Positions 1 to 64,000 of a stretch of 64,000 nt of DNA are shown here, piece after piece. Origin of the DNA: Deinococcales bacterium (GTDB taxonomy: Bacteria; Deinococcota; Deinococci; Deinococcales; JAAFIG01); NCBI GenBank assembly GCA_031414595.1, contig JANNVX010000064.1:1-64000 (forward strand), given 5' to 3'. The notes under the pieces are model-generated. The model saw nothing but the letters and a program-made list of their open reading frames with translations, was not told the origin of the DNA and did no database searches. The position numbers and the translations under genes are program-made. Numbering within the stretch: position 1 is the first letter of the stretch; each line of letters begins with the position of its first letter.

Positions 1-122
1 GACGGGCGTATAACGAGTTGTTTGCAGAACGAATTATTCGTTTGTTGCCTTTGGAATTGAGCTTCGAGAAATACATTGTGTTGCTCGAGGACGCGCTTAA
101 TCTGGGAGTTAAGACTGCGTAA
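1..122 (+). CDS. 3' end of a CDS entering from the left (partial, unknown product)
   Basis: Open frame from 3 reads RAYNELFAERIIRLLPLELSFEKYIVLLEDALNLGVKTA and stops at TAA 120-122, convergent with the next gene. Confidence 0.45.
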   Translation, partial: RAYNELFAERIIRLLPLELSFEKYIVLLEDALNLGVKTA

Positions 123-133
123 AACATTCCAGA

Positions 134-679
134 CTATTGAAAAATAGATGTTGTAGAAATTGCTGATACCCAAATACCCCTTAACACTGCTTCGGTAGCT
201 TCTTCTGTTGATTCAAAAAATATATGAGCAATTCCAACTGCAAATGTATACCAAATAGCAAATGATAGAAGCATTAAAAGGTAGAACTGTGGGGTCAATA
301 ATTTTATTCGTAGTTGCTCACCAATTGAGCCGAAACTCAGGACATATTGAGAGTTTTGTTCTGGTCTTAGATTACCGTCAGAAGAAGTATTGTTGCTATT
401 CGGATTTGAATTAATAATTGAATCATCAGGTATTGTATTGGTGGGAAAAGCGCTATTTGAGCTTGTATTTGAGTCATTCAAAGACTTTCCCGTATTTAAA
501 CTATTAGTAGAAGGAGCAATAATACCATTCGGATTTGAATTAATAATTGAATCATCAGGTATCGTATTTGGATTATTCAATAATGTGGTTGACTTTCGGA
601 TATTTTCACTATAAAAAATAAGACCGCAAGTAACCAAAAACAGTAAAATAGCTATTCCAATCCAAATTTTTGGTTTCAT
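134..679 (-). CDS. Hypothetical membrane protein with Asn/Ser-rich linker and internal repeat
   Basis: N-terminal TM helix; NTIPDDSIINSNPN occurs twice; hydrophobic C-terminus resembles ORF 704..1027; very AT-rich. Confidence 0.6.
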   Translation of the reverse strand: MKPKIWIGIAILLFLVTCGLIFYSENIRKSTTLLNNPNTIPDDSIINSNPNGIIAPSTNSLNTGKSLNDSNTSSNSAFPTNTIPDDSIINSNPNSNNTSSDGNLRPEQNSQYVLSFGSIGEQLRIKLLTPQFYLLMLLSFAIWYTFAVGIAHIFFESTEEATEAVLRGIWVSAISTTSIFQ

Positions 680-703
680 CTAAACACCTCAAATTACTGT
701 ATT

Positions 704-1027
704 TTACGCATTGCGAGTAGTTAAAAAAGCAATTAGTGCCGTAATTATTAGAGTGGAAAACCCATAAGCAATTGCCACTGAAAGACTTGATAAAACTGAT
801 GGAATAATTGTAAAAAAGTAACCTACTAAGACAGCTACTAATGTGATGATAAAAACAGCCATCCAAGCACCAAAAGAGGATGCTTGGATGGCTTCCTGAC
901 CAGCATCAAACGAAAAGTGGGCAATAATTACAGCTAAAATGTACCAAAACAATAAGGCAACAATAATTGCTATATAAAACCCAACATTGCTTAGTAGTGG
1001 TGAAATTCCTAGCCAAATTTCGTTCAT
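704..1027 (-). CDS. Small hypothetical integral membrane protein (~3 TM)
   Basis: 107 aa hydrophobic ORF with an AGGAG RBS, 6 nt downstream of the preceding gene. Confidence 0.65.
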   Translation of the reverse strand: MNEIWLGISPLLSNVGFYIAIIVALLFWYILAVIIAHFSFDAGQEAIQASSFGAWMAVFIITLVAVLVGYFFTIIPSVLSSLSVAIAYGFSTLIITALIAFLTTRNA

Positions 1028-1033
1028 GGTCTC

Positions 1034-2356
1034 CTACTCTTTGCTTACTCGAAACTGGATGGTTATATTTAGAAATCGTGTTACACCATTATTCCCAGTC
1101 ACGTCTCCTTGAAACTCGAGGGTATGTTGTGAATCATCGGGCTTCAACTTAACTTTTGCGTCACCAAGTACCGTCTCTCCGTCAAGGCTCTGTAATTCTA
1201 AAGTTGCATCTGGTTGTATTCTGACTAAGTTTCCACTTTTTACAAAGCGCACCAATCTATTCCCCGTGGGAACTTTTGCATGGGTGGCAATAGGCTCACT
1301 GCTATCATTGATATAGTTTGCACCTGTAATGGCTGCAATTGTTCCATTGTTACGAATACCAGCCAGTGGAAATGTTTCAGGGTTCGTTTCGCTAATTTCA
1401 AGTACCCAGCCACCACTGCTTCCGCCTGAGCCAATCATTCGCACTACAACAAATGCGATAAGTCCAACCAATGGAATTAAAAGAAGCCAAATAGGAAAGC
1501 TACCACTGTTGTTTGAAACAGGTGTCACAGGTGTGCCAATGACTGTTCCTGCCAATAACTCTGTGCGCGAACCCCCTGATAATGTGCCACTGGTAAAGGT
1601 TTTGGGTACAAAAATAACAACCGCAATTTTGGCTTCTACGGTTTTGCCTTGCGAGTCTGTACCAACAAAAGGAATATCTAAAGTTGCTCCATCTTTAGTT
1701 CCTGGTATACGGTCTTTGGTCTCGAGAAGGGCTTGATATTCTGAGGCATTGCTTCCCATCAGTTGCTCTCCGGGCGCACCCTGACTAGCAGCGTAGTTCA
1801 GTAACATAATAAATATGGTGTTGCTTTTTGCTTGGTTGGGGAAATCATTTTTCTGGTCAAGTTCTACAGCCGCCCGTTCAAGGTCATGTCCGCCTTGGCT
1901 ACCAGCTTTTGGTGTGAGCGGAAAAATTTCTCGTACTTTGGCGGTTTTGGTTTCGTCTTTAGTATCACTAACAGACAAACTCAGGGTTGAGGCATCTGGG
2001 GTTTTATTTTCCCATAAGCCAAACTCGAAGGTACGCACAGAAACATTGTCTCCTGCAACTGCCGAATTTTGAATTAAGTTATTTGCTACTTGGCGAACAG
2101 CTTCGGCACGAATCGGGTCATCTTTGAAGAAACCTGTTTTGAAGGCAAGTACCCAATGAATAGGTTGGGTTTCCCAATTTCCACCTGTGCGCTGTAATGC
2201 CTCTTGAACGATTGCCACCAGTTTCGTTTCACCTGCCTGTAAACTCGCGGGGTCAAACTTGAAAACGACATCTTGTGCATGAGCAAACCCCAAAGCAAAA
2301 AGAACAGTAGTAAAGGAGTGCAACAAAAAGCGCATGAAAAAGTATACCTTATTCAT
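1034..2356 (-). CDS. Exported membrane-anchored protein (signal peptide, possible vWA-like alpha/beta domain, TM helix, beta-rich cytoplasmic domain)
   Basis: 440 aa ORF; signal peptide ending AHA-Q; TM segment FPIWLLLIPLVGLIAFVVV. Domain calls are inference. Confidence 0.65.
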   Translation of the reverse strand: MNKVYFFMRFLLHSFTTVLFALGFAHAQDVVFKFDPASLQAGETKLVAIVQEALQRTGGNWETQPIHWVLAFKTGFFKDDPIRAEAVRQVANNLIQNSAVAGDNVSVRTFEFGLWENKTPDASTLSLSVSDTKDETKTAKVREIFPLTPKAGSQGGHDLERAAVELDQKNDFPNQAKSNTIFIMLLNYAASQGAPGEQLMGSNASEYQALLETKDRIPGTKDGATLDIPFVGTDSQGKTVEAKIAVVIFVPKTFTSGTLSGGSRTELLAGTVIGTPVTPVSNNSGSFPIWLLLIPLVGLIAFVVVRMIGSGGSSGGWVLEISETNPETFPLAGIRNNGTIAAITGANYINDSSEPIATHAKVPTGNRLVRFVKSGNLVRIQPDATLELQSLDGETVLGDAKVKLKPDDSQHTLEFQGDVTGNNGVTRFLNITIQFRVSKE

Positions 2357-2427
2357 GAACTTGCTGTGAGCTAATTCACGCCAACTGGGTTCGGTCAGTT
2401 GCGTTTGTACTCGAGACTATACTGCCT

Positions 2428-3108
2428 TTAACCTTGATTTGGAAAGACCTGAACCTCCTGTACTCGCCCACCACTCGAGCGGGCTGCCATGTATGCAAAT
2501 GCCTCAGCGATTTCATTGGGTGTTATCCATGTGCTGGTGTCAGCATTCGGCATGTCACGGCGGTTAGCTGGTGTGTCTATCGCCCCCATCGGGTAAACCA
2601 CGCCATAACGCACAGCTTTTATTTCGGCGGCTAGGCTATTTATAAAAAGCGCCATTGCACCTTTGGCGGCGGTGTACAAGGCTAAATTCGCGCCAGAACC
2701 ACGGATTACTTGTCCAGCCGCGATTGCACCAAAAAAACCTCTGCTCTGCTCGAGAACGGCGGCAGTGGCGGCGGCGATGTTGACGGTACTGCGTAAGTTG
2801 CTGTCGAGCATTTGGTCATAGGTGCTGGGTTTATACTCGAGTATGCTTTCTATTGCAAAGCCGCCTATCGTGTGAATCACCCCGTCTAAACGCCCATGAG
2901 CATTAATAATCTGACCAACTGCTTTTTCTGCACCTTCAAGTGAACTCAGGTCGGCTGTGATTGATGTACCAAAAAGCCGTTCTCGAGGTGTTGAACTGGG
3001 GCGATCTAATAAGTACAAGGTTGTACCAAGCGATTCAAATTTAGCAATTATGCTTTGTGCCACTGCGCCACTTGCGCCAGTAATCAGGTAAATCTGGTTA
3101 TTTAGCAT
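2428..3108 (-). CDS. SDR family NAD(P)-dependent oxidoreductase
   Basis: ITGASGAVA glycine-rich motif and YTAAK catalytic YxxxK; ATG 3108 preferred as start. Confidence 0.85.
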   Translation of the reverse strand: MLNNQIYLITGASGAVAQSIIAKFESLGTTLYLLDRPSSTPRERLFGTSITADLSSLEGAEKAVGQIINAHGRLDGVIHTIGGFAIESILEYKPSTYDQMLDSNLRSTVNIAAATAAVLEQSRGFFGAIAAGQVIRGSGANLALYTAAKGAMALFINSLAAEIKAVRYGVVYPMGAIDTPANRRDMPNADTSTWITPNEIAEAFAYMAARSSGGRVQEVQVFPNQG

Positions 3109-3250
3109 TTGGTTATTGTACAAAAAGAGTCTGACTCGTGTCAGGGTTTTGTGACAGATGGCTGCCTACAATCGTTCACATTCAGGTTTTTATGGTCGTG
3201 TGACGGTCATGTGACGCTCAGATGCCATACTGTTTTTCGGAGGTTTACCG

Positions 3251-3583
3251 ATGATGTCCTATGCTCGTTCTCAAAAATCCAGTATGCCAATTGAACCCGA
3301 ACCATTGGTCATGCGTCAACTTGAAGGTAAATGGTCTGCTGTTTCGCCGTATCAAGTTTGGCAGCAAGTCGAATTGCAATCGGGTAAAATTAGTGTCAAG
3401 GTCAGAGGACAGCCAAGTTTGCGCGGTTATTTTTCCTTGCAAGGGCAGCAACTCGAGGTGACTTTAACTTCGGGTGTGGCGAGCGGACGAACGATTGAAT
3501 TTATGACTAGGTATCAAGTTTCAGATTTGGCATTAGCACTTGAGTTTTCGGTCTCGAGTTTCCAATTTCAGCGCATGACTTAA
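3251..3583 (+). CDS. Hypothetical protein
   Basis: 110 aa ORF preceded by GGAGG RBS at 3239-3243. Confidence 0.55.
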   Translation: MMSYARSQKSSMPIEPEPLVMRQLEGKWSAVSPYQVWQQVELQSGKISVKVRGQPSLRGYFSLQGQQLEVTLTSGVASGRTIEFMTRYQVSDLALALEFSVSSFQFQRMT

Positions 3584-3670
3584 TTTTGGGTTGACTTGCA
3601 GACACAGGTCAGTTATTTATGTTCTTTGCCCACTGTTGTTTCTTCGCTCCTCGGTTTAGACTGTGCAGGT

Positions 3671-4300
3671 ATGTCTCGTAACCGTCCCCCTTTCCAACAA
3701 ATGCAGCAACGCCGCGCTAAACTCCCCAAGGAAATGCGTCCTGCATCTGTCGCACAACAACAGACCCTGCTCGAGCAAGACCCGAAAAAACGGGCAAAAC
3801 TCGAGAAAGCCCGTGAACGGTATCAACCTGTCACCCTGACCGAAAAAATTATGATTCGAGCGCGTCCAGAAAAAGTCTATTACGCTGCTTTACCGCAAAA
3901 CGACCGCTTAAAATGGGATAAAACCGTGACCCGTTCGCAGTTTTTATCGCCAGACCCAAAGAAAAAAATCCCAGTCCCAAGCAAAGCCGCCGAAGGTGTT
4001 TATTTGGAACTGACCTATAACAGTATTTTACTGGGTGGTTTTCAATTCCGCTATGAATTTCTTCGCGCCCCCAATGGTTTTGTCTTACAAGCCACCAAAG
4101 GCGGAAGTATTTTACTGGCGGGTATTGCCGAATCATGGGCATTTGCCCCAACCAAGGGCGGAACAGAAGTAACCTTAACCCGCACCTATGTACCACGTTT
4201 TAAGTGGCTGCAAAAACGAGCCGCCCAAACCCAAGAGTCTGGTACAAAACTTGCCCTCGAGGGCTTAAAGAAATATGTCGAGAATCTGGCAGACAGATAA
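3671..4300 (+). CDS. SRPBCC/polyketide cyclase-like family protein with basic N-terminal extension
   Basis: Pattern IRARPEKVY...RLKWD...ESWAFAPTKGGTEVT...LEGLKKYVE; ATG 3671 follows a TAGACT -10-like box. Confidence 0.7.
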   Translation: MSRNRPPFQQMQQRRAKLPKEMRPASVAQQQTLLEQDPKKRAKLEKARERYQPVTLTEKIMIRARPEKVYYAALPQNDRLKWDKTVTRSQFLSPDPKKKIPVPSKAAEGVYLELTYNSILLGGFQFRYEFLRAPNGFVLQATKGGSILLAGIAESWAFAPTKGGTEVTLTRTYVPRFKWLQKRAAQTQESGTKLALEGLKKYVENLADR

Positions 4301-4371
4301 TGTTGCCCTAGCTATTGTCACCCCATTAGGGACAACTTGCCAGATTCGCTTTTCACGCCTAGACTGCACGT

Positions 4372-5394
4372 ATGGCTAAACATACGATTTGTTTGATCGA
4401 AGGTGACGGTATAGGGCATGAGGTTATAAGAGCCGCAAAATTGGTTCTCGAGGGGATGCAGGTAACGGGTGAACTCGAGTTTAATTGGCTGCACGCCGAG
4501 GCTGGTTGGGAGCTTTTTGAACGCACAGGCAACAGCATTCCAGATTCGACTTTAGAAATTGTTAAAAGCGCTTCAGCCACCTTGTTTGGAGCAGCCACCA
4601 GCCCGTCTAAAAAAGTAGCTGGGTTTAAGGGCGCGATTCGTCATATGCGTCGTGCCTTGGATTTATACGCCAATGTTCGTCCAGCCAAACATCATGCTGT
4701 CCCCGGCTCGAGAGCAGGGGTGGATTTAATTGTGGTGCGTGAAAATACCGAAGGGTTGTATGTCGAACAAGAACGCTCGTATATGGATGGCGAACTCGCC
4801 ATTGCCGAGGCGGTCATTACCAGACGGGCTTCGCAGCGAATCGGGGCGTATGCGGCAAAACTATCCTCGAGCCGAGCGCGTAAATTACTGCATATTGCCC
4901 ATAAAGCCAATGTGCTGCCAGTCACCCAAGGCTTATTCTTAAATACGGCAACCCAAGCAGCGCTGGCTTTTGATACAACCGTCAAAGATATTATTATAGA
5001 TAACTGCGCCATGCAGTTGGTCTCGAGACCCGAGCAATTTGATGTGATTGTCACAACCAACCTTTTTGGCGATATTATCTCTGATTTAACGGCTGGCTTG
5101 GTCGGTGGGCTTGGGATTGCTGCCAGTGGTAACATCGGCGACCAGTACGCGGTTTTTGAAAGTGTTCATGGCAGCGCCCCAGATATTGCCGGAAAGGGTA
5201 TCGCCAATCCGACCGCCACAGTTCTGGCAGCAGCGATGATGTTGCGGCACATTGGCGAAGAAATTGCCGCCACCCGTCTTGAGAAAGCGGTCGAAACTGC
5301 CTTAGAACATGGACCTCGCACCCGTGACTTGGGTGGAACACAAAGCACCTTGGAGTTTGCAAAAGTCTTACTCGAGGCGTACAGAACAGCTTAA
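4372..5394 (+). CDS. hicd: Homoisocitrate dehydrogenase (isocitrate/isopropylmalate dehydrogenase family, AAA lysine pathway)
   Basis: [34 protein letters not shown] and [15 protein letters not shown] closely match Thermus HICDH, which also lies upstream of pilM. Confidence 0.85.
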
Positions 5395-5410
5395 CCTTGT
5401 TTTTTGCAGT

Positions 5411-5441
5411 AAAAGGTGCGCTCTAGGGCGTACCTTTTTTT
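5411..5441 (+). terminator. Rho-independent terminator
   Basis: AAAAGGTGCGCTC-TAG-GGCGTACCTTTTTTT: stem-loop plus T-tract after hicd. Confidence 0.8.
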
Positions 5442-5674
5442 AGTACAGATGCAATTTATGTTGCTGGCACTGTATACTGATGCCCGAATATGATTGCAAA
5501 TTCTCACTTTGGAGTTCGGCGCTGGTCAGAGCCTATTTTTGGCAGACCCGCAGTCATCCCTAGAATGTGTTTGTACTTTGAAACGCATTTCCGTTGTATA
5601 CTTGCCGAGTCTGCAAGTGGATTTATTAGTGGAAGTCGTCGTGAAATTAGGAATTCCTCGACCAGAGGGGGCAT

Positions 5675-6853
5675 ATGAAAGACATGATCAACCGGCTCGT
5701 CAACCCGAAAATCGAGGCTATTGGTCTCGAGATTGGCACGAGTACGATCAAAATCGTGGAGTTAAAGGCGGGCAGTCCGCCAACATTGCGTAATCTCGCC
5801 ATTCGACCAACCCCTCCTGGCGCTGTCAGCGATGGTCAAGTGGTTGAACCGCAAGCTGTTGCCAATGAAATCAAGGCGGCTTTGGCAGAAAAGAAAATCC
5901 GCAACAAATATGTGGTGACGGCAGTGGCTCAGCAGTCTGCCATTACCCGTATTGTTTCTGTTCCCAAAATGACCAGCAAAGAACTGGACGATGCGATCAA
6001 ATGGGAAGCCGAACGTTATATTCCTTTTCCAATAGACGAAGTGGTTTTGGATTACGACACACTCGATAACCCAGATGACATTCCAGCTGATGGTCAAATG
6101 GAAGTGATGATCGCGGCAGCCCAACAAGAAGTGATTGCCCGTCTGGTCGAAGTGATTAAACTGGCAGGTCTCGAGCCAGTGGTGATAGATGTTAAGCCAT
6201 TTGCGGGTTTACGAGCCTTAAAGGGCAGTTTATTGGGCGAACACCTCAACAAAACCACGCTGACGGGTGCAAGGTTTACCGAAGGTGGCGAAGTTGGTGT
6301 GGTTCTCGAGATTGGCGCTTCAAGCTCTAACATTGCTTTGGTGCGTGGCGAAAGAATTTTACTAAACCGTACCATCAATGTTTCTGGTGACGATTTTACT
6401 GTAGCAATTCAAAAAGCCTTTAACTTGGATTTTAATGCTGCCGAAGAAATCAAATTGCAATACGCCACCGCTACCATCCCGACTGAAGACGAAGAGGATT
6501 TACTCGACTTTGATGTCAATAAAGAAAAGTATTCTCCTGCTAAAATCTTTGATGCGATTCGTACACCTCTACTTGACCTAACCACCGAAATCCGTCGTTC
6601 GCTCGAGTTTTATCGTGTGCAGTCTGGCGATATAACCGTAGACCGAATGTACCTGTCTGGTGGCGGTGCGAAATTGCGTGGTCTAGCTGACGCGATTGGC
6701 GACACTTTGGGTTTCCGAGTCGAAGTGGGCGACCCGTGGTTATCGGTTGCCTTTGATGATAGTCAGTTTGATTCAGCATTTTTGCGGTCTTCGGCTGCCG
6801 AGTTGGCTGTACCGCTCGGACTGGCGATGCGGGGGGTGAGTGGACTTGATTAG
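5675..6853 (+). CDS. pilM: Type IV pilus assembly protein PilM (actin-like)
   Basis: IGLEIGTSTIKIVEL, AIKWEAERYIPFPIDEVVLDY, EIRRSLEFY and LSGGGAKLRGL motifs. Confidence 0.95.
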   Translation: MKDMINRLVNPKIEAIGLEIGTSTIKIVELKAGSPPTLRNLAIRPTPPGAVSDGQVVEPQAVANEIKAALAEKKIRNKYVVTAVAQQSAITRIVSVPKMTSKELDDAIKWEAERYIPFPIDEVVLDYDTLDNPDDIPADGQMEVMIAAAQQEVIARLVEVIKLAGLEPVVIDVKPFAGLRALKGSLLGEHLNKTTLTGARFTEGGEVGVVLEIGASSSNIALVRGERILLNRTINVSGDDFTVAIQKAFNLDFNAAEEIKLQYATATIPTEDEEDLLDFDVNKEKYSPAKIFDAIRTPLLDLTTEIRRSLEFYRVQSGDITVDRMYLSGGGAKLRGLADAIGDTLGFRVEVGDPWLSVAFDDSQFDSAFLRSSAAELAVPLGLAMRGVSGLD

Positions 6854-7526
6854 AATTAACCTTTTACCAAAGACCCTGCGTAAACGTGTCGAGCCGGGCT
6901 GGTGGCGTTTAATTGCCATTGCTGTGCCACTTGTTGCCTTGGCAGTGATGATTGGTATGCAGTTAGCCGCAAATTCCGAACGTGACCAATTGGTGCAAAC
7001 CCGAGATGACCGCAATACCGAACTCGCATTGTTGCAAAAATACATCACTGCTCAAAACGAACTCACCGCCCAACAACGCGAACTTGAAGCCACAACCAGC
7101 ATCAAAGCCCAACTCGAGCGTGAGCGGGTGGCATGGTCTAAAGAAGTTCGCACTTTTACTTCACAAATCCCACGTAGCTTAGAAGACCCGCGCCGTTTAG
7201 CGGCTTCGTTGCAGAACATGGGTTTGCGTCGGATTGACCCTGCGGTTGCCACCAACCAAGCAGCCACAGGCGCATATGATGGTAAACCAGTCACCACCGA
7301 AGTAACCTTTAATGCCCAAGCCACCAGCTTAAACGATGTTGAAACCTTCCAACGTGCCTTTGAAAACAGTGACCGCTTTGGAATCAACTTGGGTTCGGTG
7401 ACCAGAGGGCAGGATAACAACAGCACAAACTCAAGGTACACCTTTAATGCCACCGTAGGGCTTGTAGATGCTGCCGCCGCCACACCCGTGCCACCACCCG
7501 CAGCCACGCCACCAGGAGGACAATGA
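6840..7526 (+). CDS. pilN: Type IV pilus assembly protein PilN
   Basis: N-terminal INLLP motif, TM helix and coiled coil; overlaps pilM. Confidence 0.9.
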   Translation: MDLIRINLLPKTLRKRVEPGWWRLIAIAVPLVALAVMIGMQLAANSERDQLVQTRDDRNTELALLQKYITAQNELTAQQRELEATTSIKAQLERERVAWSKEVRTFTSQIPRSLEDPRRLAASLQNMGLRRIDPAVATNQAATGAYDGKPVTTEVTFNAQATSLNDVETFQRAFENSDRFGINLGSVTRGQDNNSTNSRYTFNATVGLVDAAAATPVPPPAATPPGGQ

Positions 7527-8215
7527 TGTCTAATATCTCTTCGTTGTTTTCACGTTTAACCGGTCAAATGATTGCGCTGATTGTTTTGGTGGTCACGATC
7601 CTTTTGGCTGTCCTGTGGTACACCCAAATGTATCAACCCGTCTTAGACGAACAGGCTGCCTTAAGAACCGAAATTACCGACCTTGACCAAAAAATTGCTG
7701 TAGGCAACCGTGCCAAAGCCAATGTGCCGCAGCTTTGTACGGTGGTGGCTGATTTACAAGTCCAACGCAAAGAATTCCTCAATGCCTTACCAAGTAAAGA
7801 ACAGTATGCCGACTTAATGCGAACCTTTAAGTTACAAATCGGCAATAACAAAGGGCAAATCAATAGCCTTGGTCGGTCGGTCGGTGCAACCACTGGTGTA
7901 TTGCCTGCTGGAGTAAGAGCCGTCAGCACAGCCTTGAACCTCACTGGCTCGTTCACATCAGTCATTGGCATTTTGCAATCACTCGAGAGCCAACAGCGTT
8001 TCTTACGCATGGATGGTGTCAACTTAACGCTCGGTGGTAACAATAATAACGCTGCCACTACAGAAACGACTTCTGATCCTAAATTAACCGCCGCGATTTC
8101 TGTAATCGCCTATGTTTATGACGCGGCTCGAGGGGCAGTAGACCGCCCACTTAACCCGTTGTGTCAAGTTCCAGTGATAACAACACCCGTAATAACCCCG
8201 GAGGTACCGCGATGA
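7523..8215 (+). CDS. pilO: Type IV pilus assembly protein PilO
   Basis: N-terminal TM, coiled coil and C-terminal ferredoxin-like pattern (LTGSF...LESQQRFLRMDGVNL); operon position. Confidence 0.85.
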   Translation: MMSNISSLFSRLTGQMIALIVLVVTILLAVLWYTQMYQPVLDEQAALRTEITDLDQKIAVGNRAKANVPQLCTVVADLQVQRKEFLNALPSKEQYADLMRTFKLQIGNNKGQINSLGRSVGATTGVLPAGVRAVSTALNLTGSFTSVIGILQSLESQQRFLRMDGVNLTLGGNNNNAATTETTSDPKLTAAISVIAYVYDAARGAVDRPLNPLCQVPVITTPVITPEVPR

Positions 8216-9858
8216 GTGACTTCGAAGATGATTTGAGCGAATCTGAGGTGAGTCAAACCGCACCACCTAAAAAACAAGGCATGAACCTCCCTAAAGTCTC
8301 GACACCTATGCTTTTAGGAGTCGGATTGCTTGCCCTTTTAGGCAGTGTAGGTGTTTGGTTTGCCTTAAATCCACCCTCAGCCCCAGTTCCAGACCCAATC
8401 GTACAAACACAACCTGTTACCACGCCAAGTACCACAACCCCGACTGTCGTAGCGCCCACAACCACAACACCTACCACTACTACTGCGCCCACAACGGCGG
8501 CGGGTACAGGTGTAGAGGCTGGCAATATTCCACTGATTGCCGATAAGCCCAAACCAGCCACGGCTACCTCGAGTACAAAACCAACTGCCAAACCAGCCAT
8601 TAAACCAGCCCCAAAACCCGTTGCGCCTCGGGTGGTTAATCCATTTGCACCATTGCCGCAATCGGGTTCTACAGCCGTGGCTGTGGTTAATTCGGGTAAT
8701 CAAGGTGGTCCTGCGATTGCGGTATTTAATCCACAACCACAACAACCAACCATTGTTCGTCCAACAGCCGCGCCGCAAGTAATCCGAACCCCAATTGTGT
8801 CCTCACCATTTGCACCGCGACCAACAAGTAGTTCGGGTGTTGCAGCAACCCCAGCCGGAACAAGTACCACTGTTAAACCTGTTCCAGTGGTTGTTGCCCA
8901 ACAACGTCCAGTCATTCCAAAGGTGCTGATTACCAAGACTCCACAGGCAGCAACAACAGCAGCAGTCCAGCCACGACCACCAACAACAGGGCTTGTTGCT
9001 GGCTCAGTTTTTTCAATAACCCCTAAAATTTTGGCGGCTTCGCCTAGAATTCAAGCCCCAATTCAAGCCACAACACCTACAAATACCAATTCTAATCCAA
9101 CGAACACGACAAATCCAACAACGCCATCTGTAACTCCGACCATCACTGCAGCGACCCAAACGCCTAGCACCCCTAGTCGCCCAGTCGTTTCTGATCCACC
9201 CGTCTTTAAGATTGAGCCAGCGCCAGTCTCGAGACCAACAACCCCAAGCACAATAACAACCCCAAGCACAACAACGACTCCAAGCACAACAACGACTCCA
9301 AGCACAACGACAACTCCAAGCACAACGACAACTCCAAGCACAACAACAACAACAACAACCCCAACAACCCCAAGCACGACAACAACCCCAACAACTCCAA
9401 GTACGACAACAACTCCAAGTACGACAACAACTCCAAGTACGACAACAACTCCAAGTACGACAACAACTCCAAGCACAACAACGACTCCAACTACAACAAC
9501 AACCCCAAGCACAACAACGACTCCAACTACAACAACAACCCCAAGCACAACAACGACTCCAAGTACGGCGACAGCCCCTGACCCAACCATCACAGCGCCA
9601 ATCATTCCAGTTGCACCTACCGCCGAGTTAATAGAATTGCGTCGCCTTGTCCAAGAAGATTTACGTCTCGAGTATGCTGGTTTTTCAATTGGCACAGTTA
9701 AAAAAGCCTTCTTTCAATCCAGTCGTGGTCTGCTATCAATTGCAGAAGGCGATCCCCTCATTCGTGATTCCAGTGTTATTCTGAAATCGGTAAGCCCCAC
9801 AGAAGTGGTTTTGGCACTCGGCAATGAACTCTTAACTCTACCTTTGGTGAAACGGTGA
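8212..9858 (+). CDS. pilW: PilW-like (Deinococcus-Thermus) pilus assembly protein with very long Pro/Thr-rich linker
   Basis: ATG 8212 after GGAGG and overlapping the pilO stop; TM helix, NPF motif, PSTTTT repeats and C-terminal beta domain; lies between pilO and pilQ as in Thermus pilMNOWQ. Confidence 0.7.
   Translation: MSDFEDDLSESEVSQTAPPKKQGMNLPKVSTPMLLGVGLLALLGSVGVWFALNPPSAPVPDPIVQTQPVTTPSTTTPTVVAPTTTTPTTTTAPTTAAGTGVEAGNIPLIADKPKPATATSSTKPTAKPAIKPAPKPVAPRVVNPFAPLPQSGSTAVAVVNSGNQGGPAIAVFNPQPQQPTIVRPTAAPQVIRTPIVSSPFAPRPTSSSGVAATPAGTSTTVKPVPVVVAQQRPVIPKVLITKTPQAATTAAVQPRPPTTGLVAGSVFSITPKILAASPRIQAPIQATTPTNTNSNPTNTTNPTTPSVTPTITAATQTPSTPSRPVVSDPPVFKIEPAPVSRPTTPSTITTPSTTTTPSTTTTPSTTTTPSTTTTPSTTTTTTTPTTPSTTTTPTTPSTTTTPSTTTTPSTTTTPSTTTTPSTTTTPTTTTTPSTTTTPTTTTTPSTTTTPSTATAPDPTITAPIIPVAPTAELIELRRLVQEDLRLEYAGFSIGTVKKAFFQSSRGLLSIAEGDPLIRDSSVILKSVSPTEVVLALGNELLTLPLVKR
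9244..9576 (+). repeat. Coding 18-bp tandem repeat (~16-17 PSTTTT/PTTTTT units)
   Basis: Units such as CCAAGCACAACAACGACT and CCAAGTACGACAACAACT are directly visible. Confidence 0.95.
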
Positions 9859-9866
9859 GGTCGCAC

Positions 9867-10790
9867 ATGAAGATTCAAATTTCGTTACTCGCAATGGTAC
9901 TCTGGATAGGGGCAAGCGTCGGTTTAGCGCAACAACCCTATGATGATCGCTTGCCCAAAGAAGCCCGTTTTGATCAACGCGTGACGGTCAATTTGCCATC
10001 TGGTATTGACCTCAACACCTATATCAAAGAACTTGCTGGCACAATTGGATTACAACCAATTCTCGAGAACGTCCCGCAATTAGCCGTGAACTACCCTCTG
10101 AACGATGTGAAATTCCGTGATGCTTGGAATGTCACAATGGCACTTGGTAATTTTGATTATGAATTACTGGGTAATGTGATGGTTGTTTCTGATAAAGCAT
10201 CTATTGAACGCTTGCGGGTTCTTAATGCCAGTCCAGCCTCACTTCCAACCAGCACTCCAAACGCCTTGTTGGCTCTAAATTTTACAGCCGGTAAAACCCT
10301 TGAAGGGGCCGTGCGTGATGTCGTGGCATTGGCAAAATTACAAGTCATTCCGGTCAACATCCCAAACCGCAACATTGATTACAACCTAAGAGGCTTGCCC
10401 CTGCGTTTGGCTTGGAACGTATTGCTTGCATTGGGCGCACTTGATTATTACATCGTTTCAAACGACATCGTGACCGTTGGTGCAAGTGCCGCCATTGACC
10501 TACTGCGTCCTAAACCAGCCGTGGTTGTGCCTGTGGTGATTGCACCTCCTGTAGCCGTTCGCCCAGAACTCGAGGTCTTTGTAGATACGCAAAAAGTTGA
10601 ATTTGTTGGCTTTGTGCTTTCTTCAGAAGTACGCAAGGCGGTGTTTCGCACTGCCCAAGGAATCAAAGTGGTGGCGGTTGGCGGTTCGCTGGTCAAAGAC
10701 AGCAAAGTAGTCTTACGTTCATTCTCAGAAACAGAAGCGGTTCTCGCATTGGGCGATCAAACCATTACACTCAAGTTACAAAAACCATAA
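9867..10790 (+). CDS. Exported pilus accessory protein: two secretin N0-like domains plus PilW-like C-terminal domain
   Basis: Signal peptide; N-terminal part aligns by eye with the PilQ N-terminus and C-terminal part with the PilW C-terminus. Confidence 0.75.
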   Translation: MKIQISLLAMVLWIGASVGLAQQPYDDRLPKEARFDQRVTVNLPSGIDLNTYIKELAGTIGLQPILENVPQLAVNYPLNDVKFRDAWNVTMALGNFDYELLGNVMVVSDKASIERLRVLNASPASLPTSTPNALLALNFTAGKTLEGAVRDVVALAKLQVIPVNIPNRNIDYNLRGLPLRLAWNVLLALGALDYYIVSNDIVTVGASAAIDLLRPKPAVVVPVVIAPPVAVRPELEVFVDTQKVEFVGFVLSSEVRKAVFRTAQGIKVVAVGGSLVKDSKVVLRSFSETEAVLALGDQTITLKLQKP

Positions 10791-10806
10791 TTCTCGAGGT
10801 ATAGTG

Positions 10807-12357
10807 ATGAACATGACAAAACTCAGAAACGTACTTCTGGTCGCTTTTTTCGCCCTCTCGAGTTTATGCGCCCCAGCCTTGGGACAACGAATCACCAATG
10901 ATCGCTTCCCCAATGACGCACGATTTGACCAATTGGTAACGGTAGACATTCCTAGCAGTGGGATGGAATTATCACAGTACCTACGTGAACTTGCCAGCCT
11001 AGTTAAACTCCAAGCCACCACTGAAGGTATTGCTGCTAAGAATGTGTCGTATAACTTCAAAGCCATTCCATTTCGTCAGGTGTGGAGCATGGTAGTTTCT
11101 TTGAACAACCTTGATTACGAACTCCTGCCTAATGATGTGGTGGTGGTTGGTCCTCCAGAAGTGGTGCAGAAATTCCGTCCACCCGCCCCTGTTCAAACCG
11201 TAACCCCAACCAATACCACGCCAGCCGCAGTTTTGGTGGTTAAAACTTACGAAATTAAGTCCAACGCCGAAAATATCGCTAAGGCACTCAGCGCCCAATT
11301 TACCGATGTAAAAATTGTGCCTGTGGTCGGAACAAACAAATTGGTGATTACTGCCACACAAAGTCAGCACACTGATATTGCCGCGTTATTGGTACAAATT
11401 GATATTGCCAACACAGCACCCGTCGTGACCGATAGCTCAAGAATTGTACAGGAATTGTATGCGGTATCTTTTGGTAAGGCTTCTCGTTTAGCCGATATTC
11501 TAAAGCAATTGGTGGCAGGACCCACCACCACAGGCAATACAACCACTGGAACAGCCGCACCAAACGCTGTCGCAGTCCAAGCAGTTCCTAATATCAGCAT
11601 TGTTGCCGATGACACCTCAAACACACTGATTATTCGCGGACCTGAAGCCTCGATAGCTGGATTAATTGCCTTGGTGCAAAAACTTGATAAACCACAGCAA
11701 TTGGTCAACATTGGGATTCGGATTCAAGAAAATAACGATTCTGCAACCCGTTCATTAGGTGTTGATTGGAAAAGCATCGGGCTTGGTAACTTCTCTGGTT
11801 CGATTATCGGCGGAGCGCTAAACTTTGTGGCAGACGCAACCAATAGCTTGGCTGGGTTAAATGTGACGGCTGCTTTGAACGCCCTCGAGACCCAAGGCTT
11901 ATCGCGCCGAATTAACGACACAACCCTGACCGTTCTTAACAATGGAACTGGCTCTGTTCGTTCTGGTGGTCGAATCGAATTAAGTATTCCTGGAACAGCC
12001 ACAAACATCAACAAAACCCTGACATTTGGTGTGAAAATTGATGCTTCGCCAACCATTGCCGCCGATGGCAGCATTACTCTGGATCTGAATGCTGAAGTGA
12101 GTTCGGTTCAAAATGCAGCCAATCCAAACCCAAACCGTATTGATTTTGTGGATAACACCGCTAAGTCCATTGTTCGCTTGAAGTCTGGACAAACACTCTT
12201 ACTGGCAAGTTTACTCGCCACAACCCAAGACACAACCACCTCGGGAGTGCCAATTCTGAGTGCAATACCTCTGATTGGTGATTTGTTCAAGACCACCAAA
12301 ACTCAAGATGACCAAAAGCAACTTCTGGTTGTGATTACAGCCGACATCATCAAATAA
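10807..12357 (+). CDS. pilQ: Type IV pilus secretin PilQ
   Basis: Signal peptide; N-domains (IVADDTSNTLIIRGP...LVQKLDKPQQLVNI); secretin C-terminal signature GVPILSAIPLIGDLFK. Confidence 0.9.
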   Translation: MNMTKLRNVLLVAFFALSSLCAPALGQRITNDRFPNDARFDQLVTVDIPSSGMELSQYLRELASLVKLQATTEGIAAKNVSYNFKAIPFRQVWSMVVSLNNLDYELLPNDVVVVGPPEVVQKFRPPAPVQTVTPTNTTPAAVLVVKTYEIKSNAENIAKALSAQFTDVKIVPVVGTNKLVITATQSQHTDIAALLVQIDIANTAPVVTDSSRIVQELYAVSFGKASRLADILKQLVAGPTTTGNTTTGTAAPNAVAVQAVPNISIVADDTSNTLIIRGPEASIAGLIALVQKLDKPQQLVNIGIRIQENNDSATRSLGVDWKSIGLGNFSGSIIGGALNFVADATNSLAGLNVTAALNALETQGLSRRINDTTLTVLNNGTGSVRSGGRIELSIPGTATNINKTLTFGVKIDASPTIAADGSITLDLNAEVSSVQNAANPNPNRIDFVDNTAKSIVRLKSGQTLLLASLLATTQDTTTSGVPILSAIPLIGDLFKTTKTQDDQKQLLVVITADIIK

Positions 12358-12370
12358 ACCAAGCACCAAC

Positions 12371-12399
12371 AAAATGCCCCCAAGTTTGGGGGCATTTTT
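12371..12399. terminator. Bidirectional Rho-independent terminator
   Basis: AAAATGCCCCCAA-GT-TTGGGGGCATTTT inverted repeat between convergent pilQ and DUF790 genes. Confidence 0.85.
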
Positions 12400-13639
12400 A
12401 TATTGGGTGAACCAAGGAATTCGGCAAGCGTTCGGCGAGTTTCAGCACATTTTTAGGCTCGAGAACTCCTTTGAACCAAATAATTTGATTGTTGTAGCGC
12501 TCGAGTTTTAGGGCGGTTTCTTTGCCTAAATTCAGGCGTTGTGAAACTGCCAAAATCAAATCTGGGCGCTCGGAGGCTTGAATTTTTCGCAGTTTGCGTT
12601 CTAAATACTCGGCTCGCCAGTAGCCGATAATCTCAAGTAAAAGGCTGCGCCCGTCTGGGTGAACCAGCCTAAAATCTGGAATCATGACTGTGCCGCCTAG
12701 GTCTACAATGTCTACTTCACGCTCGAGTTGCCAATCGGTTTGGGTAAGTGCAAAACGACTGGCAAAAGATTGCTCGAGCAAACTGTCAAACATTTTTCCA
12801 GCGCTGTAATGTGATTTTAAGGTTGTGCTGTCGTTCAAAACGTATTCGGCTTCGTCCCTAGAACCATCGTAATGGCGCACTTGGATTTTACTTTGTAATG
12901 TCCATTTGGAAACATGCAGCAGGGCGGGTAAAAACTTGGCAAAAGCGATGCCATACCGTGTGCTGGGTTGAAATAAACTCGAAGGACCATCGAGCATAAT
13001 GGTGTAGCCTGCATCTGGATCGCCGTTAATACGGTGCATTAAACCAAAGAGTTTTAGGTATTTGAACAACAGCTTGTACTGCCCGGGGTTGTTGCGGTGG
13101 GCTGTCACAAGCAATTCTGAGGCACGGTACAAGATACCTTGGGCTTGTGCAAGGTTATAGCGCGTCAGCAGCCATTCTGGAGTCGGGGCAGTAAAGGCAA
13201 TAATTTGGGCTTCGCGCAAGTCGGCGTACAGGCTTTGTTCTAGGTTGACTCGAGTAATGGGTCTGGGTAAACCTGCGCTGAGTGTTGTTGCTACCATCTC
13301 GAGGGTTTGAGCGGCAGTGGCTAGGCTTGGGCGGTGCTTGGCTGCCATGGCAAAGACTTCGGCTCGAGCTACTGCGGGTTCAATACTGCTTTGGGCGCTA
13401 AATTCACAACTTTCGGAGTACAACAAATGGGCTAACCCTCGGCGAACTCGGTAATCGGTGCTGTCGGCTGTATCCGCCTCGAGTGCTTCGTCTAGATCAC
13501 GTCTTGAACGCCCATGATGCACTTCAAATAACAAAATAATGCCTCGAGCCAATTCGAGGTTATCGGCACTTAGCTCGAGGGCGTGGGGGGTAATAATGCC
13601 ACCACGAAAAACATTGATTAAAAATTCGGTAGGTAGCAC
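12398..13639 (-). CDS. DUF790 (Bax1-like) endonuclease family protein
   Basis: MLPTE start, LYADL, RYNLAQAQGILYRA, LDGPSSLF...RYG, FDSLLEQSFA and IPDF...LEIIGYW PD-(D/E)xK-like motifs. Confidence 0.85.
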   Translation of the reverse strand: MLPTEFLINVFRGGIITPHALELSADNLELARGIILLFEVHHGRSRRDLDEALEADTADSTDYRVRRGLAHLLYSESCEFSAQSSIEPAVARAEVFAMAAKHRPSLATAAQTLEMVATTLSAGLPRPITRVNLEQSLYADLREAQIIAFTAPTPEWLLTRYNLAQAQGILYRASELLVTAHRNNPGQYKLLFKYLKLFGLMHRINGDPDAGYTIMLDGPSSLFQPSTRYGIAFAKFLPALLHVSKWTLQSKIQVRHYDGSRDEAEYVLNDSTTLKSHYSAGKMFDSLLEQSFASRFALTQTDWQLEREVDIVDLGGTVMIPDFRLVHPDGRSLLLEIIGYWRAEYLERKLRKIQASERPDLILAVSQRLNLGKETALKLERYNNQIIWFKGVLEPKNVLKLAERLPNSLVHPI

Positions 13640-13708
13640 AGGGCTATTATGCCAGAGAAACGAGGTTTTGATTTTAAGGGCGTTCTGTGTCTCGAGTCCG
13701 ACAGCGCT

Positions 13709-14251
13709 CTATGTTTCGAGTCCAATGGCAAAAATTTCCGAGTCTCGAGTCAAAAGCTGTACCCTTGGCAATGGAAGTAACGCAGGACCAGAGACACTTT
13801 TGCCTGCCATTTCAGGGTCAAAAGCACTAAAATGACAAGCACACCCAAGCACTGGATGCTCAAATTCTGGACGGTACTTGTATGCCATGGCAGTAATTTC
13901 TGGGTTTTTGATGTACTCAACGTTACAACGCAAATGCGTGCAATTTCTGGATAGGGCGATAAAGTGCTTGCCTGAAATACTAATCCCACCAATTTGTGGT
14001 TTTTGTACCCGTACCAAAATAGCTGGAGTTGAACCGATTTTGAACTGCACCGCATCCCAGATTTTAGGTAAATCGGAGACTCGAGCCACTCGGACTTTAG
14101 GGGCTGCCACAAATTTGGGGGTGCTGCTTGGGGCAGGTTTACCGACTAAAATATTCCATGACCGAATGCCCAGCCAAGTAAAAAAACTCGCCACACCTGC
14201 AACAGGTGCGACCCACCAATACTCGAGGATTTTACGACGGGAAAGGGGCAT
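13709..14251 (-). CDS. Rieske [2Fe-2S] protein with twin-arginine-like N-terminus
   Basis: CTHLRC and CACHFSAF motifs, GPALLPLP, SRRK near the start; ATG 14251 preferred because the upstream extension is a heptamer repeat. Confidence 0.8.
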   Translation of the reverse strand: MPLSRRKILEYWWVAPVAGVASFFTWLGIRSWNILVGKPAPSSTPKFVAAPKVRVARVSDLPKIWDAVQFKIGSTPAILVRVQKPQIGGISISGKHFIALSRNCTHLRCNVEYIKNPEITAMAYKYRPEFEHPVLGCACHFSAFDPEMAGKSVSGPALLPLPRVQLLTRDSEIFAIGLET

Positions 14252-14299
14252 AGAGGCAAAAGGCGACAAGGCAAGGGCGAAGGGCAAAGGTAGAAGTAT

Positions 14300-15442
14300 T
14301 CATGGTTTTAGACCAGTCACGAATTTGATGATATTTTCTAGGTCTTTTCCTTGGATGTTTTTGAAGGCTGGCATTTCTTGGTTGCTCGAGCCGTTGGCTA
14401 GTTGCTTTTTGAGGAAGTCTGGGCTTCTGGCTTTTGAGGAAGTTTTTAAGTTTGGTCCAACCAGTCCTTGGGCTTCTGCGCCGTGGCAGCCAGCGCAGCT
14501 TTGGGCAAACAGTTTTGCACCGGGGTCAGCTTCACGTAAACGTGTTTTAGCGGCGGCAATTAAGTCTGGAATTCGTGCGCCAAAGGCTTTATCCTTATTG
14601 ACTTTTAGAAATTGTTCCCATGCAGCAATTGCCCCTTTAGGGTCGTTTTTAGCGCTAAAACGAATGTTGCCAATCGTTAGCCACGCTTCGGCATTACCGA
14701 GTTTTGCGGCGGTCTCGAGTAAGGTCAGGGCTTGGTCGTAATCGCCATTAAAAAAAAGAATCTGTCCGTAACGTGATAAAGCATGGATATTTTCTTGGCT
14801 CGGTTTGGTTGGTTGGTTCTTTTTGGCTGTGTCGGTGAATTGTCTTAAAGCTGCTCCGTAGCCTTTGGCTGCATCTTCAAAACGGTCTAACTCCCATGCC
14901 ACATCGCCGTATTTCATCAGGGTCTCGAGTGAAAATTCTAAGCGCCTAGCTTCGGGTAGGGTTTCGTTTTTCTTAGAGGTCTGGTTCAGTTCTGCCGCCA
15001 GTTTAAGGAGTTCTTTTTGATTGGCGTAAAGCTCACGTTCGACTGGTCTAAGGGCTAAATTCTCGAGGGCTGGAACTGCGAAGGCACTTAAACCCCCGAG
15101 TAGTACAGCCGTTAAGGTAAATAATAAGATGCCACCACGTAAACTGGCTCGAGATGGATTTTTAACTGGTGTTTCTGCTGTGGCTTCGATGACTTGCAAA
15201 ATTTTAGCGGCTCGAGTTTCGTCACGCAAGCGAAAACGTTCATAATCTTGGGTGTTGATTTCGCTCTGCTCTTGTTGTCGTTCAAGTTCTCGAATCTGGG
15301 CGTACACAGCGTTTAATTCTTCCTCGAGTTCATCTTTTTTGGTTTTTACACGAATCTGTGCCGAATTACCGCGCAAAGGCAGTAGTGCAAAAACAGCCAG
15401 TAAAACAGCCACCAAGCCGAGCAAAACAAACCACGGAATCAT
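14300..15442 (-). CDS. ccmI: CcmI/CycH-like TPR protein with C-terminal c-type cytochrome domain
   Basis: TM-coiled coil-TM, TPR-like helices, C-terminal CAGCH heme motif and distal MPAF. Confidence 0.8.
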   Translation of the reverse strand: MIPWFVLLGLVAVLLAVFALLPLRGNSAQIRVKTKKDELEEELNAVYAQIRELERQQEQSEINTQDYERFRLRDETRAAKILQVIEATAETPVKNPSRASLRGGILLFTLTAVLLGGLSAFAVPALENLALRPVERELYANQKELLKLAAELNQTSKKNETLPEARRLEFSLETLMKYGDVAWELDRFEDAAKGYGAALRQFTDTAKKNQPTKPSQENIHALSRYGQILFFNGDYDQALTLLETAAKLGNAEAWLTIGNIRFSAKNDPKGAIAAWEQFLKVNKDKAFGARIPDLIAAAKTRLREADPGAKLFAQSCAGCHGAEAQGLVGPNLKTSSKARSPDFLKKQLANGSSNQEMPAFKNIQGKDLENIIKFVTGLKP

Positions 15443-15927
15443 AGGTGGGTACTTGCCCCGCTTCCTGCCACATGCCCCGCACTATCATGGCTGCGGTCAC
15501 GTTGCGCCTCGAGTTGCCTACGCACTTGCTCGAGTGCGGCGGGGTTGACTTCTTCGGGGTTTTGATGGCTTGAGCGCTTTAAGTAATTCCACAACACAGC
15601 CCCACCAATCAACAAGACCAAAACTGGCAAAATCCATACCAACATATTCACCCCTTGAAACGGTGGTTTAAGCAGCACCGTACTGCCATACTTCCCTGAA
15701 AAATAGGCTTTGATTTCGCTTTCAGATTTTCCTGCTTTGACCTGAGATTTGACTTCGGCAAGCATACTGCGGGCAAAATCTGATGGACTTTCGGTGATGG
15801 CAGAGCCACCACAGACAGGGCAACGCAATTCATTGCCGATTAAACGTGCTTTATTCTCGAGTTCTAAATCGGTTTGTGCCAAGGAAATCGAGAGGAAAGA
15901 GAAAAGTAGAAAAAAAAGAAATTTCAT
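15439..15927 (-). CDS. ccmH: Cytochrome c biogenesis protein CcmH
   Basis: LRCPVC motif, YG..VLLKPP and C-terminal TM. Confidence 0.9.
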   Translation of the reverse strand: MKFLFFLLFSFLSISLAQTDLELENKARLIGNELRCPVCGGSAITESPSDFARSMLAEVKSQVKAGKSESEIKAYFSGKYGSTVLLKPPFQGVNMLVWILPVLVLLIGGAVLWNYLKRSSHQNPEEVNPAALEQVRRQLEAQRDRSHDSAGHVAGSGASTHL

Positions 15928-16466
15928 TCGACCCCCAGCAGTTTTAAGCCAGCCTCGAGTTCAGCGCGTTCGATTGGCTTAGGGTAATGTTTTTTTACCA
16001 CACCATTGGAGTCAATAAAAAAGGTTTCTGGAACACCAAAAAGCGCATATTTGACACTGGTACGCCCAGCATCGCTCGAGTCATCCATCATAATAGGAAA
16101 ACCAAGGTCAAACTGATTGGCAAATTCACGGGCTTTGTCTTCTTTGTCATTATAAGCAATACCCAAGAAAATTACGCCTTTTTTGCTGTATTCAATTGCT
16201 GCCCTCGAGAACATTGGAGCTTCGTCTTTACACGGCACACACCAAGAAGCAAAGAAATTTAAGACCACGGGTTTACCCTTAAACTGCTCGAGTTGAATGC
16301 GCCCACCGTTAATCAAGGTCAGGTCAAAACTTGGTGCGGGTTTTCCCTCGAGCGCGGCAGTGCTTTTGTTACCCGGCTGCGTCGGTGTGAGCAAACCACC
16401 AAGCAGCACTGCCAAAACAGCGACAATCACTGCGCCAATAATAATGTTCCGAACGGCTGTGTTCAC
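15924..16466 (-). CDS. ccmG: CcmG/TlpA thiol-disulfide oxidoreductase
   Basis: LNFFASWCVPC and GVPETFFID motifs; N-terminal membrane anchor. Confidence 0.9.
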   Translation of the reverse strand: MNTAVRNIIIGAVIVAVLAVLLGGLLTPTQPGNKSTAALEGKPAPSFDLTLINGGRIQLEQFKGKPVVLNFFASWCVPCKDEAPMFSRAAIEYSKKGVIFLGIAYNDKEDKAREFANQFDLGFPIMMDDSSDAGRTSVKYALFGVPETFFIDSNGVVKKHYPKPIERAELEAGLKLLGVE

Positions 16467-16478
16467 ATTTTCTCCTAC

Positions 16479-18440
16479 TTAATCAGCAGCGACCATTTCG
16501 CTTTGTTTCCTCAAAGTTTGCACCTGTACGGCTGGGATTAGGGTTAAACCCGCACCAATCACAATAATTAAGCCACCGAACCAAATCCAAGAGACCAAAG
16601 GGCTGTTAATAAATTTTAGGGCAACTTGGCTGCCTTTTTCGTCAGCCGATAAGAAAATCACATAGAAATCGCCTAGGAAGTTGTACTGCACGGCGGGCGT
16701 AGCCACGTTCATCTGTTGGGTTTTGTACTGGTTTTGGGCTGGAAAAAAACTCTGACCATCCAAGAGAATTTCGGCAGCATTGACAAAGCGGTCTGGCTGT
16801 TCTTCGCCAGCCAATCGCAAATAGGTGATGTCATGCCCAAGGACGGTCTTGTTCTCGCCGATTTTGAAGCTGACTTCTTGTTCGGTTTTGTACGCACCAC
16901 TAAAAGCAATACCAAGCGCAATCACGACCACACCAAGATGAGCAATGTACGCGCCGTAACGACGCGGAAAGGCGTTCACAAGGTCGCCAATCGCGGCTAA
17001 CCACGATTGCCCAATGGCTTTTTGGCGGCTGCGAATGGCTTTGTCGGTCAGGCGCACCATCACAAAAATGTTAAAGAACGCCAAACCAACGGTTAGCACC
17101 ACCGACCACTCTCGAGCGCCCAGAATAAACGCAATCACTGCCATAAAAAGCGCCAGAATTGCGGGGATGGTCAGACTTTCGCGTAGGCTTTCGCCAGTGG
17201 CGCGTCGCCAACCTAGGGCGGGTCCAACGGCTTGGAGTGCCAAAATACCCAGTCCGAGCGGCACACCAACCGCATTAAAAAACGGTGGTCCAACCGAAGA
17301 TTTTGCACCTGTGAAGGCTTCAACAAAGACTGGAAATAATGTACCGATTAAAACCATCGCGGCGTAACTCGAGAAAAGTAAATTCCCAAATAAAAACGCC
17401 CCTTCTCGAGACACGGGACTGTCCAATTGGTGTTCATCACGGATTAAATGCAGTTTTTGATAGCCAATGCCAAGCGTTAAAACCAGCACAATCACCAAGA
17501 ACCCAAAGAACACTGGTCCGATTGCTCCAGCCGCGAACGCATGAACACTCTGGACAATACCGCTACGGGTTAAAAATGTTCCAAGCAGCGTGCTGGTGAA
17601 TGCCGCCACAATCAAACCCATATTCCAGCCAACCAGCATTCGGCGGCGTTCTTGAATTTGCAGGCTATGAATAAAGGCTGTGGCAAAAAACCACGGAATG
17701 ACGCTGGCGTTCTCCACAGGATCCCATGCCCAGTAGCCACCCCAGCCTAGCACTTCGTAACTCCACCAACCACCAGAGATAATCGCAGCGCTTAAAAATA
17801 TCCATGCGGTGGTTGTCCAACGCCGTGTTTGCACCAACCACGCCTCACCGACCCGACCTGTTAAAAGGGCAGCCATGGCGTAAGCAAACGGTACGGTCAA
17901 ACCAACAAAACCAATGTACATCAGAACCGGATGCACCGCCATCATCCAATGGTTTTGCAGCAGTGCATTTGGACCGCGACCATCTTGCGGTGGAATTGGC
18001 ACTTCAATAAATGGGCTGCCGACACTGGCATTGACCCCCAGAAAAAACGCCAGCACAAAAAACATGATTGCCAAGGCATATGGACGAAGCGCATCAGGTT
18101 TTGCGACCCATGCCAGCACCGCCGTAAAGACCGCTAGAATCCACGCCCAAAGCAGTAAACTGCCCTCGAGCGCTCCCCATAAGCTGACAATTTTGACCCA
18201 CAATGGACTGGTACTGACACTGTGGTTTGCCACATAACGCACCGAAGTATCGTTGGTTAAAAGCGCCACCCACAAAATCGCCAAGCCAGCACTCGAGAAT
18301 AAAAGGGTAATCCCCGCCGTGCGCCGTGCTGTTAGCTCGAGACGTGCATCTAAGGTTGTGGCTGCTCGCCACGCAGTAATTAACCCAAAAACACAGAAGA
18401 CAAGGGCAGTTAAAACCGTAATTTCACCAATCCAACTCAT
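16479..18440 (-). CDS. ccmF: Heme lyase CcmF
   Basis: WGGYWAWDPVENAS motif, HPVLMYIG and SVHAF; many TM helices. Confidence 0.95.
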   Translation of the reverse strand: MSWIGEITVLTALVFCVFGLITAWRAATTLDARLELTARRTAGITLLFSSAGLAILWVALLTNDTSVRYVANHSVSTSPLWVKIVSLWGALEGSLLLWAWILAVFTAVLAWVAKPDALRPYALAIMFFVLAFFLGVNASVGSPFIEVPIPPQDGRGPNALLQNHWMMAVHPVLMYIGFVGLTVPFAYAMAALLTGRVGEAWLVQTRRWTTTAWIFLSAAIISGGWWSYEVLGWGGYWAWDPVENASVIPWFFATAFIHSLQIQERRRMLVGWNMGLIVAAFTSTLLGTFLTRSGIVQSVHAFAAGAIGPVFFGFLVIVLVLTLGIGYQKLHLIRDEHQLDSPVSREGAFLFGNLLFSSYAAMVLIGTLFPVFVEAFTGAKSSVGPPFFNAVGVPLGLGILALQAVGPALGWRRATGESLRESLTIPAILALFMAVIAFILGAREWSVVLTVGLAFFNIFVMVRLTDKAIRSRQKAIGQSWLAAIGDLVNAFPRRYGAYIAHLGVVVIALGIAFSGAYKTEQEVSFKIGENKTVLGHDITYLRLAGEEQPDRFVNAAEILLDGQSFFPAQNQYKTQQMNVATPAVQYNFLGDFYVIFLSADEKGSQVALKFINSPLVSWIWFGGLIIVIGAGLTLIPAVQVQTLRKQSEMVAAD

Positions 18441-18449
18441 GCAAACCTC

Positions 18450-18707
18450 TTATTCATAATGAAACCGACATGACGCAATAAATAATTGCTCTCCTCGGAC
18501 TTGATAAATAATTCTGTGTTCATCTGTTATCCGCCTTGACCAAAAACCTGCGTAATCGTACTTGAGTGGTTCGGGTTTTCCTGTTCCTGTAAAAGGGGTT
18601 CTTTTAATTTCCCCAATGAGTTGATTGATTTTTTTAATTAGCTTTGGTTCATTTTGTTGAAACCACAAATAATCTTCCTAAGCAATTTGCGAAAACTCGA
18701 GATTCAT
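18450..18707 (-). pseudogene. yoeB: Txe/YoeB toxin gene interrupted by in-frame TAG at codon 10
   Basis: ATG 18707 overlaps the antitoxin stop; reads MNLEFSQIA*EDYLWFQQ...GTGKPEPLKY...WSRRITDEHRIIY...CRFHY. Confidence 0.85.
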
Positions 18708-18943
18708 AAATCTGCAAGATTTTTCTGAATTGTCTGTCCAGCTTTTATCTGCCTAATTCCCTCGAGAACCCGCGCTGCATTAACAGGATTACTCTTAAGA
18801 TACAGTGTTTCTTGCAAAGAATCCCATTCTTTTTTGGACATCACCACAAATTCTTCGCCCACCGAATTGACCAACAATGCCGAGCTTTCAACCTGACTTA
18901 AGACACTATCAAAACTTGGTTGTTCAACATGAATCGTAATCAT
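18704..18943 (-). CDS. yefM: Phd/YefM-family antitoxin
   Basis: VVMSKKEWDSLQETLYLKSNPVNAARVLEGIRQ is the typical YefM C-terminus; upstream of yoeB. Confidence 0.85.
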   Translation of the reverse strand: MITIHVEQPSFDSVLSQVESSALLVNSVGEEFVVMSKKEWDSLQETLYLKSNPVNAARVLEGIRQIKAGQTIQKNLADL

Positions 18944-18950
18944 AACCCTC

Positions 18951-19520
18951 CTAAACCCACCAACGAACTAAAAAATCTGAAAACTCGAGTGGGGCAACCA
19001 TCTGACCAACGTGGTATTTCTGTACATCCTGATATGTTTTGCCATTTGAGGAGCGGTAAACCTCGAGCCAGCCCGCATTTAGATTATAAATCCAGTATTC
19101 TGGCACAAAATTCCGCGCATATGCCTCGAGCTTTTCGCTTTGGTCACGATTTAAGGTGCTGTCTGAAATTTCGATAACCAAGTAAGCATCAGTGTTGTTT
19201 ACGTCACGCTGCGCGTATTGTTCTTTGGGTAAACGGAGCAAGGCTAAGTCTGGTTCAATGAAATCTGGTGGGGGACTAAACAAAACCAGTGGGCATTGGC
19301 TCGAGACATAGGCTTGGGATTGCAAACCAAGCACAAACTGCTCATTCAAATCACGTACTGCTTGGGCATGACGAAAACCTTGTTGACCTTTCACAAATAA
19401 CTCTCCATTCAAAAGTTCAACATGTTTATCGCCAAAAAAACTTTGCTCAGACAGCCATTCAAAGTCCGACAAGGTAAATTTTAGCTTGCCTTCCTTTGGT
19501 GACTCGAGTAACTGAGTCAT
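18951..19520 (-). CDS. Uma2 family (DUF820) PD-(D/E)xK endonuclease
   Basis: VELLNGEL, EPDLALL, LVIEISDSTL..D...K...YAR..VPEYWI motifs. Confidence 0.9.
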   Translation of the reverse strand: MTQLLESPKEGKLKFTLSDFEWLSEQSFFGDKHVELLNGELFVKGQQGFRHAQAVRDLNEQFVLGLQSQAYVSSQCPLVLFSPPPDFIEPDLALLRLPKEQYAQRDVNNTDAYLVIEISDSTLNRDQSEKLEAYARNFVPEYWIYNLNAGWLEVYRSSNGKTYQDVQKYHVGQMVAPLEFSDFLVRWWV

Positions 19521-19957
19521 TGGCTGTCCTTGATGGCATCTATGATTCGGCGGTAATCGAGTTTTTCACCCGGTTTCGGCGCACGGTATTCCTCTGAGTG
19601 CCGCACCAATAATTCATCGGACTTAAAGGCATTGTTCTCGAGTTTGCCTTGCACCGTCACACCCATACCTTCACGGAATAAATCTGGGGGTGTCCCACGG
19701 TGCGAGATTGGTAACACAGTTGTGCCATCAGAGATTCTAAAAGTGACTTCTAAAGTATCGCGGTTAAATTTGACACTGCCCGGTTCGACCACACCACCCA
19801 AGCGAATCGTGCGATTGGCATACTTGCTTTGCTCACGGCTAAATTCAGACGGGGTAATAAAAAACACCAAGTTATTTTGCAAACTCGAGGTCAGGATAAT
19901 GCCAATGCCAATTAAAACCACAACCGCGCCAATTAAGTATTTGGTATTGCCTTTCAT
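19517..19957 (-). CDS. ccmE: Heme chaperone CcmE
   Basis: IRLGGVV, PPDLFREG and HSEEY (HxxxY) motifs. Confidence 0.92.
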   Translation of the reverse strand: MKGNTKYLIGAVVVLIGIGIILTSSLQNNLVFFITPSEFSREQSKYANRTIRLGGVVEPGSVKFNRDTLEVTFRISDGTTVLPISHRGTPPDLFREGMGVTVQGKLENNAFKSDELLVRHSEEYRAPKPGEKLDYRRIIDAIKDSQ

Positions 19958-20106
19958 GATTTCACCTCGAGGTCGCGCTCTTGTTCTTTTAAGCGTTTAT
20001 TCATCCGCACCAAGTACCAAGTGTAGCCGCCAAGCAGCAAAATCGTCATGCCATAACCCCAGTAAACAAAAACATCCCATTGATTCGGACTACCAAGTTC
20101 AGTCAT
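19954..20106 (-). CDS. ccmD: Heme exporter protein CcmD (absent from ORF track)
   Basis: Manual translation: MTELGSPNQWDVFVYWGYGMTILLLGGYTWYLVRMNKRLKEQERDLEVKS (50 aa); overlaps the ccmC stop and ccmE start. Confidence 0.85.
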   Translation of the reverse strand: MTELGSPNQWDVFVYWGYGMTILLLGGYTWYLVRMNKRLKEQERDLEVKS

Positions 20107-20821
20107 GGGCTAACACCCCTTTAAGCTCGAGATTAAGCTCATGTTCCTCGAGACGGGCTTGTTGGGCTGCCAATTGTCCACGTAAGCGCAGTAAATAGGC
20201 ATAGAGGATTGTAAAACCAAGCAGTGCCAGTAAAAAGCCAATCAAAATACCATCATTTTGTAAAGCACTACGCCGTTCAGCGATTGAAACCGTTGGGGTT
20301 TGATGCAGTGTACTCCACCAGTAAACACTCATGTAATTGATCGGCACACCAACACTGGCAACAATCCCAATCACGGCACTGACTCGAGCGCGACGACCGC
20401 TATCTTCAATCATACCGCGAACCATCAGCATTCCGATGTAAACCATCAGCATCAGCGCCGTGGTGGTCAGACGGGCATCGCCCCAAGTCCAATACGCGCC
20501 CCAAGTCGGACGACCCCACAATGCCCCCGTAAAAAGCGACAAAATAATAAACACCACACCGATTTCGGTACTTGCTAAGGACAAGCGATCCCAATGGTGG
20601 TTACGGGTAATCAAATACGCCAAACCAAACGCTGCCGCTAAACCAAACGACAAGTACGCCAACCAACTCGAGCCAACATGAATTGGTAGAATCCGCGTCA
20701 AATACCCTTGCAGCACATCTGGCGGGGCAGTAAAGGTAAAAAACAAGGCAATCAGAATAATCCCAACACTCGAGTACCCAAGTGTAGGGGTCAGCCAAGG
20801 CGCAAGCGCGAGTTTCTTCAT
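20099..20821 (-). CDS. ccmC: Heme exporter/WWD-family protein CcmC
   Basis: WGRPTWGAYWTWGDARLT motif with conserved histidines (HVG, TLHQ). Confidence 0.93.
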   Translation of the reverse strand: MKKLALAPWLTPTLGYSSVGIILIALFFTFTAPPDVLQGYLTRILPIHVGSSWLAYLSFGLAAAFGLAYLITRNHHWDRLSLASTEIGVVFIILSLFTGALWGRPTWGAYWTWGDARLTTTALMLMVYIGMLMVRGMIEDSGRRARVSAVIGIVASVGVPINYMSVYWWSTLHQTPTVSIAERRSALQNDGILIGFLLALLGFTILYAYLLRLRGQLAAQQARLEEHELNLELKGVLAHD

Positions 20822-20887
20822 ATTCTAATTGTACGCAACAAAGGTGAAACTTGGTTGAACTTAAGTCCCTCCCCATGATAGGGGTCG

Positions 20888-21562
20888 TTACTCGACTGCA
20901 TATGGAAATGCGAGTGTACAAACCACAAGGTAGACCGCGTTAAACCCAGCCAGTAAACGAATCCAACCCCAAACATCCTCGCCTGAATCTGGCAAGGTCA
21001 AACCCACCGTGGCTTTCACACAAGCAATCACGACGGGTACAACAATTGGGAAAATTAGCACGGGTAGTAAACTCTCCCTCGAGCGCAAGTTGATGGTTAA
21101 GGCACTTTGGAAACTCGAGATGATACTAAACCCCATCACACCAAGAAAAACCGTTAAAGCAAAGGGGAGTTCACGCCCTGAAATACTCACGCCATACAAA
21201 AGCAATGTAAACGGCGCAGTGACCAGTGCTAAAATAAGCATCAAACCCAGATTACCCAGTAACTTGCCAAGGTAAATCAGTTCATGCGGCACAGGATAAA
21301 GCAGCAAGGTCTCGAGCGCCCCATCTTCGGATTCGGAAGCAAAAGCCCGAGAAGCCGCCAAAATACTGGCAAAAGCAATGGCGACCCACAAAATCCCTGG
21401 CGCGGCTTCTCGGAGTTTACGGGTTTCAGGACCAAAGGCAAATGCCAGAATTGTAATCACCAGCACCGCAAAAAAAAGTGTTGCTGCCAGCACATCTCGG
21501 GCGCGACCCTCAACCCGCCAGTCTTTTAAGGCAATGGTTAGGATAATCTGCCATGAATTCAT
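20888..21562 (-). CDS. ccmB: Heme exporter permease CcmB
   Basis: KDWRVE, APGILW, ESEDGALETLLL and LLPVLIFPIVVP motifs. Confidence 0.92.
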   Translation of the reverse strand: MNSWQIILTIALKDWRVEGRARDVLAATLFFAVLVITILAFAFGPETRKLREAAPGILWVAIAFASILAASRAFASESEDGALETLLLYPVPHELIYLGKLLGNLGLMLILALVTAPFTLLLYGVSISGRELPFALTVFLGVMGFSIISSFQSALTINLRSRESLLPVLIFPIVVPVVIACVKATVGLTLPDSGEDVWGWIRLLAGFNAVYLVVCTLAFPYAVE

Positions 21563-21599
21563 GGGTTCACCGTAACTGAAAAATTCTCAGGACATTCAG

Positions 21600-21875
21600 A
21601 ATCACACGGGAGAAGCCCCTCGCCCCGGTTCGCGCTTCGCTTGAACGCCCCTCCCCCAACCGCTTCGCGGGGGAGGGGTAAGCTAAGAGCTAAAAGCAAT
21701 AGACCTAACCTCCTCTTTTTCGAGCGCCCAAAGCCCGAAGCGCCCAAAGCCCAAAGGTGCTGTTTCAGGGGCAAGACAGGTGTTGTTTCAGGGGTAAGAG
21801 AGGGGGTCGCCGAAGCGCGAACAGCCCGCAAGGTGCTGTCTTGTGAGCAAGAAGGCGGGGGGAGTCCATAAGAGG
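21600..21875. repeat. GC-rich palindromic intergenic element between ccmA and ccmB
   Basis: Hairpin CCCCTCCCC...GGGGAGGGG, TTCGCGCTTCG and its complement CGAAGCGCGAA at opposite ends, internal GCCCAAA-type heptamers; shares motifs with 59631-59745. Confidence 0.6.
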
Positions 21876-21884
21876 TTACGTTTT

Positions 21885-22529
21885 TCATTCATTTCCCTTT
21901 GGGTCTCGAGGCTCAGAAATAACACCATTCTCGAGCATGACCGATAAGGTCGCAATTTTATCGGTGCGTTCTGGTTCATGTGAAGCAATAATCAAGGTCG
22001 CCCCGCGTTGTTGTTGCTCGAGCATCAGGGCTTCGACCAAGTTTTTACCCTCTGGGTCTAGGGCAGCAAAGGGTTCATCGAGTAAAATCAGTTCTGGCTC
22101 AAGCAGCAGCATTTTAGCCAGCGCGAGGCGTTTTCGCATCCCACTCGAGTAACCACGCACCCGATTTTGGCTGTGCAGTCCAACTTTCTCGAGGGCGGCA
22201 GGAATACTGGCGGTTTTTTGGTGCATTTTTAGGGCAAATTCAAGGTTTTCTGCGCCAGTTAAGTCTGGATAAAACCCTAAGCTATGCGAAACAATCAGGA
22301 TTTTACCTCGGTACTCGAGACGGTTCCGCAGGTCTGACCCTAGGATTTTACCCGTGCCACGAGTTGGTACGAGGCTCGAGGCAATGATTTTTAGGAGCGT
22401 GGTTTTACCCGCGCCATTTGCCCCGTATAAAGCCAGAATTTGATTCGTTGGCAGGACTAAACTTGTGCCACGCAGCACATAGGAACGTTGGTAGCGATGC
22501 ACCAAGCCGATAAGTTCTACTGCGTTCAC
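21885..22529 (-). CDS. ccmA: Heme ABC exporter ATP-binding protein CcmA
   Basis: Walker A GANGAGKTT, signature YSSGM, LLDEPF; first gene of the ccm operon. Confidence 0.9.
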   Translation of the reverse strand: MNAVELIGLVHRYQRSYVLRGTSLVLPTNQILALYGANGAGKTTLLKIIASSLVPTRGTGKILGSDLRNRLEYRGKILIVSHSLGFYPDLTGAENLEFALKMHQKTASIPAALEKVGLHSQNRVRGYSSGMRKRLALAKMLLLEPELILLDEPFAALDPEGKNLVEALMLEQQQRGATLIIASHEPERTDKIATLSVMLENGVISEPRDPKGNE

Positions 22530-22559
22530 GATATTAGTTTAACTCGAGTAGCGTGGGAC

Positions 22560-23402
22560 TCAGACCCCACAACCCGAGACAAGACGTTGCACAAATTTCT
22601 TGCCATCCCATTGCACTGCAAAAGTAGCCGAGTCTTCGTAAATGGCTTCAAAGTACAACACCTCGAGTTTGCCATCGCCGTTTAAGTCTAGGACATTGAC
22701 CAAATCCCAAACATCGGGGTTGTTTTGCATTCCAGCCTCAATATCGGCATCAGTCGTGGTTTTTAAGTGGATTTCCTGACCCAAAGAAATAGTTTGGACT
22801 TTGCCAGCCACGATTTTACGCACCAACAGCAGACTGTAATCGCCTTTTTCGCCTCGAGCGCTTGGGAATAAACCACTGCGGTAGCCTCGAGTCGCCGCAA
22901 TAATAATTTCATCTTGTTTGTCGTTGTCAAGGTCAGTTTTAATCAGGCTGGTAATCTTCACTTCGGGGTTCTTAAGTCCTAATTTCTCGAGGTATTGGGA
23001 AACCACGGCTCGGTATGTGCCATTATCGTTAGACAATACGGTCACGGCTCGAGGACGAAGATTCCAAGTGGCGTTGGTGGCAATCACCCAGTTCTTTGCG
23101 GCGGGAACAGGATTTAATTTTACGCCGTAAGTTTCTTCGCACGGCACACCGTAGGATTCTTTGGCTGTGCCAACACTGGCGCTAGTGATTTTACCGCCCA
23201 TTGTCCAAAGCGAATTGTATTTCATGCCAGCCGGAGCAACGGCTTTTTTACCGTCTAACCAAGTTGAACCCGACACGCCGCCTAAGACTTCAAAAACATT
23301 TTCTGAAGTTATCGGCGGATAACCAACTAAAAAAGTGGCGCTATTTGGTGCAGCCGCCACACCCAAGGACAAAACAGCCAGTAATGGTAAGAGTTTTTTC
23401 AT
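22560..23402 (-). CDS. Secreted hypothetical protein with DxDxDG-like (FG-GAP/Ca-binding) motifs
   Basis: MKKLL signal peptide; DLDNDKQDEII and DLNGDGKLEV motifs. Confidence 0.7.
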   Translation of the reverse strand: MKKLLPLLAVLSLGVAAAPNSATFLVGYPPITSENVFEVLGGVSGSTWLDGKKAVAPAGMKYNSLWTMGGKITSASVGTAKESYGVPCEETYGVKLNPVPAAKNWVIATNATWNLRPRAVTVLSNDNGTYRAVVSQYLEKLGLKNPEVKITSLIKTDLDNDKQDEIIIAATRGYRSGLFPSARGEKGDYSLLLVRKIVAGKVQTISLGQEIHLKTTTDADIEAGMQNNPDVWDLVNVLDLNGDGKLEVLYFEAIYEDSATFAVQWDGKKFVQRLVSGCGV

Positions 23403-23423
23403 TACTTCAGCATACACGATTTT

Positions 23424-25025
23424 TTAATTCTGCTCGAGAATTATTTTGTCCTGTACCAAAATTCGGCGTGTGGCAATCGTCTCAAGTAAGCGCCTGTCAT
23501 GCGAAGCCAGTAACAATGTACCCGTATACTCGAGTAATAATTTCTCGAGAGCAGCAATTGCATCAGTATCCAGATTATTGGTGGGTTCATCCAAAATCAG
23601 CAATGAAGCTCGAGTGACCGATAACCGCGCTAAGGTTAAACGGGTGCGTTGCCCACCAGATAAAGTAGCAATGACTCGGGATGGTTCTTTGGGCAACCTT
23701 AAACTCGCCAGCAACGCATAGATTTCCTTGGTTTGCAAATGCGGATTAGCAGACAGCAGCGCCTCTTCAAGGGTGATGAATTCGTTGATTTCCTCAGTGT
23801 TCTGGGCTGCCCAGTAGACAGTCACATTCTGCCCGAAAGTCACATTGCCCGTAAACCCGAGTTGCCCTAGAATGGCTTTGATTAAGCTGCTCTTACCACC
23901 ACCATTTGCTCCGACCAACGCAACTTTTTCACCACGTCCAATAAATAAATTAACCTTCTCGAGAATTATTTTTTCATCACGCTGCACCGTCACACCCTCG
24001 AGCTTAAGAACTTCAAACGCACCGACTGGCACAGCATCCAACTGAATTTTGGTCAAAAAACCATCTTCAAAAGGCTTCTCGAGTTCGCCCATGTGTTCAA
24101 TGCGTTTCTCGAGTGCCAGCGCACGTTTGCCTTGCTTATGCGACGCTCGGTTCATCAAATGAAAGGCAGTGGTGGCATCACGGCTTCCCACTCGGTGCTT
24201 ATTTTCGCTTCTCGAGGCTTGGGCAATGGCGGCTTGGCGCTCAAGGGCTAATTGTTTGATTTTACGTTCATGATTTTCAAACGCCAGCAATTGGTTTTCT
24301 CGAATGGCTTTTTTAAGCGCCATTGCTTGGCTAAAATTCCCTTCGTACAAGCTGACTTTTTGCCGCTCGAGTTCATAACAACGCGTCACTGTCGCATCTA
24401 AAAAAGCCCTGTCGTGCGAAACAATCATAAAACCCGCGTCAGAAGCTAAAATCCAATGCTCAAGCCAAGTTAAACTGTCTAAATCCAAGTGATTGGTTGG
24501 TTCATCCAACAAGTAAAAATCGGCTGGCTGAATCAGTAACCGAGCCAGTAATGCGCGGCGTTCCTGCCCACCAGAAAGCGCGATACTCGAGCCTGAGCCT
24601 TCTAAACCCAGTCCAGCCAAGATTTCCTCAGCCCGAATTTCAAGGTCGTAGCCACCCGCAATTCTAAATTCTTCTTCTAGCAGTGCGTACTCGGTAAGAT
24701 GCTCAGGGCTTGGATTCTCGAGGGCGACTTGGGCTGCCTCGAGTTTATGTTTCAAATCTTTAAGCGCATCGGGCAACACCACATCACGCAGCGCACCTGT
24801 CTCGAGGGTCGTGCGTTGTGCGAGATACGCCACTCGCCCAGTCAATGTCACTGTGCCAGTATCAGGTGGCTCAAAACCAGCCAGAATTTTGAGCAGCGTG
24901 GTTTTACCACTGCCATTACGACCCAGCAGCGCAACCCGTTCGCCCATCTGTAACTCGAGGGCGACATCATCAAAAATTAAATTGTCTGCAAAGCGCTTTT
25001 GCGCTCCACGCATGATTAAGCTCAC
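23424..25025 (-). CDS. ABC-F ATPase, likely ribosome-protection (ARE-like) type
   Basis: Two ABC cassettes (GRNGSGKTT/LSGGQ/LDEPTNHLD and GANGGGKSS/LSGGQ/LDEPTNNLD), no TM, long basic linker; GTG 25025 after GGAGG. Confidence 0.85.
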   Translation of the reverse strand: MSLIMRGAQKRFADNLIFDDVALELQMGERVALLGRNGSGKTTLLKILAGFEPPDTGTVTLTGRVAYLAQRTTLETGALRDVVLPDALKDLKHKLEAAQVALENPSPEHLTEYALLEEEFRIAGGYDLEIRAEEILAGLGLEGSGSSIALSGGQERRALLARLLIQPADFYLLDEPTNHLDLDSLTWLEHWILASDAGFMIVSHDRAFLDATVTRCYELERQKVSLYEGNFSQAMALKKAIRENQLLAFENHERKIKQLALERQAAIAQASRSENKHRVGSRDATTAFHLMNRASHKQGKRALALEKRIEHMGELEKPFEDGFLTKIQLDAVPVGAFEVLKLEGVTVQRDEKIILEKVNLFIGRGEKVALVGANGGGKSSLIKAILGQLGFTGNVTFGQNVTVYWAAQNTEEINEFITLEEALLSANPHLQTKEIYALLASLRLPKEPSRVIATLSGGQRTRLTLARLSVTRASLLILDEPTNNLDTDAIAALEKLLLEYTGTLLLASHDRRLLETIATRRILVQDKIILEQN

Positions 25026-25070
25026 GTGAACCTCCAAGAAAAAAGGGTGAAGACCTCTTGCCTATGGTGA

Positions 25071-25088
25071 TTAACGCAAACGTGTCAT
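25071..25088 (-). promoter_or_regulatory. Leader peptide uORF MTRLR (candidate ribosome-stalling attenuator)
   Basis: AAAGGA RBS, 7 nt spacer, then ATG ACA CGT TTG CGT TAA, ending 45 nt upstream of the ABC-F start. Confidence 0.7.
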
Positions 25089-25228
25089 GCAGTAGTCCTT
25101 TGAAATAATTAAAGCCGTTGACTCGAGCCAATTCTCGAGGGAGTGGTTTAGATTAACCCAAAATGTGCAGTAAAATCATTACGAAAAATGGCGTATCTCT
25201 CACCCGGATTTTTGTTAGCATACGCGGC

Positions 25229-25723
25229 GTGAATCCGCTTGTTGGCATTATCATGGGCAGCCAATCCGACTTAGAAACTATGCAGCACACGGCGAATACC
25301 TTGCGTGACCTCGAGATACCTTTTGAAATGCGAATTGTTAGCGCTCATCGCACCCCAGATTTACTTTTTGAATACGCCAAAAGCGCCGAGGCTCGAGGGC
25401 TTGAAGTGATTATCGCGGGGGCAGGCGGCGCAGCACATTTACCCGGAATGGCAGCCAGTCAAACCGTACTGCCCGTACTTGGCGTACCCGTACAAAGTAA
25501 AGCCCTAAACGGCTTAGATAGCTTACTGAGCATTGTGCAAATGCCGGCTGGAATTCCAGTGGCAACGCTGGCGATTGGCAACGCTGGTGCTGTCAATGCG
25601 GCACTTTTAGCTGCCGCCATCCTAGGCAATAAATACCCAGAAACTCGAGAGAAGCTGCGTTCTTGGCGTGAAAAACAAACAAAAACAGTTCTCGAGAACA
25701 GCCAACTCGAGGGCAATTCATGA
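25229..25723 (+). CDS. purE: N5-CAIR mutase PurE
   Basis: [26 protein letters not shown] and [13 protein letters not shown] motifs; GTG start 7 nt after TAGCAT. Confidence 0.95.
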
Positions 25724-26820
25724 TTCCGCCCGGAAGCACGATTGGCATTTTGGGTGGTGGGCAACTGGCGCGAATGCTGGCGCTGGCAGCCAGACCAATG
25801 GGATATAACGTCGTGGTACTCGACCCAGACCCAGACTGCCCAGCTTCTGGTGTGGTGGACGAAGTGATTGTTGGTGCATTTGACAGCCCGAATGCCTATG
25901 CACAACTGGCTCAGGTCTGTGATGTGGTGACTTTAGAGTTTGAGAATATCCCATCAGAACACCTCAAAGCCCTCGAGCAAACCGTACCGTTGCGCCCAAA
26001 CCGCAAAGTTCTTGAACGCAGCCGAGACCGACTGCTCGAGAAGAGCTTTATTACCAAAGCCGGTGTGCGTTGCGCTCCATTCCAAGCAATTTATGCCAGC
26101 AGCGACCTAGTAGCAGCCAGATACCCCGCAATTCTCAAAACTGCCACGTTAGGTTATGACGGCAAAGGACAAGCTAAGGTCTACACCCAACTCGAGGCAG
26201 TCAAGGCTTTTGAGCGCTTTGGCAGTGTGCCATGTGTTTTAGAAGGTATTATAGATTTTTTTCTCGAGATTAGCGTGATTGTGGCACGCTCAAGTACCCA
26301 AACCAAATGTTTTCCAGTCTTTGAAAACCAGCATCAGAACGGAATTTTGGACATCACCCTAGTGCCGGCTCGGATTCCAGAAGAAACCGCCGAAAAAGCC
26401 AAAGAAATTGCTATTAAACTTGCCAATGCCCTCGAGTTACATGGATTGCTCTGCGTTGAAATGTTTGTCACCAACAACCAACAAATTCTGGTCAATGAGA
26501 TTGCACCAAGACCACACAACTCTGGGCATGTGACAATCGAAGCCTGTCAAACCAGTCAATTTGAACAAGCCGTGCGTGCCGTCTGCGATTTACCACTTGG
26601 CAGCACCGAATTACACTCGAGTGGCGCAATGGCGAACTTACTTGGTGAACACATCTCCCCAACTGCCAACTTTGGTGCAGCGCTCGAGACTGGGGCAAAA
26701 CTGCACTTGTACCAAAAGCGCGAAGCTCGAGCAGGGCGCAAGATGGGGCATTTAACCGCGCTTGGTGAAGATGCTTTTGAAAAAGTTAAAGCGGCTCGAG
26801 CAGTGCTTAAAGAAACATAA
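25720..26820 (+). CDS. purK: N5-CAIR synthase PurK
   Basis: [36 protein letters not shown] and RKMGH motifs. Confidence 0.95.
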
Positions 26821-26823
26821 ACC

Positions 26824-26918
26824 ATGCTTGAAGAACGTGCTAAGCGGGGTTCTCGAGAAAAGTTCTTAACTGCCTCGCAAGCCATGCCAAATGTTGCCCA
26901 AACCCAGAAGATATGTAA
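26824..26918 (+). pseudogene. Relic of an antitoxin C-terminus
   Basis: MLEERAKRGSREKFLTASQAMPNV resembles, from memory, C-termini of antitoxins that partner PIN toxins; N-terminus missing. Confidence 0.4.
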
Positions 26919-26936
26919 TTGCTGTACAATTGAGCC

Positions 26937-27179
26937 ATGAACTTAGACCTACCCAGCAAAACAGCCAAAACCCTCGAGCAACTGAGGCGTTCGCTTGGCA
27001 CGACCAGAGAGGAAGCCATTGACCGCGCCTTGAATTCTTATCTGGACGACATCAAAATGGAACGGGTTTTGACTGTCCCAAATCCTCGGACTAAAGACAT
27101 GACCGAAGATGATGTTTATGAAGTTGCCAATGCTGCCATAAAACGCGCTCGAGCCGAAAAGCGTGAGAAGAAACGGTGA
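26937..27179 (+). CDS. CopG/RHH-like antitoxin
   Basis: 80 aa, RHH-like N-terminus, TEDDV motif; overlaps the PIN gene start; TACAAT box 6 nt before ATG. Confidence 0.75.
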   Translation: MNLDLPSKTAKTLEQLRRSLGTTREEAIDRALNSYLDDIKMERVLTVPNPRTKDMTEDDVYEVANAAIKRARAEKREKKR

Positions 27180-27604
27180 GGGTGGTTTTAGACACCAATA
27201 TCTGGGTGGCTGGGGCAGCTAGACCCGAAGGCGTAACAGGCGCAATTCTATTTGCTTGGTTCAAAGAAAGGCGTTTTACACTACTCACTTCTAAAAGCCA
27301 ACTCGAGGAATTCAAGACCGTTACCAAGTATGCCCAAGTCAAAAAGATTCTTGGTAAGAACGAAGCTGGGGCATTGGTTAATCGAGTTAAGAAATTAGCT
27401 GAGTTTGTATCAGTCCGAGGCATTAAGAAAATTAGTCCAGACCCTGACGATGACTTTATTATTGCCATTGCCACCCAAGGCAAAGCCAATCATCTGGTCT
27501 CGAGAAACAAAATAGATTTACTCGACTTGGGTGTGATTGAGAATGTCCGAATGGTTACGCCCGAGCAGTTCCTACGATTTCTGCGGCGTGGTCGCTTGAA
27601 CTGA
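27176..27604 (+). CDS. PIN-domain toxin (VapC-like)
   Basis: MRVVLDTNIWV, DPDDDFIIAIA and VTPEQFL motifs. Confidence 0.9.
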   Translation: MRVVLDTNIWVAGAARPEGVTGAILFAWFKERRFTLLTSKSQLEEFKTVTKYAQVKKILGKNEAGALVNRVKKLAEFVSVRGIKKISPDPDDDFIIAIATQGKANHLVSRNKIDLLDLGVIENVRMVTPEQFLRFLRRGRLN

Positions 27605-27648
27605 GTCCATAAACCGTAAATCTTTTTCGGGTTGGTCACTACGCCAAA

Positions 27649-27692
27649 CTGATTTCTCTAGGTGCAGTGACCTAGAGAAATCAGCTGTTTTT
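27649..27692 (+). terminator. Hairpin terminator after the PIN TA module
   Basis: 14-bp perfect stem CTGATTTCTCTAGG / CCTAGAGAAATCAG followed by CTGTTTTT. Confidence 0.7.
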
Positions 27693-27862
27693 GCAAAAGT
27701 ACAAAATCTGGCTGACCATCTGACGAGGTAATAAAAATGCGCCACTTCTGGGCGCTGATAAAAACAAGCATACAGCAATATGCACAAACTGTCAAATTTA
27801 TGCACTCGAGTCGTTGTAAACGGTACATATATCAACTCGAGTCGTTGTGAATTCCTTTCGAC

Positions 27863-27906
27863 TTGACAAAATGAGAGACCTAGGATTACGATGTCGCTAT
27901 CCTAGG
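27863..27906 (+). promoter_or_regulatory. Sigma-A promoter with overlapping inverted-repeat operator upstream of padR
   Basis: TTGACA (27863)-18 nt-TACGAT (27887); inverted repeat CCTAGGAT-N12-ATCCTAGG brackets the -10 box. Confidence 0.6.
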
Positions 27907-27957
27907 ACAAACTCGAGAAGCGCCAAACGCAGCCACTCGAGAAACGAGGTACAACCC

Positions 27958-28284
27958 ATGAATCCAAACCTCTTAAAAGGCAACCTCGACCTGATTTTAT
28001 TAGCGATTATTGAACCAGAACCGATTTACGGTGGAGAAATCACCCGCGAGGCTTCTGAACGCACCAATGGCTACTTTGACTTTAAGGAAGGCACACTCTA
28101 CCCAGCCCTGCACCGACTCGAGAAAAGCGGTTTTATAAGCGGCTCATTCCAATACCTTCCACGCGGTGGAAGCCCCGTAAAATTCTACGAACTGACCGAA
28201 AGCGGCAAAAAAGAACTCAGCCAAAAACGCCGCGAGCAGCAAGCCTTCGACCAAGCCCTGGATGCACTACTGGGAAAACCATGA
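27958..28284 (+). CDS. PadR family transcriptional regulator
   Basis: LLKGNLDLILLAII, FKEGTLYPALHRLEK and FYELTESGK; ATG 27958 after GAGG. Confidence 0.9.
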   Translation: MNPNLLKGNLDLILLAIIEPEPIYGGEITREASERTNGYFDFKEGTLYPALHRLEKSGFISGSFQYLPRGGSPVKFYELTESGKKELSQKRREQQAFDQALDALLGKP

Positions 28285-29480
28285 AGCCCCTCGAGCAGTA
28301 CCTTTCTCGAGCCACACGCGGGCTTTACGGCGCTAAAAAACTCGAGATACAAGCCGAACTTCGCGGCAGTATTGAAGCGCGAATCTGGCAACTCGAGAGA
28401 CAAGGTAACGCCAACGCCCTCGAGACGGCGCTTAGTGAAATGGGTGAAGCCAAAACAATCAATGCTGGTCTTTTTAAGGAGCATCTCATGCCAATTATTT
28501 CCAAAGCAGTATTTGTAATTATTGCCGCTACAGCCCTGACCATCACCACACTCTCGAGTAGCCAAGCCCAAGTTGGATGGGCAACAGCGCAAGATGAATA
28601 CCTCAAAAATTCTGGTTTTCACGATATTTTTGTCAACATCAGCGACTTAAAATCCTCCTTTGAAAAAGCAGGGGCAGTTGTGACTGAAAATATGGCTGAG
28701 CCAAAAAAATACACCTATAGCGGCTTAATGTTCTCCATATCACCAAGACTCAATTGGGATGAAACATTGCCAGTCCGAACATTAGATATTCAGTTGCCAA
28801 ATTCTGAGCAAAAAATTCAACTTCAAGCCCTCGCTAAATTCAGTTTGAACTCCGAAGAAAAAATTGCCACCACACCAGAGGAAGCCGCCTTTATTTCTTA
28901 CAATTACATGATTGACCAATTCAAAGCCACAAAATTGCCTGTTCGTTTTGAAGGTTGGCAAACACCAAAAATTCAAGTTGGTGATTTTTCTTTCACTTTA
29001 GAAAAAACAGGTAGCTCGCCTCGACCCGAAATGCAATACCTTCAAATTTTTTTCAAATGGTGGCTTTTGGATGGTGATAGACCAGGCATACGCAACCGAC
29101 TGAATGCCAGACTTTCTACTTCTGGTTTATCAAGCGACGCTTACCGCCATGCCATACGCACTAATGACCCAGCCAATACAGTCTATACCATTGTCAGCAG
29201 CGAAGGCGGATTTCGCTCGGCGGCTGGTGTAACCGAAGCACAAACCACCCTCACCTTGGCTCGAACCAATGCCCAAGGGATTCTCGAGTTCACTGCACCA
29301 TACAGAATTCTACAATTCGGAAAGAATCCTTTGCTCGAGAAAAATGTACCAAGCGTTGCAGGTACAGAAAAAAATCCCGCCCAAGCACTTTTGCTTAAGT
29401 TCACAGGGCGTTTAGATGCTGCTGCAAAACCCGTAGAAATTGTCTTGCCCAGCAAAACAAAAATTGCTGCCCTCAAATAA
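28281..29480 (+). CDS. Membrane protein with N-terminal HAAS/permease-prefix domain and extracytoplasmic domain
   Basis: YLSRATRGL...IQAELRGSI...ALSEMG pattern typical of PadR-coupled HAAS proteins; single TM. Confidence 0.75.
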   Translation: MKPLEQYLSRATRGLYGAKKLEIQAELRGSIEARIWQLERQGNANALETALSEMGEAKTINAGLFKEHLMPIISKAVFVIIAATALTITTLSSSQAQVGWATAQDEYLKNSGFHDIFVNISDLKSSFEKAGAVVTENMAEPKKYTYSGLMFSISPRLNWDETLPVRTLDIQLPNSEQKIQLQALAKFSLNSEEKIATTPEEAAFISYNYMIDQFKATKLPVRFEGWQTPKIQVGDFSFTLEKTGSSPRPEMQYLQIFFKWWLLDGDRPGIRNRLNARLSTSGLSSDAYRHAIRTNDPANTVYTIVSSEGGFRSAAGVTEAQTTLTLARTNAQGILEFTAPYRILQFGKNPLLEKNVPSVAGTEKNPAQALLLKFTGRLDAAAKPVEIVLPSKTKIAALK

Positions 29481-29507
29481 ACCTTGGCTCGAGTTTAATC
29501 GCTCGAG
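29460..29507 (+). repeat. 48-bp direct repeat, copy 1 (copy 2 at 30226-30273)
   Basis: AAAATTGC(T/A)GCCCTCAAATAAACCTTGGCTCGAGTTTAATCGCTCGAG with one mismatch. Confidence 0.9.
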
Positions 29508-29599
29508 TCACACGCGATTTGTGTGGTGCTAAAAACTTGAAGTACAAGCCAATCTCGAGTTTGGCACGCAGATACAGAATTCTCGAGTTTGGTCAGGAT

Positions 29600-29875
29600 T
29601 CAAGCGGCTTTTCGCCTTTTGTATGATTTTTTCCCGTAGGCATCGCCACGCTTTTCGATTAAATAAACATCAATCACCGAATCTGACATCGTGAACTCAG
29701 CACGATAACCACCAACCCGAAGCCGATAACAACCACGCGAACCCGAGATGGGTTTAACATCACCACTTCCAGTTTCAGATAAAATTGCAAAAGCCAGTAA
29801 AATCGCTTCGTTGAATCGAGCATCCAAAGAGCGCATGTCTTTAATTGCGGAAGCACGAAACTCGAGTTTTTTCAC
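29600..29875 (-). CDS. RelE/ParE family toxin
   Basis: GDVKPISG...YRLRVGGYR...KRGDAY motif. Confidence 0.85.
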   Translation of the reverse strand: MKKLEFRASAIKDMRSLDARFNEAILLAFAILSETGSGDVKPISGSRGCYRLRVGGYRAEFTMSDSVIDVYLIEKRGDAYGKKSYKRRKAA

Positions 29876-30129
29876 ACTAAACCTAGGGCTTTACGGGTTT
29901 GTGCCAAACTATAACGTTTATCCGACTGAGAAGACTTTAGACGCGCCTTAGAACGACGTAAAGCAGTGGGGGACAAAACTTCGGCATCGGTTTTCAAAGC
30001 AGTTACTTTCTTTTTATCAACAACTTTTTGCAATGCTAAATCTAGGGCACCGCGTAAAGTAATTTGGTGTTCACGACGAAGCAGTTCAAGGGTTTCAAAT
30101 TGGGCATTGGTTACTTCAATGGTTTTCAT
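29872..30129 (-). CDS. Putative antitoxin of the RelE toxin
   Basis: 85 aa from ATG 30129; overlaps the toxin start; C-terminus YSLAQTRKALGL. Confidence 0.7.
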   Translation of the reverse strand: MKTIEVTNAQFETLELLRREHQITLRGALDLALQKVVDKKKVTALKTDAEVLSPTALRRSKARLKSSQSDKRYSLAQTRKALGLV

Positions 30130-30241
30130 GTCTCGAGTGTACAGATATGAAGTGTTTATTTCAACTTTGCCACCCGTTGGCACACACCCACGCTGAGCAA
30201 CCCGTTTTTTGGTCTTTGTCTTACCAAAATTGCAGCCCTCA

Positions 30242-30285
30242 AATAAACCTTGGCTCGAGTTTAATCGCTCGAGCCAAGGTTTATT
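30242..30285. terminator. Perfect 18-bp hairpin overlapping direct-repeat copy 2
   Basis: AATAAACCTTGGCTCGAG-TTTAATCG-CTCGAGCCAAGGTTTATT. Confidence 0.75.
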
Positions 30286-30403
30286 AATGCCGGTTCGCAC
30301 CATTGCCTGACTTCAAGGCTAATCGGCAATCACAGCAAAAGAATTTTTCACACCCGTAGTTTGCCTCGAGTACCGCAAAAAGTCTTTGACCTAGGTCAAA
30401 ATC

Positions 30404-32443
30404 CTAAGCCAAGACTTCCCGAGCCACGGGTAACTCGAGAATAAAGGTACTGCCTTGCCCAACAACACTGGTGGCTCTGACCTGCCCATTCATGCGCTGC
30501 ATCAGTTCTCGCACCACCGCTAAACCCAATCCAGCCCCGCCAGTGGCTCTGGCTCGAGCTGGGTCGGAGCGGTAAAAAGGTTCAAAAATTCGCGCCAAAT
30601 CTTCGGGTTCGATGCCCATGCCCGTGTCCTCGATAGTTAATTCAACAAAATCCACTCTGGCTCGGGCGGCAATTCGCACAATGCCCCATTCAGGGGTGTA
30701 GCGAATCGCATTGACCATTAAATTGCGTAGCACCTGCTCGAGTCGTTCGCGGTCGGCTTGAATCGGCAAGATTCGTTCTGGAACATCGTTAAGTAAGGTT
30801 AAATTACTGACCTTCGCGAGAGGTGCAAAACTCTCGAAGAGTTGCGAAACCAATTCTGGTAATGCCACCACCGTGGGTTGAAACTCGAGTTGTTCAAGGT
30901 CGGCTCGAGACAAAGCAAATAAATCTTCGACCAGACGCTCTAAACGTTGAACTTCGCTTAAAAGTGCTTGGGGGGCAATCGTTTCGCCACGCAATTCGGC
31001 ACTCTCGAGCCGCGCCCGCAGCACCGCAATTGGGGTACGAAGTTCATGCGAAGCATTGGCAGTTAAGCCTTTTTTGGCTTCCAAAACACTTTCGACATTT
31101 TGTTTCTCGCGGCGAAGCGCCAGCACATTGCCCTCGAGCCGCGTTGCCATTTTATTAAAAGTTTGCGATAAACGCGCCACTTCATCCTCGCCGTCTATGT
31201 GAACCCGAGCCTCGAGTTGACCACCTTCTAGGGCTTGCACCCCTTTGAGCAATTGCTCGAGCGGACGGGTCAGACGCAAACTAACGGCGTAACCCAAAAA
31301 CCCCAATCCCAGAAAAAAAGCCAAAAAAGATTGCGAAAGCGTATCTAAGGCATTGCTAAAATCCGAACTGATTTGGGCTGCAATATCGCCCGGTGGACTA
31401 GAATTTTGGGTGCTTTGTACCACGCCAAGCACCACATTGGAGACTTTAGGGTCTTGAGAAATGGCTGGACAACCGGCAATCACTTCTAAACCAATCACCA
31501 ACGCCCGACAACGCCCATTTGCAGTGGTGACTAAAATTTCTTTCCACGGCGCAAGTTCTGGGGTTTCAAAACCATCCCCTTCCGAAAAACGATCAACTCG
31601 GTTAGACCCTAAGACTTTACCTGTCGAATCAATTAAAAGTGCAATCCGCCGAGCATCATTAGAAGGTTCGTTGTCCTCGAGTAGACTGGATTTACGGGTA
31701 TCAACACCACCCTCTAAAACAGTAAACAAACGTTTTAACTGCTTTTCGTCAGACCCACTGCTCAGCGCCCCTTGAAAGGCTTTGGCAAGCTCAGTCGCAT
31801 CGCGCAGCGCATCGCTGGTTAAACGAGCGCTAGGGTCGCGCACCAAAGTAAGCACACCGGGTAAAATTGCCACCACGCTGGCGGCAAAAACCCCACCAAA
31901 CAGCGCCAAGGCGGTTAAACGCCAACGCAAATTGCGCCGTCCTTCAAGCCAAACTTCTCTAATTGCAAAAACAAAGGCAAAACGCAAAAAGGTAATCACC
32001 ATCAAGGCTTCAAACGGCACACGGGCAGGTTCAGGGGCAATAATCGCTTGCAGTGCAAAAAAAGTTCGGGTGGGGGCTAAAAAATTAACCAGAATCACAT
32101 TGGCGATACAAAACCCAAAACCCAAAAACAAGCCAAAAAAAGCCACCCGTACAACCCGCCACCACCACATTGTCTCCTCGAGCCGAGAAAGCCGCAGCAC
32201 CGCCCAGAACCATAAAATATGTTCACTCAGTAACGCCCAGAGTTCTGCCCAAGGCGCAGCCACACCGACCCGAGTCAGCACCACCGCCAACCCACGAAAA
32301 AATAAGGCAAGCCACAACGCCTCAAGCAGAGCTACCCAAAAAGACCTCGAGTAAACCATCCAATACGAAACACGGCGTTCCTCGGCATCCACCCGAGGCG
32401 AGCCAATAAAAACCCGCCAGCGTTCATCCCTTGAGTAATCCAT
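30404..32443 (-). CDS. Membrane sensor histidine kinase (multi-TM, HAMP, HisKA, HATPase)
   Basis: SHELRTP H-box, NLMVNAIRY, DTGMGI and GAGLGL motifs; HAMP region. Confidence 0.92.
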   Translation of the reverse strand: MDYSRDERWRVFIGSPRVDAEERRVSYWMVYSRSFWVALLEALWLALFFRGLAVVLTRVGVAAPWAELWALLSEHILWFWAVLRLSRLEETMWWWRVVRVAFFGLFLGFGFCIANVILVNFLAPTRTFFALQAIIAPEPARVPFEALMVITFLRFAFVFAIREVWLEGRRNLRWRLTALALFGGVFAASVVAILPGVLTLVRDPSARLTSDALRDATELAKAFQGALSSGSDEKQLKRLFTVLEGGVDTRKSSLLEDNEPSNDARRIALLIDSTGKVLGSNRVDRFSEGDGFETPELAPWKEILVTTANGRCRALVIGLEVIAGCPAISQDPKVSNVVLGVVQSTQNSSPPGDIAAQISSDFSNALDTLSQSFLAFFLGLGFLGYAVSLRLTRPLEQLLKGVQALEGGQLEARVHIDGEDEVARLSQTFNKMATRLEGNVLALRREKQNVESVLEAKKGLTANASHELRTPIAVLRARLESAELRGETIAPQALLSEVQRLERLVEDLFALSRADLEQLEFQPTVVALPELVSQLFESFAPLAKVSNLTLLNDVPERILPIQADRERLEQVLRNLMVNAIRYTPEWGIVRIAARARVDFVELTIEDTGMGIEPEDLARIFEPFYRSDPARARATGGAGLGLAVVRELMQRMNGQVRATSVVGQGSTFILELPVAREVLA

Positions 32444-32508
32444 AGGGCATTATAGGCGAAGGGCAAAAGGCAAAGGGCGAAGGTTTTACTTTTGCCCTTC
32501 GCCCTTTT

Positions 32509-33201
32509 TTAAGCTGCATCAAAACGGTAGCCAACACCCCAGACGCTAATCACCCGTTCGCCCTCAATGCCTAATTTGCGTCTTAAGCGCACCACAGTCG
32601 TGTCCACAACTCGGTCAGAACCGTCGTATTCTGCGCCCCAAATTCGCTCGAGCAGATAATCGCGGGTAAAAGTACGTCCGGGATGACGCGCCAGCATCAG
32701 CAGCAATTCGTATTCCCTTGGGGTTAAATCGGTTAGTTTTTCGCCGATTCGCACCGCCCGAGCATTGTTATCGAGCTCGAACCGCCCAAAACGTAGCACC
32801 GCCACACGGCTTTCTTCTTCGATAATTTTGGCGCGGCGCAACATCGCCCGCACCCGAGCTAAGAATTCACGCAACGAAAAGGGCTTGACAATATAATCAT
32901 CTGCCCCAACTTCAAAACCAAGCACCCGATCTGTTTCTTCGGCTCGAGCCGTCAGCATTAAAATCGGTACAGTTGCAGTGGTTGCTCCACTGGAACGCCG
33001 TAAGCGCCGCGCCACCTCGAGACCATCTAAGCCGGGTAACATCAAATCCAGAATCAGTAAATCAAACGCCTCTAAACCGGCTCGCTCGAGGGCTTTAGAG
33101 CCATTACTTTCCAGAACGACCAAATGACCCTCGCTCCGCAGATGTTCAGCAATGATATTTGCTAATTCTGATTCGTCTTCAACAACCAAAATTTTCGCCA
33201 C
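32509..33201 (-). CDS. OmpR/PhoB family response regulator
   Basis: ILVVEDE, LDLMLPGLDG, GADDYIVKPF, LTPREYELL and VWGVGYRF. Confidence 0.95.
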   Translation of the reverse strand: MAKILVVEDESELANIIAEHLRSEGHLVVLESNGSKALERAGLEAFDLLILDLMLPGLDGLEVARRLRRSSGATTATVPILMLTARAEETDRVLGFEVGADDYIVKPFSLREFLARVRAMLRRAKIIEEESRVAVLRFGRFELDNNARAVRIGEKLTDLTPREYELLLMLARHPGRTFTRDYLLERIWGAEYDGSDRVVDTTVVRLRRKLGIEGERVISVWGVGYRFDAA

Positions 33202-33270
33202 GATAACAGCAGTTTACTCTAAAAGAACCTGAAAAGTACGCCAAAAGTGTGCTAAACTCTGCAACGCCAT

Positions 33271-33347
33271 GCGCCCGTAGCTCAGTCGGATAGAGCAAAG
33301 CACTCCTAACGCTTAGGTCATCCGTTCAATTCGGATCGGGCGCACCA
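33271..33347 (+). tRNA. tRNA-Arg (anticodon CCT)
   Basis: GCGCCCG acceptor stem, GCTC/GAGC D-stem, loop CTCCTAA, T-arm ATCCG-TTCAATT-CGGAT and encoded CCA. Confidence 0.9.
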
Positions 33348-33653
33348 CTATTTTACTCGAATCTAAAGAATGAACGGTAGATTTTGTAAGCTGATGCTCG
33401 AGAACTTCTTGCCATGTCATAAGCACCTCTTTAGGTTTATTGTGCGTTGAATTTTTCGGGGATGCCAGCAAAATACTGGCTGTCGTTAATCCAGACCTTT
33501 TGGGTACAAATTTTAACTGCTTAAGTTTAGTCAACCAAACCGCATAACGCAAATGGTAACGTAAAGAGTAACGCAATCCGGTTTAGTGCATATAGCGCAA
33601 CAGACATATTAAACCGACTTGAGTAACGTAAAAGTAGCGCAAAAGTAACGTAA

Positions 33654-35339
33654 TTATTTCTGGACTGTTCGGTAGATTGCCTTATTGCGTATCCCCACCA
33701 TTTCGAGTTTACCTTGTTTGACTAAACGCCTCAGTAAATAAGAGGCTTGGTCTTCAGAAAGCGTCGTGAAGAGTCGCATAACATCAGCTCTGGTAATTTC
33801 CGATTTGGCTTTCAGTAAACTAGAGACCATGATTTCCTGTTCGGTGGCAACCAATCCACGTTGTCGAACATAGGCTTCTGGCTTACCCAATTGCTCATAA
33901 ACAGCAGCACTTAAATGATAGGTTTTGGGGCGCTTAAAGCCCCGAGCCTCGAGCAACCCAAGCTCGAGAAGCCGATTCAGTAGCATTGTAGCATGAGTCA
34001 CATTATTTTCTAAGAGTTGAGTGGCTTGGTTTGTATTGATGTCACCCTCGAGAGCAACTTGATGCAAAATCAGGAGAGTAGCCCAGTCCAAGGGTTTACC
34101 AAGACGGTTTTGGACTTCGAGCCAGATATAAACCAATTTAAGGTCAGCTTCACCGCCAGAAAAAGAGAGCTTGACTGTTTGCCGATTTGTGCCAAAGTAA
34201 CTTGGGGCAGCCCTGCCTGTACGAAGAATACTCTCAAAAATTCGCTCTACCCCTCGGGCGGTGCGTTCAACTAAACCAAGGCGCTTAAAAATATCTGCCA
34301 GCATTGGATTACGAGGACGTGGCTCGGTACTGATGATATTTTCTAAAGTTACGCCTTCGACAAAACCGCCCGGACTCGAAATACTTAGGGCATCATTCTC
34401 GAGGATGCGAACATAAACCGCTTGCCGTAGACTGTAATCCCTGTGAACAAGTGCATTGGCAAGGCTTTCGCGCACGGCTTCTTTGGGGTAAAGCGGTATG
34501 CCAATGCGTTGTAAGCCCCAATCGAGTTCTTGTTCACGGTTACGCACCAAAATATACTGCTCGAGGCTTTGCAAGAGTTTAAGCAGAGGTTCACGAAAAA
34601 ACTGATTGACTTCAACAGCCTGTTCCGCGCCTAAGACCTGAAAAGCTGCCTCATGACTTGGAACGAATTCTTGCAAGGCTCTTTGTTTGCCCACAAGTAA
34701 TAAACCCGCCAAAGTTGGGCGCACCACACCATCAACTGTTTTTACTAAACCCAAGGCTTTGGCTTGTTCAAGATGCCCTAAATCACGCAAACTAGGGTCG
34801 CTATTGGGGTTATCTTGCAATAACTGATTTAGGCGTTCAAATTCGAGTGGGTCAAGTTCGTCCCAAGTGGTATTCGACAGAATTTCTGCACTGTGGTCAT
34901 ATTGGGTCAGTTGTGACAAACGGCTTGGCATTTGGTCTGGATAGAACGGAATACACTCTGGGCGATTATGGACATCCAGACTACGGCGCATGGTTTTCCC
35001 ATCGGTTGTGCTGATCACCCGTTTGGCTTGTGGCACATCAATCACATCCACAAAAACATTGCCAACAGCAACTCGAGTTGCTCTAACGCCAGCACTTGGG
35101 CGGGTACGATTATTGATACTTGCCTCGAGCCTTGGCGAAGTCATCTCGAGATGTTTTTGATGAACACCCGTTATCTGACCGTTATCTTCAACTCCAACCA
35201 GCAAAGTACCACCATCTGCATTGGCTAAACACACCACAGCTTCAAATAAATCGTTAGCTGAAATAGGCGCATCGCGCTTAAACTCGAGGGTCATGGATTC
35301 GCCGTGGGCTATCAATTTAAGCAATTCTGATTCGGTCAT
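33654..35339 (-). CDS. AlbA_2 (Schlafen-like) + HATPase_c_4 + wHTH protein
   Basis: GESMTLEFK, LANADGGTLLVGVED, RESLANALVHRDY, SPGG and RNPMLA motifs; ATG 35339 overlaps the R-M stop (ATGA). Confidence 0.85.
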   Translation of the reverse strand: MTESELLKLIAHGESMTLEFKRDAPISANDLFEAVVCLANADGGTLLVGVEDNGQITGVHQKHLEMTSPRLEASINNRTRPSAGVRATRVAVGNVFVDVIDVPQAKRVISTTDGKTMRRSLDVHNRPECIPFYPDQMPSRLSQLTQYDHSAEILSNTTWDELDPLEFERLNQLLQDNPNSDPSLRDLGHLEQAKALGLVKTVDGVVRPTLAGLLLVGKQRALQEFVPSHEAAFQVLGAEQAVEVNQFFREPLLKLLQSLEQYILVRNREQELDWGLQRIGIPLYPKEAVRESLANALVHRDYSLRQAVYVRILENDALSISSPGGFVEGVTLENIISTEPRPRNPMLADIFKRLGLVERTARGVERIFESILRTGRAAPSYFGTNRQTVKLSFSGGEADLKLVYIWLEVQNRLGKPLDWATLLILHQVALEGDINTNQATQLLENNVTHATMLLNRLLELGLLEARGFKRPKTYHLSAAVYEQLGKPEAYVRQRGLVATEQEIMVSSLLKAKSEITRADVMRLFTTLSEDQASYLLRRLVKQGKLEMVGIRNKAIYRTVQK

Positions 35340-38300
35340 GCCGCCCCCAGCACCAAATCTATACCTTCCATTAGCCCTTGTGTTTGCTCGAGGGCAGCCG
35401 CCACTTGGCAATAATGGTTTATATCATCAAAGCTCAGTTCGCGTCCTTTGCGGTCTTTAAGCCACTTCTCGAGAACTTGATAGCCACCAATTCGGGTTTG
35501 CCAAAGCTGTTCGGGGATGCCAGCAAAATACTGAGTATCGTTTATCCAAACTTTTTGAGCAGCGTACCGTGGTTTATCCACCACATTTAAGCCAGCTTGT
35601 GGAAAAGTTACACTGGTCTCGAGTTCGGTGGTCATTAAATGAAGCCCTGATAATTCACGTCCCAAACGCACCAGAGCAACAAAGGCACTTAAATCTGTGG
35701 GCAGTGGAATACGAGGGAAATCTATTTTTAAGAATTCGGCATAACGGCTACGGTATTTGGGGCTGTGCAGAACCGCATAGATATAATGCAGCACATCTTC
35801 GGGAGCAAAATTCTGGATTAAATCGCCTAAGCCATCGGGCAGCCACTCGAGACCAAGAATTTGTCCAAGCGCCGCAATAAATTTGGGCGAAAGATTGGCT
35901 TTGCGCCTCTCTGCCTCGAGTGCCAAGCCTTCGGTATTTGGGTAGAGATAAAGCGGAAAAATTTGTACACCACCACGCATAAAAACATTTTGGTCTATCG
36001 GACTTTTCGAGATTTGAACAAGCGACCAAACAGGGTCATTGACAGCCATTCCTTGGCGACCAATACCAAGACAAAGATTATCTTGATGAACTACATGTTG
36101 TAAAAGTTCACGCCTTGGGCGATCCATCAAAAGATTACTGAAATAACACCACCGTGTATCAAATGGGCGATAGTGGCATTTAACAATCGGGGACTGCCAA
36201 TTTTCATCTTTTCTCAAGGCTGCTCGAGTTGCCTGTAACGTCCAATTACCGCCATTCTTAATCTCATATTGTTGACGCAAAACATCATCGCTTTGACTCG
36301 AGTCTCGTAAATTCTCAATTCGTTCTTCTATTTCGGATTTATCAAAAGCAATCGCAAAGTTATCACGGTGCGTCTTAAAACCATTGGCACTGATTGAAAA
36401 AATATCTGGGATACCCCAAAATTCTTGATATTCGACTTGTGCATTTATATCTTGAGGAGAGAACAAATAAAATGGGCTGGCGGGAAAAATTTCTGTCCAT
36501 TGGGTGCTTTGTAGGTCGTTTTCCTCGAGCCAAAAGTATTTACCGCCTGTCAATTTGGCATTCTCAGCTTTTCCCTCAAAAATCTCGCGTAGACCCCATA
36601 AATTGGCATGGTAAACCCGTTTTCCTAGCTCGAGTGGCGGTTTTTTGTTGGGTGGCAATTTGATAAAAAAACCAATTGCCACACCCTGCATAATGTCAAA
36701 CACATTTTCGTCTTTGCTACCATCTGGGGATGTTTCTTTTTTACGGCTGTTGCCGTGTAAATCCAGAAAATACAATTCGTCAAAACTGTTTAACAGCGCT
36801 TGGCGCATTCCTCTAAAGGTTGGGTTGTCCAAATACCCGTGGTTGGTCACAAATGCCAAAATTCCCGCACCAGTTTTGTCTATGCGCCACTGCGAAAAGC
36901 GAATAAATTTCACGTAATCATCGTTTAAGTATTTTGAGTTGGCTTCGCCTAGTGGCATTCCATCTATTTCAAAATAATTCGTGCCAGTCTGGTTATTTAG
37001 CGTATCCAAGCCATGCAGCAAGTTGTGAATCCAGTCGCCAGTATTGGCGCTGTGTCCACTGTACGGCGGGTTGCCAAGTACGACCATCACGGGGGTATCG
37101 CGCTTGATGCTGCTGGCAGCCAAAGATTCTTGTTGTAGCGCGGCGGCAAAAGGCTGGAAGGCTTGGTCCACGCCTCGCGGTTGCTCGAGCGTGTTGGTCA
37201 AAAAAATTCGTACCCGTTCGTCTTTTTGTAGCTTATAACCAGTTCTCGAGAGTAAAAAATCGAGTTTTAAGTGTGCCAAGGTGTACGGTGCAATTAAGAA
37301 TTCAAAACCATGCACTCGAGGCAGAATATGGTCTTTGACGTAGCCATTCCACATGCCTTGGTTGTTGCTAAAACCCGCGTAAATATGGTTAATCACCCGA
37401 TGCAAAAAAGTGCCAGTGCCAGTGGCGGGGTCTAGCACTTGGACTTTATGCACGCCGTCTGCGGTTTTACTGGGGTCGGCAAGCCCGCGCTTTAGGTCAA
37501 AACGGGTTTTCAGGATGTTATCTACACTCCGCACGATGTAGCCCACCACGGGTTCTGGGGTGTAATAAACACCGCGTTTTTCTCGCATGGCTTTGTCGTA
37601 AGCCGCTAAAAAAGTTTCGTAAAAATGCAGTACCGGGTCGCCTGCGCCAGTGGTTTTGCCAAGTTCGGTTTTGATGCTTTCCATATTGGCACTGTCCAAA
37701 ACCATTGCGGCTTCCTCGAGCGCCCAAACAAAATCTGGGTGGGCTTCTGCCCCGCCAAAGTAACTAAAAATCTGGGTCAGAACCGCATTGCCTCGAATGC
37801 CAAGCAAAGGTGTGGCACGGCTAAAGGTGCGCTCCTTAAAATCTGGGGCAAACTGACTAAGTTCACCTAAACTGGTATCGGGTTCGTCTTGTTGGATTCG
37901 GGTCGCAAATAAGCCGTAGGTAAGGGTTTGGGCGTACAAGTCGGCAAATTCTTCTCGGGTTAGTTCGGCAACCAAAATGGTTTTGACACTTAAAAATTGT
38001 TCGGTCAGGGGTTTTTTTAGGAGTTTTAATTCTTCACGCAGCACCCGCCGAATCACCACACGGATTTGCTGAGCGTAATAGGCTAAACGCATAGCCAGTT
38101 CTCTGGCGCTGCCGGCGGCTGGGGTTGGATTCTGGACAAAGGCTTGCAGCAAACTGCTTAGTTCTTCTTCGGCATTGGCTCTTGGGGTAATGGTTTTCTC
38201 AACTAAATCGGCAAGCCGTACAGTGCGGCGCAACTTGCCACGCACATACCACCTGAACTCGAGGTAATCGGATAAAATCAGGTTGCCAAGGGCATTGGTG

Positions 38301-38566
38301 TAACGCTGCCACTGGTCGGTTTTTAAGACCTTATCGAGGTTTACAGCAAGGTCTTTAACCTCGAGATGCCCGACATCCAAGCTGCCTTTGGAAATAATAA
38401 AATCAGGTGCGCCGTAAACTTTTCGTTTGGCTTCGTTGGTGGCTTTATAGCCAGTTAATACCGCCTCGAGTAAATCTTGTAAGTACGGGCGGTAGGTGTG
38501 TTCGGTGGCATCGGCTCGAGCGTAGGCTCGTTTAATCTGGCTTAGGTACTCTGCGATTTCGGACAT
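35336..38566 (-). CDS. Single-chain restriction-modification enzyme (Type IIG-like; N6-adenine MTase with Type ISP-like C-terminal specificity domain)
   Basis: N-terminal PD...EVK nuclease motif, GVYYTP, VLDPATGTGTF (motif I), GNPPY (motif IV) and IGGYQVLEKWLKDRK; no helicase motifs seen. Confidence 0.85.
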   Translation of the reverse strand: MSEIAEYLSQIKRAYARADATEHTYRPYLQDLLEAVLTGYKATNEAKRKVYGAPDFIISKGSLDVGHLEVKDLAVNLDKVLKTDQWQRYTNALGNLILSDYLEFRWYVRGKLRRTVRLADLVEKTITPRANAEEELSSLLQAFVQNPTPAAGSARELAMRLAYYAQQIRVVIRRVLREELKLLKKPLTEQFLSVKTILVAELTREEFADLYAQTLTYGLFATRIQQDEPDTSLGELSQFAPDFKERTFSRATPLLGIRGNAVLTQIFSYFGGAEAHPDFVWALEEAAMVLDSANMESIKTELGKTTGAGDPVLHFYETFLAAYDKAMREKRGVYYTPEPVVGYIVRSVDNILKTRFDLKRGLADPSKTADGVHKVQVLDPATGTGTFLHRVINHIYAGFSNNQGMWNGYVKDHILPRVHGFEFLIAPYTLAHLKLDFLLSRTGYKLQKDERVRIFLTNTLEQPRGVDQAFQPFAAALQQESLAASSIKRDTPVMVVLGNPPYSGHSANTGDWIHNLLHGLDTLNNQTGTNYFEIDGMPLGEANSKYLNDDYVKFIRFSQWRIDKTGAGILAFVTNHGYLDNPTFRGMRQALLNSFDELYFLDLHGNSRKKETSPDGSKDENVFDIMQGVAIGFFIKLPPNKKPPLELGKRVYHANLWGLREIFEGKAENAKLTGGKYFWLEENDLQSTQWTEIFPASPFYLFSPQDINAQVEYQEFWGIPDIFSISANGFKTHRDNFAIAFDKSEIEERIENLRDSSQSDDVLRQQYEIKNGGNWTLQATRAALRKDENWQSPIVKCHYRPFDTRWCYFSNLLMDRPRRELLQHVVHQDNLCLGIGRQGMAVNDPVWSLVQISKSPIDQNVFMRGGVQIFPLYLYPNTEGLALEAERRKANLSPKFIAALGQILGLEWLPDGLGDLIQNFAPEDVLHYIYAVLHSPKYRSRYAEFLKIDFPRIPLPTDLSAFVALVRLGRELSGLHLMTTELETSVTFPQAGLNVVDKPRYAAQKVWINDTQYFAGIPEQLWQTRIGGYQVLEKWLKDRKGRELSFDDINHYCQVAAALEQTQGLMEGIDLVLGAA

Positions 38567-38714
38567 AGAGCAGTCTACCAAAAGCACTTGGGGCTTTGGC
38601 TTCTTCCTTTTATATTGCTGCGTATTCTCTGGGCTGCCGAGGCTCGAGCCGATAAAACCCAAGAACCCTTGTAGCCCACAAATACGGTGCTGTGACGCTT
38701 CATGGGTATCTGAC

Positions 38715-39467
38715 CTAAAAACTGGCGATGCGGGCTTTGTATTGCCCTTCGTCGTCTATTAACATCTCGAGGTACTGGCGCTTCTCGAGGGCATCAATCA
38801 TCGCAAAACCACTTTCTAAATCAAGCACAATCCCGTCTTTCATGACCGTATGCCCGTAGACCCCAAAGGCATGACCCGCGTCTTTGACATAAAATGGTTT
38901 TTCGTGCCACCAATGTTTAGAATCACGGTCATTGTAAAAAAAGTCATCAAAGTACATCATCCCCGGCAGTGGTCCTGCGTGGGAAAAATGGACACCTTCG
39001 ATGCGAATATAACGCTGGAAACTTTTTATCCATTCTTGTAAATCTTCTGGGAGCGGTGTACCGCCCTTGCTTGGGTCAAATTCGGCATGGATGACACCCA
39101 TTGCATTGCCCAGTAAGAACTTATGCTCGAGCGCGGCATCGTCGTGATTACCCAGAATAATTTCGACGTTGCCACCAGATTTTTCGACAAATTCTTTAAT
39201 CTTATAAAGTTCTCGAGTTTGCGCCCTAGAAGCACTTTTTAAGTGGTCGGGGTTGCGAAAATCATACCCTTCACGCCCGGTCAGTTCTTCATAGCGAACT
39301 GTGGTTTTAGGATGAACCAAGTCACCCATTAAAATCACGCGGTAGCGTCCGTCGAGGACTGGTGGGGTGGGGTTGCCGTGAGCATCCATTGCAAACGAGG
39401 CTTTGAGCGCTCCGTAAAGCAAGCCCCAATCTGTGTGGACATCTCCGATGGCGATAACTTTGACCAT
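38715..39467 (-). CDS. Calcineurin-like metallophosphoesterase
   Basis: IGDVH, MGDLVH, LGNHD, SHAG and GHT motifs. Confidence 0.85.
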   Translation of the reverse strand: MVKVIAIGDVHTDWGLLYGALKASFAMDAHGNPTPPVLDGRYRVILMGDLVHPKTTVRYEELTGREGYDFRNPDHLKSASRAQTRELYKIKEFVEKSGGNVEIILGNHDDAALEHKFLLGNAMGVIHAEFDPSKGGTPLPEDLQEWIKSFQRYIRIEGVHFSHAGPLPGMMYFDDFFYNDRDSKHWWHEKPFYVKDAGHAFGVYGHTVMKDGIVLDLESGFAMIDALEKRQYLEMLIDDEGQYKARIASF

Positions 39468-39626
39468 GTTCTACCATTCTACTCATACTGGGGGGTATAT
39501 CGCAAAGACCCTTGAGTGGGGGACGAAAATACGCCCGGTATGAAAAACTTCACATTCAAACAAAATTACAGTGCATTTTTTGAACTGTGTTATCAGCCTA
39601 TATCTTGGAGTATGATGCCAAGCCAC

Positions 39627-40619
39627 ATGAACTCGAGTTTTGTTGGTTTGACCGCACTTGGCACATATGTCCCCGAGGAAATCGTCACCAACGATGATTT
39701 AAGAAAGCGCGGCGTAGAAACGTCCGATGAGTGGATTCAATCTCGGACTGGAATAAAAGAACGGCGTTTTGCTCGAGAAGACGAATTTACCAGCCATCTG
39801 TGTATTGGTGCAGTCGAGAATCTTGTGGCGCGGTACGGAGCAAAGGTACTCGAGGGCGTGGATATGGTGATTGTCGCAACCAGTACCCCAGATGCGCTTT
39901 TTCCACAAACCGCCGCACTGGTTCAAAATCATTTTAAGTTAAATGCTGGAGCATTTGATTTACTGGCAGCTTGCCCGGGCTGGATATACGCCTTGTCGGT
40001 GGCGGCTGCCTATACCAAAAGTGGGATTCGTAAAAAAGTCTTGGCAATTGGGGCAGAGGCTTTAACCAAAATCCTTGATTGGTCTGACCGCACGACACTG
40101 GTGCTGTTTGGCGACGGGGCATGTGCTGGGATTGTCGAGGTCGTGCCAGAAGGTTACGGCTTTAAGAGCTTTGTACTGGGCGCAGATGGCGAAGGCGGCA
40201 AACACTTAAATATGCGTTGTATCAATAAAACCTTACCAGACGGTAATCCGTTGTCTGAATTTGTGTCCATGAACGGACGCGAAGTCTTTAAGTTTGCCGT
40301 GCGAGTGATGCACACCGCCACCAAACAAGCGGTTAGTGAAGCTGGCTTAGAACTAAAAGACATTGCCCAGTTTATTCCGCACCAAGCCAATTACCGAATT
40401 ATAGATGCCGCCCGTGAATACCTCGAGTTACCCGAAGACCGCGTGGTCGCCAACGTAGACCGTTACGGCAACACCAGTGCTGCCAGTATTGGTTTGGCGC
40501 TGCGTGAAGCCATAGATGACGGTCGAATCAAAGACGGGCATCACCTTTTACTGGTGACGTTTGGAGCGGGTTTAACCTGGGCTGCCAGCGTGATTACATG
40601 GCATGAAAAGACGTTTTAG
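39627..40619 (+). CDS. fabH: 3-oxoacyl-ACP synthase III
   Basis: TSDEWIQSRTGI, AACPG catalytic Cys, LFGDGA, PHQAN and GNTSAAS. Confidence 0.93.
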   Translation: MNSSFVGLTALGTYVPEEIVTNDDLRKRGVETSDEWIQSRTGIKERRFAREDEFTSHLCIGAVENLVARYGAKVLEGVDMVIVATSTPDALFPQTAALVQNHFKLNAGAFDLLAACPGWIYALSVAAAYTKSGIRKKVLAIGAEALTKILDWSDRTTLVLFGDGACAGIVEVVPEGYGFKSFVLGADGEGGKHLNMRCINKTLPDGNPLSEFVSMNGREVFKFAVRVMHTATKQAVSEAGLELKDIAQFIPHQANYRIIDAAREYLELPEDRVVANVDRYGNTSAASIGLALREAIDDGRIKDGHHLLLVTFGAGLTWAASVITWHEKTF

Positions 40620-41356
40620 TGCAGTTTAGTTTACTCGAGTGGGTCTTGTTGGGGCTTGGTGCATTGATTGCCGGTTCGAGCAAAGGCGGATTACCGGGGA
40701 TTAACACCTTAGCCGTGGTTTTTTTTATACAGGTGCTACCCGCCAAAATTGCGACGGGCGCACTCCTACCGCTTTTAATTGCGGCTGATGTGGTGGCAGT
40801 GCTGCTTTTTCGCAATTCTGCCAATTGGCGTGAACTGTGGCGAATTTTTCCAAGTACCGCCGTCGGTGTGGTCTTGGGGGCGTTATTGCTTGGGCAAATA
40901 GATGATGCTGTAGTCAAGCCTCTGGTTGGCATTATTGTCTTGATTTTATGTGCTTTGCAATTCTGGCGTTCAAAAAACGCTGGCGCGGGCTTAGACTTGG
41001 TGCAACACCCTGTTACGGCTGCCTCGGCGGGTATCATTGCAGGGTTTACGACCCTGATTGCCAATGCTGCGGGTCCAATCATGACGCTTTATTTACTGGC
41101 AATGCGTTTACCAAAAAACGAATTTGTTGGCACGACCGCCTGGTTTTTCTTTGTGGTCAATTTATTCAAGTTGCCTTTTATGCTTGGGCTTGGACTTATC
41201 AATGTCCAAAGTTTAGAACTGAACTTATATTTAATTCCTGTTGTGATACTGGGTGTTTTTATTGGCAGATTCGCCATGCAAAAACTCGAGCAGAAAACCT
41301 TTAATAACCTTGCGCTGATACTGGCTTTTCTGGGTGGATTACGGCTGCTTTTTTAA
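40619..41356 (+). CDS. Sulfite exporter TauE/SafE family protein
   Basis: SKGGLPG, LLPLLIAAD, ANAAGP and FFFVVNLFKLP; multi-TM. Confidence 0.85.
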   Translation: MQFSLLEWVLLGLGALIAGSSKGGLPGINTLAVVFFIQVLPAKIATGALLPLLIAADVVAVLLFRNSANWRELWRIFPSTAVGVVLGALLLGQIDDAVVKPLVGIIVLILCALQFWRSKNAGAGLDLVQHPVTAASAGIIAGFTTLIANAAGPIMTLYLLAMRLPKNEFVGTTAWFFFVVNLFKLPFMLGLGLINVQSLELNLYLIPVVILGVFIGRFAMQKLEQKTFNNLALILAFLGGLRLLF

Positions 41357-42481
41357 CCACTCGAGAATCTCGGTGCGGTGTTCGTCTAACCTCGGTGGGG
41401 CTTTTGTAATCGGTAAAGAAGCACCATTAAATTCAAAAGGAGGTTTGGTCAAACGAACCTGACCTAATTCTGGATGCTGGACACACTGCACCACACCTCG
41501 AGAAACCGCCCAGTCTGACTCGAGAACCTGACCGACACTCCAAACCGCGCCACAAGGCACACCTGAGCCTTGCAGAAGTTCAATTGCTGCCTCGCTCGAG
41601 AAACGAACCAAATGCGCTTCTAAATGTTGTGTTAGCTCGAGACGATGGATTAAACGCTGTTCGTTTGTAGCAAATTGTGGCTCGAGTAAATCTGAGGCGT
41701 TCAGGGCAGCACAAAGTTTTTGGTACAAGACATCATTGCCACAAGCGATATTCACAAAACCATCCATTGTTTTATACGTTCCATACGGCACAATACTGCG
41801 GTGTTCATTGCCGAGGCGTTCAGCATCTTCACCAGCATTTAAGTAGCGACTATTCTGATACGTGCCGAGCGCCACCATACTCTCGAGCAGATTGATTTCA
41901 ATCTGTTTGCCCAAGCCGGTGCGCTCACGCTCATACAGCGCTGCCAGAATCGCTTGGGTGGCAAGCGAACCCGCAAAAATATCGGCGATGGCTACCCCAG
42001 CCTTTTGTGGCAGACCGTTTGGTTCGCCAGTGTAACTCATAAAACCACTCATGCCTTGGGCGATTAAGTCATAACCCGCCCAATCTTTTAACGTGCCACT
42101 CGAGCCAAAACCAGAAATACTACACCTAATCAAACGCGGATTTTTGGTTTGAATCCCTAGTTTCTCGAGGGTTTTCGGACGGTAATTCTCCACCAGCACA
42201 TCGGCAGCATCAACAATTTGTTGGGCAATCTCGAGGTCAGACGGGTTTTTCAAGTCCAAGGCAATACTGCGTTTATTGCGATTTGCTGACAAAAAATAGG
42301 TGGCTTCTCTTATCCCATTGTTCTCGAGCCAAGGCGCACCCCACGCCCTTGTGTCATCGCCGTTTGGAGGTTCGATTTTAATGACATCCGCGCCCAAATC
42401 GCCTAGGGTTTGGGTGCAGTAAGGACCCGTTAAAACCCGGGTAAAATCGGCAACCACAATGCCAGATAAAGGAAGATTCAT
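41339..42481 (-). CDS. CaiB/BaiF family III CoA-transferase
   Basis: GPYCTQTLGDLGADVIKIEPP, NRNKRSIALDLK and GYDLIAQ. Confidence 0.92.
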   Translation of the reverse strand: MNLPLSGIVVADFTRVLTGPYCTQTLGDLGADVIKIEPPNGDDTRAWGAPWLENNGIREATYFLSANRNKRSIALDLKNPSDLEIAQQIVDAADVLVENYRPKTLEKLGIQTKNPRLIRCSISGFGSSGTLKDWAGYDLIAQGMSGFMSYTGEPNGLPQKAGVAIADIFAGSLATQAILAALYERERTGLGKQIEINLLESMVALGTYQNSRYLNAGEDAERLGNEHRSIVPYGTYKTMDGFVNIACGNDVLYQKLCAALNASDLLEPQFATNEQRLIHRLELTQHLEAHLVRFSSEAAIELLQGSGVPCGAVWSVGQVLESDWAVSRGVVQCVQHPELGQVRLTKPPFEFNGASLPITKAPPRLDEHRTEILEWLKKQP

Positions 42482-43446
42482 ATGTCCAGCGCCATAAAAG
42501 CCGTTTCGAGTTCGGCAGGGGACGCACCCCTCGCCAGCAGCACCAACAACAGAATTCGGGCTTTATGGGCATTCAAAAACGAAGCTGGAATCGCCCCAAG
42601 TTGACGCAGTTGCTTCCCTCCGCCCTCGTAGCCATAAATCGGTAGAATCGCGCCCGTGTGGGTGCGGGTGGCAATCACAATCGGTTTGGTGGCGTGGCGA
42701 ATAATCGGCACAACATCGGGTGGAACATTGCCTGTGCCGAGCGCCGCAATCACCACCCCCGAAGCTCGAGAGAGCGCAGCTTCTAAGCCCTCACCGCCCC
42801 AACCCGCATAGGCATAGACAATTTCGACTCTGGCATCCACATGCTCTATAACTTGTGGGACTCGAGGCTCTGGACGGGCAAAATAGGAAATCATGGCTTG
42901 AGCCGACAAAAAATCCACTCGCCCAATCGGACCAGGATAACCTCCAAACGCCTCGAGCCGCGTCGTATCGGTTTTGGTGACGGTACGGGCATCAAAAATA
43001 TCACCCGCAAAAACCACCAACGCCCCACGGCTTTTGGAACGCGGCTCGAGTGCCACATGTGCGGCTGCCAGAACATTACCGGGTCCATCCCAAGAGGCTT
43101 CTTCGGCATGACGCATACTGCCAGTTAGAACCACAGGCACAGTCGTATTAAGTGTTAGATGCAAGAAAAAAGCAGTCTCCTCGAGTGTATCCGTGCCATG
43201 TGTGACCACAATTCCATCATGATTTTGTGCCACTGCCTGAATTAAATCGCGAAGCTCGAGCATGTGCTTTGGGGTGACATGCGGACTGGGCAAATTGAAT
43301 GGTTGAAACACCGAAATCTTAAACTGCTCGAGTTGTGGTAAAGCAAGAAGTAAATCCTGCACGGCATTGGCGGGGATTAAAGAACCGCTCGAGTCGGTGC
43401 GACTGGCGATTGTGCCACCTGTTTGAATGATTGCAAGGCGTTTCAT
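42478..43446 (-). CDS. ansA: L-asparaginase
   Basis: TGGTIA and HGTDTLEETA catalytic motifs. Confidence 0.9.
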   Translation of the reverse strand: MKRLAIIQTGGTIASRTDSSGSLIPANAVQDLLLALPQLEQFKISVFQPFNLPSPHVTPKHMLELRDLIQAVAQNHDGIVVTHGTDTLEETAFFLHLTLNTTVPVVLTGSMRHAEEASWDGPGNVLAAAHVALEPRSKSRGALVVFAGDIFDARTVTKTDTTRLEAFGGYPGPIGRVDFLSAQAMISYFARPEPRVPQVIEHVDARVEIVYAYAGWGGEGLEAALSRASGVVIAALGTGNVPPDVVPIIRHATKPIVIATRTHTGAILPIYGYEGGGKQLRQLGAIPASFLNAHKARILLLVLLARGASPAELETAFMALDI

Positions 43447-43477
43447 GATGCGATTAGCATACGGTACAGTAACCCCA

Positions 43478-44797
43478 ATGCGGCAACTTCCGACTGGTTT
43501 TCTAAAACGAATGCAGAGCCTTTTAGGGACTGAATTTACAGCTTTTCAAAGCGAATTAGGCACAAGTGAACGGCAGTACGCGATTCGTGCCAATGCCCTT
43601 AAAATCTCTCGAGAAACCTTAGCCTTTAAGTTGGGCTTAACCGAAAATGTGCCTTGGTCAGATACAGGTTTGTACGCCACTCGAGAAGCGCGACTTGGCG
43701 CTCACCCACTGCACCACGCTGGGGCATATTACGTCCAAGAACCCAGCGCTCAAGCGGTCGCCTTGGCGCTGGATGTTCAGCCAAATTTGCGGGTCTTAGA
43801 TTTGTGTGCTGCCCCAGGCGGTAAAAGCACCCACTTAGCTGCTTTGATGCAAAACCAAGGGGTGTTGGTTTGCAATGAAATCAGTGCCACGAGAGCTAGA
43901 GCCTTAAGCGAAAATCTCGAGCGCTTGGGCTGCATCGGGATTGTGACCAACGAAGAACCCGCCAGACTTGCCCAAAAATGGGGCGCAACCTTTGACCGTG
44001 TACTTGTAGACGCGCCATGTAGCGGCGAAGGGATGTTTCGTAAGCATAATGCCGCCATAGAAAGCTGGTCAGAAGCGCATGTGGTGACTTGTGCGGTGCG
44101 CCAAAACTTAATTCTCGAGAATGCGGCGGCACTGCTCAACAATGATGGGATACTGGTCTACAGCACCTGTACTTTTGCAGTTGAGGAAAACGAAGATGTC
44201 ATCACGGCATTTCTCGAGCAACACCCAGAATTTAGTCTCGAGCCAATACAGGGATTTAAGGCTGGAATCGGTGGTATTGGCTCGAGATTGTATCCACATT
44301 TGCTTCGTGGCGAAGGGCATTTTCTGGCACGGCTTCGTAAAAATGGGCTTGCTGAGGTGAGCGAGGCATACTATCTTGACCCTACAGTTAAGGACAAAAA
44401 ACCATTTGCCGAATTTGCTCGAGAATTTGCAATTCCAGACGGCATTGCTCTCGAGTTTCGTCAAGAGATTCATATGGCACACCCAAACAGCCCGAGTCTC
44501 GAGGGAATACGGGCGTTGCGGGCTGGGATTCCAGTAGCGCACCTCGAGAAAAACCGTCTTGAACCACATCATGCCTTGTCTCGAGTGACAAAAAATTATA
44601 CCAATACAGTAGAACTCGAGGATTCAGAAATCATTGCGTACTTACGCGGCGAAACGATAACTCGAGACGGAAAAGCTGGTTGGGTTTTACTCGAGACTGG
44701 CGGTTTAGCCCTCAGTTGGGGTAAACAGGTTGGCAGTGTTATTAAAAATCATTATCCGAAGCATTTACGTGGCAATGCGTTACTACTCGAGGATTGA
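43478..44797 (+). CDS. rsmF: 16S rRNA m5C methyltransferase RsmF (RsmB/NOP family)
   Basis: YYVQEPSA, DLCAAPGGKST, DAPCSGEGMFRK, YSTCTF and C-terminal KNHYPK. Confidence 0.9.
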   Translation: MRQLPTGFLKRMQSLLGTEFTAFQSELGTSERQYAIRANALKISRETLAFKLGLTENVPWSDTGLYATREARLGAHPLHHAGAYYVQEPSAQAVALALDVQPNLRVLDLCAAPGGKSTHLAALMQNQGVLVCNEISATRARALSENLERLGCIGIVTNEEPARLAQKWGATFDRVLVDAPCSGEGMFRKHNAAIESWSEAHVVTCAVRQNLILENAAALLNNDGILVYSTCTFAVEENEDVITAFLEQHPEFSLEPIQGFKAGIGGIGSRLYPHLLRGEGHFLARLRKNGLAEVSEAYYLDPTVKDKKPFAEFAREFAIPDGIALEFRQEIHMAHPNSPSLEGIRALRAGIPVAHLEKNRLEPHHALSRVTKNYTNTVELEDSEIIAYLRGETITRDGKAGWVLLETGGLALSWGKQVGSVIKNHYPKHLRGNALLLED

Positions 44798-44828
44798 ACT
44801 CAGTCCACTCGAGGATTGAACTCAGTCC
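44785..44828 (+). repeat. Perfect 22-bp tandem duplication spanning the rsmF stop codon
   Basis: ACTCGAGGATTGAACTCAGTCC occurs twice in tandem. Confidence 0.9.
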
Positions 44829-44903
44829 AAGGATTGAGAAGATAAAACCACCACCTCAAAAATAGCGTAGACTAGCCTTCGATTCACAAATAAGGAGAGG
44901 TGT

Positions 44904-46472
44904 ATGCGAAAACGAATAGGCGCGGTTGCATTACTTGGCATTGGCTTACTAGCAGTCAGCATGGCTCAGAATTCTCGCTCGAGTACCTTGGTGTATGGCG
45001 GAGATTTCTCTGACCTGATTTCGCTTGACCCCGGAATCAGTTACGAATTTAGCGGTGGTTTAATCACCGACAATTTGTACGAAACCTTGGTCAAATTTGA
45101 AGGCGAAGATTTAAGCACCTTAAAACCCGGCATTGCGGCTCGTTGGGTAGTTAAAGACGCGGGCAGCACTTGGAAAGTCACCTTTAATCTTGCCAACAAA
45201 AAATTCGCTTCGGGTAATCCAGTCACGGCTGCCGATGTGGTCTACACTTTTGACCGAGCAATAGCCTTAAAAGGTAACGGTTCGTTTTTGTTTGACGAAG
45301 TTGCCAATATGAAAATCGGTAGCACCAAAGCCCTCGGTCGGTCTACTGTCGAAGTAACTTTGCCAAAAACCGCCAGTCCAGCCGCTTTTTTGAATTTGCT
45401 TACCTTTAACATTGGCGGCATTGTAGACAGCGTTTTGGTCAAATCCAAAGCGGTCGGTAACGATTACGGTTCAGAATGGTTAAAACGCAACTCGGCGGGC
45501 TCGGGCGCGTTTGTCTTAAATCGTTGGGACCAGAATCAGCAAGTGGTCTTGGATGCCAACCCCAACTCGAGCTTAAAAGCCAAATTGAGCCGCGTTATCT
45601 TGCGCGAAATGAAAGAAGCTAACACCCAAAAAATTGCCCTCGAGAGCGGTGAAATTGACATTGCTGAGAATCTAACCCCAGATATGGTCAAAGCCAAAGC
45701 CACAGACGCTAAATTTAATGTCTACAAAGCCGATAGCTTGCGTTTGCAGTACCTCGGCATGAATACTGGGGCTGGCAGCCAATTTGAGGATGCAAGGGTG
45801 CGCCAAGCGGTGCGTTGGGCGCTTGACCAAGACAGCATGGTTAATGTATTGGCTGGTGGCAACGCCCGTAAAGTCCAAACGATTATTCCTGCCGGTTTAT
45901 TTGGCTTTAATGCCAGCAACCCCTACAGTGTTAATGTCGAAAAAGCCAAGGGGTTACTAGCCGCCGCAGGCAAGCCCAATGGTTTTGAATTTGAAATGCT
46001 CGTCCCACAAGGCTCTTGTGCAGCAGGTGTACCGTGCGCTGATTTAGCCGCCAAAATTCAATCTGACCTTGGAAAAATTGGCTTAAAAGCCAATATCAAA
46101 CAAATTGTGCAATCCGAGTTACTTGGTATTTACCGCGCTCAGAAAGCCCAAATGGTCTTAGTTGGTTGGTCTCCGGATTTTCCGGATCCGGACGGCAACG
46201 CTACACCAATGTCGGATTACGGCGCAAAAAGCCTTGCATGGCGCAATGCTTGGAATAATGCCACCGCCAGCAAACTCGCCCAACAAGCCGCCCTCGAGCC
46301 GAACCCAGCCAAACGCGCTGCGCTCTATAAGCAACTGACCGAACTGCATCTCGAGGAAGGTCCGTTTGCGATTTTGTACCAACCAAAAGTACCCGTTACG
46401 TTATCCACCAGCGTCAAAGGCTATTTACGCAATGCCCAAGGTCAAGTTCGTTTCGAGAAAATTTCTAAGTAA
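44904..46472 (+). CDS. Peptide/nickel ABC transporter substrate-binding protein (family 5)
   Basis: Signal peptide; SLDP, LYETLV, VTAADVVYTF and WSPDFPDPD. Confidence 0.9.
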   Translation: MRKRIGAVALLGIGLLAVSMAQNSRSSTLVYGGDFSDLISLDPGISYEFSGGLITDNLYETLVKFEGEDLSTLKPGIAARWVVKDAGSTWKVTFNLANKKFASGNPVTAADVVYTFDRAIALKGNGSFLFDEVANMKIGSTKALGRSTVEVTLPKTASPAAFLNLLTFNIGGIVDSVLVKSKAVGNDYGSEWLKRNSAGSGAFVLNRWDQNQQVVLDANPNSSLKAKLSRVILREMKEANTQKIALESGEIDIAENLTPDMVKAKATDAKFNVYKADSLRLQYLGMNTGAGSQFEDARVRQAVRWALDQDSMVNVLAGGNARKVQTIIPAGLFGFNASNPYSVNVEKAKGLLAAAGKPNGFEFEMLVPQGSCAAGVPCADLAAKIQSDLGKIGLKANIKQIVQSELLGIYRAQKAQMVLVGWSPDFPDPDGNATPMSDYGAKSLAWRNAWNNATASKLAQQAALEPNPAKRAALYKQLTELHLEEGPFAILYQPKVPVTLSTSVKGYLRNAQGQVRFEKISK

Positions 46473-46481
46473 AGCAAAAAA

Positions 46482-46512
46482 CTCGAGGAGCGTATTTAAT
46501 GCGCTCCTCGAT
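46482..46512 (+). other. Stem-loop after the SBP gene (mRNA stabiliser or terminator)
   Basis: TCGAGGAGCGTA-TTTAA-TGCGCTCCTCGA. Confidence 0.65.
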
Positions 46513-46559
46513 TCGTAGGATTTAAGGCGATAAGTCAAGGTCAGCGATGCGCTAAAACT

Positions 46560-46601
46560 CAAAGCTCATAGCCCATAGCCCATAGCCCATAGCCCAAAGC
46601 T
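46560..46601. repeat. Heptamer tandem repeat
   Basis: CAAAGCT (CATAGCC)4 CAAAGCT. Confidence 0.85.
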
Positions 46602-46618
46602 CAAAAAGAGACCCTAAA

Positions 46619-47626
46619 ATGCTTAATTACACCATCAGAAGATTATTTTTTGTCCTATTCGTGGTTTGGGGCGTTTCCTTAGCCACCTTTTTTATCTCCC
46701 AAGTCGTCCCCGGCGACCCCGCACTGGTTGCGCTTGGCGATAAAGCCACCGATGAAATGATTGCCAATTTTAGAACCAAAAATGGCTTAGACCAACCCGT
46801 TGTAACACAGTATTTTACTTATGTTGGGCGTTTATTAAAAGGCGACCTCGGCACAAGCCTGCGAACTGGCAGACCAATCCTAGATGATTTACGCGATTTT
46901 TTCCCCGGTACACTCGAGTTATCCGCTACAGCCCTGTTTATTGCAGCGCTGATTGGTATTCCAGCCGGAGTGTTGGCGGCGCTCACCCAAAATAAAGCCC
47001 CAGACATTATTGTGCGCTTATTAGCACTACTGGGCGGGGCAACCCCGATTTACTGGTTGGCGATTTTACTGCTCGAGTTTCTGCACAATAAACTGCGCTT
47101 ACTGCCCGGACCCGGACGTTTAGATGCTTACTTAATCGCTCCGCCTCGAGTGACTGGTTTTGTCGGCATAGACGCACTGATTGCTAGAGATTGGGAAGTG
47201 TTTTCTGACAGTATTGCCCATTTAATCTTACCCGCTTTTGTGCTGGGCGCGTTTAGCTCGGCGCTGCTGGCACGCATGACCAGAGCCGCCATGCTTGAAA
47301 CCATGAGCCAAGATTATATTCGCACCGCCAAAGCCAAAGGCATTGCCCAGTCTCGAGTGGTGATAAAACACGCCCTGAGAAATGCTTTTTTGCCTGTCCT
47401 GACGGTGCTTGGTGGGGTGCTTGGCGGTTTATTGTCTGGGGCAGTGCTGACCGAAACCATTTTTAGCTGGCCCGGAGTTGGACGCTACACCACCGATGCC
47501 GCCATCAGCCTTGATTTTCCAGCCGTGATGGGTGTGACTTTACTGGCTGGCATGGCATATTCACTGATTAACTTAGTCACTGATTTACTGTACGCGCTGT
47601 TTGACCCAAGGATAACCTATGCTTAG
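46619..47626 (+). CDS. Peptide ABC transporter permease (DppB/OppB-like)
   Basis: PGDPA, GDLGTS and EAA loop DYIRTAKAKG...HALRNA. Confidence 0.92.
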   Translation: MLNYTIRRLFFVLFVVWGVSLATFFISQVVPGDPALVALGDKATDEMIANFRTKNGLDQPVVTQYFTYVGRLLKGDLGTSLRTGRPILDDLRDFFPGTLELSATALFIAALIGIPAGVLAALTQNKAPDIIVRLLALLGGATPIYWLAILLLEFLHNKLRLLPGPGRLDAYLIAPPRVTGFVGIDALIARDWEVFSDSIAHLILPAFVLGAFSSALLARMTRAAMLETMSQDYIRTAKAKGIAQSRVVIKHALRNAFLPVLTVLGGVLGGLLSGAVLTETIFSWPGVGRYTTDAAISLDFPAVMGVTLLAGMAYSLINLVTDLLYALFDPRITYA

Positions 47627-48479
47627 TGCTGTCGAAGCCCCTAAAAAACAAGCCTCCAAAGCCTCTAAACGCTTTTGGCGCAACCCTGCTTCGATTATCG
47701 GGGTGGTGCTGTTGGGTTTACTATTGCTGATTGCTGTGCTGGCAACCGTTATTTCCCCAGACCCGATTGTTCAAGACTTAGGACAGCGCTTACTCCCGCC
47801 CTCGAGCCAACATTTACTTGGCACAGACCAACTTGGGCGCAGCGTTTGGGGACGGGTGGCACACGGGGCATCGTTGTCCTTACAAGTCGGTGTGGTTGTG
47901 ACCCTGATTTCTGTGACAGTTGGTGTGCTTGTTGGCTTGTTGGCTGGAACATTTGGTGGCGTTTGGGACAATGTTTTGATGCGTATCACCGATATTTTCT
48001 TTGCTTTCCCCAGTTTAATCCTAGCGATGGCAATTGCGGCAGCCCTCGGACCAAGTTTAACCAACACGATTATCGCTGTCGCCATTGTTAGCTGGCCCAG
48101 TTACGCCCGACTGGTACGCGCCCAAGCCATGGCACTGCGCGAACGCGAATTTGTCGAAGCGGCAAGGGCTATCGGCACATCACAAATCAGCATTGCTTTA
48201 CGCCATGTTTTTCCAAATACCTTGACCCCCGTTTTAATCCAAGCCAGTTTTGATGTCGGACAAGCGATTTTAACTGCCGCAGGGTTATCTTTTATCGGCT
48301 TTGGGGCGCAACCACCAACCCCAGAATGGGGGGCGATGGTCTCGGAAACCCGCAACTTTATTTCCGAAGCACCTTGGGCAAGCTCTGCCCCTGCAATCGC
48401 CATACTACTGGCGGTACTGGCATTTAATTTGGTTGGTGATGGTCTACGCGACGCACTAGACCCACGCAACACCCGCTAG
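47619..48479 (+). CDS. Peptide ABC transporter permease (DppC/OppC-like)
   Basis: LGTDQLGR, EFVEAARAIG and GDGLRDALDP. Confidence 0.92.
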   Translation: MLSAVEAPKKQASKASKRFWRNPASIIGVVLLGLLLLIAVLATVISPDPIVQDLGQRLLPPSSQHLLGTDQLGRSVWGRVAHGASLSLQVGVVVTLISVTVGVLVGLLAGTFGGVWDNVLMRITDIFFAFPSLILAMAIAAALGPSLTNTIIAVAIVSWPSYARLVRAQAMALREREFVEAARAIGTSQISIALRHVFPNTLTPVLIQASFDVGQAILTAAGLSFIGFGAQPPTPEWGAMVSETRNFISEAPWASSAPAIAILLAVLAFNLVGDGLRDALDPRNTR

Positions 48480-48871
48480 GGCAGTACCGCAATCACTTCG
48501 ACCTCGAGCCGAACTTCTGGGCTACCGAGGCTGGCGACAATCAAACCCGTGTGCGGTGGGCGATGCAAACCAAAAAACTCGAGCCGAACTTCGGTCACGG
48601 CTTTAGAATCTGCACCGTCCACAAGGTACGTTGTGACTTTAACCACGCTGTCTCGAGGAAACCCAGCCGCCTCGAGAACCACACCAAGATTCTGATACAC
48701 CTGTTTGGCTTGAGCCGCCGCGTCAAAAGGCGCAACTAACGCCCCGTTTACATCTCGAGCCACTTGCCCAGCCACATAGAGGGTGTTGCCCGCCCGCATT
48801 GCATGGTTGTAGGTGGCAGGTTGGTAAATGCCTTCTGGTTGGATGAGTTGGTAGAAATCTGATTGAGACAT
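48476..48871 (-). CDS. RidA/YjgF family protein
   Basis: LYVAGQVA, VVKVTTYL, RPPHT and LEVEVIA. Confidence 0.88.
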   Translation of the reverse strand: MSQSDFYQLIQPEGIYQPATYNHAMRAGNTLYVAGQVARDVNGALVAPFDAAAQAKQVYQNLGVVLEAAGFPRDSVVKVTTYLVDGADSKAVTEVRLEFFGLHRPPHTGLIVASLGSPEVRLEVEVIAVLP

Positions 48872-48880
48872 GATTGAGTC

Positions 48881-49660
48881 CTAATTTTCTTGTGAGTCTT
48901 GACTGATTATTAAATTCAAGCTGTGTAGCCAATGAACAAATTCATTTATTTTTGTGGCAAGGTTTGTGTCAAAATGAATATTCACATCCAATCGCCCATT
49001 GCCCCAATCGGATAATCCTATAAAACCCTCAATAGCTCGAACATAGACAACAAAATACCCCTCTTTGTGCAAGAAACGCGTCTCAGATATGTTATTCCAA
49101 TGTTGATGAATTTGTTGAGCCAGCCAAGTTAAATCCACTGTATGCTCGAGAACAAGTCTTCTGTTTTGGTTATTGCCATATGGGTAAAAAGTCAAAAGTG
49201 CTGCAACTTGGGATTCATCAAAAGGTTCTTGACGATAGCGCCATCGGTGCAAAGAAAAAAAACTGCCTTCAACCCAAAAGACTTTTTCCGAATGTCTCGG
49301 CAGTATGTACAATTGATGCACTGTGTTTGGTGCGTAAACGATGTAGTCACTATCTATGGTATCAGCAAGAACCACCGAATTAAGTGCGTCTTCCGTAGAA
49401 AGAATATCTTGCTGTCCTTCCCAGAAACGCTCGTAGTAGCCATCAATAATACTTTCGCGGAAATCAAGTTGGGCTTTTGGAAGTTGTTCAGGTGAATAAA
49501 TGCGAAAGTAATGACAGTATTCACCGACCCCAAGCTGGGACATAAATTCTCTATACCCAAGTGGCAATGGGTGTTTTAACCAAGCCTCGAGTTCATCCAA
49601 ACGTGACTGTTCAACGGTTTGAAGTTCTTGTGAAACAAGGTAGACATTCTTGAAATCCAT
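48881..49660 (-). CDS. SMI1/KNR4 (SUKH) family protein
   Basis: LDELEAWLKHPLPLGYREFM motif; more AT-rich than neighbours. Confidence 0.7.
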   Translation of the reverse strand: MDFKNVYLVSQELQTVEQSRLDELEAWLKHPLPLGYREFMSQLGVGEYCHYFRIYSPEQLPKAQLDFRESIIDGYYERFWEGQQDILSTEDALNSVVLADTIDSDYIVYAPNTVHQLYILPRHSEKVFWVEGSFFSLHRWRYRQEPFDESQVAALLTFYPYGNNQNRRLVLEHTVDLTWLAQQIHQHWNNISETRFLHKEGYFVVYVRAIEGFIGLSDWGNGRLDVNIHFDTNLATKINEFVHWLHSLNLIISQDSQEN

Positions 49661-49663
49661 AGG

Positions 49664-51073
49664 CTATAGAATACCCAATTTTCTTAAAGCCTTCGCGCCG
49701 CCCTCGAGACTGCTGTGGTTCATCCCCGCATAATTCGGACTGTAGACAATCCCCTTTGCGCCATTGCTGTACGACGCAAGCACGCTCTGCTCGACAATTT
49801 CTGGGGTGCAAATGGCTTGGCTTGCGCTGGTGCGCGGCGCGTCCACGCCAATGCCCATGTAGACTGGTATTTTGTCTTGCAGGTCTCGCACCGTGTCTCG
49901 AGCTTGCCCACCGACATAGGTCTCTGGGTTCATGCCTGTCTCGAGCAAGCTATCCCACGGAGCTTCTTGTAAACCAAGCAATTTGTACATAATTGGGGTC
50001 AGTTCTTGCGGTGTAAAATCTCGCAAAATACTTTGATGCCATTCAGTCATTTCTTTTTTGTAAATCCCACCCGACTGATGCTGGTAAGTAATCGGTTTGA
50101 CCCAATCGGCGTACATGGTTTGTTCATCCCAAGACCATTGGGCTTTACGAAGCGGATTAAAATGATTGCGATTCCAGACATTTAGCCCAAAACTTAGGGC
50201 AGGCTTGCACCACTTAACAATGCCGTACAACTCGCGGTCAAGGTCTTTGTTGCGCTCGAGCCAGAAACGCTCCCAAATTAAAATCTCGGGATTTCGCAGC
50301 AGCATCCGCAAAAAGCCAATGAAAAAACCATCGGAGCAACCGCGCCCGGCTCGAGCCTCTTGGAAAAATGTATAGGCTTCACGGAACGCCAGCAAAACCC
50401 GCTCGACATCTATACCGCGTTCAATCGCTTCGCGTCTGGCGGCTGGACTAAAATCATTGGCGGCGTTCCCTGCAATTAAATTATCCAATGGGCTGCGGCG
50501 TTCGTTGCACCACATGATGCCGTCAATATCGTAATTTCTGGCGTAATCCTCGAGAACACTGTGCAACCAAGTGCGGTAATGCGGATTGGAGGTGCTGGGT
50601 TCAGAACCAATCCGCCCAAACTGGTCTATCTCGAGGTACTGCGGTAGATTTGGAATCTGCACCGTGTTGCTGCTGCCGTGGTCGGCGTACTTAAAAAGGG
50701 GTTCCATGACTTCGGGCATGACTTTCATGCCACGTTTGTGTGCCGCCTCTATCACCATCTCGAGGATGTCCATGCCAGCCATGCCGGGGTCGTTGTTGGC
50801 AAAATTAGTGATGCTGGTATTGCGGTAAAATTCTGGATGATGTTTGATGTACGAGCCGCCACGCATTTGGTCGGGTTCTTGGACACCGTGGTCTGGGAAG
50901 CCCTCGAGTTTATGCGAGATTCGCCGCCCGACTTTTAAGCCAAGCCAAGAGAGTGTGCCGATTAAAAGCACATTGATTCCGAAACGTTCTTGGAGGGTCT
51001 CGAGAAGTGGCTCTACACCTTCGTCTAAGAAGCTAATGGGGCTGATTTGAATGCCAACGAATTTATCGGTCAT
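49664..51073 (-). CDS. Conserved hypothetical protein with probable glycoside-hydrolase-like TIM barrel
   Basis: AAHKRGMKV and YARNYDIDGIMWCNE patterns; ATG 51073 after GGGGA. Confidence 0.6.
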   Translation of the reverse strand: MTDKFVGIQISPISFLDEGVEPLLETLQERFGINVLLIGTLSWLGLKVGRRISHKLEGFPDHGVQEPDQMRGGSYIKHHPEFYRNTSITNFANNDPGMAGMDILEMVIEAAHKRGMKVMPEVMEPLFKYADHGSSNTVQIPNLPQYLEIDQFGRIGSEPSTSNPHYRTWLHSVLEDYARNYDIDGIMWCNERRSPLDNLIAGNAANDFSPAARREAIERGIDVERVLLAFREAYTFFQEARAGRGCSDGFFIGFLRMLLRNPEILIWERFWLERNKDLDRELYGIVKWCKPALSFGLNVWNRNHFNPLRKAQWSWDEQTMYADWVKPITYQHQSGGIYKKEMTEWHQSILRDFTPQELTPIMYKLLGLQEAPWDSLLETGMNPETYVGGQARDTVRDLQDKIPVYMGIGVDAPRTSASQAICTPEIVEQSVLASYSNGAKGIVYSPNYAGMNHSSLEGGAKALRKLGIL

Positions 51074-51098
51074 GGATTCCCCTTGGGGTCTGTGCAAA

Positions 51099-51123
51099 GG
51101 CGAGGCATGCCTCGCCCCTACGG
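51099..51123 (-). repeat. GTAG-type REP-like palindrome, copy 1
   Basis: Minus strand CCGTAGGGGCGAGGCATGCCTCGCC; near-identical copy at 57843-57868. Confidence 0.8.
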
Positions 51124-51124
51124 A

Positions 51125-52318
51125 TTATAAAAATTGTTTCCAGAATTGCTCGAGTTTGTCTAGGGCAGCATCCATTGTTGGGCGTGGACACATCAGGCTT
51201 AGACGCACAAAGCCTTCTGCACCACTGCCAAAGACCACACCGGGTCCAACCCGAACCGCGTGTTGTTCGATTAAACTCGAGGCGAATTCCATTGAACCCA
51301 TCTTGGATGCACGAATGTCTGCCATGATGTAATAACTTCCACTGGTGCGGATAAACGGTAGACCCATACCCTCGAGTCTCGAGATTAAATAGCTTCGGCG
51401 TTCGGCATAGGTTTGTAGGCGTTCCTGCCATGCACTTTGGTCGCCAGTCAGGGCAGCCAGTGCTGCCAGTTGGGTTGGGGTGCTGGTGCTGATTGAGTGC
51501 ATATGGCGGGTTTCGGTGGCGACTTGTTTTAACCACATTGGCACAGCCAAATAGCCAACCCGCAAACCAGTCATGCCGTAGGTTTTGGAAAAACCATTAA
51601 CCGTGATGGTGCGCTCGAACATATTGGGTAATCGGGCAAAAGAAAATTGTTCCGCGCCATCGTAAATGTATTTTTCGTAAAGTTCGTCGGACACGACCAA
51701 GAAATTGTGCTTCTCGGCAAGGGCTGCAATCCCCATCATTGTTTCTCGAGTGACCACTGCGCCCGTTGGATTGTCTGGGCTGACCACAATCACCAGTTTG
51801 GTGCGTGGCGTAATGGCTGCCTCGAGCGCGGCTAAGTCCCAAGACCAGCCTGTTTCTGGTTTGACTGGCACAGTCACGGCTTTGCCACCACACAGCGCCA
51901 CGATGTTGTTATAGGCACTGTAGTACGGGTTGGTCAAAATCACTTCGTCATTTGGGTTTAAGAGCGCAGCGCACATCACATAAATCGCTTCTTGCGCCCC
52001 TGCCGTGACGATGATGTTATCTGCCACGTACTCGAGATGATTTTCCGAGCGTAACTTGGCAGCAATCGCTTCACGCAAAGGCACAATGCCATCATAAGGC
52101 GTGTACTGCAAAATGCCGTTTCGTAAGCCCTCACGCATCGCATCCAACACAAAATCTGGGGTCGGCAAATCTGGTGTGCCAGAGCCGAGATTGACTAAGC
52201 CCTTGGCGTTCTGCACGGCGGCAACCATACGCGGGTTAATCGGGTTGCCAATGGAATGCTCTAAGTTATCCACTGCAACTCGAGACAAGAATTTTGAAAA
52301 ATTAACCGTCTGTGTCAT
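51125..52318 (-). CDS. PLP-dependent aminotransferase class I/II
   Basis: DNPTG, SDELY and GFSKTYGMTGLRVGY. Confidence 0.92.
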   Translation of the reverse strand: MTQTVNFSKFLSRVAVDNLEHSIGNPINPRMVAAVQNAKGLVNLGSGTPDLPTPDFVLDAMREGLRNGILQYTPYDGIVPLREAIAAKLRSENHLEYVADNIIVTAGAQEAIYVMCAALLNPNDEVILTNPYYSAYNNIVALCGGKAVTVPVKPETGWSWDLAALEAAITPRTKLVIVVSPDNPTGAVVTRETMMGIAALAEKHNFLVVSDELYEKYIYDGAEQFSFARLPNMFERTITVNGFSKTYGMTGLRVGYLAVPMWLKQVATETRHMHSISTSTPTQLAALAALTGDQSAWQERLQTYAERRSYLISRLEGMGLPFIRTSGSYYIMADIRASKMGSMEFASSLIEQHAVRVGPGVVFGSGAEGFVRLSLMCPRPTMDAALDKLEQFWKQFL

Positions 52319-52331
52319 TTATACCTCCAAT

Positions 52332-53366
52332 TCATGCCAATCCTATTGCTTCTGCATACTCAAGTAAGTCCAAAGTCTGTCCGTGCTTCGAGCTTTCGGC
52401 GCAAGCCAGTGTTAAAGCCATCGTCATTAAGTGGTCACGCCCACTCGGGTAGGTGCTGGGTTCATCACGCACTGCACACAAGAAATCTTCGAGCAACCCG
52501 CGTGTGTCGTCTACAAAATCTTCTTGAGGCTCGAGCATAATTTCTTCGGGGGTGGTTGCCCCAGCCTGCCAATACTCGAGACCCGCAAAAATATCGCGCT
52601 GGAAGAGCATTCCAGAACTGCCATCGGTGCGCCACTGAAATTCGTTTTTAGAGTTTGTCCCCATCCACGTCCCGAAATACTGCAACTCCACGCCATTTTC
52701 AAACTCGAGCCACGCCGCAACTGTGGCATCCGAAGCGTACATGCTCCACGGTGGATTGGTGGTGCGCCCCCAAACGCGCTTGACTTCGGAATTGTAAATA
52801 AATCTGGCTAAATCAAGGTGATGAATGCTCTGCTCGAGCAGCATCGGTTGCTCCATCGTCAGTGGGTATTTATTCAGCAAAGGGCGTTTTCCGTCGCGGT
52901 AACGCCAATAGTTGATACGCCCAAAACCGACCTGACCGAGCTTGCCGCCCACAATATATTCACGGCTTTTTTTGGTCGTCTCGAGATAGCGAAAATTCAT
53001 ACCGACACACAGATGAATCCCCGCCTGTTCTGCCATATCTACACAGGCTCGAGCGGTAATGGCATCCAGCGCCAAAGGCTTTTCGCACAGCACGGGAATA
53101 CCGCGCTTGGCACAAGCCGTAATCTGCTCGAGATGGACACTTGGTGGGGTGGAAAGCACCACTGCATCGGGTTTGAATTGCTCTAAGGCGGTTTCTAAAT
53201 CAGTCAGGTGTGGAAACTCGAGGTTCAGCAGTTTTTCTTGCAATGTTTGCATCGCCTCCGCGCTCGGATCAACCCCAGCCACCAAACTCGAGCCAGCATT
53301 TTCGGCAATCACCCGCGCCCAGTGCCGCCCGCGAGTGCCAAGTCCAACAAGTAATGTGCGTATCAC
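52332..53366 (-). CDS. Gfo/Idh/MocA family oxidoreductase
   Basis: VGLGTRG, CEKP and IHHLD motifs. Confidence 0.9.
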   Translation of the reverse strand: MIRTLLVGLGTRGRHWARVIAENAGSSLVAGVDPSAEAMQTLQEKLLNLEFPHLTDLETALEQFKPDAVVLSTPPSVHLEQITACAKRGIPVLCEKPLALDAITARACVDMAEQAGIHLCVGMNFRYLETTKKSREYIVGGKLGQVGFGRINYWRYRDGKRPLLNKYPLTMEQPMLLEQSIHHLDLARFIYNSEVKRVWGRTTNPPWSMYASDATVAAWLEFENGVELQYFGTWMGTNSKNEFQWRTDGSSGMLFQRDIFAGLEYWQAGATTPEEIMLEPQEDFVDDTRGLLEDFLCAVRDEPSTYPSGRDHLMTMALTLACAESSKHGQTLDLLEYAEAIGLA

Positions 53367-53377
53367 ATGAAACTCCT

Positions 53378-54256
53378 TTAAGGTTTTGGTGGGTAGTCAA
53401 GTAAACCTTGCTCGAGGAGAATTTTAGGTTTGAACCTGAGTTCTTGCTTGATTTTGCTCGAGTCAATCGCACCGTGACGGGGTGGCATATAGGCATTCCA
53501 AACTGAGGCTTTGTTGAGGTCGCCATAAACAATTTGGTAGGTATTGAGAATCCACGAAGCACTAATGGCTATACCGCCAACATTGTACAGATGCGTTTTT
53601 TTATCGCCTCGGCGTTTAGCGATGATTTGGATTAAACGGGCTAAATCGGTAGTGTGCAGAAAATTGTATTCGTCAAAGTTTTTATGCGGCAAAACTATGT
53701 TTTTCGGACCAAGAAACTGTTCTGCCATTTGCCCAATTACAGACACCCCTACTCGAGTTCCAGAAGCCTGTTCGTTCGGTCCGTAAATCGCCGCCAGACG
53801 CAAAATCCATAGGGTCATGCCTTCGGGCTTGCCAAGTTCGCAACTCTGTTCGGCAAGGGTTTTGGAGAGGCTGTAGGCTTTGTCATTACGAAGTATTCCG
53901 TCTTCGCCAATCGGTGTGGCTTGTTCTGGTGCATAGACCCCAGCCGAACTGAGTAGAATAAAGTGTTTGACTTTTGCTTCTCGAGCCGCGAACATTGCAT
54001 TGATTGTGCCTTGGACATTAACTTCGATTAAATCAAGTTCGTCGTCTCGAGTGGCAGTGGTGCGAGCCGCCGCATGAACCAAAACTGTAGGCTGATGCTC
54101 GAGTGCCAGCGCGGTTAGATGGTCGCAGTCAAGCACATTGAGTCTGTATCGGGTACTATGAACATCACCGTCCAGCACTTCAAAACCAAGCTGCTCGAGT
54201 GACTGAGTTAATGCCTGTCCAACAAATCCACCTGCTCCTGTGAGTAGTATTTTCAT
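53378..54256 (-). CDS. NAD-dependent epimerase/dehydratase
   Basis: TGAGGFVG, HAAA, SSAGVY and YSLSK. Confidence 0.9.
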   Translation of the reverse strand: MKILLTGAGGFVGQALTQSLEQLGFEVLDGDVHSTRYRLNVLDCDHLTALALEHQPTVLVHAAARTTATRDDELDLIEVNVQGTINAMFAAREAKVKHFILLSSAGVYAPEQATPIGEDGILRNDKAYSLSKTLAEQSCELGKPEGMTLWILRLAAIYGPNEQASGTRVGVSVIGQMAEQFLGPKNIVLPHKNFDEYNFLHTTDLARLIQIIAKRRGDKKTHLYNVGGIAISASWILNTYQIVYGDLNKASVWNAYMPPRHGAIDSSKIKQELRFKPKILLEQGLLDYPPKP

Positions 54257-55626
54257 GGGCGTACAAACCTCCCGTCCCCCGCTACACCAATCACTGCACC
54301 ATCAAGAAAAACTGTTTTTCCATGCACAATCGTGCGCTTGACTTGCCCTTGAAAGATTTTGCCATCAAAAAAGTAATCGTTGGCTCGAGCTTGACTAAAT
54401 TCTTTATTTTTGTCCACGACAGTTTGGGCGTTTAAGTCCACCAAGATTAAATCTGCGTCGGCACTGGGTTGCACCGCCCCTTTTTGTGGGTAAATCCCAA
54501 AACGTTTTGCGCCAGCGCTGGACATCAGTTCAACCGCTTTCTCGAGACTGATTTTTTGGTTTCCTACGGCATCCAGCAACATTGGTACAAGTTGTTCTAC
54601 CCCTGGTGCGCCGGGTGGAGCAAGCCAAATATCGGTTTTGGCGCGTTCTTTTTCTTCAACCGTAAATGGCGAGTGGTCGGTAGTCACACTTTGCAGTGTG
54701 CCGTCCTGAATACCTTCCCAGAGCGCAGCATTATCCTCGAGTGTCCGCAAGGGCGGGTTAATTTTGGCGTAACTGCCGTACTGCTTAAGCTCTGCCTCGG
54801 TAAAAAGCAAATACTGTGGACAGGTCTCGCCACTGATGTCTTGTCCAGCTTTTTGCCATTTTCGTAACGTCTCGAGGGCATGTTTTGAAGTCACATGGGC
54901 AATATGAAGTTTTGCGCCAATCAAGTCGTTCATCGTGGCAATTTTGGCAATGGCTAACGCCTCCACCAAGGCTGGACGAGATTCACCGTGAGTGGCTGCA
55001 TCGTTGCGTCCTGTGCTTCTGACTTTGGCGCTGTAATACTCGAGGAGTGGGTTACTTTCGGCATGAACCACAAGGGTTAGTCCAGTATGGCGCACCAATT
55101 CTAAGCACTCGAGTTGCTGCCATTCTTCGGGGATACACAGCCCATCAAATTCATCTTCGCGCCCTAGAACGGCTGCTGTGGTAAAAATCTTAAAGCCAAT
55201 TGCACCCGCCTCCACCATCCCTTGAACAAATTCGGGTTTGAGCATTCCGGGTGCGCCGTACAGCGCAAAATTGACCACGGCTTCGCGTTCGGCTTGGATT
55301 CGTCTCGAGGTCAGGATTTCTGGTGTAGCACAACACGGCTTGGAAATCGGCATTTCAAAAACCGTGGTTACTCCACCCGCCGCAGCCGCTCGGGTTTCCG
55401 TAGTCCATGTGCCACGTTCTGGGTAGGCTGGAGCGCGAACATGAAAATGAATATCTACCGCGCCGGGCAGTAAATGTAAGCCAGTCGCATCTATAATTTC
55501 TTTGGCTTCGGCAGTCGTGTTCGGCTCGAGCAGTGCCGCAATTTTACCGTTCTCGAGGGCAACATCTAGGCGTTTGGTGGCTTGGGGTGTAACAACTACT
55601 GCACCGCGAATGAGGGTATCAAACAT
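54253..55626 (-). CDS. Cyclic amidohydrolase (allantoinase/dihydroorotase family)
   Basis: DIHFH, AAAGGVTT, HAES, KINPPLR and TDHSP. Confidence 0.88.
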   Translation of the reverse strand: MFDTLIRGAVVVTPQATKRLDVALENGKIAALLEPNTTAEAKEIIDATGLHLLPGAVDIHFHVRAPAYPERGTWTTETRAAAAGGVTTVFEMPISKPCCATPEILTSRRIQAEREAVVNFALYGAPGMLKPEFVQGMVEAGAIGFKIFTTAAVLGREDEFDGLCIPEEWQQLECLELVRHTGLTLVVHAESNPLLEYYSAKVRSTGRNDAATHGESRPALVEALAIAKIATMNDLIGAKLHIAHVTSKHALETLRKWQKAGQDISGETCPQYLLFTEAELKQYGSYAKINPPLRTLEDNAALWEGIQDGTLQSVTTDHSPFTVEEKERAKTDIWLAPPGAPGVEQLVPMLLDAVGNQKISLEKAVELMSSAGAKRFGIYPQKGAVQPSADADLILVDLNAQTVVDKNKEFSQARANDYFFDGKIFQGQVKRTIVHGKTVFLDGAVIGVAGDGRFVRP

Positions 55627-56782
55627 GGTCTTCCCCACTTAAATGCTGTTTTAGAAAACCGTTCAGGACTGCAAAACACTGCTCGAGTTGACTGATTTCG
55701 ACATATTCATCAAATGAATGTGCCACTTCATAACTGCCGGGTCCAAAAATCACCATATCGCCCCGAACCAAGTTCATTAAGTGTTTGGCATCAGAACCGG
55801 GCAAGTAGCCAATTGGCTCGAGCGGTGTTTGGGTGGCTTGGCTCGAATACTGTAAAAAGGCTTTGCCCAAAGGGGTTTCCAACCGCGATTCAAACCAACT
55901 TGAGTATTGAAATTCACTGATTTTAGCCGTGGCTGGCGAAAGGTCGGTCATTGCCACGACTTGCTCGAGTTCGTGTTGGACAGTCTTGGGGTTTTCACCC
56001 GGAATCATGCGTCGGTCTAGCCGTATCAGACATTGGTCTGCCACCGCGTTGGCGGTGCTGCCACCCTGAATCACCCCGATGTTGCAAGTCGGAACGCCAA
56101 CCAAAGGATGCAAATGTTCGGTCAAACGATAATGGTACGCCTCAAGTGCCAAGACAAGCCTTGCCATGGCGTTAATCGCGTTAATCCCACGACTTGGGTT
56201 GGTGGCATGGACGCTATGCCCCTGTGTAGTGATGGTGGCACGCATTACGCCCTTGTGAGCCGTCGCAACACGGTTGGCGGTTTGTTCACCGACCACAATC
56301 AAATCGCAAATTGGTAAATGCCCAGATTCGGCTAACCAGCGCGTCCCCATTTGTCCACCCATCTCTTCGTCGGCTGCCGCCACCAAAACCAGTGTACCAA
56401 GGGGTTTTCCTCGAGATGCTTGGTGTTTCATGGTCAACATCATCGCCGCAAGCGGGGCTTTATCGTCCACACTGCCTTTACCATAAATTCGTCCATTTTG
56501 CTCGAGTGCAACAAAAGGGTCAGACGACCATCGTTCGCCTTCGGTTTCTGCCACGGGTACAGTATCCGAATGGGCATGGAGCATCACCACTGGCTCACCT
56601 TGTCCGATGGTTGCCACGACACTCTGTATTTGCGGATGCTCGATTGGCGCAAGCACCTGCACTGTTGCCCCAATCTGCTCGAGCCAAGCGGCAATAAAAC
56701 CCGAGATGGCGCTGTTATCGCCAGGAGGATTGACCGAAGGAATGGCAATCAGGTTTTTAAGTAAATCAACCAATTCATGCAC
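55619..56782 (-). CDS. M20 metallopeptidase (ArgE/DapE family)
   Basis: HSDTVP, GKGSVDDK, ADEE and AHSFDEY. Confidence 0.9.
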   Translation of the reverse strand: MHELVDLLKNLIAIPSVNPPGDNSAISGFIAAWLEQIGATVQVLAPIEHPQIQSVVATIGQGEPVVMLHAHSDTVPVAETEGERWSSDPFVALEQNGRIYGKGSVDDKAPLAAMMLTMKHQASRGKPLGTLVLVAAADEEMGGQMGTRWLAESGHLPICDLIVVGEQTANRVATAHKGVMRATITTQGHSVHATNPSRGINAINAMARLVLALEAYHYRLTEHLHPLVGVPTCNIGVIQGGSTANAVADQCLIRLDRRMIPGENPKTVQHELEQVVAMTDLSPATAKISEFQYSSWFESRLETPLGKAFLQYSSQATQTPLEPIGYLPGSDAKHLMNLVRGDMVIFGPGSYEVAHSFDEYVEISQLEQCFAVLNGFLKQHLSGEDHV

Positions 56783-56816
56783 CGTGTCTCACCACCTTGT
56801 CTCGAGTTTGGCTTCT

Positions 56817-57797
56817 TCACGTCAATATCCCTTGAACCTCGGCAAAGAAACAACACCAATCGCCGACGGTTACATTGGGTAAGGCTCGTAAACCAAAAAT
56901 TCTGCCATCGGCTGGGGCGGTTAAAGTCTCTTGTAAATCGCCGTAAACATCGTAAATTCGGGCAATCACATCGCCTTTTTTCATCGTTTTTTTGAATTCG
57001 GCTGACTCATCGGCTAGAAATAAACCACTGCATGGTGCAAGCAGCGCATGTTGCACACCTGTATAACGTGGCTCGGCGTATCTGGCTTGCCCGTCCAGCA
57101 TCTTGTAATGACGCATCACGTTCAGGGCAGCATCCGCCAAGACCCGTCCAACTCGAGCAAAATCTTTTGGGCTGGTGGCACTTCGCCCACCGAGTTCAAC
57201 TGTAATTCCCGTCTTACCGACCTCGAGCATCGAAGCCATTGGATTACCTTTGGGCAAAAAGGCTTTCAGGGCTAAGTCCCAACCCTCACCCATTGCCTTG
57301 GCGAGTTCCTGAGATTTTGCGTCCTCGGTGGCAAAAATTGTCTCAGACAAATACGAATGCGCTCCGCCCGAATGGATGCTCAGTTCTAAATCCGCTACCT
57401 TGATCATCCACAGGCTATGTTCATAACAAATCCGTTCCGAAAAATACCCGTTCGGCTTACCAGGGTAAATTCGGTTCATGTCGTAGCTGAACGTATCGAG
57501 CGGATTACCTCGAGAGGCGGCTTCAAAGGCTGGCACATTGATGACTGGCACAAGCACCAACGACCCGTGCAACTCGGCGGGATTGACTTCACGGCGCAGG
57601 ATATGGCACATCAAAGGACCTTCGGGTTCATCGCCATGAATTGCGCCATCTACCCACAAGCAAGGACCATCATGTGCGCCGTTAATCACCACCACGGGAA
57701 TCTCGAGTGGTGTCCCACCCGCCAGTTTAGAGACGGGGATTGCACCAAGTGCCACGCTATTTGGCTCGGCTTTGGCTGTTCCAACTGTAATTGTCAT
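56817..57797 (-). CDS. Succinylglutamate desuccinylase/aspartoacylase family (M14-like)
   Basis: IHGDE, DMNRIYPG, IHSGG and TVELGG; C-terminal biotinyl-like hairpin. Confidence 0.88.
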   Translation of the reverse strand: MTITVGTAKAEPNSVALGAIPVSKLAGGTPLEIPVVVINGAHDGPCLWVDGAIHGDEPEGPLMCHILRREVNPAELHGSLVLVPVINVPAFEAASRGNPLDTFSYDMNRIYPGKPNGYFSERICYEHSLWMIKVADLELSIHSGGAHSYLSETIFATEDAKSQELAKAMGEGWDLALKAFLPKGNPMASMLEVGKTGITVELGGRSATSPKDFARVGRVLADAALNVMRHYKMLDGQARYAEPRYTGVQHALLAPCSGLFLADESAEFKKTMKKGDVIARIYDVYGDLQETLTAPADGRIFGLRALPNVTVGDWCCFFAEVQGILT

Positions 57798-57842
57798 GGT
57801 TCTCCTCAAATGAAATAGACTTGAAAACAGATTGCTCGAGGT

Positions 57843-57868
57843 GGGCGAGGCATACCTCGCCCCTACGG
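57843..57868 (-). repeat. GTAG-type REP-like palindrome, copy 2
   Basis: GGGCGAGGCATACCTCGCCCCTACGG on the + strand. Confidence 0.8.
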
Positions 57869-57935
57869 TGGATGACTCATTTTTTTGCTGTCCTTCTAAA
57901 AGCTAGAAGCTAGTGACTAGCAGCTAGAAGCCAAA

Positions 57936-58409
57936 TCAAATCCCTTGTACTTTTTGGTACTGCTCGAGTTCTTCTGGGGTATAAACCTGCATAAATTCGA
58001 TTTCGATACCACCCGCGTCGTTGTCTAAAAATGCGACGTAACCTTCTGGGTGCGGGTGCGAACCATACACATCACACGCTTTACAAATGCGTAAACTTGC
58101 GCCGTGGGCTTGAGCATGTTCGAGAGCAGCTTTTATATCGCTGACTTCATAGCAAATATGATGCAGTCCTTCGGCGTTCCGTTCGGCAATCCAGGCTGCG
58201 AAACGTCCGTCGGCATCCATGCTTTCGCAAAGTTGATACTCGATGTTACCAAGGTTAAACAGCGCCACGCGATTGCGTGATTTTTGGTACTCGAGAATTG
58301 GCGTGTCGGCTGGCACATCCAAGAATCTCGAGTAGGTCTCGAGGGCTTTTTTGGCATCACGCACTGCAAACGCCATGTGCTTAATAGATTTAACTTCTGG
58401 GTTTGTCAT
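57936..58409 (-). CDS. VOC family protein (methylmalonyl-CoA epimerase-like)
   Basis: HMAFAVRD, EGLHHICYEV and IEIEF metal-ligand motifs. Confidence 0.8.
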   Translation of the reverse strand: MTNPEVKSIKHMAFAVRDAKKALETYSRFLDVPADTPILEYQKSRNRVALFNLGNIEYQLCESMDADGRFAAWIAERNAEGLHHICYEVSDIKAALEHAQAHGASLRICKACDVYGSHPHPEGYVAFLDNDAGGIEIEFMQVYTPEELEQYQKVQGI

Positions 58410-59611
58410 GCTTCCCCTTTTAACTTTGGTAGGGCTTTAGCAATTCGTTCCGCCGCTTCTTCTAATTTTTGAATTGGTTGCAATAATGAAATACGAATAA
58501 AATCATCGCTGTGGTCGCCAAATAACGAACCGGGGAAAATCATCACTTTGGCTTCCTCGAGTAAGCGCACACAAAAATTTCCAGCCCCTAAACCTGTGCT
58601 GCTGATATTGGTGTACAAATAAAATGCACCTTGAGGTTGTCCATAAGTCAGCCCTAAATTATCCAGTACCTTGCGAAAATAAGTGCGTCTCGAGGCAAAA
58701 ATTTGGCGGTACTCGAGAACACAATCTTGCGAACCCCGCAACGCCGCCAATGCTGCATGTTGCGAAACCGCAGGGGCGCAAATTGTTAAACCATGATGAA
58801 TTTCATTCATTGGAATCACCAATTCTCGAGGGGCAGCAAAATAACCAATGCGCCAACCCGTCATGGCGTAGGCTTTAGAAAAACCATTAACGGTGATGGT
58901 GCGTTCCTTCATGTTTGGTAGGCTGGCAAAACTGGTCACGGATGAACCGTCATAAACGAGGCGTTCGTAAATTTCATCGGAAATGACAATTAAGTTAAAT
59001 TCGATAGCTAAAGCCGCCAGTTTCTCAATTTCTGTTCTTGGCGTGACTGCTCCAGTCGGATTACTTGGGTTCATCAAACACAAAATTCTCGAGCGAGGCG
59101 TGATTTTTGCCCGAACCGCTTCGGCAGTCAATGCAAAATTATCTTTTTGGAAGGTTGGCACAGTCACAACCACGCCCCCCGCCAATTCAACCGCTTGATT
59201 GTAAGAAGTGTAACCCGGAGAAGTCAGCAGTACCTCGTCACCAGCATTTAGAAGCGCCAGCATACTGACATAAATACCTTCTTGCGCTCCTGCCGTGACC
59301 ACAATTTCATCTGCGGTATAGTGCAAAGAATTTTCTGTCTCGAGCTTATGGCAAATGGCTTGACGCAACTCGAGCAAGCCTTGCGGTGCAGTGTAATGGG
59401 TTGCCCCAGCCGCCAATGCCTTCTGTCCCGCCTCGATGATATGAATTGGCGTAGGCAAATCTGGGTCGCCACGCCCAAGCGCAATCACACCGTCCAGCTT
59501 AGCGGCAATGCCCAGCATCTTGGTGCGAATAGATTCATCTTGATGAATAATCCGGTCCGCAATTTGGTAACGCATGGTACTCACAAAATCTCCTTTGGTT
59601 GACTGCTGCAC
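58406..59611 (-). CDS. PLP-dependent aminotransferase class I/II (paralog of 51125..52318); start uncertain (59575-59611)
   Basis: SNPTG, SDEIY and GFSKAYAMTGWRIGY. Confidence 0.9.
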   Translation of the reverse strand: MQQSTKGDFVSTMRYQIADRIIHQDESIRTKMLGIAAKLDGVIALGRGDPDLPTPIHIIEAGQKALAAGATHYTAPQGLLELRQAICHKLETENSLHYTADEIVVTAGAQEGIYVSMLALLNAGDEVLLTSPGYTSYNQAVELAGGVVVTVPTFQKDNFALTAEAVRAKITPRSRILCLMNPSNPTGAVTPRTEIEKLAALAIEFNLIVISDEIYERLVYDGSSVTSFASLPNMKERTITVNGFSKAYAMTGWRIGYFAAPRELVIPMNEIHHGLTICAPAVSQHAALAALRGSQDCVLEYRQIFASRRTYFRKVLDNLGLTYGQPQGAFYLYTNISSTGLGAGNFCVRLLEEAKVMIFPGSLFGDHSDDFIRISLLQPIQKLEEAAERIAKALPKLKGEA

Positions 59612-59630
59612 ACAAGAACGTGAATTCCGA

Positions 59631-59745
59631 CGAACTCCCCCTCGCTTCGCTCGACCCCTCCATGAGGGGTGCTAAGGTCAAGGTCTGGCACTTTGCCCCC
59701 CTCATGGAGGGGGAAACTCGAGCGAAGCGCGAGTGGGGGAGTTCG
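59631..59745. repeat. ~115-bp long imperfect inverted repeat (MITE/REPIN-like)
   Basis: CGAACTCCCCC-TCGCTTCGCTCGA-CCCCTCCATGAGGGG pairs with CCCCTCATGGAGGGG-TCGAGCGAAGCG-GGGGGAGTTCG. Confidence 0.75.
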
Positions 59746-59820
59746 TGACCAATTGCGTTTTGCCAAGATACTTTGAGGCTGTTTTGTCTCGAGTTTTTAT
59801 CTCGAGACACGGCGTTTGAT

Positions 59821-61653
59821 TTAGCGCTTTACATAAGCTGTGTCTAAGAAATTAAAGAGTTCGCCAATGTAACCGTTGGCGGTGCTTTGGAATGCGCCCA
59901 TTGGGTCTTTGAGTTGGTCTTGGGTGTTGCCAACGCGGTTTTTATAGGCAACATGTAAGCCTCGAGTGTACAAGTAGACCAAAGGTAGGTTCTCGGCAGC
60001 CACTTTTTGAAATTGGTCGTAGATTTGTTTGCGAGCAGCCGTGTCCAGTGTCGAAAGCCCTTGGGTAACCAGTTTATCCAAGAGGATTTCAAAGGATTCT
60101 GGTTTTTCGGGTTTGCTCTGCCCAGCACGGTTTAAGTTCCAGATATGCGCCACACCGTTTAAGTTGTACAAGTTACGGCGGGTCGGTGGGTCAGAAACAC
60201 CACCAAAATCGGTGAACGACAAATCAAAGTTGCGAGTGCCATCTGGGTTAAAGTTGCGAAGCGCTGGGTTAATCACACTGCCATTGTCTGCCACGGTAAA
60301 ACTGGCATCAATACCAACTTTTTTCATGTCTTCGATGATGATTGGCGCAGCCACTTTTTGTAGGGCTTCGGTCGAGACCACCAAGGCGTTCATTTTGATG
60401 GCTTCGCCTTTGCTGTTGACCAAAAAGCCACTCGAGTTTTTGCGGGTAAAACCAAGTTCACGCAGCAAGGTAGCAGCTCGAGTCGGGTTGTAACTAAATT
60501 TGCTGCTGCCTTCGACAAATAAACTGTCGTTGTACCATTTGGTGTTACCGCTCGAGATAGGTCCGTACAATGGTTTGCCCAGTCCGCCCAATCCGACTTT
60601 GACAATTGTTTCACGGTCTACAAGGTGCGATAAGGCACGGCGGAATTTTGCATTGCGGCAGAGGGTGGCTTTGAACGGGTCTTTGTTTTGGAAGTTGCAA
60701 AAAATCGTCGAGGTCACAGCCGTTTGGGTGATGTTGATTTTCAGTTCGCCATCCAAACGTCCACTGCTGATGGCTTGGCGGACTCCTTGCACCTCGTCTA
60801 TGGTCAGTGGTTGGAAAACATCTTGTTGCCCAGCAATAAAACCAGCCAGACGTGCGTTGGTATCGGCAAAGTTCTTAGCGATAATGCGGTCTAAGTACGG
60901 TAATTTATTGCCTTTTTCGTCTACGCCCCAATAATCGGGGTTGCGGCGCAAGGTCATTTCTTCACCCGGTTTATAGGACTCAACCAAGAAAGGTCCTGCC
61001 CCAACGATGTTTTTAGGGTCGGTGCTGACATTGTACGCGCCTTGGACAGCCGCTTCGCCGCGTTCGGCAAGGGGTTGCCAAATGTGCTTAGGCACAATAG
61101 ACCAGTCAGCTAAGTCAAGGAAGGCTGCATCGGTGATGTTTAAGGTCATGCGAACCGTGTCTGCATCTACTTTCGTCCATTTAATTTCTTTGCCCGCTTG
61201 GGTAAAATCTGAGCGCTGTCTCGAGTTGATTTTGACGTTGCTGTGCAACTCGGCGCTGTAAATGATGTCATCGGCGGTCAGCGCTCTGCCATCTGACCAT
61301 TTGATGCCTGTGCGGATATTAAAGTTTACATCCAAACCGCGCTGCGTTACACTGGTACAAACATAGCATTCGTTCTGACCTGTGGCAGCATTAAACTGTA
61401 CCAACTGCGGAAACCAGAGGTACTGAATAAAGGTGTCCGAAAGCGACTGCACCGTAAACGGATTAAAAGTTGGTGGCAAACCAACCAAGCCGTAAGTCAG
61501 TGTTCCGCCTTTAACGGCTGTACCATCACCGCCAAAACGTGCTGTGCGAACCAAAGCCTGCGAGGACTGTTGGGCTTGTCCCTGAATCGAAACCACTGCT
61601 GCTGCAACCACCAGCGCAGCCCCGAGCCAACTGAGTTTTGAGCGAACGTTCAT
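59821..61653 (-). CDS. Peptide ABC transporter substrate-binding protein (family 5)
   Basis: Signal peptide; TFNP, KWSDG..LTADD, GAGPF and LPYLD. Confidence 0.9.
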   Translation of the reverse strand: MNVRSKLSWLGAALVVAAAVVSIQGQAQQSSQALVRTARFGGDGTAVKGGTLTYGLVGLPPTFNPFTVQSLSDTFIQYLWFPQLVQFNAATGQNECYVCTSVTQRGLDVNFNIRTGIKWSDGRALTADDIIYSAELHSNVKINSRQRSDFTQAGKEIKWTKVDADTVRMTLNITDAAFLDLADWSIVPKHIWQPLAERGEAAVQGAYNVSTDPKNIVGAGPFLVESYKPGEEMTLRRNPDYWGVDEKGNKLPYLDRIIAKNFADTNARLAGFIAGQQDVFQPLTIDEVQGVRQAISSGRLDGELKINITQTAVTSTIFCNFQNKDPFKATLCRNAKFRRALSHLVDRETIVKVGLGGLGKPLYGPISSGNTKWYNDSLFVEGSSKFSYNPTRAATLLRELGFTRKNSSGFLVNSKGEAIKMNALVVSTEALQKVAAPIIIEDMKKVGIDASFTVADNGSVINPALRNFNPDGTRNFDLSFTDFGGVSDPPTRRNLYNLNGVAHIWNLNRAGQSKPEKPESFEILLDKLVTQGLSTLDTAARKQIYDQFQKVAAENLPLVYLYTRGLHVAYKNRVGNTQDQLKDPMGAFQSTANGYIGELFNFLDTAYVKR

Positions 61654-61725
61654 ACTTCCTCCTTTGAAACCAAGCACCTTGTCTTCTCGAGCCGCTAATT
61701 TAAGTTAGAAATCGTTTCAAATAGA

Positions 61726-62895
61726 TCACCGCCTTGCCTTGGGGTCAAGTGCATCACGTAAACCGTCCCCCACAAAATTAAAAGCCAGTACCGCCACGAA
61801 AATAAAGAAGCCCGGAAGTAACATCCACGGTCTCGAGGTAAAAGTCTGCATTCCGCCTTCTTGTGCCACCGCCAGCATCAAACCCCAACTCGAGTTTGGG
61901 TCACTTATCCCAAGCCCAAGAAAACTCAGTCCAGATTCGGTCAAGATAAACCCCGGAATCAGCAGGCTAAACGAGACAATCGCAAAACTGGCAGTGGCGG
62001 GCAGAACATGCCTAAAAATAATTCGAGCATCCGCCGCCCCAAGCCCGCGAGCCGCCATCACAAAGTCTTCTTCGCGTAAGCTCAGCACCTGACCACGCAC
62101 TGCTCGAGCCACAGGACCCCAACGGATTAAACCAAGAATCATCACCACCACAAAATAAACCACCCCAGACTTGGCATCCAAAGGAAATAGCGCCCGCAGT
62201 GCCAGCAGCAAAAATAAACCGGGAATGGTCGCCAATATCTCGACGATACGCATAATAAAATCATCCAACCAACCGCCATAAAAACCAGAAATTGCGCCCA
62301 TCACTACACCGACAATTAGGGATAGGGTGGCAGCCATAATCCCGATGGTCAGTGTCACCCTTGCGCCAAACAGAATCCGGCTAAAGACATCGCGCCCAAG
62401 TTTATCTGCCCCCCAAACAAAAAGCGTGGCGGGTTTGTCTACCCCAAAAAGCCGTAAGGAAATTTGTGGGTCAAAACCCGAAGCATTGCGCCATGAAACT
62501 GGAATCAGGTTAATTGGAAACGGGGTGTACGGCTGCCCACTGGTCAAGAGTTTAATCGGAAAACGCTGCGTAATGTCTTCTTTGTACTCGAGTTCCAAGG
62601 TGTCCAGATTTAGGCTGCTCGAGACATTATAAACAAAGGGTAAGGTTAAGCTCTTGGTCTCGGGGTCAATCCAATGCACCTTGGTTGGCGGGGCGTAACT
62701 GCGGTCAATTGCGCCTCGAAAAAAAGATTCAGATTCGCCGTAAGGGGAAATAAAATCAGCCATTGCTGCCAGAGCATAGAAAAACCCCAGTACCCATAAA
62801 CTCAGCACTGCCAAACCGTGCTTGGCAAATTGAGTCCGCACCACTTGCCCTCGAGACAAGGCTTTGACGGGCGTGTTTTCGGTTAATAAGCTCAT
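61726..62895 (-). CDS. Peptide ABC transporter permease (OppC-like)
   Basis: GADKLGRDVFSR, FVMAARGLGA and GDGLRDALDP. Confidence 0.92.
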   Translation of the reverse strand: MSLLTENTPVKALSRGQVVRTQFAKHGLAVLSLWVLGFFYALAAMADFISPYGESESFFRGAIDRSYAPPTKVHWIDPETKSLTLPFVYNVSSSLNLDTLELEYKEDITQRFPIKLLTSGQPYTPFPINLIPVSWRNASGFDPQISLRLFGVDKPATLFVWGADKLGRDVFSRILFGARVTLTIGIMAATLSLIVGVVMGAISGFYGGWLDDFIMRIVEILATIPGLFLLLALRALFPLDAKSGVVYFVVVMILGLIRWGPVARAVRGQVLSLREEDFVMAARGLGAADARIIFRHVLPATASFAIVSFSLLIPGFILTESGLSFLGLGISDPNSSWGLMLAVAQEGGMQTFTSRPWMLLPGFFIFVAVLAFNFVGDGLRDALDPKARR

Positions 62896-63947
62896 GCGTA
62901 GCGAATCCTAGGGTCAACAAGGGCGAGTAACAAATCCGAAAATAAATTGCCAATCATCAGTAAAATTGCCGATAAGACCAATAAACCCATGACCACATAC
63001 AAATCTTGTTGTTGAATCGCAATCACAAAACCGGGCGTGATTCCGGGCCAACGGTAGACAAACTCGACCAAACCCGCACCAGTAACCAACTCGGGCAGAA
63101 TCGTGCCAAGCCCAGACACGACCGGACCAATGGCATTACGCAGCACATGCTTATAAGTCACAACCCGCTCAGATAAACCCTTGGCTCTGGCGGTGCGTAC
63201 AAAATCGGCTTTTAGGAACTCGAGCATCTGACTGCGAACTACTCGCACTAGACTGGATAAACCCGAGGTGGTGACCACAATGGTTGGTAAAATCAGATGC
63301 CAAGCGCGGTCAATCATCTGCTGCCACCACGGTAAATTGTCGTAAATCTCGGTGGTTCGCATCCCGCCGACTGGGAAAATCAAACCGTTTTTGAGGTCAT
63401 AGGTCAAAAACTCGAGTATCGGCTTGTACCACGCCTCCCCCTTTGCTACCTGACGCAAATCGGCTTGAAAGGCGAGGACACCGACAATCAAAAGCAGAAT
63501 AAAAAAGAAATTTGGCAGTGCCAGACCCATGATGCTTAAAAAACTCACGACTTTATCGCCATTGCTGTACTGTTTTGCCGCCTGATAAATGCCAATCGGA
63601 ATGGCTAAAACATAGGTCAGCACCAAAGAAATAACCACCAGACTGAGGCTATTCCAAATTAAAGGCACAATAATATCTGATACTGGCGAGCGGTAAGTAA
63701 ACGACTCCCCCAAATACCCAAGGGTCAGGATTCCCCAAATCCAACGAAAATACTGAACAATAATTGGTTGATCCAAGCCAAAATTCTGACGCAGCCGCTC
63801 GAGTTGCCCCGCATCAGCATTTGGGTCAAGCGCAAAACGGTCGGTGAAATCACCGGGGGTCAGTTGAATAATCATAAACGCCAGAAGTGTCGCCCCGATA
63901 AAGGTCGGCACAATTTGAAGTAAACGTTTTGCCACGTATTGAATCAC
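62892..63947 (-). CDS. Peptide ABC transporter permease (OppB-like)
   Basis: PGDF, FGLDQP, DFVRTARAKG and LVDPRIRY. Confidence 0.92.
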   Translation of the reverse strand: MIQYVAKRLLQIVPTFIGATLLAFMIIQLTPGDFTDRFALDPNADAGQLERLRQNFGLDQPIIVQYFRWIWGILTLGYLGESFTYRSPVSDIIVPLIWNSLSLVVISLVLTYVLAIPIGIYQAAKQYSNGDKVVSFLSIMGLALPNFFFILLLIVGVLAFQADLRQVAKGEAWYKPILEFLTYDLKNGLIFPVGGMRTTEIYDNLPWWQQMIDRAWHLILPTIVVTTSGLSSLVRVVRSQMLEFLKADFVRTARAKGLSERVVTYKHVLRNAIGPVVSGLGTILPELVTGAGLVEFVYRWPGITPGFVIAIQQQDLYVVMGLLVLSAILLMIGNLFSDLLLALVDPRIRYA

Positions 63948-63960
63948 GAGTCAGAACCTC

Positions 63961-63988
63961 GGAGGAAGGAGGAAGGAGGAAGGAGGAA
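63961..63988. repeat. Heptamer tandem repeat (GGAGGAA)4
   Basis: Directly visible in the sequence. Confidence 0.85.
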
Positions 63989-64000
63989 AAAAAACGAGTT

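Follow-up and report, generated by a model that had tools for sequence, protein, structure and literature searches.

The hexamer CTCGAG is a highly iterated palindrome (HIP) in the genome of an uncultured Deinococcales bacterium. It is old and common to the whole family of this bacterium, and it is a HIP-like element outside the cyanobacteria. On average, about 190 bases separate one copy from the next. All three reading frames, non-coding DNA, and all six positions of the palindrome are affected alike, and the bias targets the DNA word itself. The most probable mechanism behind this force is a drive connected with the exchange or repair of DNA.

Abundance of CTCGAG in the window and in the genome

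The window (the 64,000-base stretch analyzed here, C64:1-64000 in a genome of 4,488,778 bases in 120 contigs) has a CTCGAG density of 5.5 per kb (Table 1). One hundred shuffles that preserve the dinucleotide composition give a mean of 8.26 sites (sd 3.03, maximum 17), and none of the 100 reaches the observed 350. The counts in consecutive 8-kb bins are 25, 34, 47, 62, 41, 50, 53, and 38. The first-pass annotation, made from the letters of the window, had estimated about 60 sites in the first 16 kb and 16 sites in the rsmF gene. A recount gives 59 sites in bases 1-16000 and the same number for rsmF.

Genome-wide, there are 23,235 copies of CTCGAG (5.2 per kb, or 5,176 per Mb), which is 23.9 times the expectation from base composition. 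With the sites masked during training, a second-order Markov model predicts 304 copies, for an observed/expected ratio of 76. Such ratios and densities are those of a HIP, a class with ratios of at least the order of tens and copy numbers per Mb in the hundreds or thousands. Among the palindromic hexamers, only CTCGAG has an observed/expected ratio above 2.2, and the reversed control word, GAGCTC, has 6 copies. At least one site is present in 3,140 of the 3,244 open reading frames (ORFs). The maximal-order Markov expectation (ratio of 1.16 for CTCGAG) was discarded as a test of the excess, because the conditioning 5-mers themselves consist of the motif.

Table 1. Positions of the palindrome and of selected genes in the window
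Feature	Position	Strand	Basis
CTCGAG palindrome, 350 copies	1..64000	.	Site count and shuffles
Type IV pilus / competence-type locus	5675..12357	+	
pilM	5675-6853	+	
pilN	6840-7526	+	
pilO-like gene	7523-8215	+	
Two ORFs of no known family	8161-9858 and 9855-10790	+	
pilQ (secretin)	10804-12357	+	
Type ISP-like DNA methyltransferase with specificity domain, not conserved across the family	35336..38662	-	Pfam Type_ISP_C 1e-88 and N6_Mtase
rsmF (16S rRNA m5C1407 methyltransferase), 16 CTCGAG in 1.37 kb	43427..44797	+	NCBIfam NF041567 at 4e-105

Reading frames, non-coding DNA, and encoded proteins

The ORFs contain 19,163 CTCGAG sites, compared to 1,828 ± 38 in ten within-ORF shuffles of synonymous codons, which keep the protein and the codon usage of each ORF. 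The excess over these shuffles is 9- to 16-fold in each reading frame. The frame encoding Leu-Glu holds 11,423 of the sites, and the other two hold 3,712 and 4,028. Per kb, there are 5.14 sites within ORFs, 5.35 outside them, and 5.09 in inter-ORF gaps of less than 100 nt (247 sites in a total of 48,480 nt). As expected for a HIP, CTCGAG is thus abundant in each frame and also in non-coding DNA, at levels above those due to codon usage. Both had been anticipated by the first-pass annotation, which regarded codon-pair bias as insufficient and placed the sites in several frames and in intergenic DNA. With amino acids and codon usage kept, a roughly 10-fold excess remains. Neither of the two outcomes named there as refuting the claim is observed: the enrichment persists against the codon-preserving as well as the Markov expectations, and it is neither confined to the Leu-Glu frame nor absent from intergenic DNA.

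The preferred codons of this genome include TTA, TTG, and GAA, and the use of CTC and GAG is mostly confined to CTCGAG. CTC accounts for 65% of the Leu codons before Glu, compared to 8% before codons without an initial G. Similarly, CGA is used for 82% of Arg in the context xCT-CGA-G and for 13% elsewhere, and TCG for 81% of Ser in the context C-TCG-AG and for 13% elsewhere.

The encoded proteins are affected as well. Leu-Glu is the most over-represented dipeptide, at 2.22 times expectation, compared to 0.98 times for Glu-Leu, and 60% of the Leu-Glu pairs are recoded to CTCGAG. In RpoB, sites arose through amino-acid replacements at otherwise conserved positions, with Leu-Arg-Val changed to Ala-Arg-Val, and Ile-Pro or Ile-Glu changed to Leu-Glu. 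A force at the DNA level is therefore able to reshape proteins, to the extent of doubling the frequency of a dipeptide.

Boundaries, conservation, and spacing of the sites

The exact hexamer is favored roughly 20-fold over every one-letter variant, and the footprint of the bias stops at the edge of the hexamer. Each of the flanking positions carries less than 0.03 bits. In a comparison with genome G003, nucleotide identity is 0.77-0.79 in the flanks and jumps to 0.91-0.92 within the hexamer, equally in coding and non-coding DNA. At 79% nucleotide identity, CTCGAG is kept at 927 of 1,214 sites, compared to 28-33% for other hexamers, and 108 of 140 non-coding sites are conserved. Based on the counts of the Markov comparison, CTCGAG outnumbers its transition neighbors by factors of 17, 24, and 20 at half-site positions 1, 2, and 3. 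The T-containing neighbors CTTGAG and CTCAAG show no depletion, with observed/expected ratios of 1.08-1.48. At lost sites, the CpG transition to these two words is the most common single difference (43 cases, compared to 26 and 13 for the other transitions). Polarized changes in the sub-clade of this genome comprise 24 losses, 7 gains, and 7 ambiguous cases, and therefore sites there are slowly being lost, not gained.

The sites are spread evenly across the whole genome. At the nearest-neighbor scale, the gaps between them in the 120 contigs follow a nearly geometric distribution (coefficient of variation, 0.99). There are 43 site-free stretches of at least 1.5 kb, most of them low in G+C, which correspond to accessory islands. 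The largest is a polysaccharide gene island with a G+C content of 33%.

Distribution in the family and its relatives

All 19 genomes of the family have between 4.3 and 6.8 CTCGAG per kb, throughout a G+C range of 46-62%. The palindrome is lineage-wide as well as conserved above neutral sequence, as in HIPs. The Meiothermus-like genera have 1.4-3.5 copies per kb and are intermediate, together with the Truepera-like genomes; the suggestion, made from the window, that relatives such as Meiothermus share the palindrome is thus borne out. In the Thermus-like genomes, CTCGAG is not in excess of its reversed control; the Deinococcus-like genomes avoid it.

To our knowledge, HIP1 of the cyanobacteria is so far the only well-studied lineage-wide hyper-abundant palindrome. 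CTCGAG is a second, independent one from another phylum, and denser than the range quoted for HIP1. The literature searched holds no mention of CTCGAG iteration in the Deinococcota. The relatives form a graded natural series, from the family through the Meiothermus-like and Thermus-like to the Deinococcus-like genomes. Some of them are cultivable and transformable. Methylation-guided repair, biased uptake, and selection are therefore directly testable in this series. CTCGAG is also a practical marker in this clade, with uses in binning, cloning, and the detection of foreign DNA.

Methyltransferases, nucleases, and competence genes

The genome has at least 24 DNA methyltransferase genes, the Type ISP-like gene of the window (Table 1) among them. 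With minimum values of 35% identity and 50% of the length, orthologues of any one of these are found in at most two of the five other family genomes compared, where the assemblies of the family are 57-94% complete and unrelated methylases could share one specificity. PF01555 has no match in the single-contig genome G013, and PF00145 has none in G010. The XhoI nuclease family (PF04555) and Vsr (PF03852) are each found in 0 of the 19 family genomes.

Several candidates were considered and rejected. D12-class methylases common to genera g3 and g5 have strong matches in 7 and 8 of the 19 genomes and none in the genome studied here. Two methyltransferases with TaqI-like specificity domains, on contigs C89 and C4, have no orthologues in the five other family genomes, and the solved structures closest to them are those of CamA-like enzymes, M.BseCI, and type I methylase subunits. 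In the Thermus-like genome G021, an XhoI-family nuclease adjoins a PF01555 methylase; as a probe, this methylase gives only C-terminal, motif-level matches in the present genome, with no close homologue.

The excess of CTCGAG is not due to a classical XhoI-type restriction system or to Vsr patch repair. The site is 24-fold enriched, rather than avoided or neutral as with XhoI or PaeR7I, and the neighbor derived from a T:G mismatch is not depleted as with Vsr. The first-pass annotation had proposed an active process driven by methylation, repair, or uptake. An active process that creates and keeps CTCGAG is strongly supported. Methylation and patch repair find no support: neither an XhoI-family nuclease nor Vsr was found in the 19 family genomes, no methyltransferase orthologue is common to the genomes compared, and the one-letter variants lack a T:G-specific depletion. 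The recommended search for an XhoI- or TaqI-like methyltransferase yielded no candidate common to the family genomes compared.

The genome has ComEC and DprA in addition to the pilus locus of the window (Table 1). Judged from the genes, this set is consistent with a possible role for CTCGAG in uptake. Competence genes are nearly universal, in line with control searches, and their presence is therefore weak support and no proof of specificity. A 565-residue ORF of no known family in the pilus operon was rejected as a DNA receptor; it is fast-evolving and has clear homologues within the genus only. No candidate for a protein that reads CTCGAG was found.

Possible origins of the excess

Our preferred explanation, to which we assign a probability of about 0.4, is a word-level bias mediated by a protein that reads bare CTCGAG and skews allele survival. 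The reader of the 6-bp palindrome would probably be a dimer, like a type II enzyme, and would tip the balance between alleles during the uptake, recombination, or repair of DNA. The result would be a molecular drive similar to the one behind DNA uptake sequences, and a comparable role is now proposed for HIP1 of the cyanobacteria. This drive could include methylation of CTCGAG, and foreign DNA would enter without sites and gain them slowly. On the other hand, CTCGAG is a bare palindromic hexamer, unlike the asymmetric, flanked uptake sequences, and Thermus takes up DNA with no known sequence preference. The comparative data fit a fixation bias (drive or selection) and a lower mutation rate within the site alike. 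A more specific form, possible although doubtful, is that CTCGAG serves as a kin-recognition tag for DNA exchange, with a dimeric receptor or recombination factor that prefers palindrome-bearing DNA. In bacteria saturated with restriction systems, transformation with the DNA of relatives would drive the word to its present density. Such a tag would be the first uptake-sequence-like system in the Deinococcota and the first to use a 6-bp palindrome, and it would parallel HIP1 independently. HIPs in general would then be signatures of sequence-biased DNA exchange.

Methylation-guided repair, the HIP1 model, is unlikely here. A methyltransferase would mark CTCGAG, and mismatch or very-short-patch repair using the mark would restore or create sites. 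A 6-bp palindrome is a typical target of type II methyltransferases, and the genome has many DNA methyltransferase genes. HIPs and methyltransferases are paired in cyanobacteria (PMC4390886), orphan CTCGAG methyltransferases are reported from Nocardia (PMC4752239), and the preprint 10.64898/2026.06.24.734251 describes CTCGAG as methylated in some hot-spring genomes, with methylated CTCGAG and TCGA shared by 'Group 2' hosts and their phages, which is a lead only. (Of the viral loci with three CTCGAG in about 70 bases, at least 80 in number, the 80 examined are mostly from G+C-rich phages that also carry GAGCTC, and are uninformative on the phages of the family.) The prevalence of the CpG transition at lost sites also agrees with methylation. 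The model is opposed by the absence of Vsr and the XhoI nuclease family from the 19 genomes, by the scarcity of methyltransferase orthologues in the five genomes compared, by the patchy D12-class enzymes, by the genomes without PF01555 or PF00145 matches, and by the undepleted T-containing neighbors. CCCGAG, whose conversion needs a C-to-T change, is as disfavored as the other neighbors, and therefore T:G-specific repair does not fit.

Direct selection on each site, for use by a cell protein, is rather unlikely. CTCGAG might be a self-marker that halts the nucleases of the cell, in the manner of a palindromic Chi or a missing-self signal, or a site for a nucleoid, segregation, or replication factor. 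Conservation far above background, equal in non-coding DNA, and the presence of sites in nearly all ORFs agree with this, as does an extreme restriction pressure, with 30 of 64 palindromic hexamers at observed/expected ratios below 0.05 and GGCC at 152 copies. However, the excess and the conservation would imply an advantage of about 2-4.5 scaled units per site. With some 23,000 interchangeable sites, the loss of one would be nearly costless, and a per-site advantage is therefore a poor fit. Moreover, the spacing is random rather than regular, the Chi sites known so far are much rarer and lack symmetry, and the related Deinococcus-like genomes live with almost no CTCGAG. Less probable still is a lower mutation rate out of CTCGAG, where a shielded or unusually accurately repaired hexamer accumulates at mutational equilibrium. 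If the exit rate were 20-fold lower, an equal excess at equilibrium and an equally sharp conservation step at the hexamer would follow, but a sequence-specific protective factor is required, as in the other models. The RpoB sites were created by replacements at otherwise conserved positions, and the recoding of most Leu-Glu pairs needs a long and efficient inflow of sites, which argues against this model. Finally, base composition or codon and amino-acid usage might produce CTCGAG as a side effect, or the word might stem from a dispersed mobile repeat or from an error of assembly. CTC and GAG are expected as preferred codons in G+C-rich Thermus-like genomes, and in the Thermus-like genus g9 CTCGAG is about as common as GAGCTC. 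In the present genome these codons are non-preferred and used mainly within the motif. This explanation is refuted by the equal density in non-coding DNA, the near absence of GAGCTC, the codon-preserving shuffles, which account for less than 10% of the sites, and the flanks, which lack a consensus. The signal is also present in 19 independent assemblies, one of them a single contig.

Comparison with known systems

The XhoI and PaeR7I systems have the same 6-bp target as the palindrome described here. Restriction predicts avoidance of the target, as observed in the Deinococcus-like genomes, and a 24-fold excess therefore does not fit such a system. In E. coli, repair tied to a methylated palindrome by Dcm and Vsr shifts word frequencies (CCWGG versus CTWGG). 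In comparison, Vsr was found in none of the 19 family genomes, the T-containing neighbor is undepleted, the bias is equal at all positions, and the effect is far larger. The orphan methyltransferase of Nocardia recognizes the same word and is described as having a non-restriction function, with sites clustered near dnaA and the replication origin (PMC4752239), whereas CTCGAG is distributed genome-wide and evenly here.

The known uptake sequences of the Pasteurellaceae (USS) and Neisseriaceae (DUS) have an asymmetric core, 9-12 bp long, and preferred flanking bases. CTCGAG differs from them as a bare hexamer with essentially featureless flanks. Genes for the competence machinery are present here as well. 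Like CTCGAG, the uptake sequences have thousands of copies in all frames and are missing from recently acquired genes. According to PMC2817400, they number 1,471 in H. influenzae and 1,892 in N. meningitidis (compared to the 23,235 copies of CTCGAG), approximately double the encoded tripeptides, and accumulate in a manner explained by molecular drive. The 2.22-fold frequency of encoded Leu-Glu is a similar effect.

CTCGAG also closely resembles HIP1 (GCGATCGC), which is still without an explanation after three decades. CTCGAG is a hexamer rather than an octamer, and belongs to the Deinococcota rather than the cyanobacteria. Deviations from CTCGAG are most common at the central positions, while the center of HIP1 is described as the most protected part (PMC4390886). 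A quasi-periodic distribution along the chromosome is reported for HIP1 (Xu et al. 2018); in the 120 contigs of this genome, the spacing of CTCGAG between neighbors is near-random. Each alternative cyanobacterial HIP is reported to be accompanied by a methyltransferase of matching specificity (Elhai 2015; PMC4390886), and no co-travelling methyltransferase was found in the family genomes compared. HIP1 is also reported to make transformation more efficient, and a role as an uptake signal has been proposed for it. Cyanobacterial HIPs are present at 300-2,700 copies per Mb with observed/expected ratios of 55-228 in the same source (PMC4390886), compared to 5,176 per Mb for CTCGAG. HIP1 and the alternative HIPs (GGCGCC, GCsGC, and rCCGGy) are, like CTCGAG, short G+C-rich palindromes that are over-represented tens-fold in both coding and non-coding DNA and conserved beyond neutral expectation. 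Each is common to a lineage, although some relatives lack it or have another word in its place.

Abundance and distribution of CTCGAG sites

The window contains 350 CTCGAG sites. In 100 dinucleotide-preserving shuffles the word averages 8.26 copies (sd 3.03) and never exceeds 17. The counts made by eye in the first-pass annotation are borne out: the first 16 kb contain 59 sites (about 60 were claimed), and the rsmF gene exactly the 16 claimed for it. The assembly of this genome (G000; 4,488,778 bases in 120 contigs, 47.2% G+C), in which the window is C64:1-64000, contains 23,235 sites (5.18 per kb). This is 23.9 times what base composition predicts, and no other hexamer comes near this degree of over-representation. 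The next-ranked hexamers reach at most 7.3 times, and all are merely overlapping neighbours of CTCGAG. A second-order Markov model of the genome, with CTCGAG masked for training, predicts 304 sites, giving a 76-fold excess. The 12 positions on each side of the sites carry less than 0.03 bits per position, so that the unit is the bare hexamer; no 8-mer extension of CTCGAG is above its Markov expectation.

The spacing of the sites is close to geometric (mean 191, coefficient of variation 0.99). Distances below about 20 bases are under-represented, and the distance of 6 is absent, which in our reading reflects the fact that it would create GAGCTC, a word avoided by this genome. Long gaps are in excess (42 above 1.5 kb, against about 9 predicted by the geometric distribution in our own arithmetic). 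Sites are found in 3,140 of the 3,244 ORFs, and only 1.5% of 2-kb windows have at most one site per kb. The tRNA genes contain 7 sites in 5,310 nt, while 27.5 are expected from the genome density. The 43 CTCGAG-free stretches of at least 1.5 kb are mostly low in G+C, as are the CTCGAG-free ORFs longer than 1.2 kb (eight of ten at or below 37% G+C). The two largest stretches are probably recent imports, and we read the site-free stretches in general as DNA newly come from outside the family that has not yet gained sites.

Coordinates of features in the window, elsewhere in G000 (contig numbers) and in G021, a Thermus-like relative
Feature	Location	Remarks
Two ORFs (565 and 311 aa), no known family	window 8161-10790	between pilO-like gene and pilQ
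Bax1-type endonuclease (DUF790)	window 12398-13639 (- strand)	Pfam 1e-127; NCBIfam 'endonuclease Bax1' 2.5e-43
Defence-type cluster	window 33271-39467	adjoins tRNA gene 33271-33344
Schlafen/AlbA_2 + HATPase_c_4 protein	window 33654-35411	in defence-type cluster
Type ISP-like methylase with specificity domain	window 35336-38662	in defence-type cluster
250-aa ORF, no known family	window 38715-39467	in defence-type cluster
rsmF gene	window 43427-44797	
Repeat of about 120-130 bases	window 59630-59746	more copies on C102 and in several relatives, 75-87% identity
CTCGAG-free stretch, largest	C46:36674-41608	33% G+C; polysaccharide island (family 2 glycosyltransferase, flippase-like protein, hexapeptide transferase)
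CTCGAG-free stretch, other largest	C30:4286-7534	31.5% G+C; clostripain-family peptidase beside AAA/TPR protein
XhoI-family nuclease and convergent PF01555 methylase	G021:C1:74896-76793 (L126:5897-7794)	
Methyltransferase-bearing contigs	C1, C4, C11, C12, C18, C22, C27, C32, C41, C43, C44, C47, C48, C62, C64, C67, C89, C90, C98, C100, C104	

Among the other loci in the window, Bax1 is known in archaea as the partner of the XPB helicase, and the repeat may be a small dispersed element. The two ORFs of the pilus locus have their C-terminal region of about 95 residues in common, with 39% identity. The longer one is fast-evolving (53-55% identity within the genus).

Effects on codons and proteins

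With 3,244 non-overlapping ORFs of at least 150 aa (3.73 Mb) as the proxy for genes, the site density is nearly the same inside and outside the ORFs.

CTCGAG sites by context, with counts after synonymous-codon shuffling
Context	Observed	Shuffled	Per kb
Leu-Glu frame (CTC GAG)	11,423	1,213	
Frame xCT CGA G	3,712	367	
Frame xxC TCG AGx	4,028	248	
All ORFs	19,163	1,828 +/- 38	5.14
Outside ORFs (765,497 nt)	4,094		5.35
Inter-ORF gaps <100 nt (48,480 nt)	247		5.09

The shuffles (10 within ORFs) keep the protein sequence and the codon usage of each ORF. They are conservative, because both of these are themselves inflated by CTCGAG. Codon choice depends on the sequence next to the codon. Leu is encoded by CTC in 65% of cases before Glu and in 8% before codons without an initial G, and Glu by GAG in 70% of cases after Leu and in 20% elsewhere. 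Likewise, CGA is used for 82% of Arg residues in the xCT-CGA-G context (13% if the next codon lacks an initial G) and TCG for 81% of Ser residues in the C-TCG-AG context (13% elsewhere). Of the 18,995 Leu-Glu pairs, 11,423 (60%) are spelled CTCGAG, where background codon use predicts about 1.6% by our arithmetic.

The proteome itself has been altered by the excess. No dipeptide is more over-represented than Leu-Glu, which reaches 2.22 times its expectation, compared to 0.98 times for Glu-Leu. The RpoB genes of family members have 8-13 sites, against 0-2 in Deinococcus-type sequences, and some of these sites arose by amino-acid replacement, from Ile-Pro or Ile-Glu to Leu-Glu. Another such replacement is seen in the alignment of 26 RpoB sequences, where an otherwise invariant Leu-Arg-Val has become Ala-Arg-Val in the four closest genomes. 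The first-pass annotation had argued that codon-pair bias alone is an unlikely cause, as the sites lie in several frames and in intergenic DNA. The frame, gap, codon-context, shuffle and protein results uphold this view: the excess survives the synonymous shuffle, and all three frames as well as the gaps are enriched.

Conservation of the sites and strength of the bias

In the 222,748 bases that align with a genome of the same genus (G003, 79.1% identity), 927 of 1,214 sites are conserved, compared to 27.9% of other hexamers in coding and 32.9% in non-coding DNA. Sites are retained in the Leu-Glu frame (503 of 646), the remaining two frames (183 of 238 and 133 of 190) and non-coding DNA (108 of 140). 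For a closer relative (G005; 76,254 bases, 92.7% identity), 379 of 431 sites are conserved, against 65-69% of other hexamers. Per-base identity is 0.77-0.79 in the immediate flanks and 0.91-0.92 at the six bases of the site, with a sharp fall after the last one, equally in coding and non-coding DNA. The same hexamer-bounded step is observed between the window and four relatives.

One-letter variants of CTCGAG are not depleted in this genome. The transition neighbours number 2,674 (TTCGAG/CTCGAA), 1,930 (CCCGAG/CTCGGG) and 2,325 (CTTGAG/CTCAAG). At equilibrium, by our arithmetic, the return flow per neighbour copy is about 17, 24 and 20 times faster, respectively, balancing the outflow from 23,235 sites. 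The bias is therefore roughly 20-fold and alike at the three half-site positions, including the one where the change into CTCGAG is from C to T. We infer a scaled advantage of about 2 to 4.5 per site from three quantities: how often synonymous opportunities are occupied, the excess in non-coding DNA and the rate of loss.

Over window positions 40950-60950, the changes in the small sub-clade of G000, G005 and a third genome (G001), polarised with G003 and G007, comprise 24 losses and 7 gains, with 7 more that are ambiguous. This net loss fits the density of the sub-clade, 5.2 sites per kb, which is about 15% below the 6.2-6.4 of other members of the genus; the force on CTCGAG may have weakened there.

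Distribution among relatives

RpoB places this genome among uncultured 'Deinococcales bacterium' assemblies. All 19 genomes of its family are rich in CTCGAG; counts outside the family are for 251 genomes of the order with at least 80% completeness, and no claim is based on the unpublished genome G240.

CTCGAG and its reversed control word in groups of the order
Group	CTCGAG	GAGCTC copies
f1, own family (all 19 genomes, in five genera)	about 4.3-6.8 per kb	0-568 (6 in G000)
Genera g13, g22, g24	about 1.4-3.5 per kb	278-4,391
Family f2	about 0.3-2.7 per kb	62-4,926
Genus g9	about equal to control	1,113-2,680
Family f3 (mostly genus g7, 77 genomes)	26-2,175 copies	10-2,012

From named rpoB loci, we infer that f3 is Deinococcus-like (no site in 23,360 bases of the Deinococcus lacus locus), g9 Thermus-like (0.94 sites per kb at its rpoB locus), g13 Meiothermus-like (63 sites in 23,315 bases of the M. 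granaticius locus, 8.0 times expectation) and f2 Truepera-like (about 9 times expectation at the loci of low-G+C members). CTCGAG abundance does not follow base composition: the rpoB loci of the family range from 46 to 62% G+C, with 3.3-6.2 sites per kb throughout.

Other palindromes and DNA methyltransferases

Thirty of the 64 palindromic hexamers have observed/expected ratios below 0.05 in this genome, an extreme degree of avoidance. There are 0 copies of GGGCCC, 2 of TGCGCA, 3 of CGATCG, 6 of GAGCTC, 29 of TTCGAA and 26 of GTCGAC. Among tetramers, there are just 152 copies of GGCC, and the ratio for GATC is 0.14. GAGCTC is nearly absent from most other genomes of the family as well.

The XhoI nuclease family (PF04555) is found in none of the 19 family genomes and in one of 31 relatives, the Thermus-like G021, where the gene is convergent with that of a PF01555 methylase. 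G021 still has 3,937 CTCGAG sites despite the nuclease. Its methylase has no better than motif-level matches in G000. Vsr (PF03852) was not found in any of the 19 family genomes.

At least 24 distinct DNA methyltransferase genes are present in G000, from the five Pfam families searched (8 matches over cut-off for PF01555, 5 for PF00145, 8 over cut-off for PF07669, 1 for PF02086, and further matches for PF02384). None has an orthologue (at least 35% identity over at least half of its length) in more than two of the five other family genomes compared, in a survey of assemblies that are 57-94% complete and of enzymes that may share a specificity while being unrelated. A PF01555 match is absent from the single-contig genome G013, and a PF00145 match from G010. 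Two D12-class methylases common to G013 and G011 have strong matches in just 7 and 8 of the 19 genomes, and are not found in G000. That almost none of the G000 enzymes is common to other genera of the family suggests a fast-turning restriction arsenal.

Possible origins of the excess

The force acts on the DNA word itself, over exactly six bases, equally across positions and contexts, and throughout the family. It is about as strong as strong codon selection. A lower mutation rate inside CTCGAG would give a comparative pattern identical to that of a fixation bias, whether by drive or by selection. Methylation-guided repair is possible, following the model of Elhai (PMC4390886), but the components expected for it were not found here. 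Direct selection on each site is hard to sustain with about 23,000 interchangeable sites.

We favour a drive tied to DNA exchange or repair, which would act through a putative protein that reads the palindrome. This reading is preferred because of the difficulty with per-site selection, because the genome has pilM, pilN, a pilO-like gene, pilQ, ComEC and DprA, and because the pattern matches the effect of uptake sequences on both genomes and proteomes (PMC2817400). It is also preferred because HIP1, the highly iterated palindrome of cyanobacteria, was recently shown to raise transformation efficiency in a methylation-dependent manner, and a role in marking DNA for uptake has been proposed for it. 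The competence genes are non-specific evidence for an uptake drive, and no reader protein for CTCGAG was found, the 565-aa ORF of the pilus operon having given no lead, which counts against it. The uptake sequences known to us are all longer and less symmetric than CTCGAG, which also weighs against uptake.

Full-text searches of the openly readable literature did not turn up any account of CTCGAG being over-represented in Deinococcota, and a term search of the two main HIP1 papers finds no mention of CTCGAG, Deinococcus or Thermus. In comparison with HIP1, CTCGAG is a hexamer, no conserved methylase was detected for it, and most other palindromes have been almost eliminated from the genome. 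We regard CTCGAG as an element of the HIP type, occurring in a second phylum.

Follow-up and report, generated by a model that had tools for sequence, protein, structure and literature searches.

We tentatively read the minus-strand stretch between positions 25139 and 25020 as the 5′ leader of an ABC-F mRNA that works as a ribosome-dependent translational attenuator, with the ABC-F protein as an inducible protection factor, a reading in which our confidence falls slightly short of even. All coordinates refer to the window, the whole 64,000-nucleotide stretch of DNA that was analyzed. It looks as if a leader of the stalled-ribosome type is new here, both for this ABC-F family and for the phylum; within the openly accessible literature on ABC-F leaders or uORFs in Deinococcus covered by our search, no title or abstract opening concerned such a leader. 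The window's assignment to the Deinococcota, part of the original prediction, agrees with the named relatives that carry the locus (Deinococcus, Deinobacterium and Trueperaceae).

The ABC-F ATPase gene occupies positions 23424..25025 on the minus strand and, from its open reading frame and translation, comprises 533 codons and a stop, beginning at a GTG at 25025 that is conserved among orthologs. The encoded protein lacks a membrane domain; a long helical linker (residues ~231–337) joins its two ABC domains. The gene's Shine-Dalgarno (SD) sequence, GGAGG (25031..25035, minus strand), lies 5 nt before the GTG, and a G-rich SD is kept at the equivalent place in the orthologs inspected. The uORF, ATG ACA CGT TTG CGT TAA (25071..25088, minus strand; ATG at 25088-25086, TAA at 25073-25071), encodes MTRLR-stop 45 nt upstream of the GTG, so that a +X+ motif in the predicted ORF is formed by R3-L4-R5. 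Its own SD, AAAGGA (25096..25101, minus strand), stands 7 nt before the ATG and is unpaired in the predicted fold; orthologs carry AAAGGA or GGAG-type motifs at an equal distance from the uORF start. The sequence and coordinates of this arrangement, from which the original prediction had proposed a macrolide-inducible switch, were confirmed.

Further upstream, a 5′ stem-loop, P0 (CTCGAG, a 6-nt loop and CTCGAG; 25122..25139, minus strand), was found by folding the 54 nt upstream of the uORF's SD (−10.3 kcal/mol, z −2.2), and it probably lies near the 5′ end of the transcript. P0 is built from two copies of the genome's hyper-abundant palindrome, and the printed folds of other families' leaders have a hairpin at the same relative place, for example CCAGG-UUU-CCUGG. 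A search for further copies of the leader in the genome found none, its weak BLAST matches falling mostly on the CTCGAG hairpin part. A simple scan of the leader strand found no sigma-70-like promoter; by eye, TAATCT at 25155-25150 can be read as a candidate promoter element.

The 106-nt leader folds with a free energy of −32.3 kcal/mol, compared to −21.3 ± 3.1 kcal/mol in 200 shuffles, none of which was as good (z −3.56). Its dominant and conserved predicted pairing is the helix P1. According to the minimum free energy (MFE) folds, the 5′ strand of P1 (25061..25081, minus strand) runs from uORF codon 3 through codon 5 and the stop to the next 10 nt, and includes an anti-SD, AAUCACCA, that overlaps the stop and extends just past it; its 3′ strand (25020..25039, minus strand) contains the SD, spacer and start codon of the ABC-F gene together with ABC-F codons 2–3. 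Between the two strands, the inner hairpin P2 (AAGAGG / CCUUUU with a 7-nt loop; 25041..25059, minus strand) is followed by a U-rich run, and in the window it is weak and not terminator-like.

P1 was tested without alignment, by pair counts and SD permutations, and in one in-register alignment. A P1-type helix of at least six pairs is present in 108 of 121 MFE folds, with a mean of 10.5 pairs compared to 3.2 in shuffles. Pairing is more stable when a leader is matched with its own SD region than with a foreign one (−13.58 versus −11.01 ± 0.26 kcal/mol; 0 of 2000 permutations as low). When 22 sister-lineage leaders were aligned, 90.9% of P1 cells could pair, compared to 35–40% in slid registers, and ten cells held compensatory double changes, a number reached by 0 of 500 shuffles. 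RNAalifold did not recover P1 from MAFFT alignments of 13 leaders of the window's family or of 55 Deinococcaceae leaders, because the register of the helix shifts between subgroups. Rfam covariance models, applied at a permissive threshold to positions 24700-25500, gave nothing beyond two matches at chance level (E 2.8 and 7.1). In 118 of 121 leaders the start of P1 falls inside the uORF; its end lies a median of 13–17 nt past the uORF stop, so that a ribosome at the final uORF codons could reach it.

The uORF recurs throughout the orthologs. From 135 rows, the removal of eight partial matches and one contig-end stretch left 126 orthologous leaders. All 126 contain an ORF of 2–10 codons with an SD-like purine run 4–16 nt before its start codon, compared to 24.9 ± 4.5 of 126 in mononucleotide shuffles, and 100 of them have an Arg at codon 2 or 3, compared to 5.3 ± 2.1, where the 126 loci are relatives and hence not independent in the shuffle comparison. 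Among 121 curated leaders, the uORF starts with TTG in 73, ATG in 33 and GTG in 15; codon 2 specifies Arg in 83, and counting codon 3 as well raises this to 100, with the Arg encoded by CGT (41), CGC (52), AGA (6) or AGG (1). At least one Arg is found in 114 of these uORFs and none in the other 7. Of the 121 uORFs, 35 have only 2–3 codons. Although the uORF sequences turn over, their length is held at 2–9 codons. One leader of the window's family (L007) has changed its Leu codon from TTG to CTG. The variety of Arg codons, the interchange of start codons and this synonymous change all indicate selection on the peptide, and these sequence comparisons point to a constraint that acts on the peptide rather than on the RNA alone. 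The terminal CGC- or CGT-stop of many uORFs is part of P1, so that some of the conservation at the uORF's end may be at the RNA level.

Across 120 genomes, the uORF variants include MRL, MRN, MRW, MRPLPL, MRxxR, MTRLR and MPSRIR. An R-x-R motif is found in all 14 leaders of the window's family, which span five genera, with a middle residue that varies between L, R, E and Y (MTRLR, MTRRR, MRERR, MRLR and MTRYRC); in one of them (L012), the uORF encodes exactly MRLR-stop. Outside this family, R-x-R is rare (6 of 107 leaders; 1 of 17 and 5 of 90 in two sister families), and the phylum-wide sensor is therefore not a +X+ motif. Instead, MRL-stop, MRN-stop and MRxxR-stop dominate in the sister families, with an initial Met-Arg as the common denominator, and Leu follows the Met-Arg in 30 of the 83 uORFs that have Arg at codon 2. 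The RLR motif to which the original prediction pointed is kept throughout the window's family, while its scarcity in the sister families weakens the case for macrolides in particular.

We used a thermodynamic model to quantify how a ribosome on the uORF alters the window's leader. With the P site on codons 3–5, the stability of the leader changes from −24.1 kcal/mol to between −9.0 and −10.9 kcal/mol and the probability that the SD is unpaired increases from 0.14 to 0.28–0.32; release of the SD stays incomplete, as a small hairpin can form again locally. With the ribosome on codon 1 or 2, the stability changes from −24.1 to −13.9 and −13.2 kcal/mol, respectively, and the SD's unpaired probability stays at 0.14. 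The original prediction had placed a pairing of CAAGAG (25060-25055) with TTCTTG (25040-35), which contains one G-U pair, beside the ABC-F SD. That pairing can form, but it is neither conserved nor dominant and enters the MFE structure only with a ribosome on uORF codon 5. Folding the leader instead brought out P1, a conserved helix that hides the SD and that a ribosome on the uORF would open.

Together, these observations suggest the following mechanism. In the resting RNA, the ABC-F gene's SD, start codon and first few codons would be tied up in pairs with the end of the uORF, its stop and the ~10 bases behind it, and while P1 is formed the ABC-F would be poorly translated. The uORF, with its own exposed SD, would be translated, and a ribosome held on it would cover the 5′ strand of P1 and free the ABC-F start site. 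R-x-R is a context that halts ribosomes carrying a macrolide or ketolide, and in the expected arrest within M-T-R-L-R, Leu4 would occupy the P site and Arg5 the A site. The induced ATPase, with its ARE-length linker, may then enter the ribosomal E site and lift the block imposed by the drug, acting as an inducible factor of intrinsic protection much like VmlR, LsaA and CplR. uORF-dependent induction is described as typical of ARE-ABCFs (PMC10201436), and this feature, a regulatory uORF in the 5′ leader, is present here as the conserved uORF and the predicted SD-sequestering helix.

Known macrolide-inducible leader peptides include MTASMRLK of msr(A), MTASMRLR of mef(E)/msr(D) and MTHSMRLR of erm(D), and Mef(E)L ends at RLR-stop (PMC4335068). 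The window's uORF resembles the leaders of erm(D)/erm(K), msr(A) and mef(E)/msr(D) in being short and SD-preceded, in its MT start and in its R-L-R, and it shares with Mef(E)L a stop directly after RLR. It lies upstream of an ABC-F gene, just as those leaders precede a ribosome-protection ABC-F (msr) or another resistance gene. It differs from all of them in having only five codons, without the internal (A/H)SM, and in an RNA that is unrelated in sequence to their multi-hairpin leaders and forms a single long-range SD-trapping helix. An engineered minimal arrest peptide, MRLR, has been described, with an extra erythromycin-dependent arrest at its first Arg codon when Leu follows, and an ‘xRx’ arrest occurs at a C-terminal Arg (PMC12583479); these arrests fit the MRL-stop and MR-x uORFs of Deinococcus. 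Because R-x-R is limited to the window's family, the macrolide-specific case rests on one family and on the ‘xRx’ and MRL contexts in which Arg-dependent arrest has been published. From these comparisons, we favor a macrolide or ketolide as the inducer.

Control of mef(E)/msr(D) and of erm(K) is by transcription attenuation, whereas the window's leader is proposed to act on translation. No terminator-like site was found in the window. In a leader from another genus (L005), the hairpin equivalent to P2 is terminator-like, with 8 pairs, 5 of them G-C, and a T-rich tail. Transcription attenuation was considered and not adopted: the window's hairpin is not terminator-like, and no ribosome position gave a fold that undoes the terminator-like hairpin. 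Another architectural parallel is translational attenuation of the cat-86 / cmlA type, where a single stem-loop covers the RBS, part of the leader ORF lies in its 5′ arm, and the stalled ribosome opens the stem directly, without the need for a third or fourth RNA segment. The window's leader likewise has a single predicted RBS-hiding helix whose 5′ arm overlaps the leader ORF. The cat-86 / cmlA leaders themselves respond to chloramphenicol, have 9 codons with different arrest sequences, and regulate genes for acetyltransferases or efflux.

Comparison with cplR of Clostridioides difficile raises the question of which drug is sensed. The same switch could respond to inducers that bind the peptidyl transferase center (PTC), such as lincosamides, pleuromutilins, streptogramin A and possibly phenicols or oxazolidinones, in which case the ABC-F would be a PLSA-type factor; we consider this unlikely. 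The uORFs of PLSA-type ARE-ABCFs are very short, at 3–4 codons (CplR MR[I/M], VmlR MIN, VmlR2 MK[L/Q], LsaA MAGN), and the cplR leader responded to lincomycin and retapamulin (PMC10201436). The C. difficile uORF (MRI) is very like the MRL-stop, MRN-stop and MRW-stop uORFs of Deinococcus, and the phylum's consensus of M-R-x within 2–9 codons is near MR[I/M]. In both systems the ABC-F is chromosomal and vertically inherited and its SD is sequestered. The means of sequestration differ. In cplR, a true intrinsic terminator contains the SD and an upstream hairpin contains the uORF (PMC10201436), whereas in the Deinococcota the anti-SD stands directly behind the uORF stop and pairs with the SD over 45–110 nt, and the inner hairpin is terminator-like, as in cplR, in one genus, where no alternative pairing that undoes it was found. 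PTC drugs hold ribosomes at or just past the start codon, and a ribosome on codon 1 or 2 already takes away much of P1, but in the window it does not make the SD any more accessible than it is in the free RNA, with release from codon 3 on. The strict R-x-R of the window's family has no known role for PTC drugs.

A second question is whether the ABC-F protein is a resistance factor. Pfam finds ABC_tran twice and ABC_tran_Xtn in the 533-aa protein, and the Walker A, signature, Walker B and H-loop motifs, including the Walker B glutamates E175 and E480, show no variation across 68 orthologs. Between the NBD1 H-loop and the NBD2 Walker A, the linker has 169 aa (169–171 in 10 family members), which bears out the long basic linker of the original prediction; by the same measure, EttA has 140, Uup 142, OptrA 142, the genome's own paralog 148 and two Bacillota ABC-Fs ~150. 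Long linkers mark ARE-ABCFs that reach the PTC or tunnel, and linker length does not predict drug class (PMC8196190). An AF2 model (pLDDT 86.8) shows a two-helix linker, with helices at 231–270 and 284–312 and a loop at 271–283. The ARE models Msr, Lsa, CplR and Sal align in one piece through the linker, whereas the two paralogs were matched in parts only. All top Foldseek matches in the PDB are ABC-Fs, led by VmlR2, with PoxtA, EttA, YbiT and Uup within one order of E-value; the search does not separate ARE from non-ARE proteins and was rejected as a discriminator. An ESM Atlas search with the linker alone was also uninformative (best score 0.91, an unnamed cluster).

Profile scores place the protein in neither camp. 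No recognized ARE model in NCBIfam reached its cut-off (bits scored/required: Vga 278/725, Msr 264/680, producer 243/800, CplR 218/780, Sal 215/725, Lsa 213/750, OptrA 204/1450); the protein is thus not an Msr and, next to CplR, an ARE1 member, it is unclassified. No housekeeping model was reached either (Uup 273/900, EttA 254/599 and 249/807, YbiT-type 248/762, YheS-type 216/917). The ARE-type gene of the original prediction accordingly finds no curated ARE model behind it. The best NCBIfam match, NF000355 (‘ribosomal protection-like ABC-F’), was rejected as evidence for an ARE, as it is non-discriminating: the genome's three ABC-F paralogs all score 365–378 bits, and E. coli and other control genomes match too. 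Placement relative to ARE1–8 was judged from these profile scores and a published table. That table lists every Deinococcus-Thermus ABCF as YdiF, which its authors call a paraphyletic/polyphyletic grouping of otherwise unclassifiable sequences (Murina et al. 2019 supplement, PMC6723617); as a bin for unclassifiable ABCFs, the label is not a functional assignment. The printed sequence of D. radiodurans NP_294198.1 in this supplement (PMC6723617) matches the window's ABC-F family by eye. Its record starts ~100 codons upstream and spans the leader, and mis-called gene starts can hide such uORFs. Annotations name these proteins ‘ABC-F family’ or ‘ribosomal protection-like’.

The window's family differs from its own paralogs by its long linker and its uORF leader; one of the genome's two other ABC-Fs, on contig C67, starts ~30 nt after the preceding ORF, which leaves no room for such a leader. 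By tblastn, all matches on plasmids were <36% identical, indicating no close relative among plasmid-borne ABC-Fs; these matches supplied OptrA, PoxtA, Uup and EttA as reference sequences. A scan of genome contigs for relatives was discarded; it was swamped by the universal DEPTNNLD motif and returned only 28–37% identical ABC-Fs of other phyla.

These classifications bear on a drug-independent alternative, to which we also assign a low probability. The ABC-F would be a housekeeping factor of the EttA, Uup/YfmR or YbiT/YkpA sort that helps ribosomes through intrinsically slow steps of early elongation or through Arg-rich stretches, and the uORF would be a built-in probe that is difficult to translate: a shortage of the factor would let ribosomes dwell on M-R or R-x-R, opening P1 and raising synthesis of the factor. 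Such homeostatic feedback would suit a chromosomal gene present in 130 of 364 phylum genomes (13 of 18 in family f1 and 95 of 125 in family f3), a protein binned with YdiF and not with an ARE group, and solved-structure sequence matches in which the housekeeping Uup and YbiT lead. Non-ARE ABCFs have also been reported to resolve stalling on problematic motifs (PMC11381351, abstract). However, the ABC-F is dispensable, since two whole families (0 of 23 and 0 of 68 genomes) and 30 of the 125 f3 genomes gave no match to it, and its linker is 27–29 residues longer than that of EttA or Uup. In some genomes the gene has diverged into two or three copies with a separate uORF for each, a pattern more suggestive of an accessory function that diversifies. 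We know of no housekeeping ABC-F under the control of such a uORF.

Two further alternatives carry very little weight. It is highly improbable that the uORF senses arginine supply through charged tRNA-Arg, like a classical amino-acid leader peptide: Arg codons are its most conserved feature, and the window has two in five codons, but there are usually one or two and no run, the regulated gene encodes a ribosome-binding ATPase rather than an arginine function, and the neighboring genes vary between genera. Equally remote is a mini-ORF that is an untranslated by-product of a conserved RNA structure, such as a protein-binding site or a thermosensor-like SD trap; part of the uORF lies in P1, so an RNA-level constraint exists, yet an SD-like run before the start in every leader (versus ~25 in shuffles), interchangeable ATG, TTG and GTG starts, Arg kept through both CGY and AGR codons and a maintained frame length speak against it.

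Returning to the drug-responsive attenuator, we consider it possible, though doubtful enough to be stated with reserve, that the Deinococcota ‘YdiF’ ABC-Fs include an inducible, intrinsic ARE subfamily in which minimal arrest peptides (MRL, MRLR, MTRLR) serve as natural sensors. If so, a whole phylum would possess an inducible factor for ribosome protection that is missing from current resistance catalogues and overlooked in ABC-F classifications, and an ARE subfamily would be intrinsic to a diderm phylum outside the Bacillota and Actinomycetota. If the switch were instead a drug-independent feedback, it would be, to our knowledge, the first uORF-based homeostat for a housekeeping ABC-F. Under the attenuator reading, minimal arrest peptides, until now known only as laboratory truncations of ErmDL, would be natural sensors, and this leader would represent, in nature, the lower size limit of arrest peptides that sense drugs. 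The variation of the uORF over 120 genomes is a natural mutational series that could reveal the N-terminal contexts in which drug-bound ribosomes stall. Deinococcus and Thermus ribosomes are the structural workhorses of macrolide studies, so that the sensor peptide, the ribosome and the protection factor would together form a fully homologous system.

The ABC-F gene of the window (533 codons by translation of its open reading frame, from GTG 25025 to 23424) and its leader lie on the minus strand. Our reading of 25400–24800 confirmed the arrangement in the original prediction: the Shine-Dalgarno (SD) sequence of the upstream open reading frame (uORF), AAAGGA (25101–25096), is followed after a 7-nt spacer by ATG ACA CGT TTG CGT TAA (25088–25071, encoding MTRLR*), and the ABC-F SD sequence, GGAGG (25035–25031), stands 5 nt before the GTG, with 45 nt between the uORF and the ABC-F SD/GTG start.

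Among 41 related genomes, a protein search found 19 full-length ABC-F orthologs with 46–96% identity, and all 19 have a mini-ORF at the same place. Across the phylum, 130 of 364 genomes contain an ortholog at E <= 1e-90; by family and with the window's own genome excluded, these are 13/18 in the window's family (f1), 95/125 in f3, 21/128 in f2 and, at this threshold, none in f4 (0/23), f5 (0/68) or f6 (0/1). Named homologs are Deinococcus and Deinobacterium in f3 and include Trueperaceae among the remaining families, so the claimed Deinococcota host is borne out. From 135 match rows, removal of eight partial matches and one short contig-end leader yielded 126 leaders; the upstream 330 nt were taken for 107 further rows, including the contig-end one that was dropped. 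The 96%-identical sister-genome ortholog L002 (G005:C476:2360-3955) has a leader identical to the window's and one in-frame TAA, which is either a recent pseudogene mutation or an assembly error.

We quantified uORF conservation with a detector requiring a start codon, 2–10 codons, a stop and a purine-rich 5-mer (at least two G) 4–16 nt upstream. The uORF conservation that the original prediction had called for was evident: every one of the 126 leaders yielded a candidate, versus 24.9 ± 4.5 (maximum 37) in 100 shuffles, and 100 of them carried Arg as the second or third codon, versus 5.3 ± 2.1 (maximum 10). The leaders are relatives and not independent trials, yet their sequences and G+C contents vary widely. 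Peptide statistics use the most downstream candidate per leader (the first in L130) and leave out five ambiguous leaders (L119, L136, L163, L180, L198), giving n = 121. Arg occupies codon 2 in 83, codon 2 or 3 in 100 and any position in 114 of the 121, and is the last sense codon in 38. The Arg codon at position 2 or 3 is CGT in 41, CGC in 52, AGA in 6 and AGG in 1, the start codon is TTG in 73, ATG in 33 and GTG in 15, and the Leu codon of L007 is CTG, not TTG. Judged by sequence, this pattern is that of a translated peptide selected for Arg near its N terminus.

The peptides differ by family. The 14 leaders of the window's family, from five genera, encode MTRLR (nine times), MTRLRSSP, MTRRR, MRERR, MRLR and MTRYRC. 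Among 90 Deinococcaceae leaders, short forms include MRL (19), MRN (4), MRR (3), MRW (2) and single MRF, MRH, MRA and MRM, accompanied by six- to seven-codon forms such as MRLNLL, MRPLPL and MRPNLL and by MTERR, MTDRR, MERARQ and MNSARQ; second or third gene copies in some genomes have MPSRIR (three times) and, by eye in L198 (outside the 121), MNSYRTR. A third family (17 leaders) has mostly MRxxR: MRAAR, MRNAR, MRNHR, MRRNR, MRESR and MRVNR. The predicted RLR motif thus holds as R-x-R in 14/14 of the window's family, for which this form is specific, and is rare in the sister families (1/17 in the third family, 5/90 in Deinococcaceae).

Folding the window's 106-nt leader gave –32.3 kcal/mol versus –21.3 ± 3.1 in shuffles (z –3.56), and the stable predicted fold, a single long helix that we call P1, masks the ABC-F SD and start. 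Its 5′ strand (25081–25061) comprises uORF codons 3–5, the stop and the sequence beginning AAUCACCA, its 3′ strand (25039–25020) comprises UUCUUGGAGGUU, the GUG start and codons 2–3, and it encloses a weak predicted hairpin, P2 (25059–25054 with 25046–25041). The originally proposed CAAGAG/UUCUUG pairing arises with a ribosome on codon 5 and is otherwise absent, the main helix being P1. Other leaders share this architecture: at least six pairs join [stop–12, stop+18) to [start–16, start+3) in 108 of 121 minimum-energy folds, including 14/14 in the window's family, and pairs between the uORF end and the SD region average 10.5 versus 3.2 in shuffles. Pairing with the leader's own SD region is more stable than with foreign ones (–13.58 versus –11.01 ± 0.26 kcal/mol; 0 of 2000 permutations as low), a contrast that persists between families and constitutes covariation measured alignment-free. 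In an in-register alignment of 22 leaders from the third family and deep Deinococcaceae genera, a CGCUGAC/GUCAGCG helix with an adjacent CUCC/GGAG hairpin has 90.9% of cells paired versus 35–40% in slid registers, compensatory double changes in ten cells (reached by 0 of 500 shuffles) and a covariation score of 0.233 versus 0.145. MAFFT/RNAalifold did not recover P1 in the other two leader sets, because its register shifts between subgroups, and no Rfam family matched the leader. A local hairpin at 25034–25020, and at the same place in leaders L003–L014, pairs SD-proximal AGGUUY with GAGYUU of codons 2–3; each of the 13 distinct leaders in the window's family is predicted to form it, with one pair changing from G-U to C-G, and it may add a further, weaker mask over the start site.

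In 118 of 121 leaders the P1 5′ strand begins within the uORF; its end lies a median 13–17 nt past the stop. We modeled a ribosome on the window's uORF crudely, with all bases up to 15 nt past the first P-site-codon base unavailable. The free leader has –24.1 kcal/mol and an SD unpaired probability of 0.14; with the P site on codons 1 to 5, the energies are –13.9, –13.2, –10.9, –9.6 and –9.0 kcal/mol and the probabilities 0.14, 0.14, 0.28, 0.32 and 0.29, the residual block being the weak local hairpin of AGGUUC with codons 2–3. Because of the span of P1 and the modeled SD release from codon 3 onward, the geometry appears suited to reporting a ribosome that lingers on the last uORF codons. A ribosome held there would cover the P1 5′ strand and free the ABC-F start site; for R-L-R, it would linger with Leu occupying the P site and Arg the A site, the macrolide arrest state described in passages of PMC12583479. 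One genus of the window's family has an inner hairpin resembling a terminator (8 pairs, 5 of them G-C, and a T-rich tail). Since the window's inner hairpin is not terminator-like, and no modeled ribosome position undoes the terminator-like form, we conclude from the modeling that the leader would work by translational attenuation; termination or pausing may add to control in that genus.

A macrolide-type drug, sensed through the uORF, is by analogy the favoured candidate for the inducing signal, to which we assign slightly less than an even chance; the strict retention of R-x-R in the window's family points to a macrolide or ketolide. MTRLR looks like a contracted version of the macrolide-inducible leader peptides of msr(A) (MTASMRLK), mef(E)/msr(D) (MTASMRLR) and erm(D) (MTHSMRLR) listed in an excerpt of PMC4335068. 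Further passages of PMC12583479 describe that erythromycin also arrests ribosomes on MRLR at its first Arg codon, provided that Leu comes next, and cite ‘xRx’ arrest at a C-terminal Arg; both would fit the M-R-L uORFs of Deinococcus, where this form is the commonest (Leu follows M-R in 30 of 83 uORFs). Other 50S drugs, binding the peptidyl-transferase centre (PTC), are an unlikely signal, one that would accord with excerpts of PMC10201436 in which antibiotic-resistance ABC-Fs (AREs) against PTC-binding drugs have uORFs of 3–4 codons and the CplR uORF, MR[I/M], responds to lincomycin and retapamulin. Against any drug as the signal, the ABC-F gene is chromosomal and widespread, and a loop of drug-independent feedback for a housekeeping factor would look similar; we consider such feedback likewise improbable.

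By its domains, the predicted protein is an ABC-F, because Pfam finds two ABC domains and an ABC_tran_Xtn linker domain without a membrane part; across 68 orthologs, neither domain shows any change in its catalytic motifs. An AlphaFold model (mean pLDDT 86.8) places linker helices at residues 231–270 and 284–312, separated by a basic, low-confidence 13-residue loop. The claimed long basic linker is real: the H-loop of domain 1 and the Walker A of domain 2 are 169 residues apart (169–171 in ten family members), whereas the same span is 140 residues in an EttA, 142 in both E. coli Uup and OptrA, 148 in the Uup-like paralog of the same genome and ~150 in a pair of Bacillota ABC-Fs, and parts of PMC8196190 link longer linkers to PTC/tunnel reach while treating length as no predictor of drug class. 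Subfamily models assigned the protein neither to the proposed ARE type nor to a housekeeping family: it reached no curated model of either kind in NCBIfam. The top match, NF000355, was rejected as a family assignment for being non-discriminating. PDB sequence matches are headed by Uup, YbiT, VmlR2 and EttA at similar scores, and Foldseek ranks VmlR2 first without separation from the rest. In their supplementary table, Murina et al. 2019 (PMC6723617) label all Deinococcus-Thermus ABCFs ‘YdiF’, a group of sequences not placeable elsewhere; the table's entries include D. radiodurans NP_294198.1, whose printed sequence matches the window's ABC-F family by eye. As printed there, NP_294198.1 has ~100 extra residues ahead of the conserved MLRAREV... 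start, which takes the annotated frame across the leader. Long upstream open frames (up to 754 aa) also occur in several orthologs, and public annotation may conceal the uORF behind start codons called too far upstream.

Upstream of the ABC-F gene, purE and purK lie on the opposite strand. Because the Pfam match of the listed purE frame (25163–25723, plus strand) begins at residue 27, with the AIR-carboxylase domain 26 codons after the listed start, the divergent ABC-F/purE intergenic region is probably ~200 nt; purE itself probably begins only near 25229, and divergent promoters would then have space. In leaders L005–L013, which come from a single genus, a common block ~60–100 nt upstream of the uORF combines TTGACG with (C/T)AAAAC at a spacing of 17 nt and looks like a promoter in sequence; it escaped a simple consensus promoter scan, and no counterpart exists in the window. 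Of all hexamers in the window, CTCGAG is the commonest by a wide margin (350 copies in 64 kb versus 14.5 expected from base composition); two copies (25139–25134 and 25127–25122) make up the 5′ hairpin of the leader, on which most of the leader's weak BLAST matches elsewhere in the genome fall. Downstream, a 285-codon gene (22560–23417, minus strand), whose product matches no Pfam family and has an N terminus resembling a signal peptide, starts 6 nt past the ABC-F stop and is followed by ccmA and then ccmB. It stands behind the ABC-F gene in 4 of 20 loci, only the four genomes of the window's genus, and because of this confinement the two genes do not form a conserved unit.

In some Deinococcus genomes the ABC-F gene is present in two or three diverged copies, with 43–49% identity to the query (three places in genome G070 and two each in G069, G076 and G084; leaders L163, L180, L189, L200, L205, L213 and L217). 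Each copy comes with a separate leader and a mini-peptide unlike the others', for example MPSRIR* (R-x-R-stop) beside an MR-type copy, which suggests diversification of sensor and factor pairs. A full-text literature search for ABC-F with uORF or leader peptide and Deinococc*, subscription journals not covered, found no such leader. The mechanism is already known in kind; what is new is its occurrence in this protein family, as judged by model cut-offs, with this leader RNA and in this phylum.
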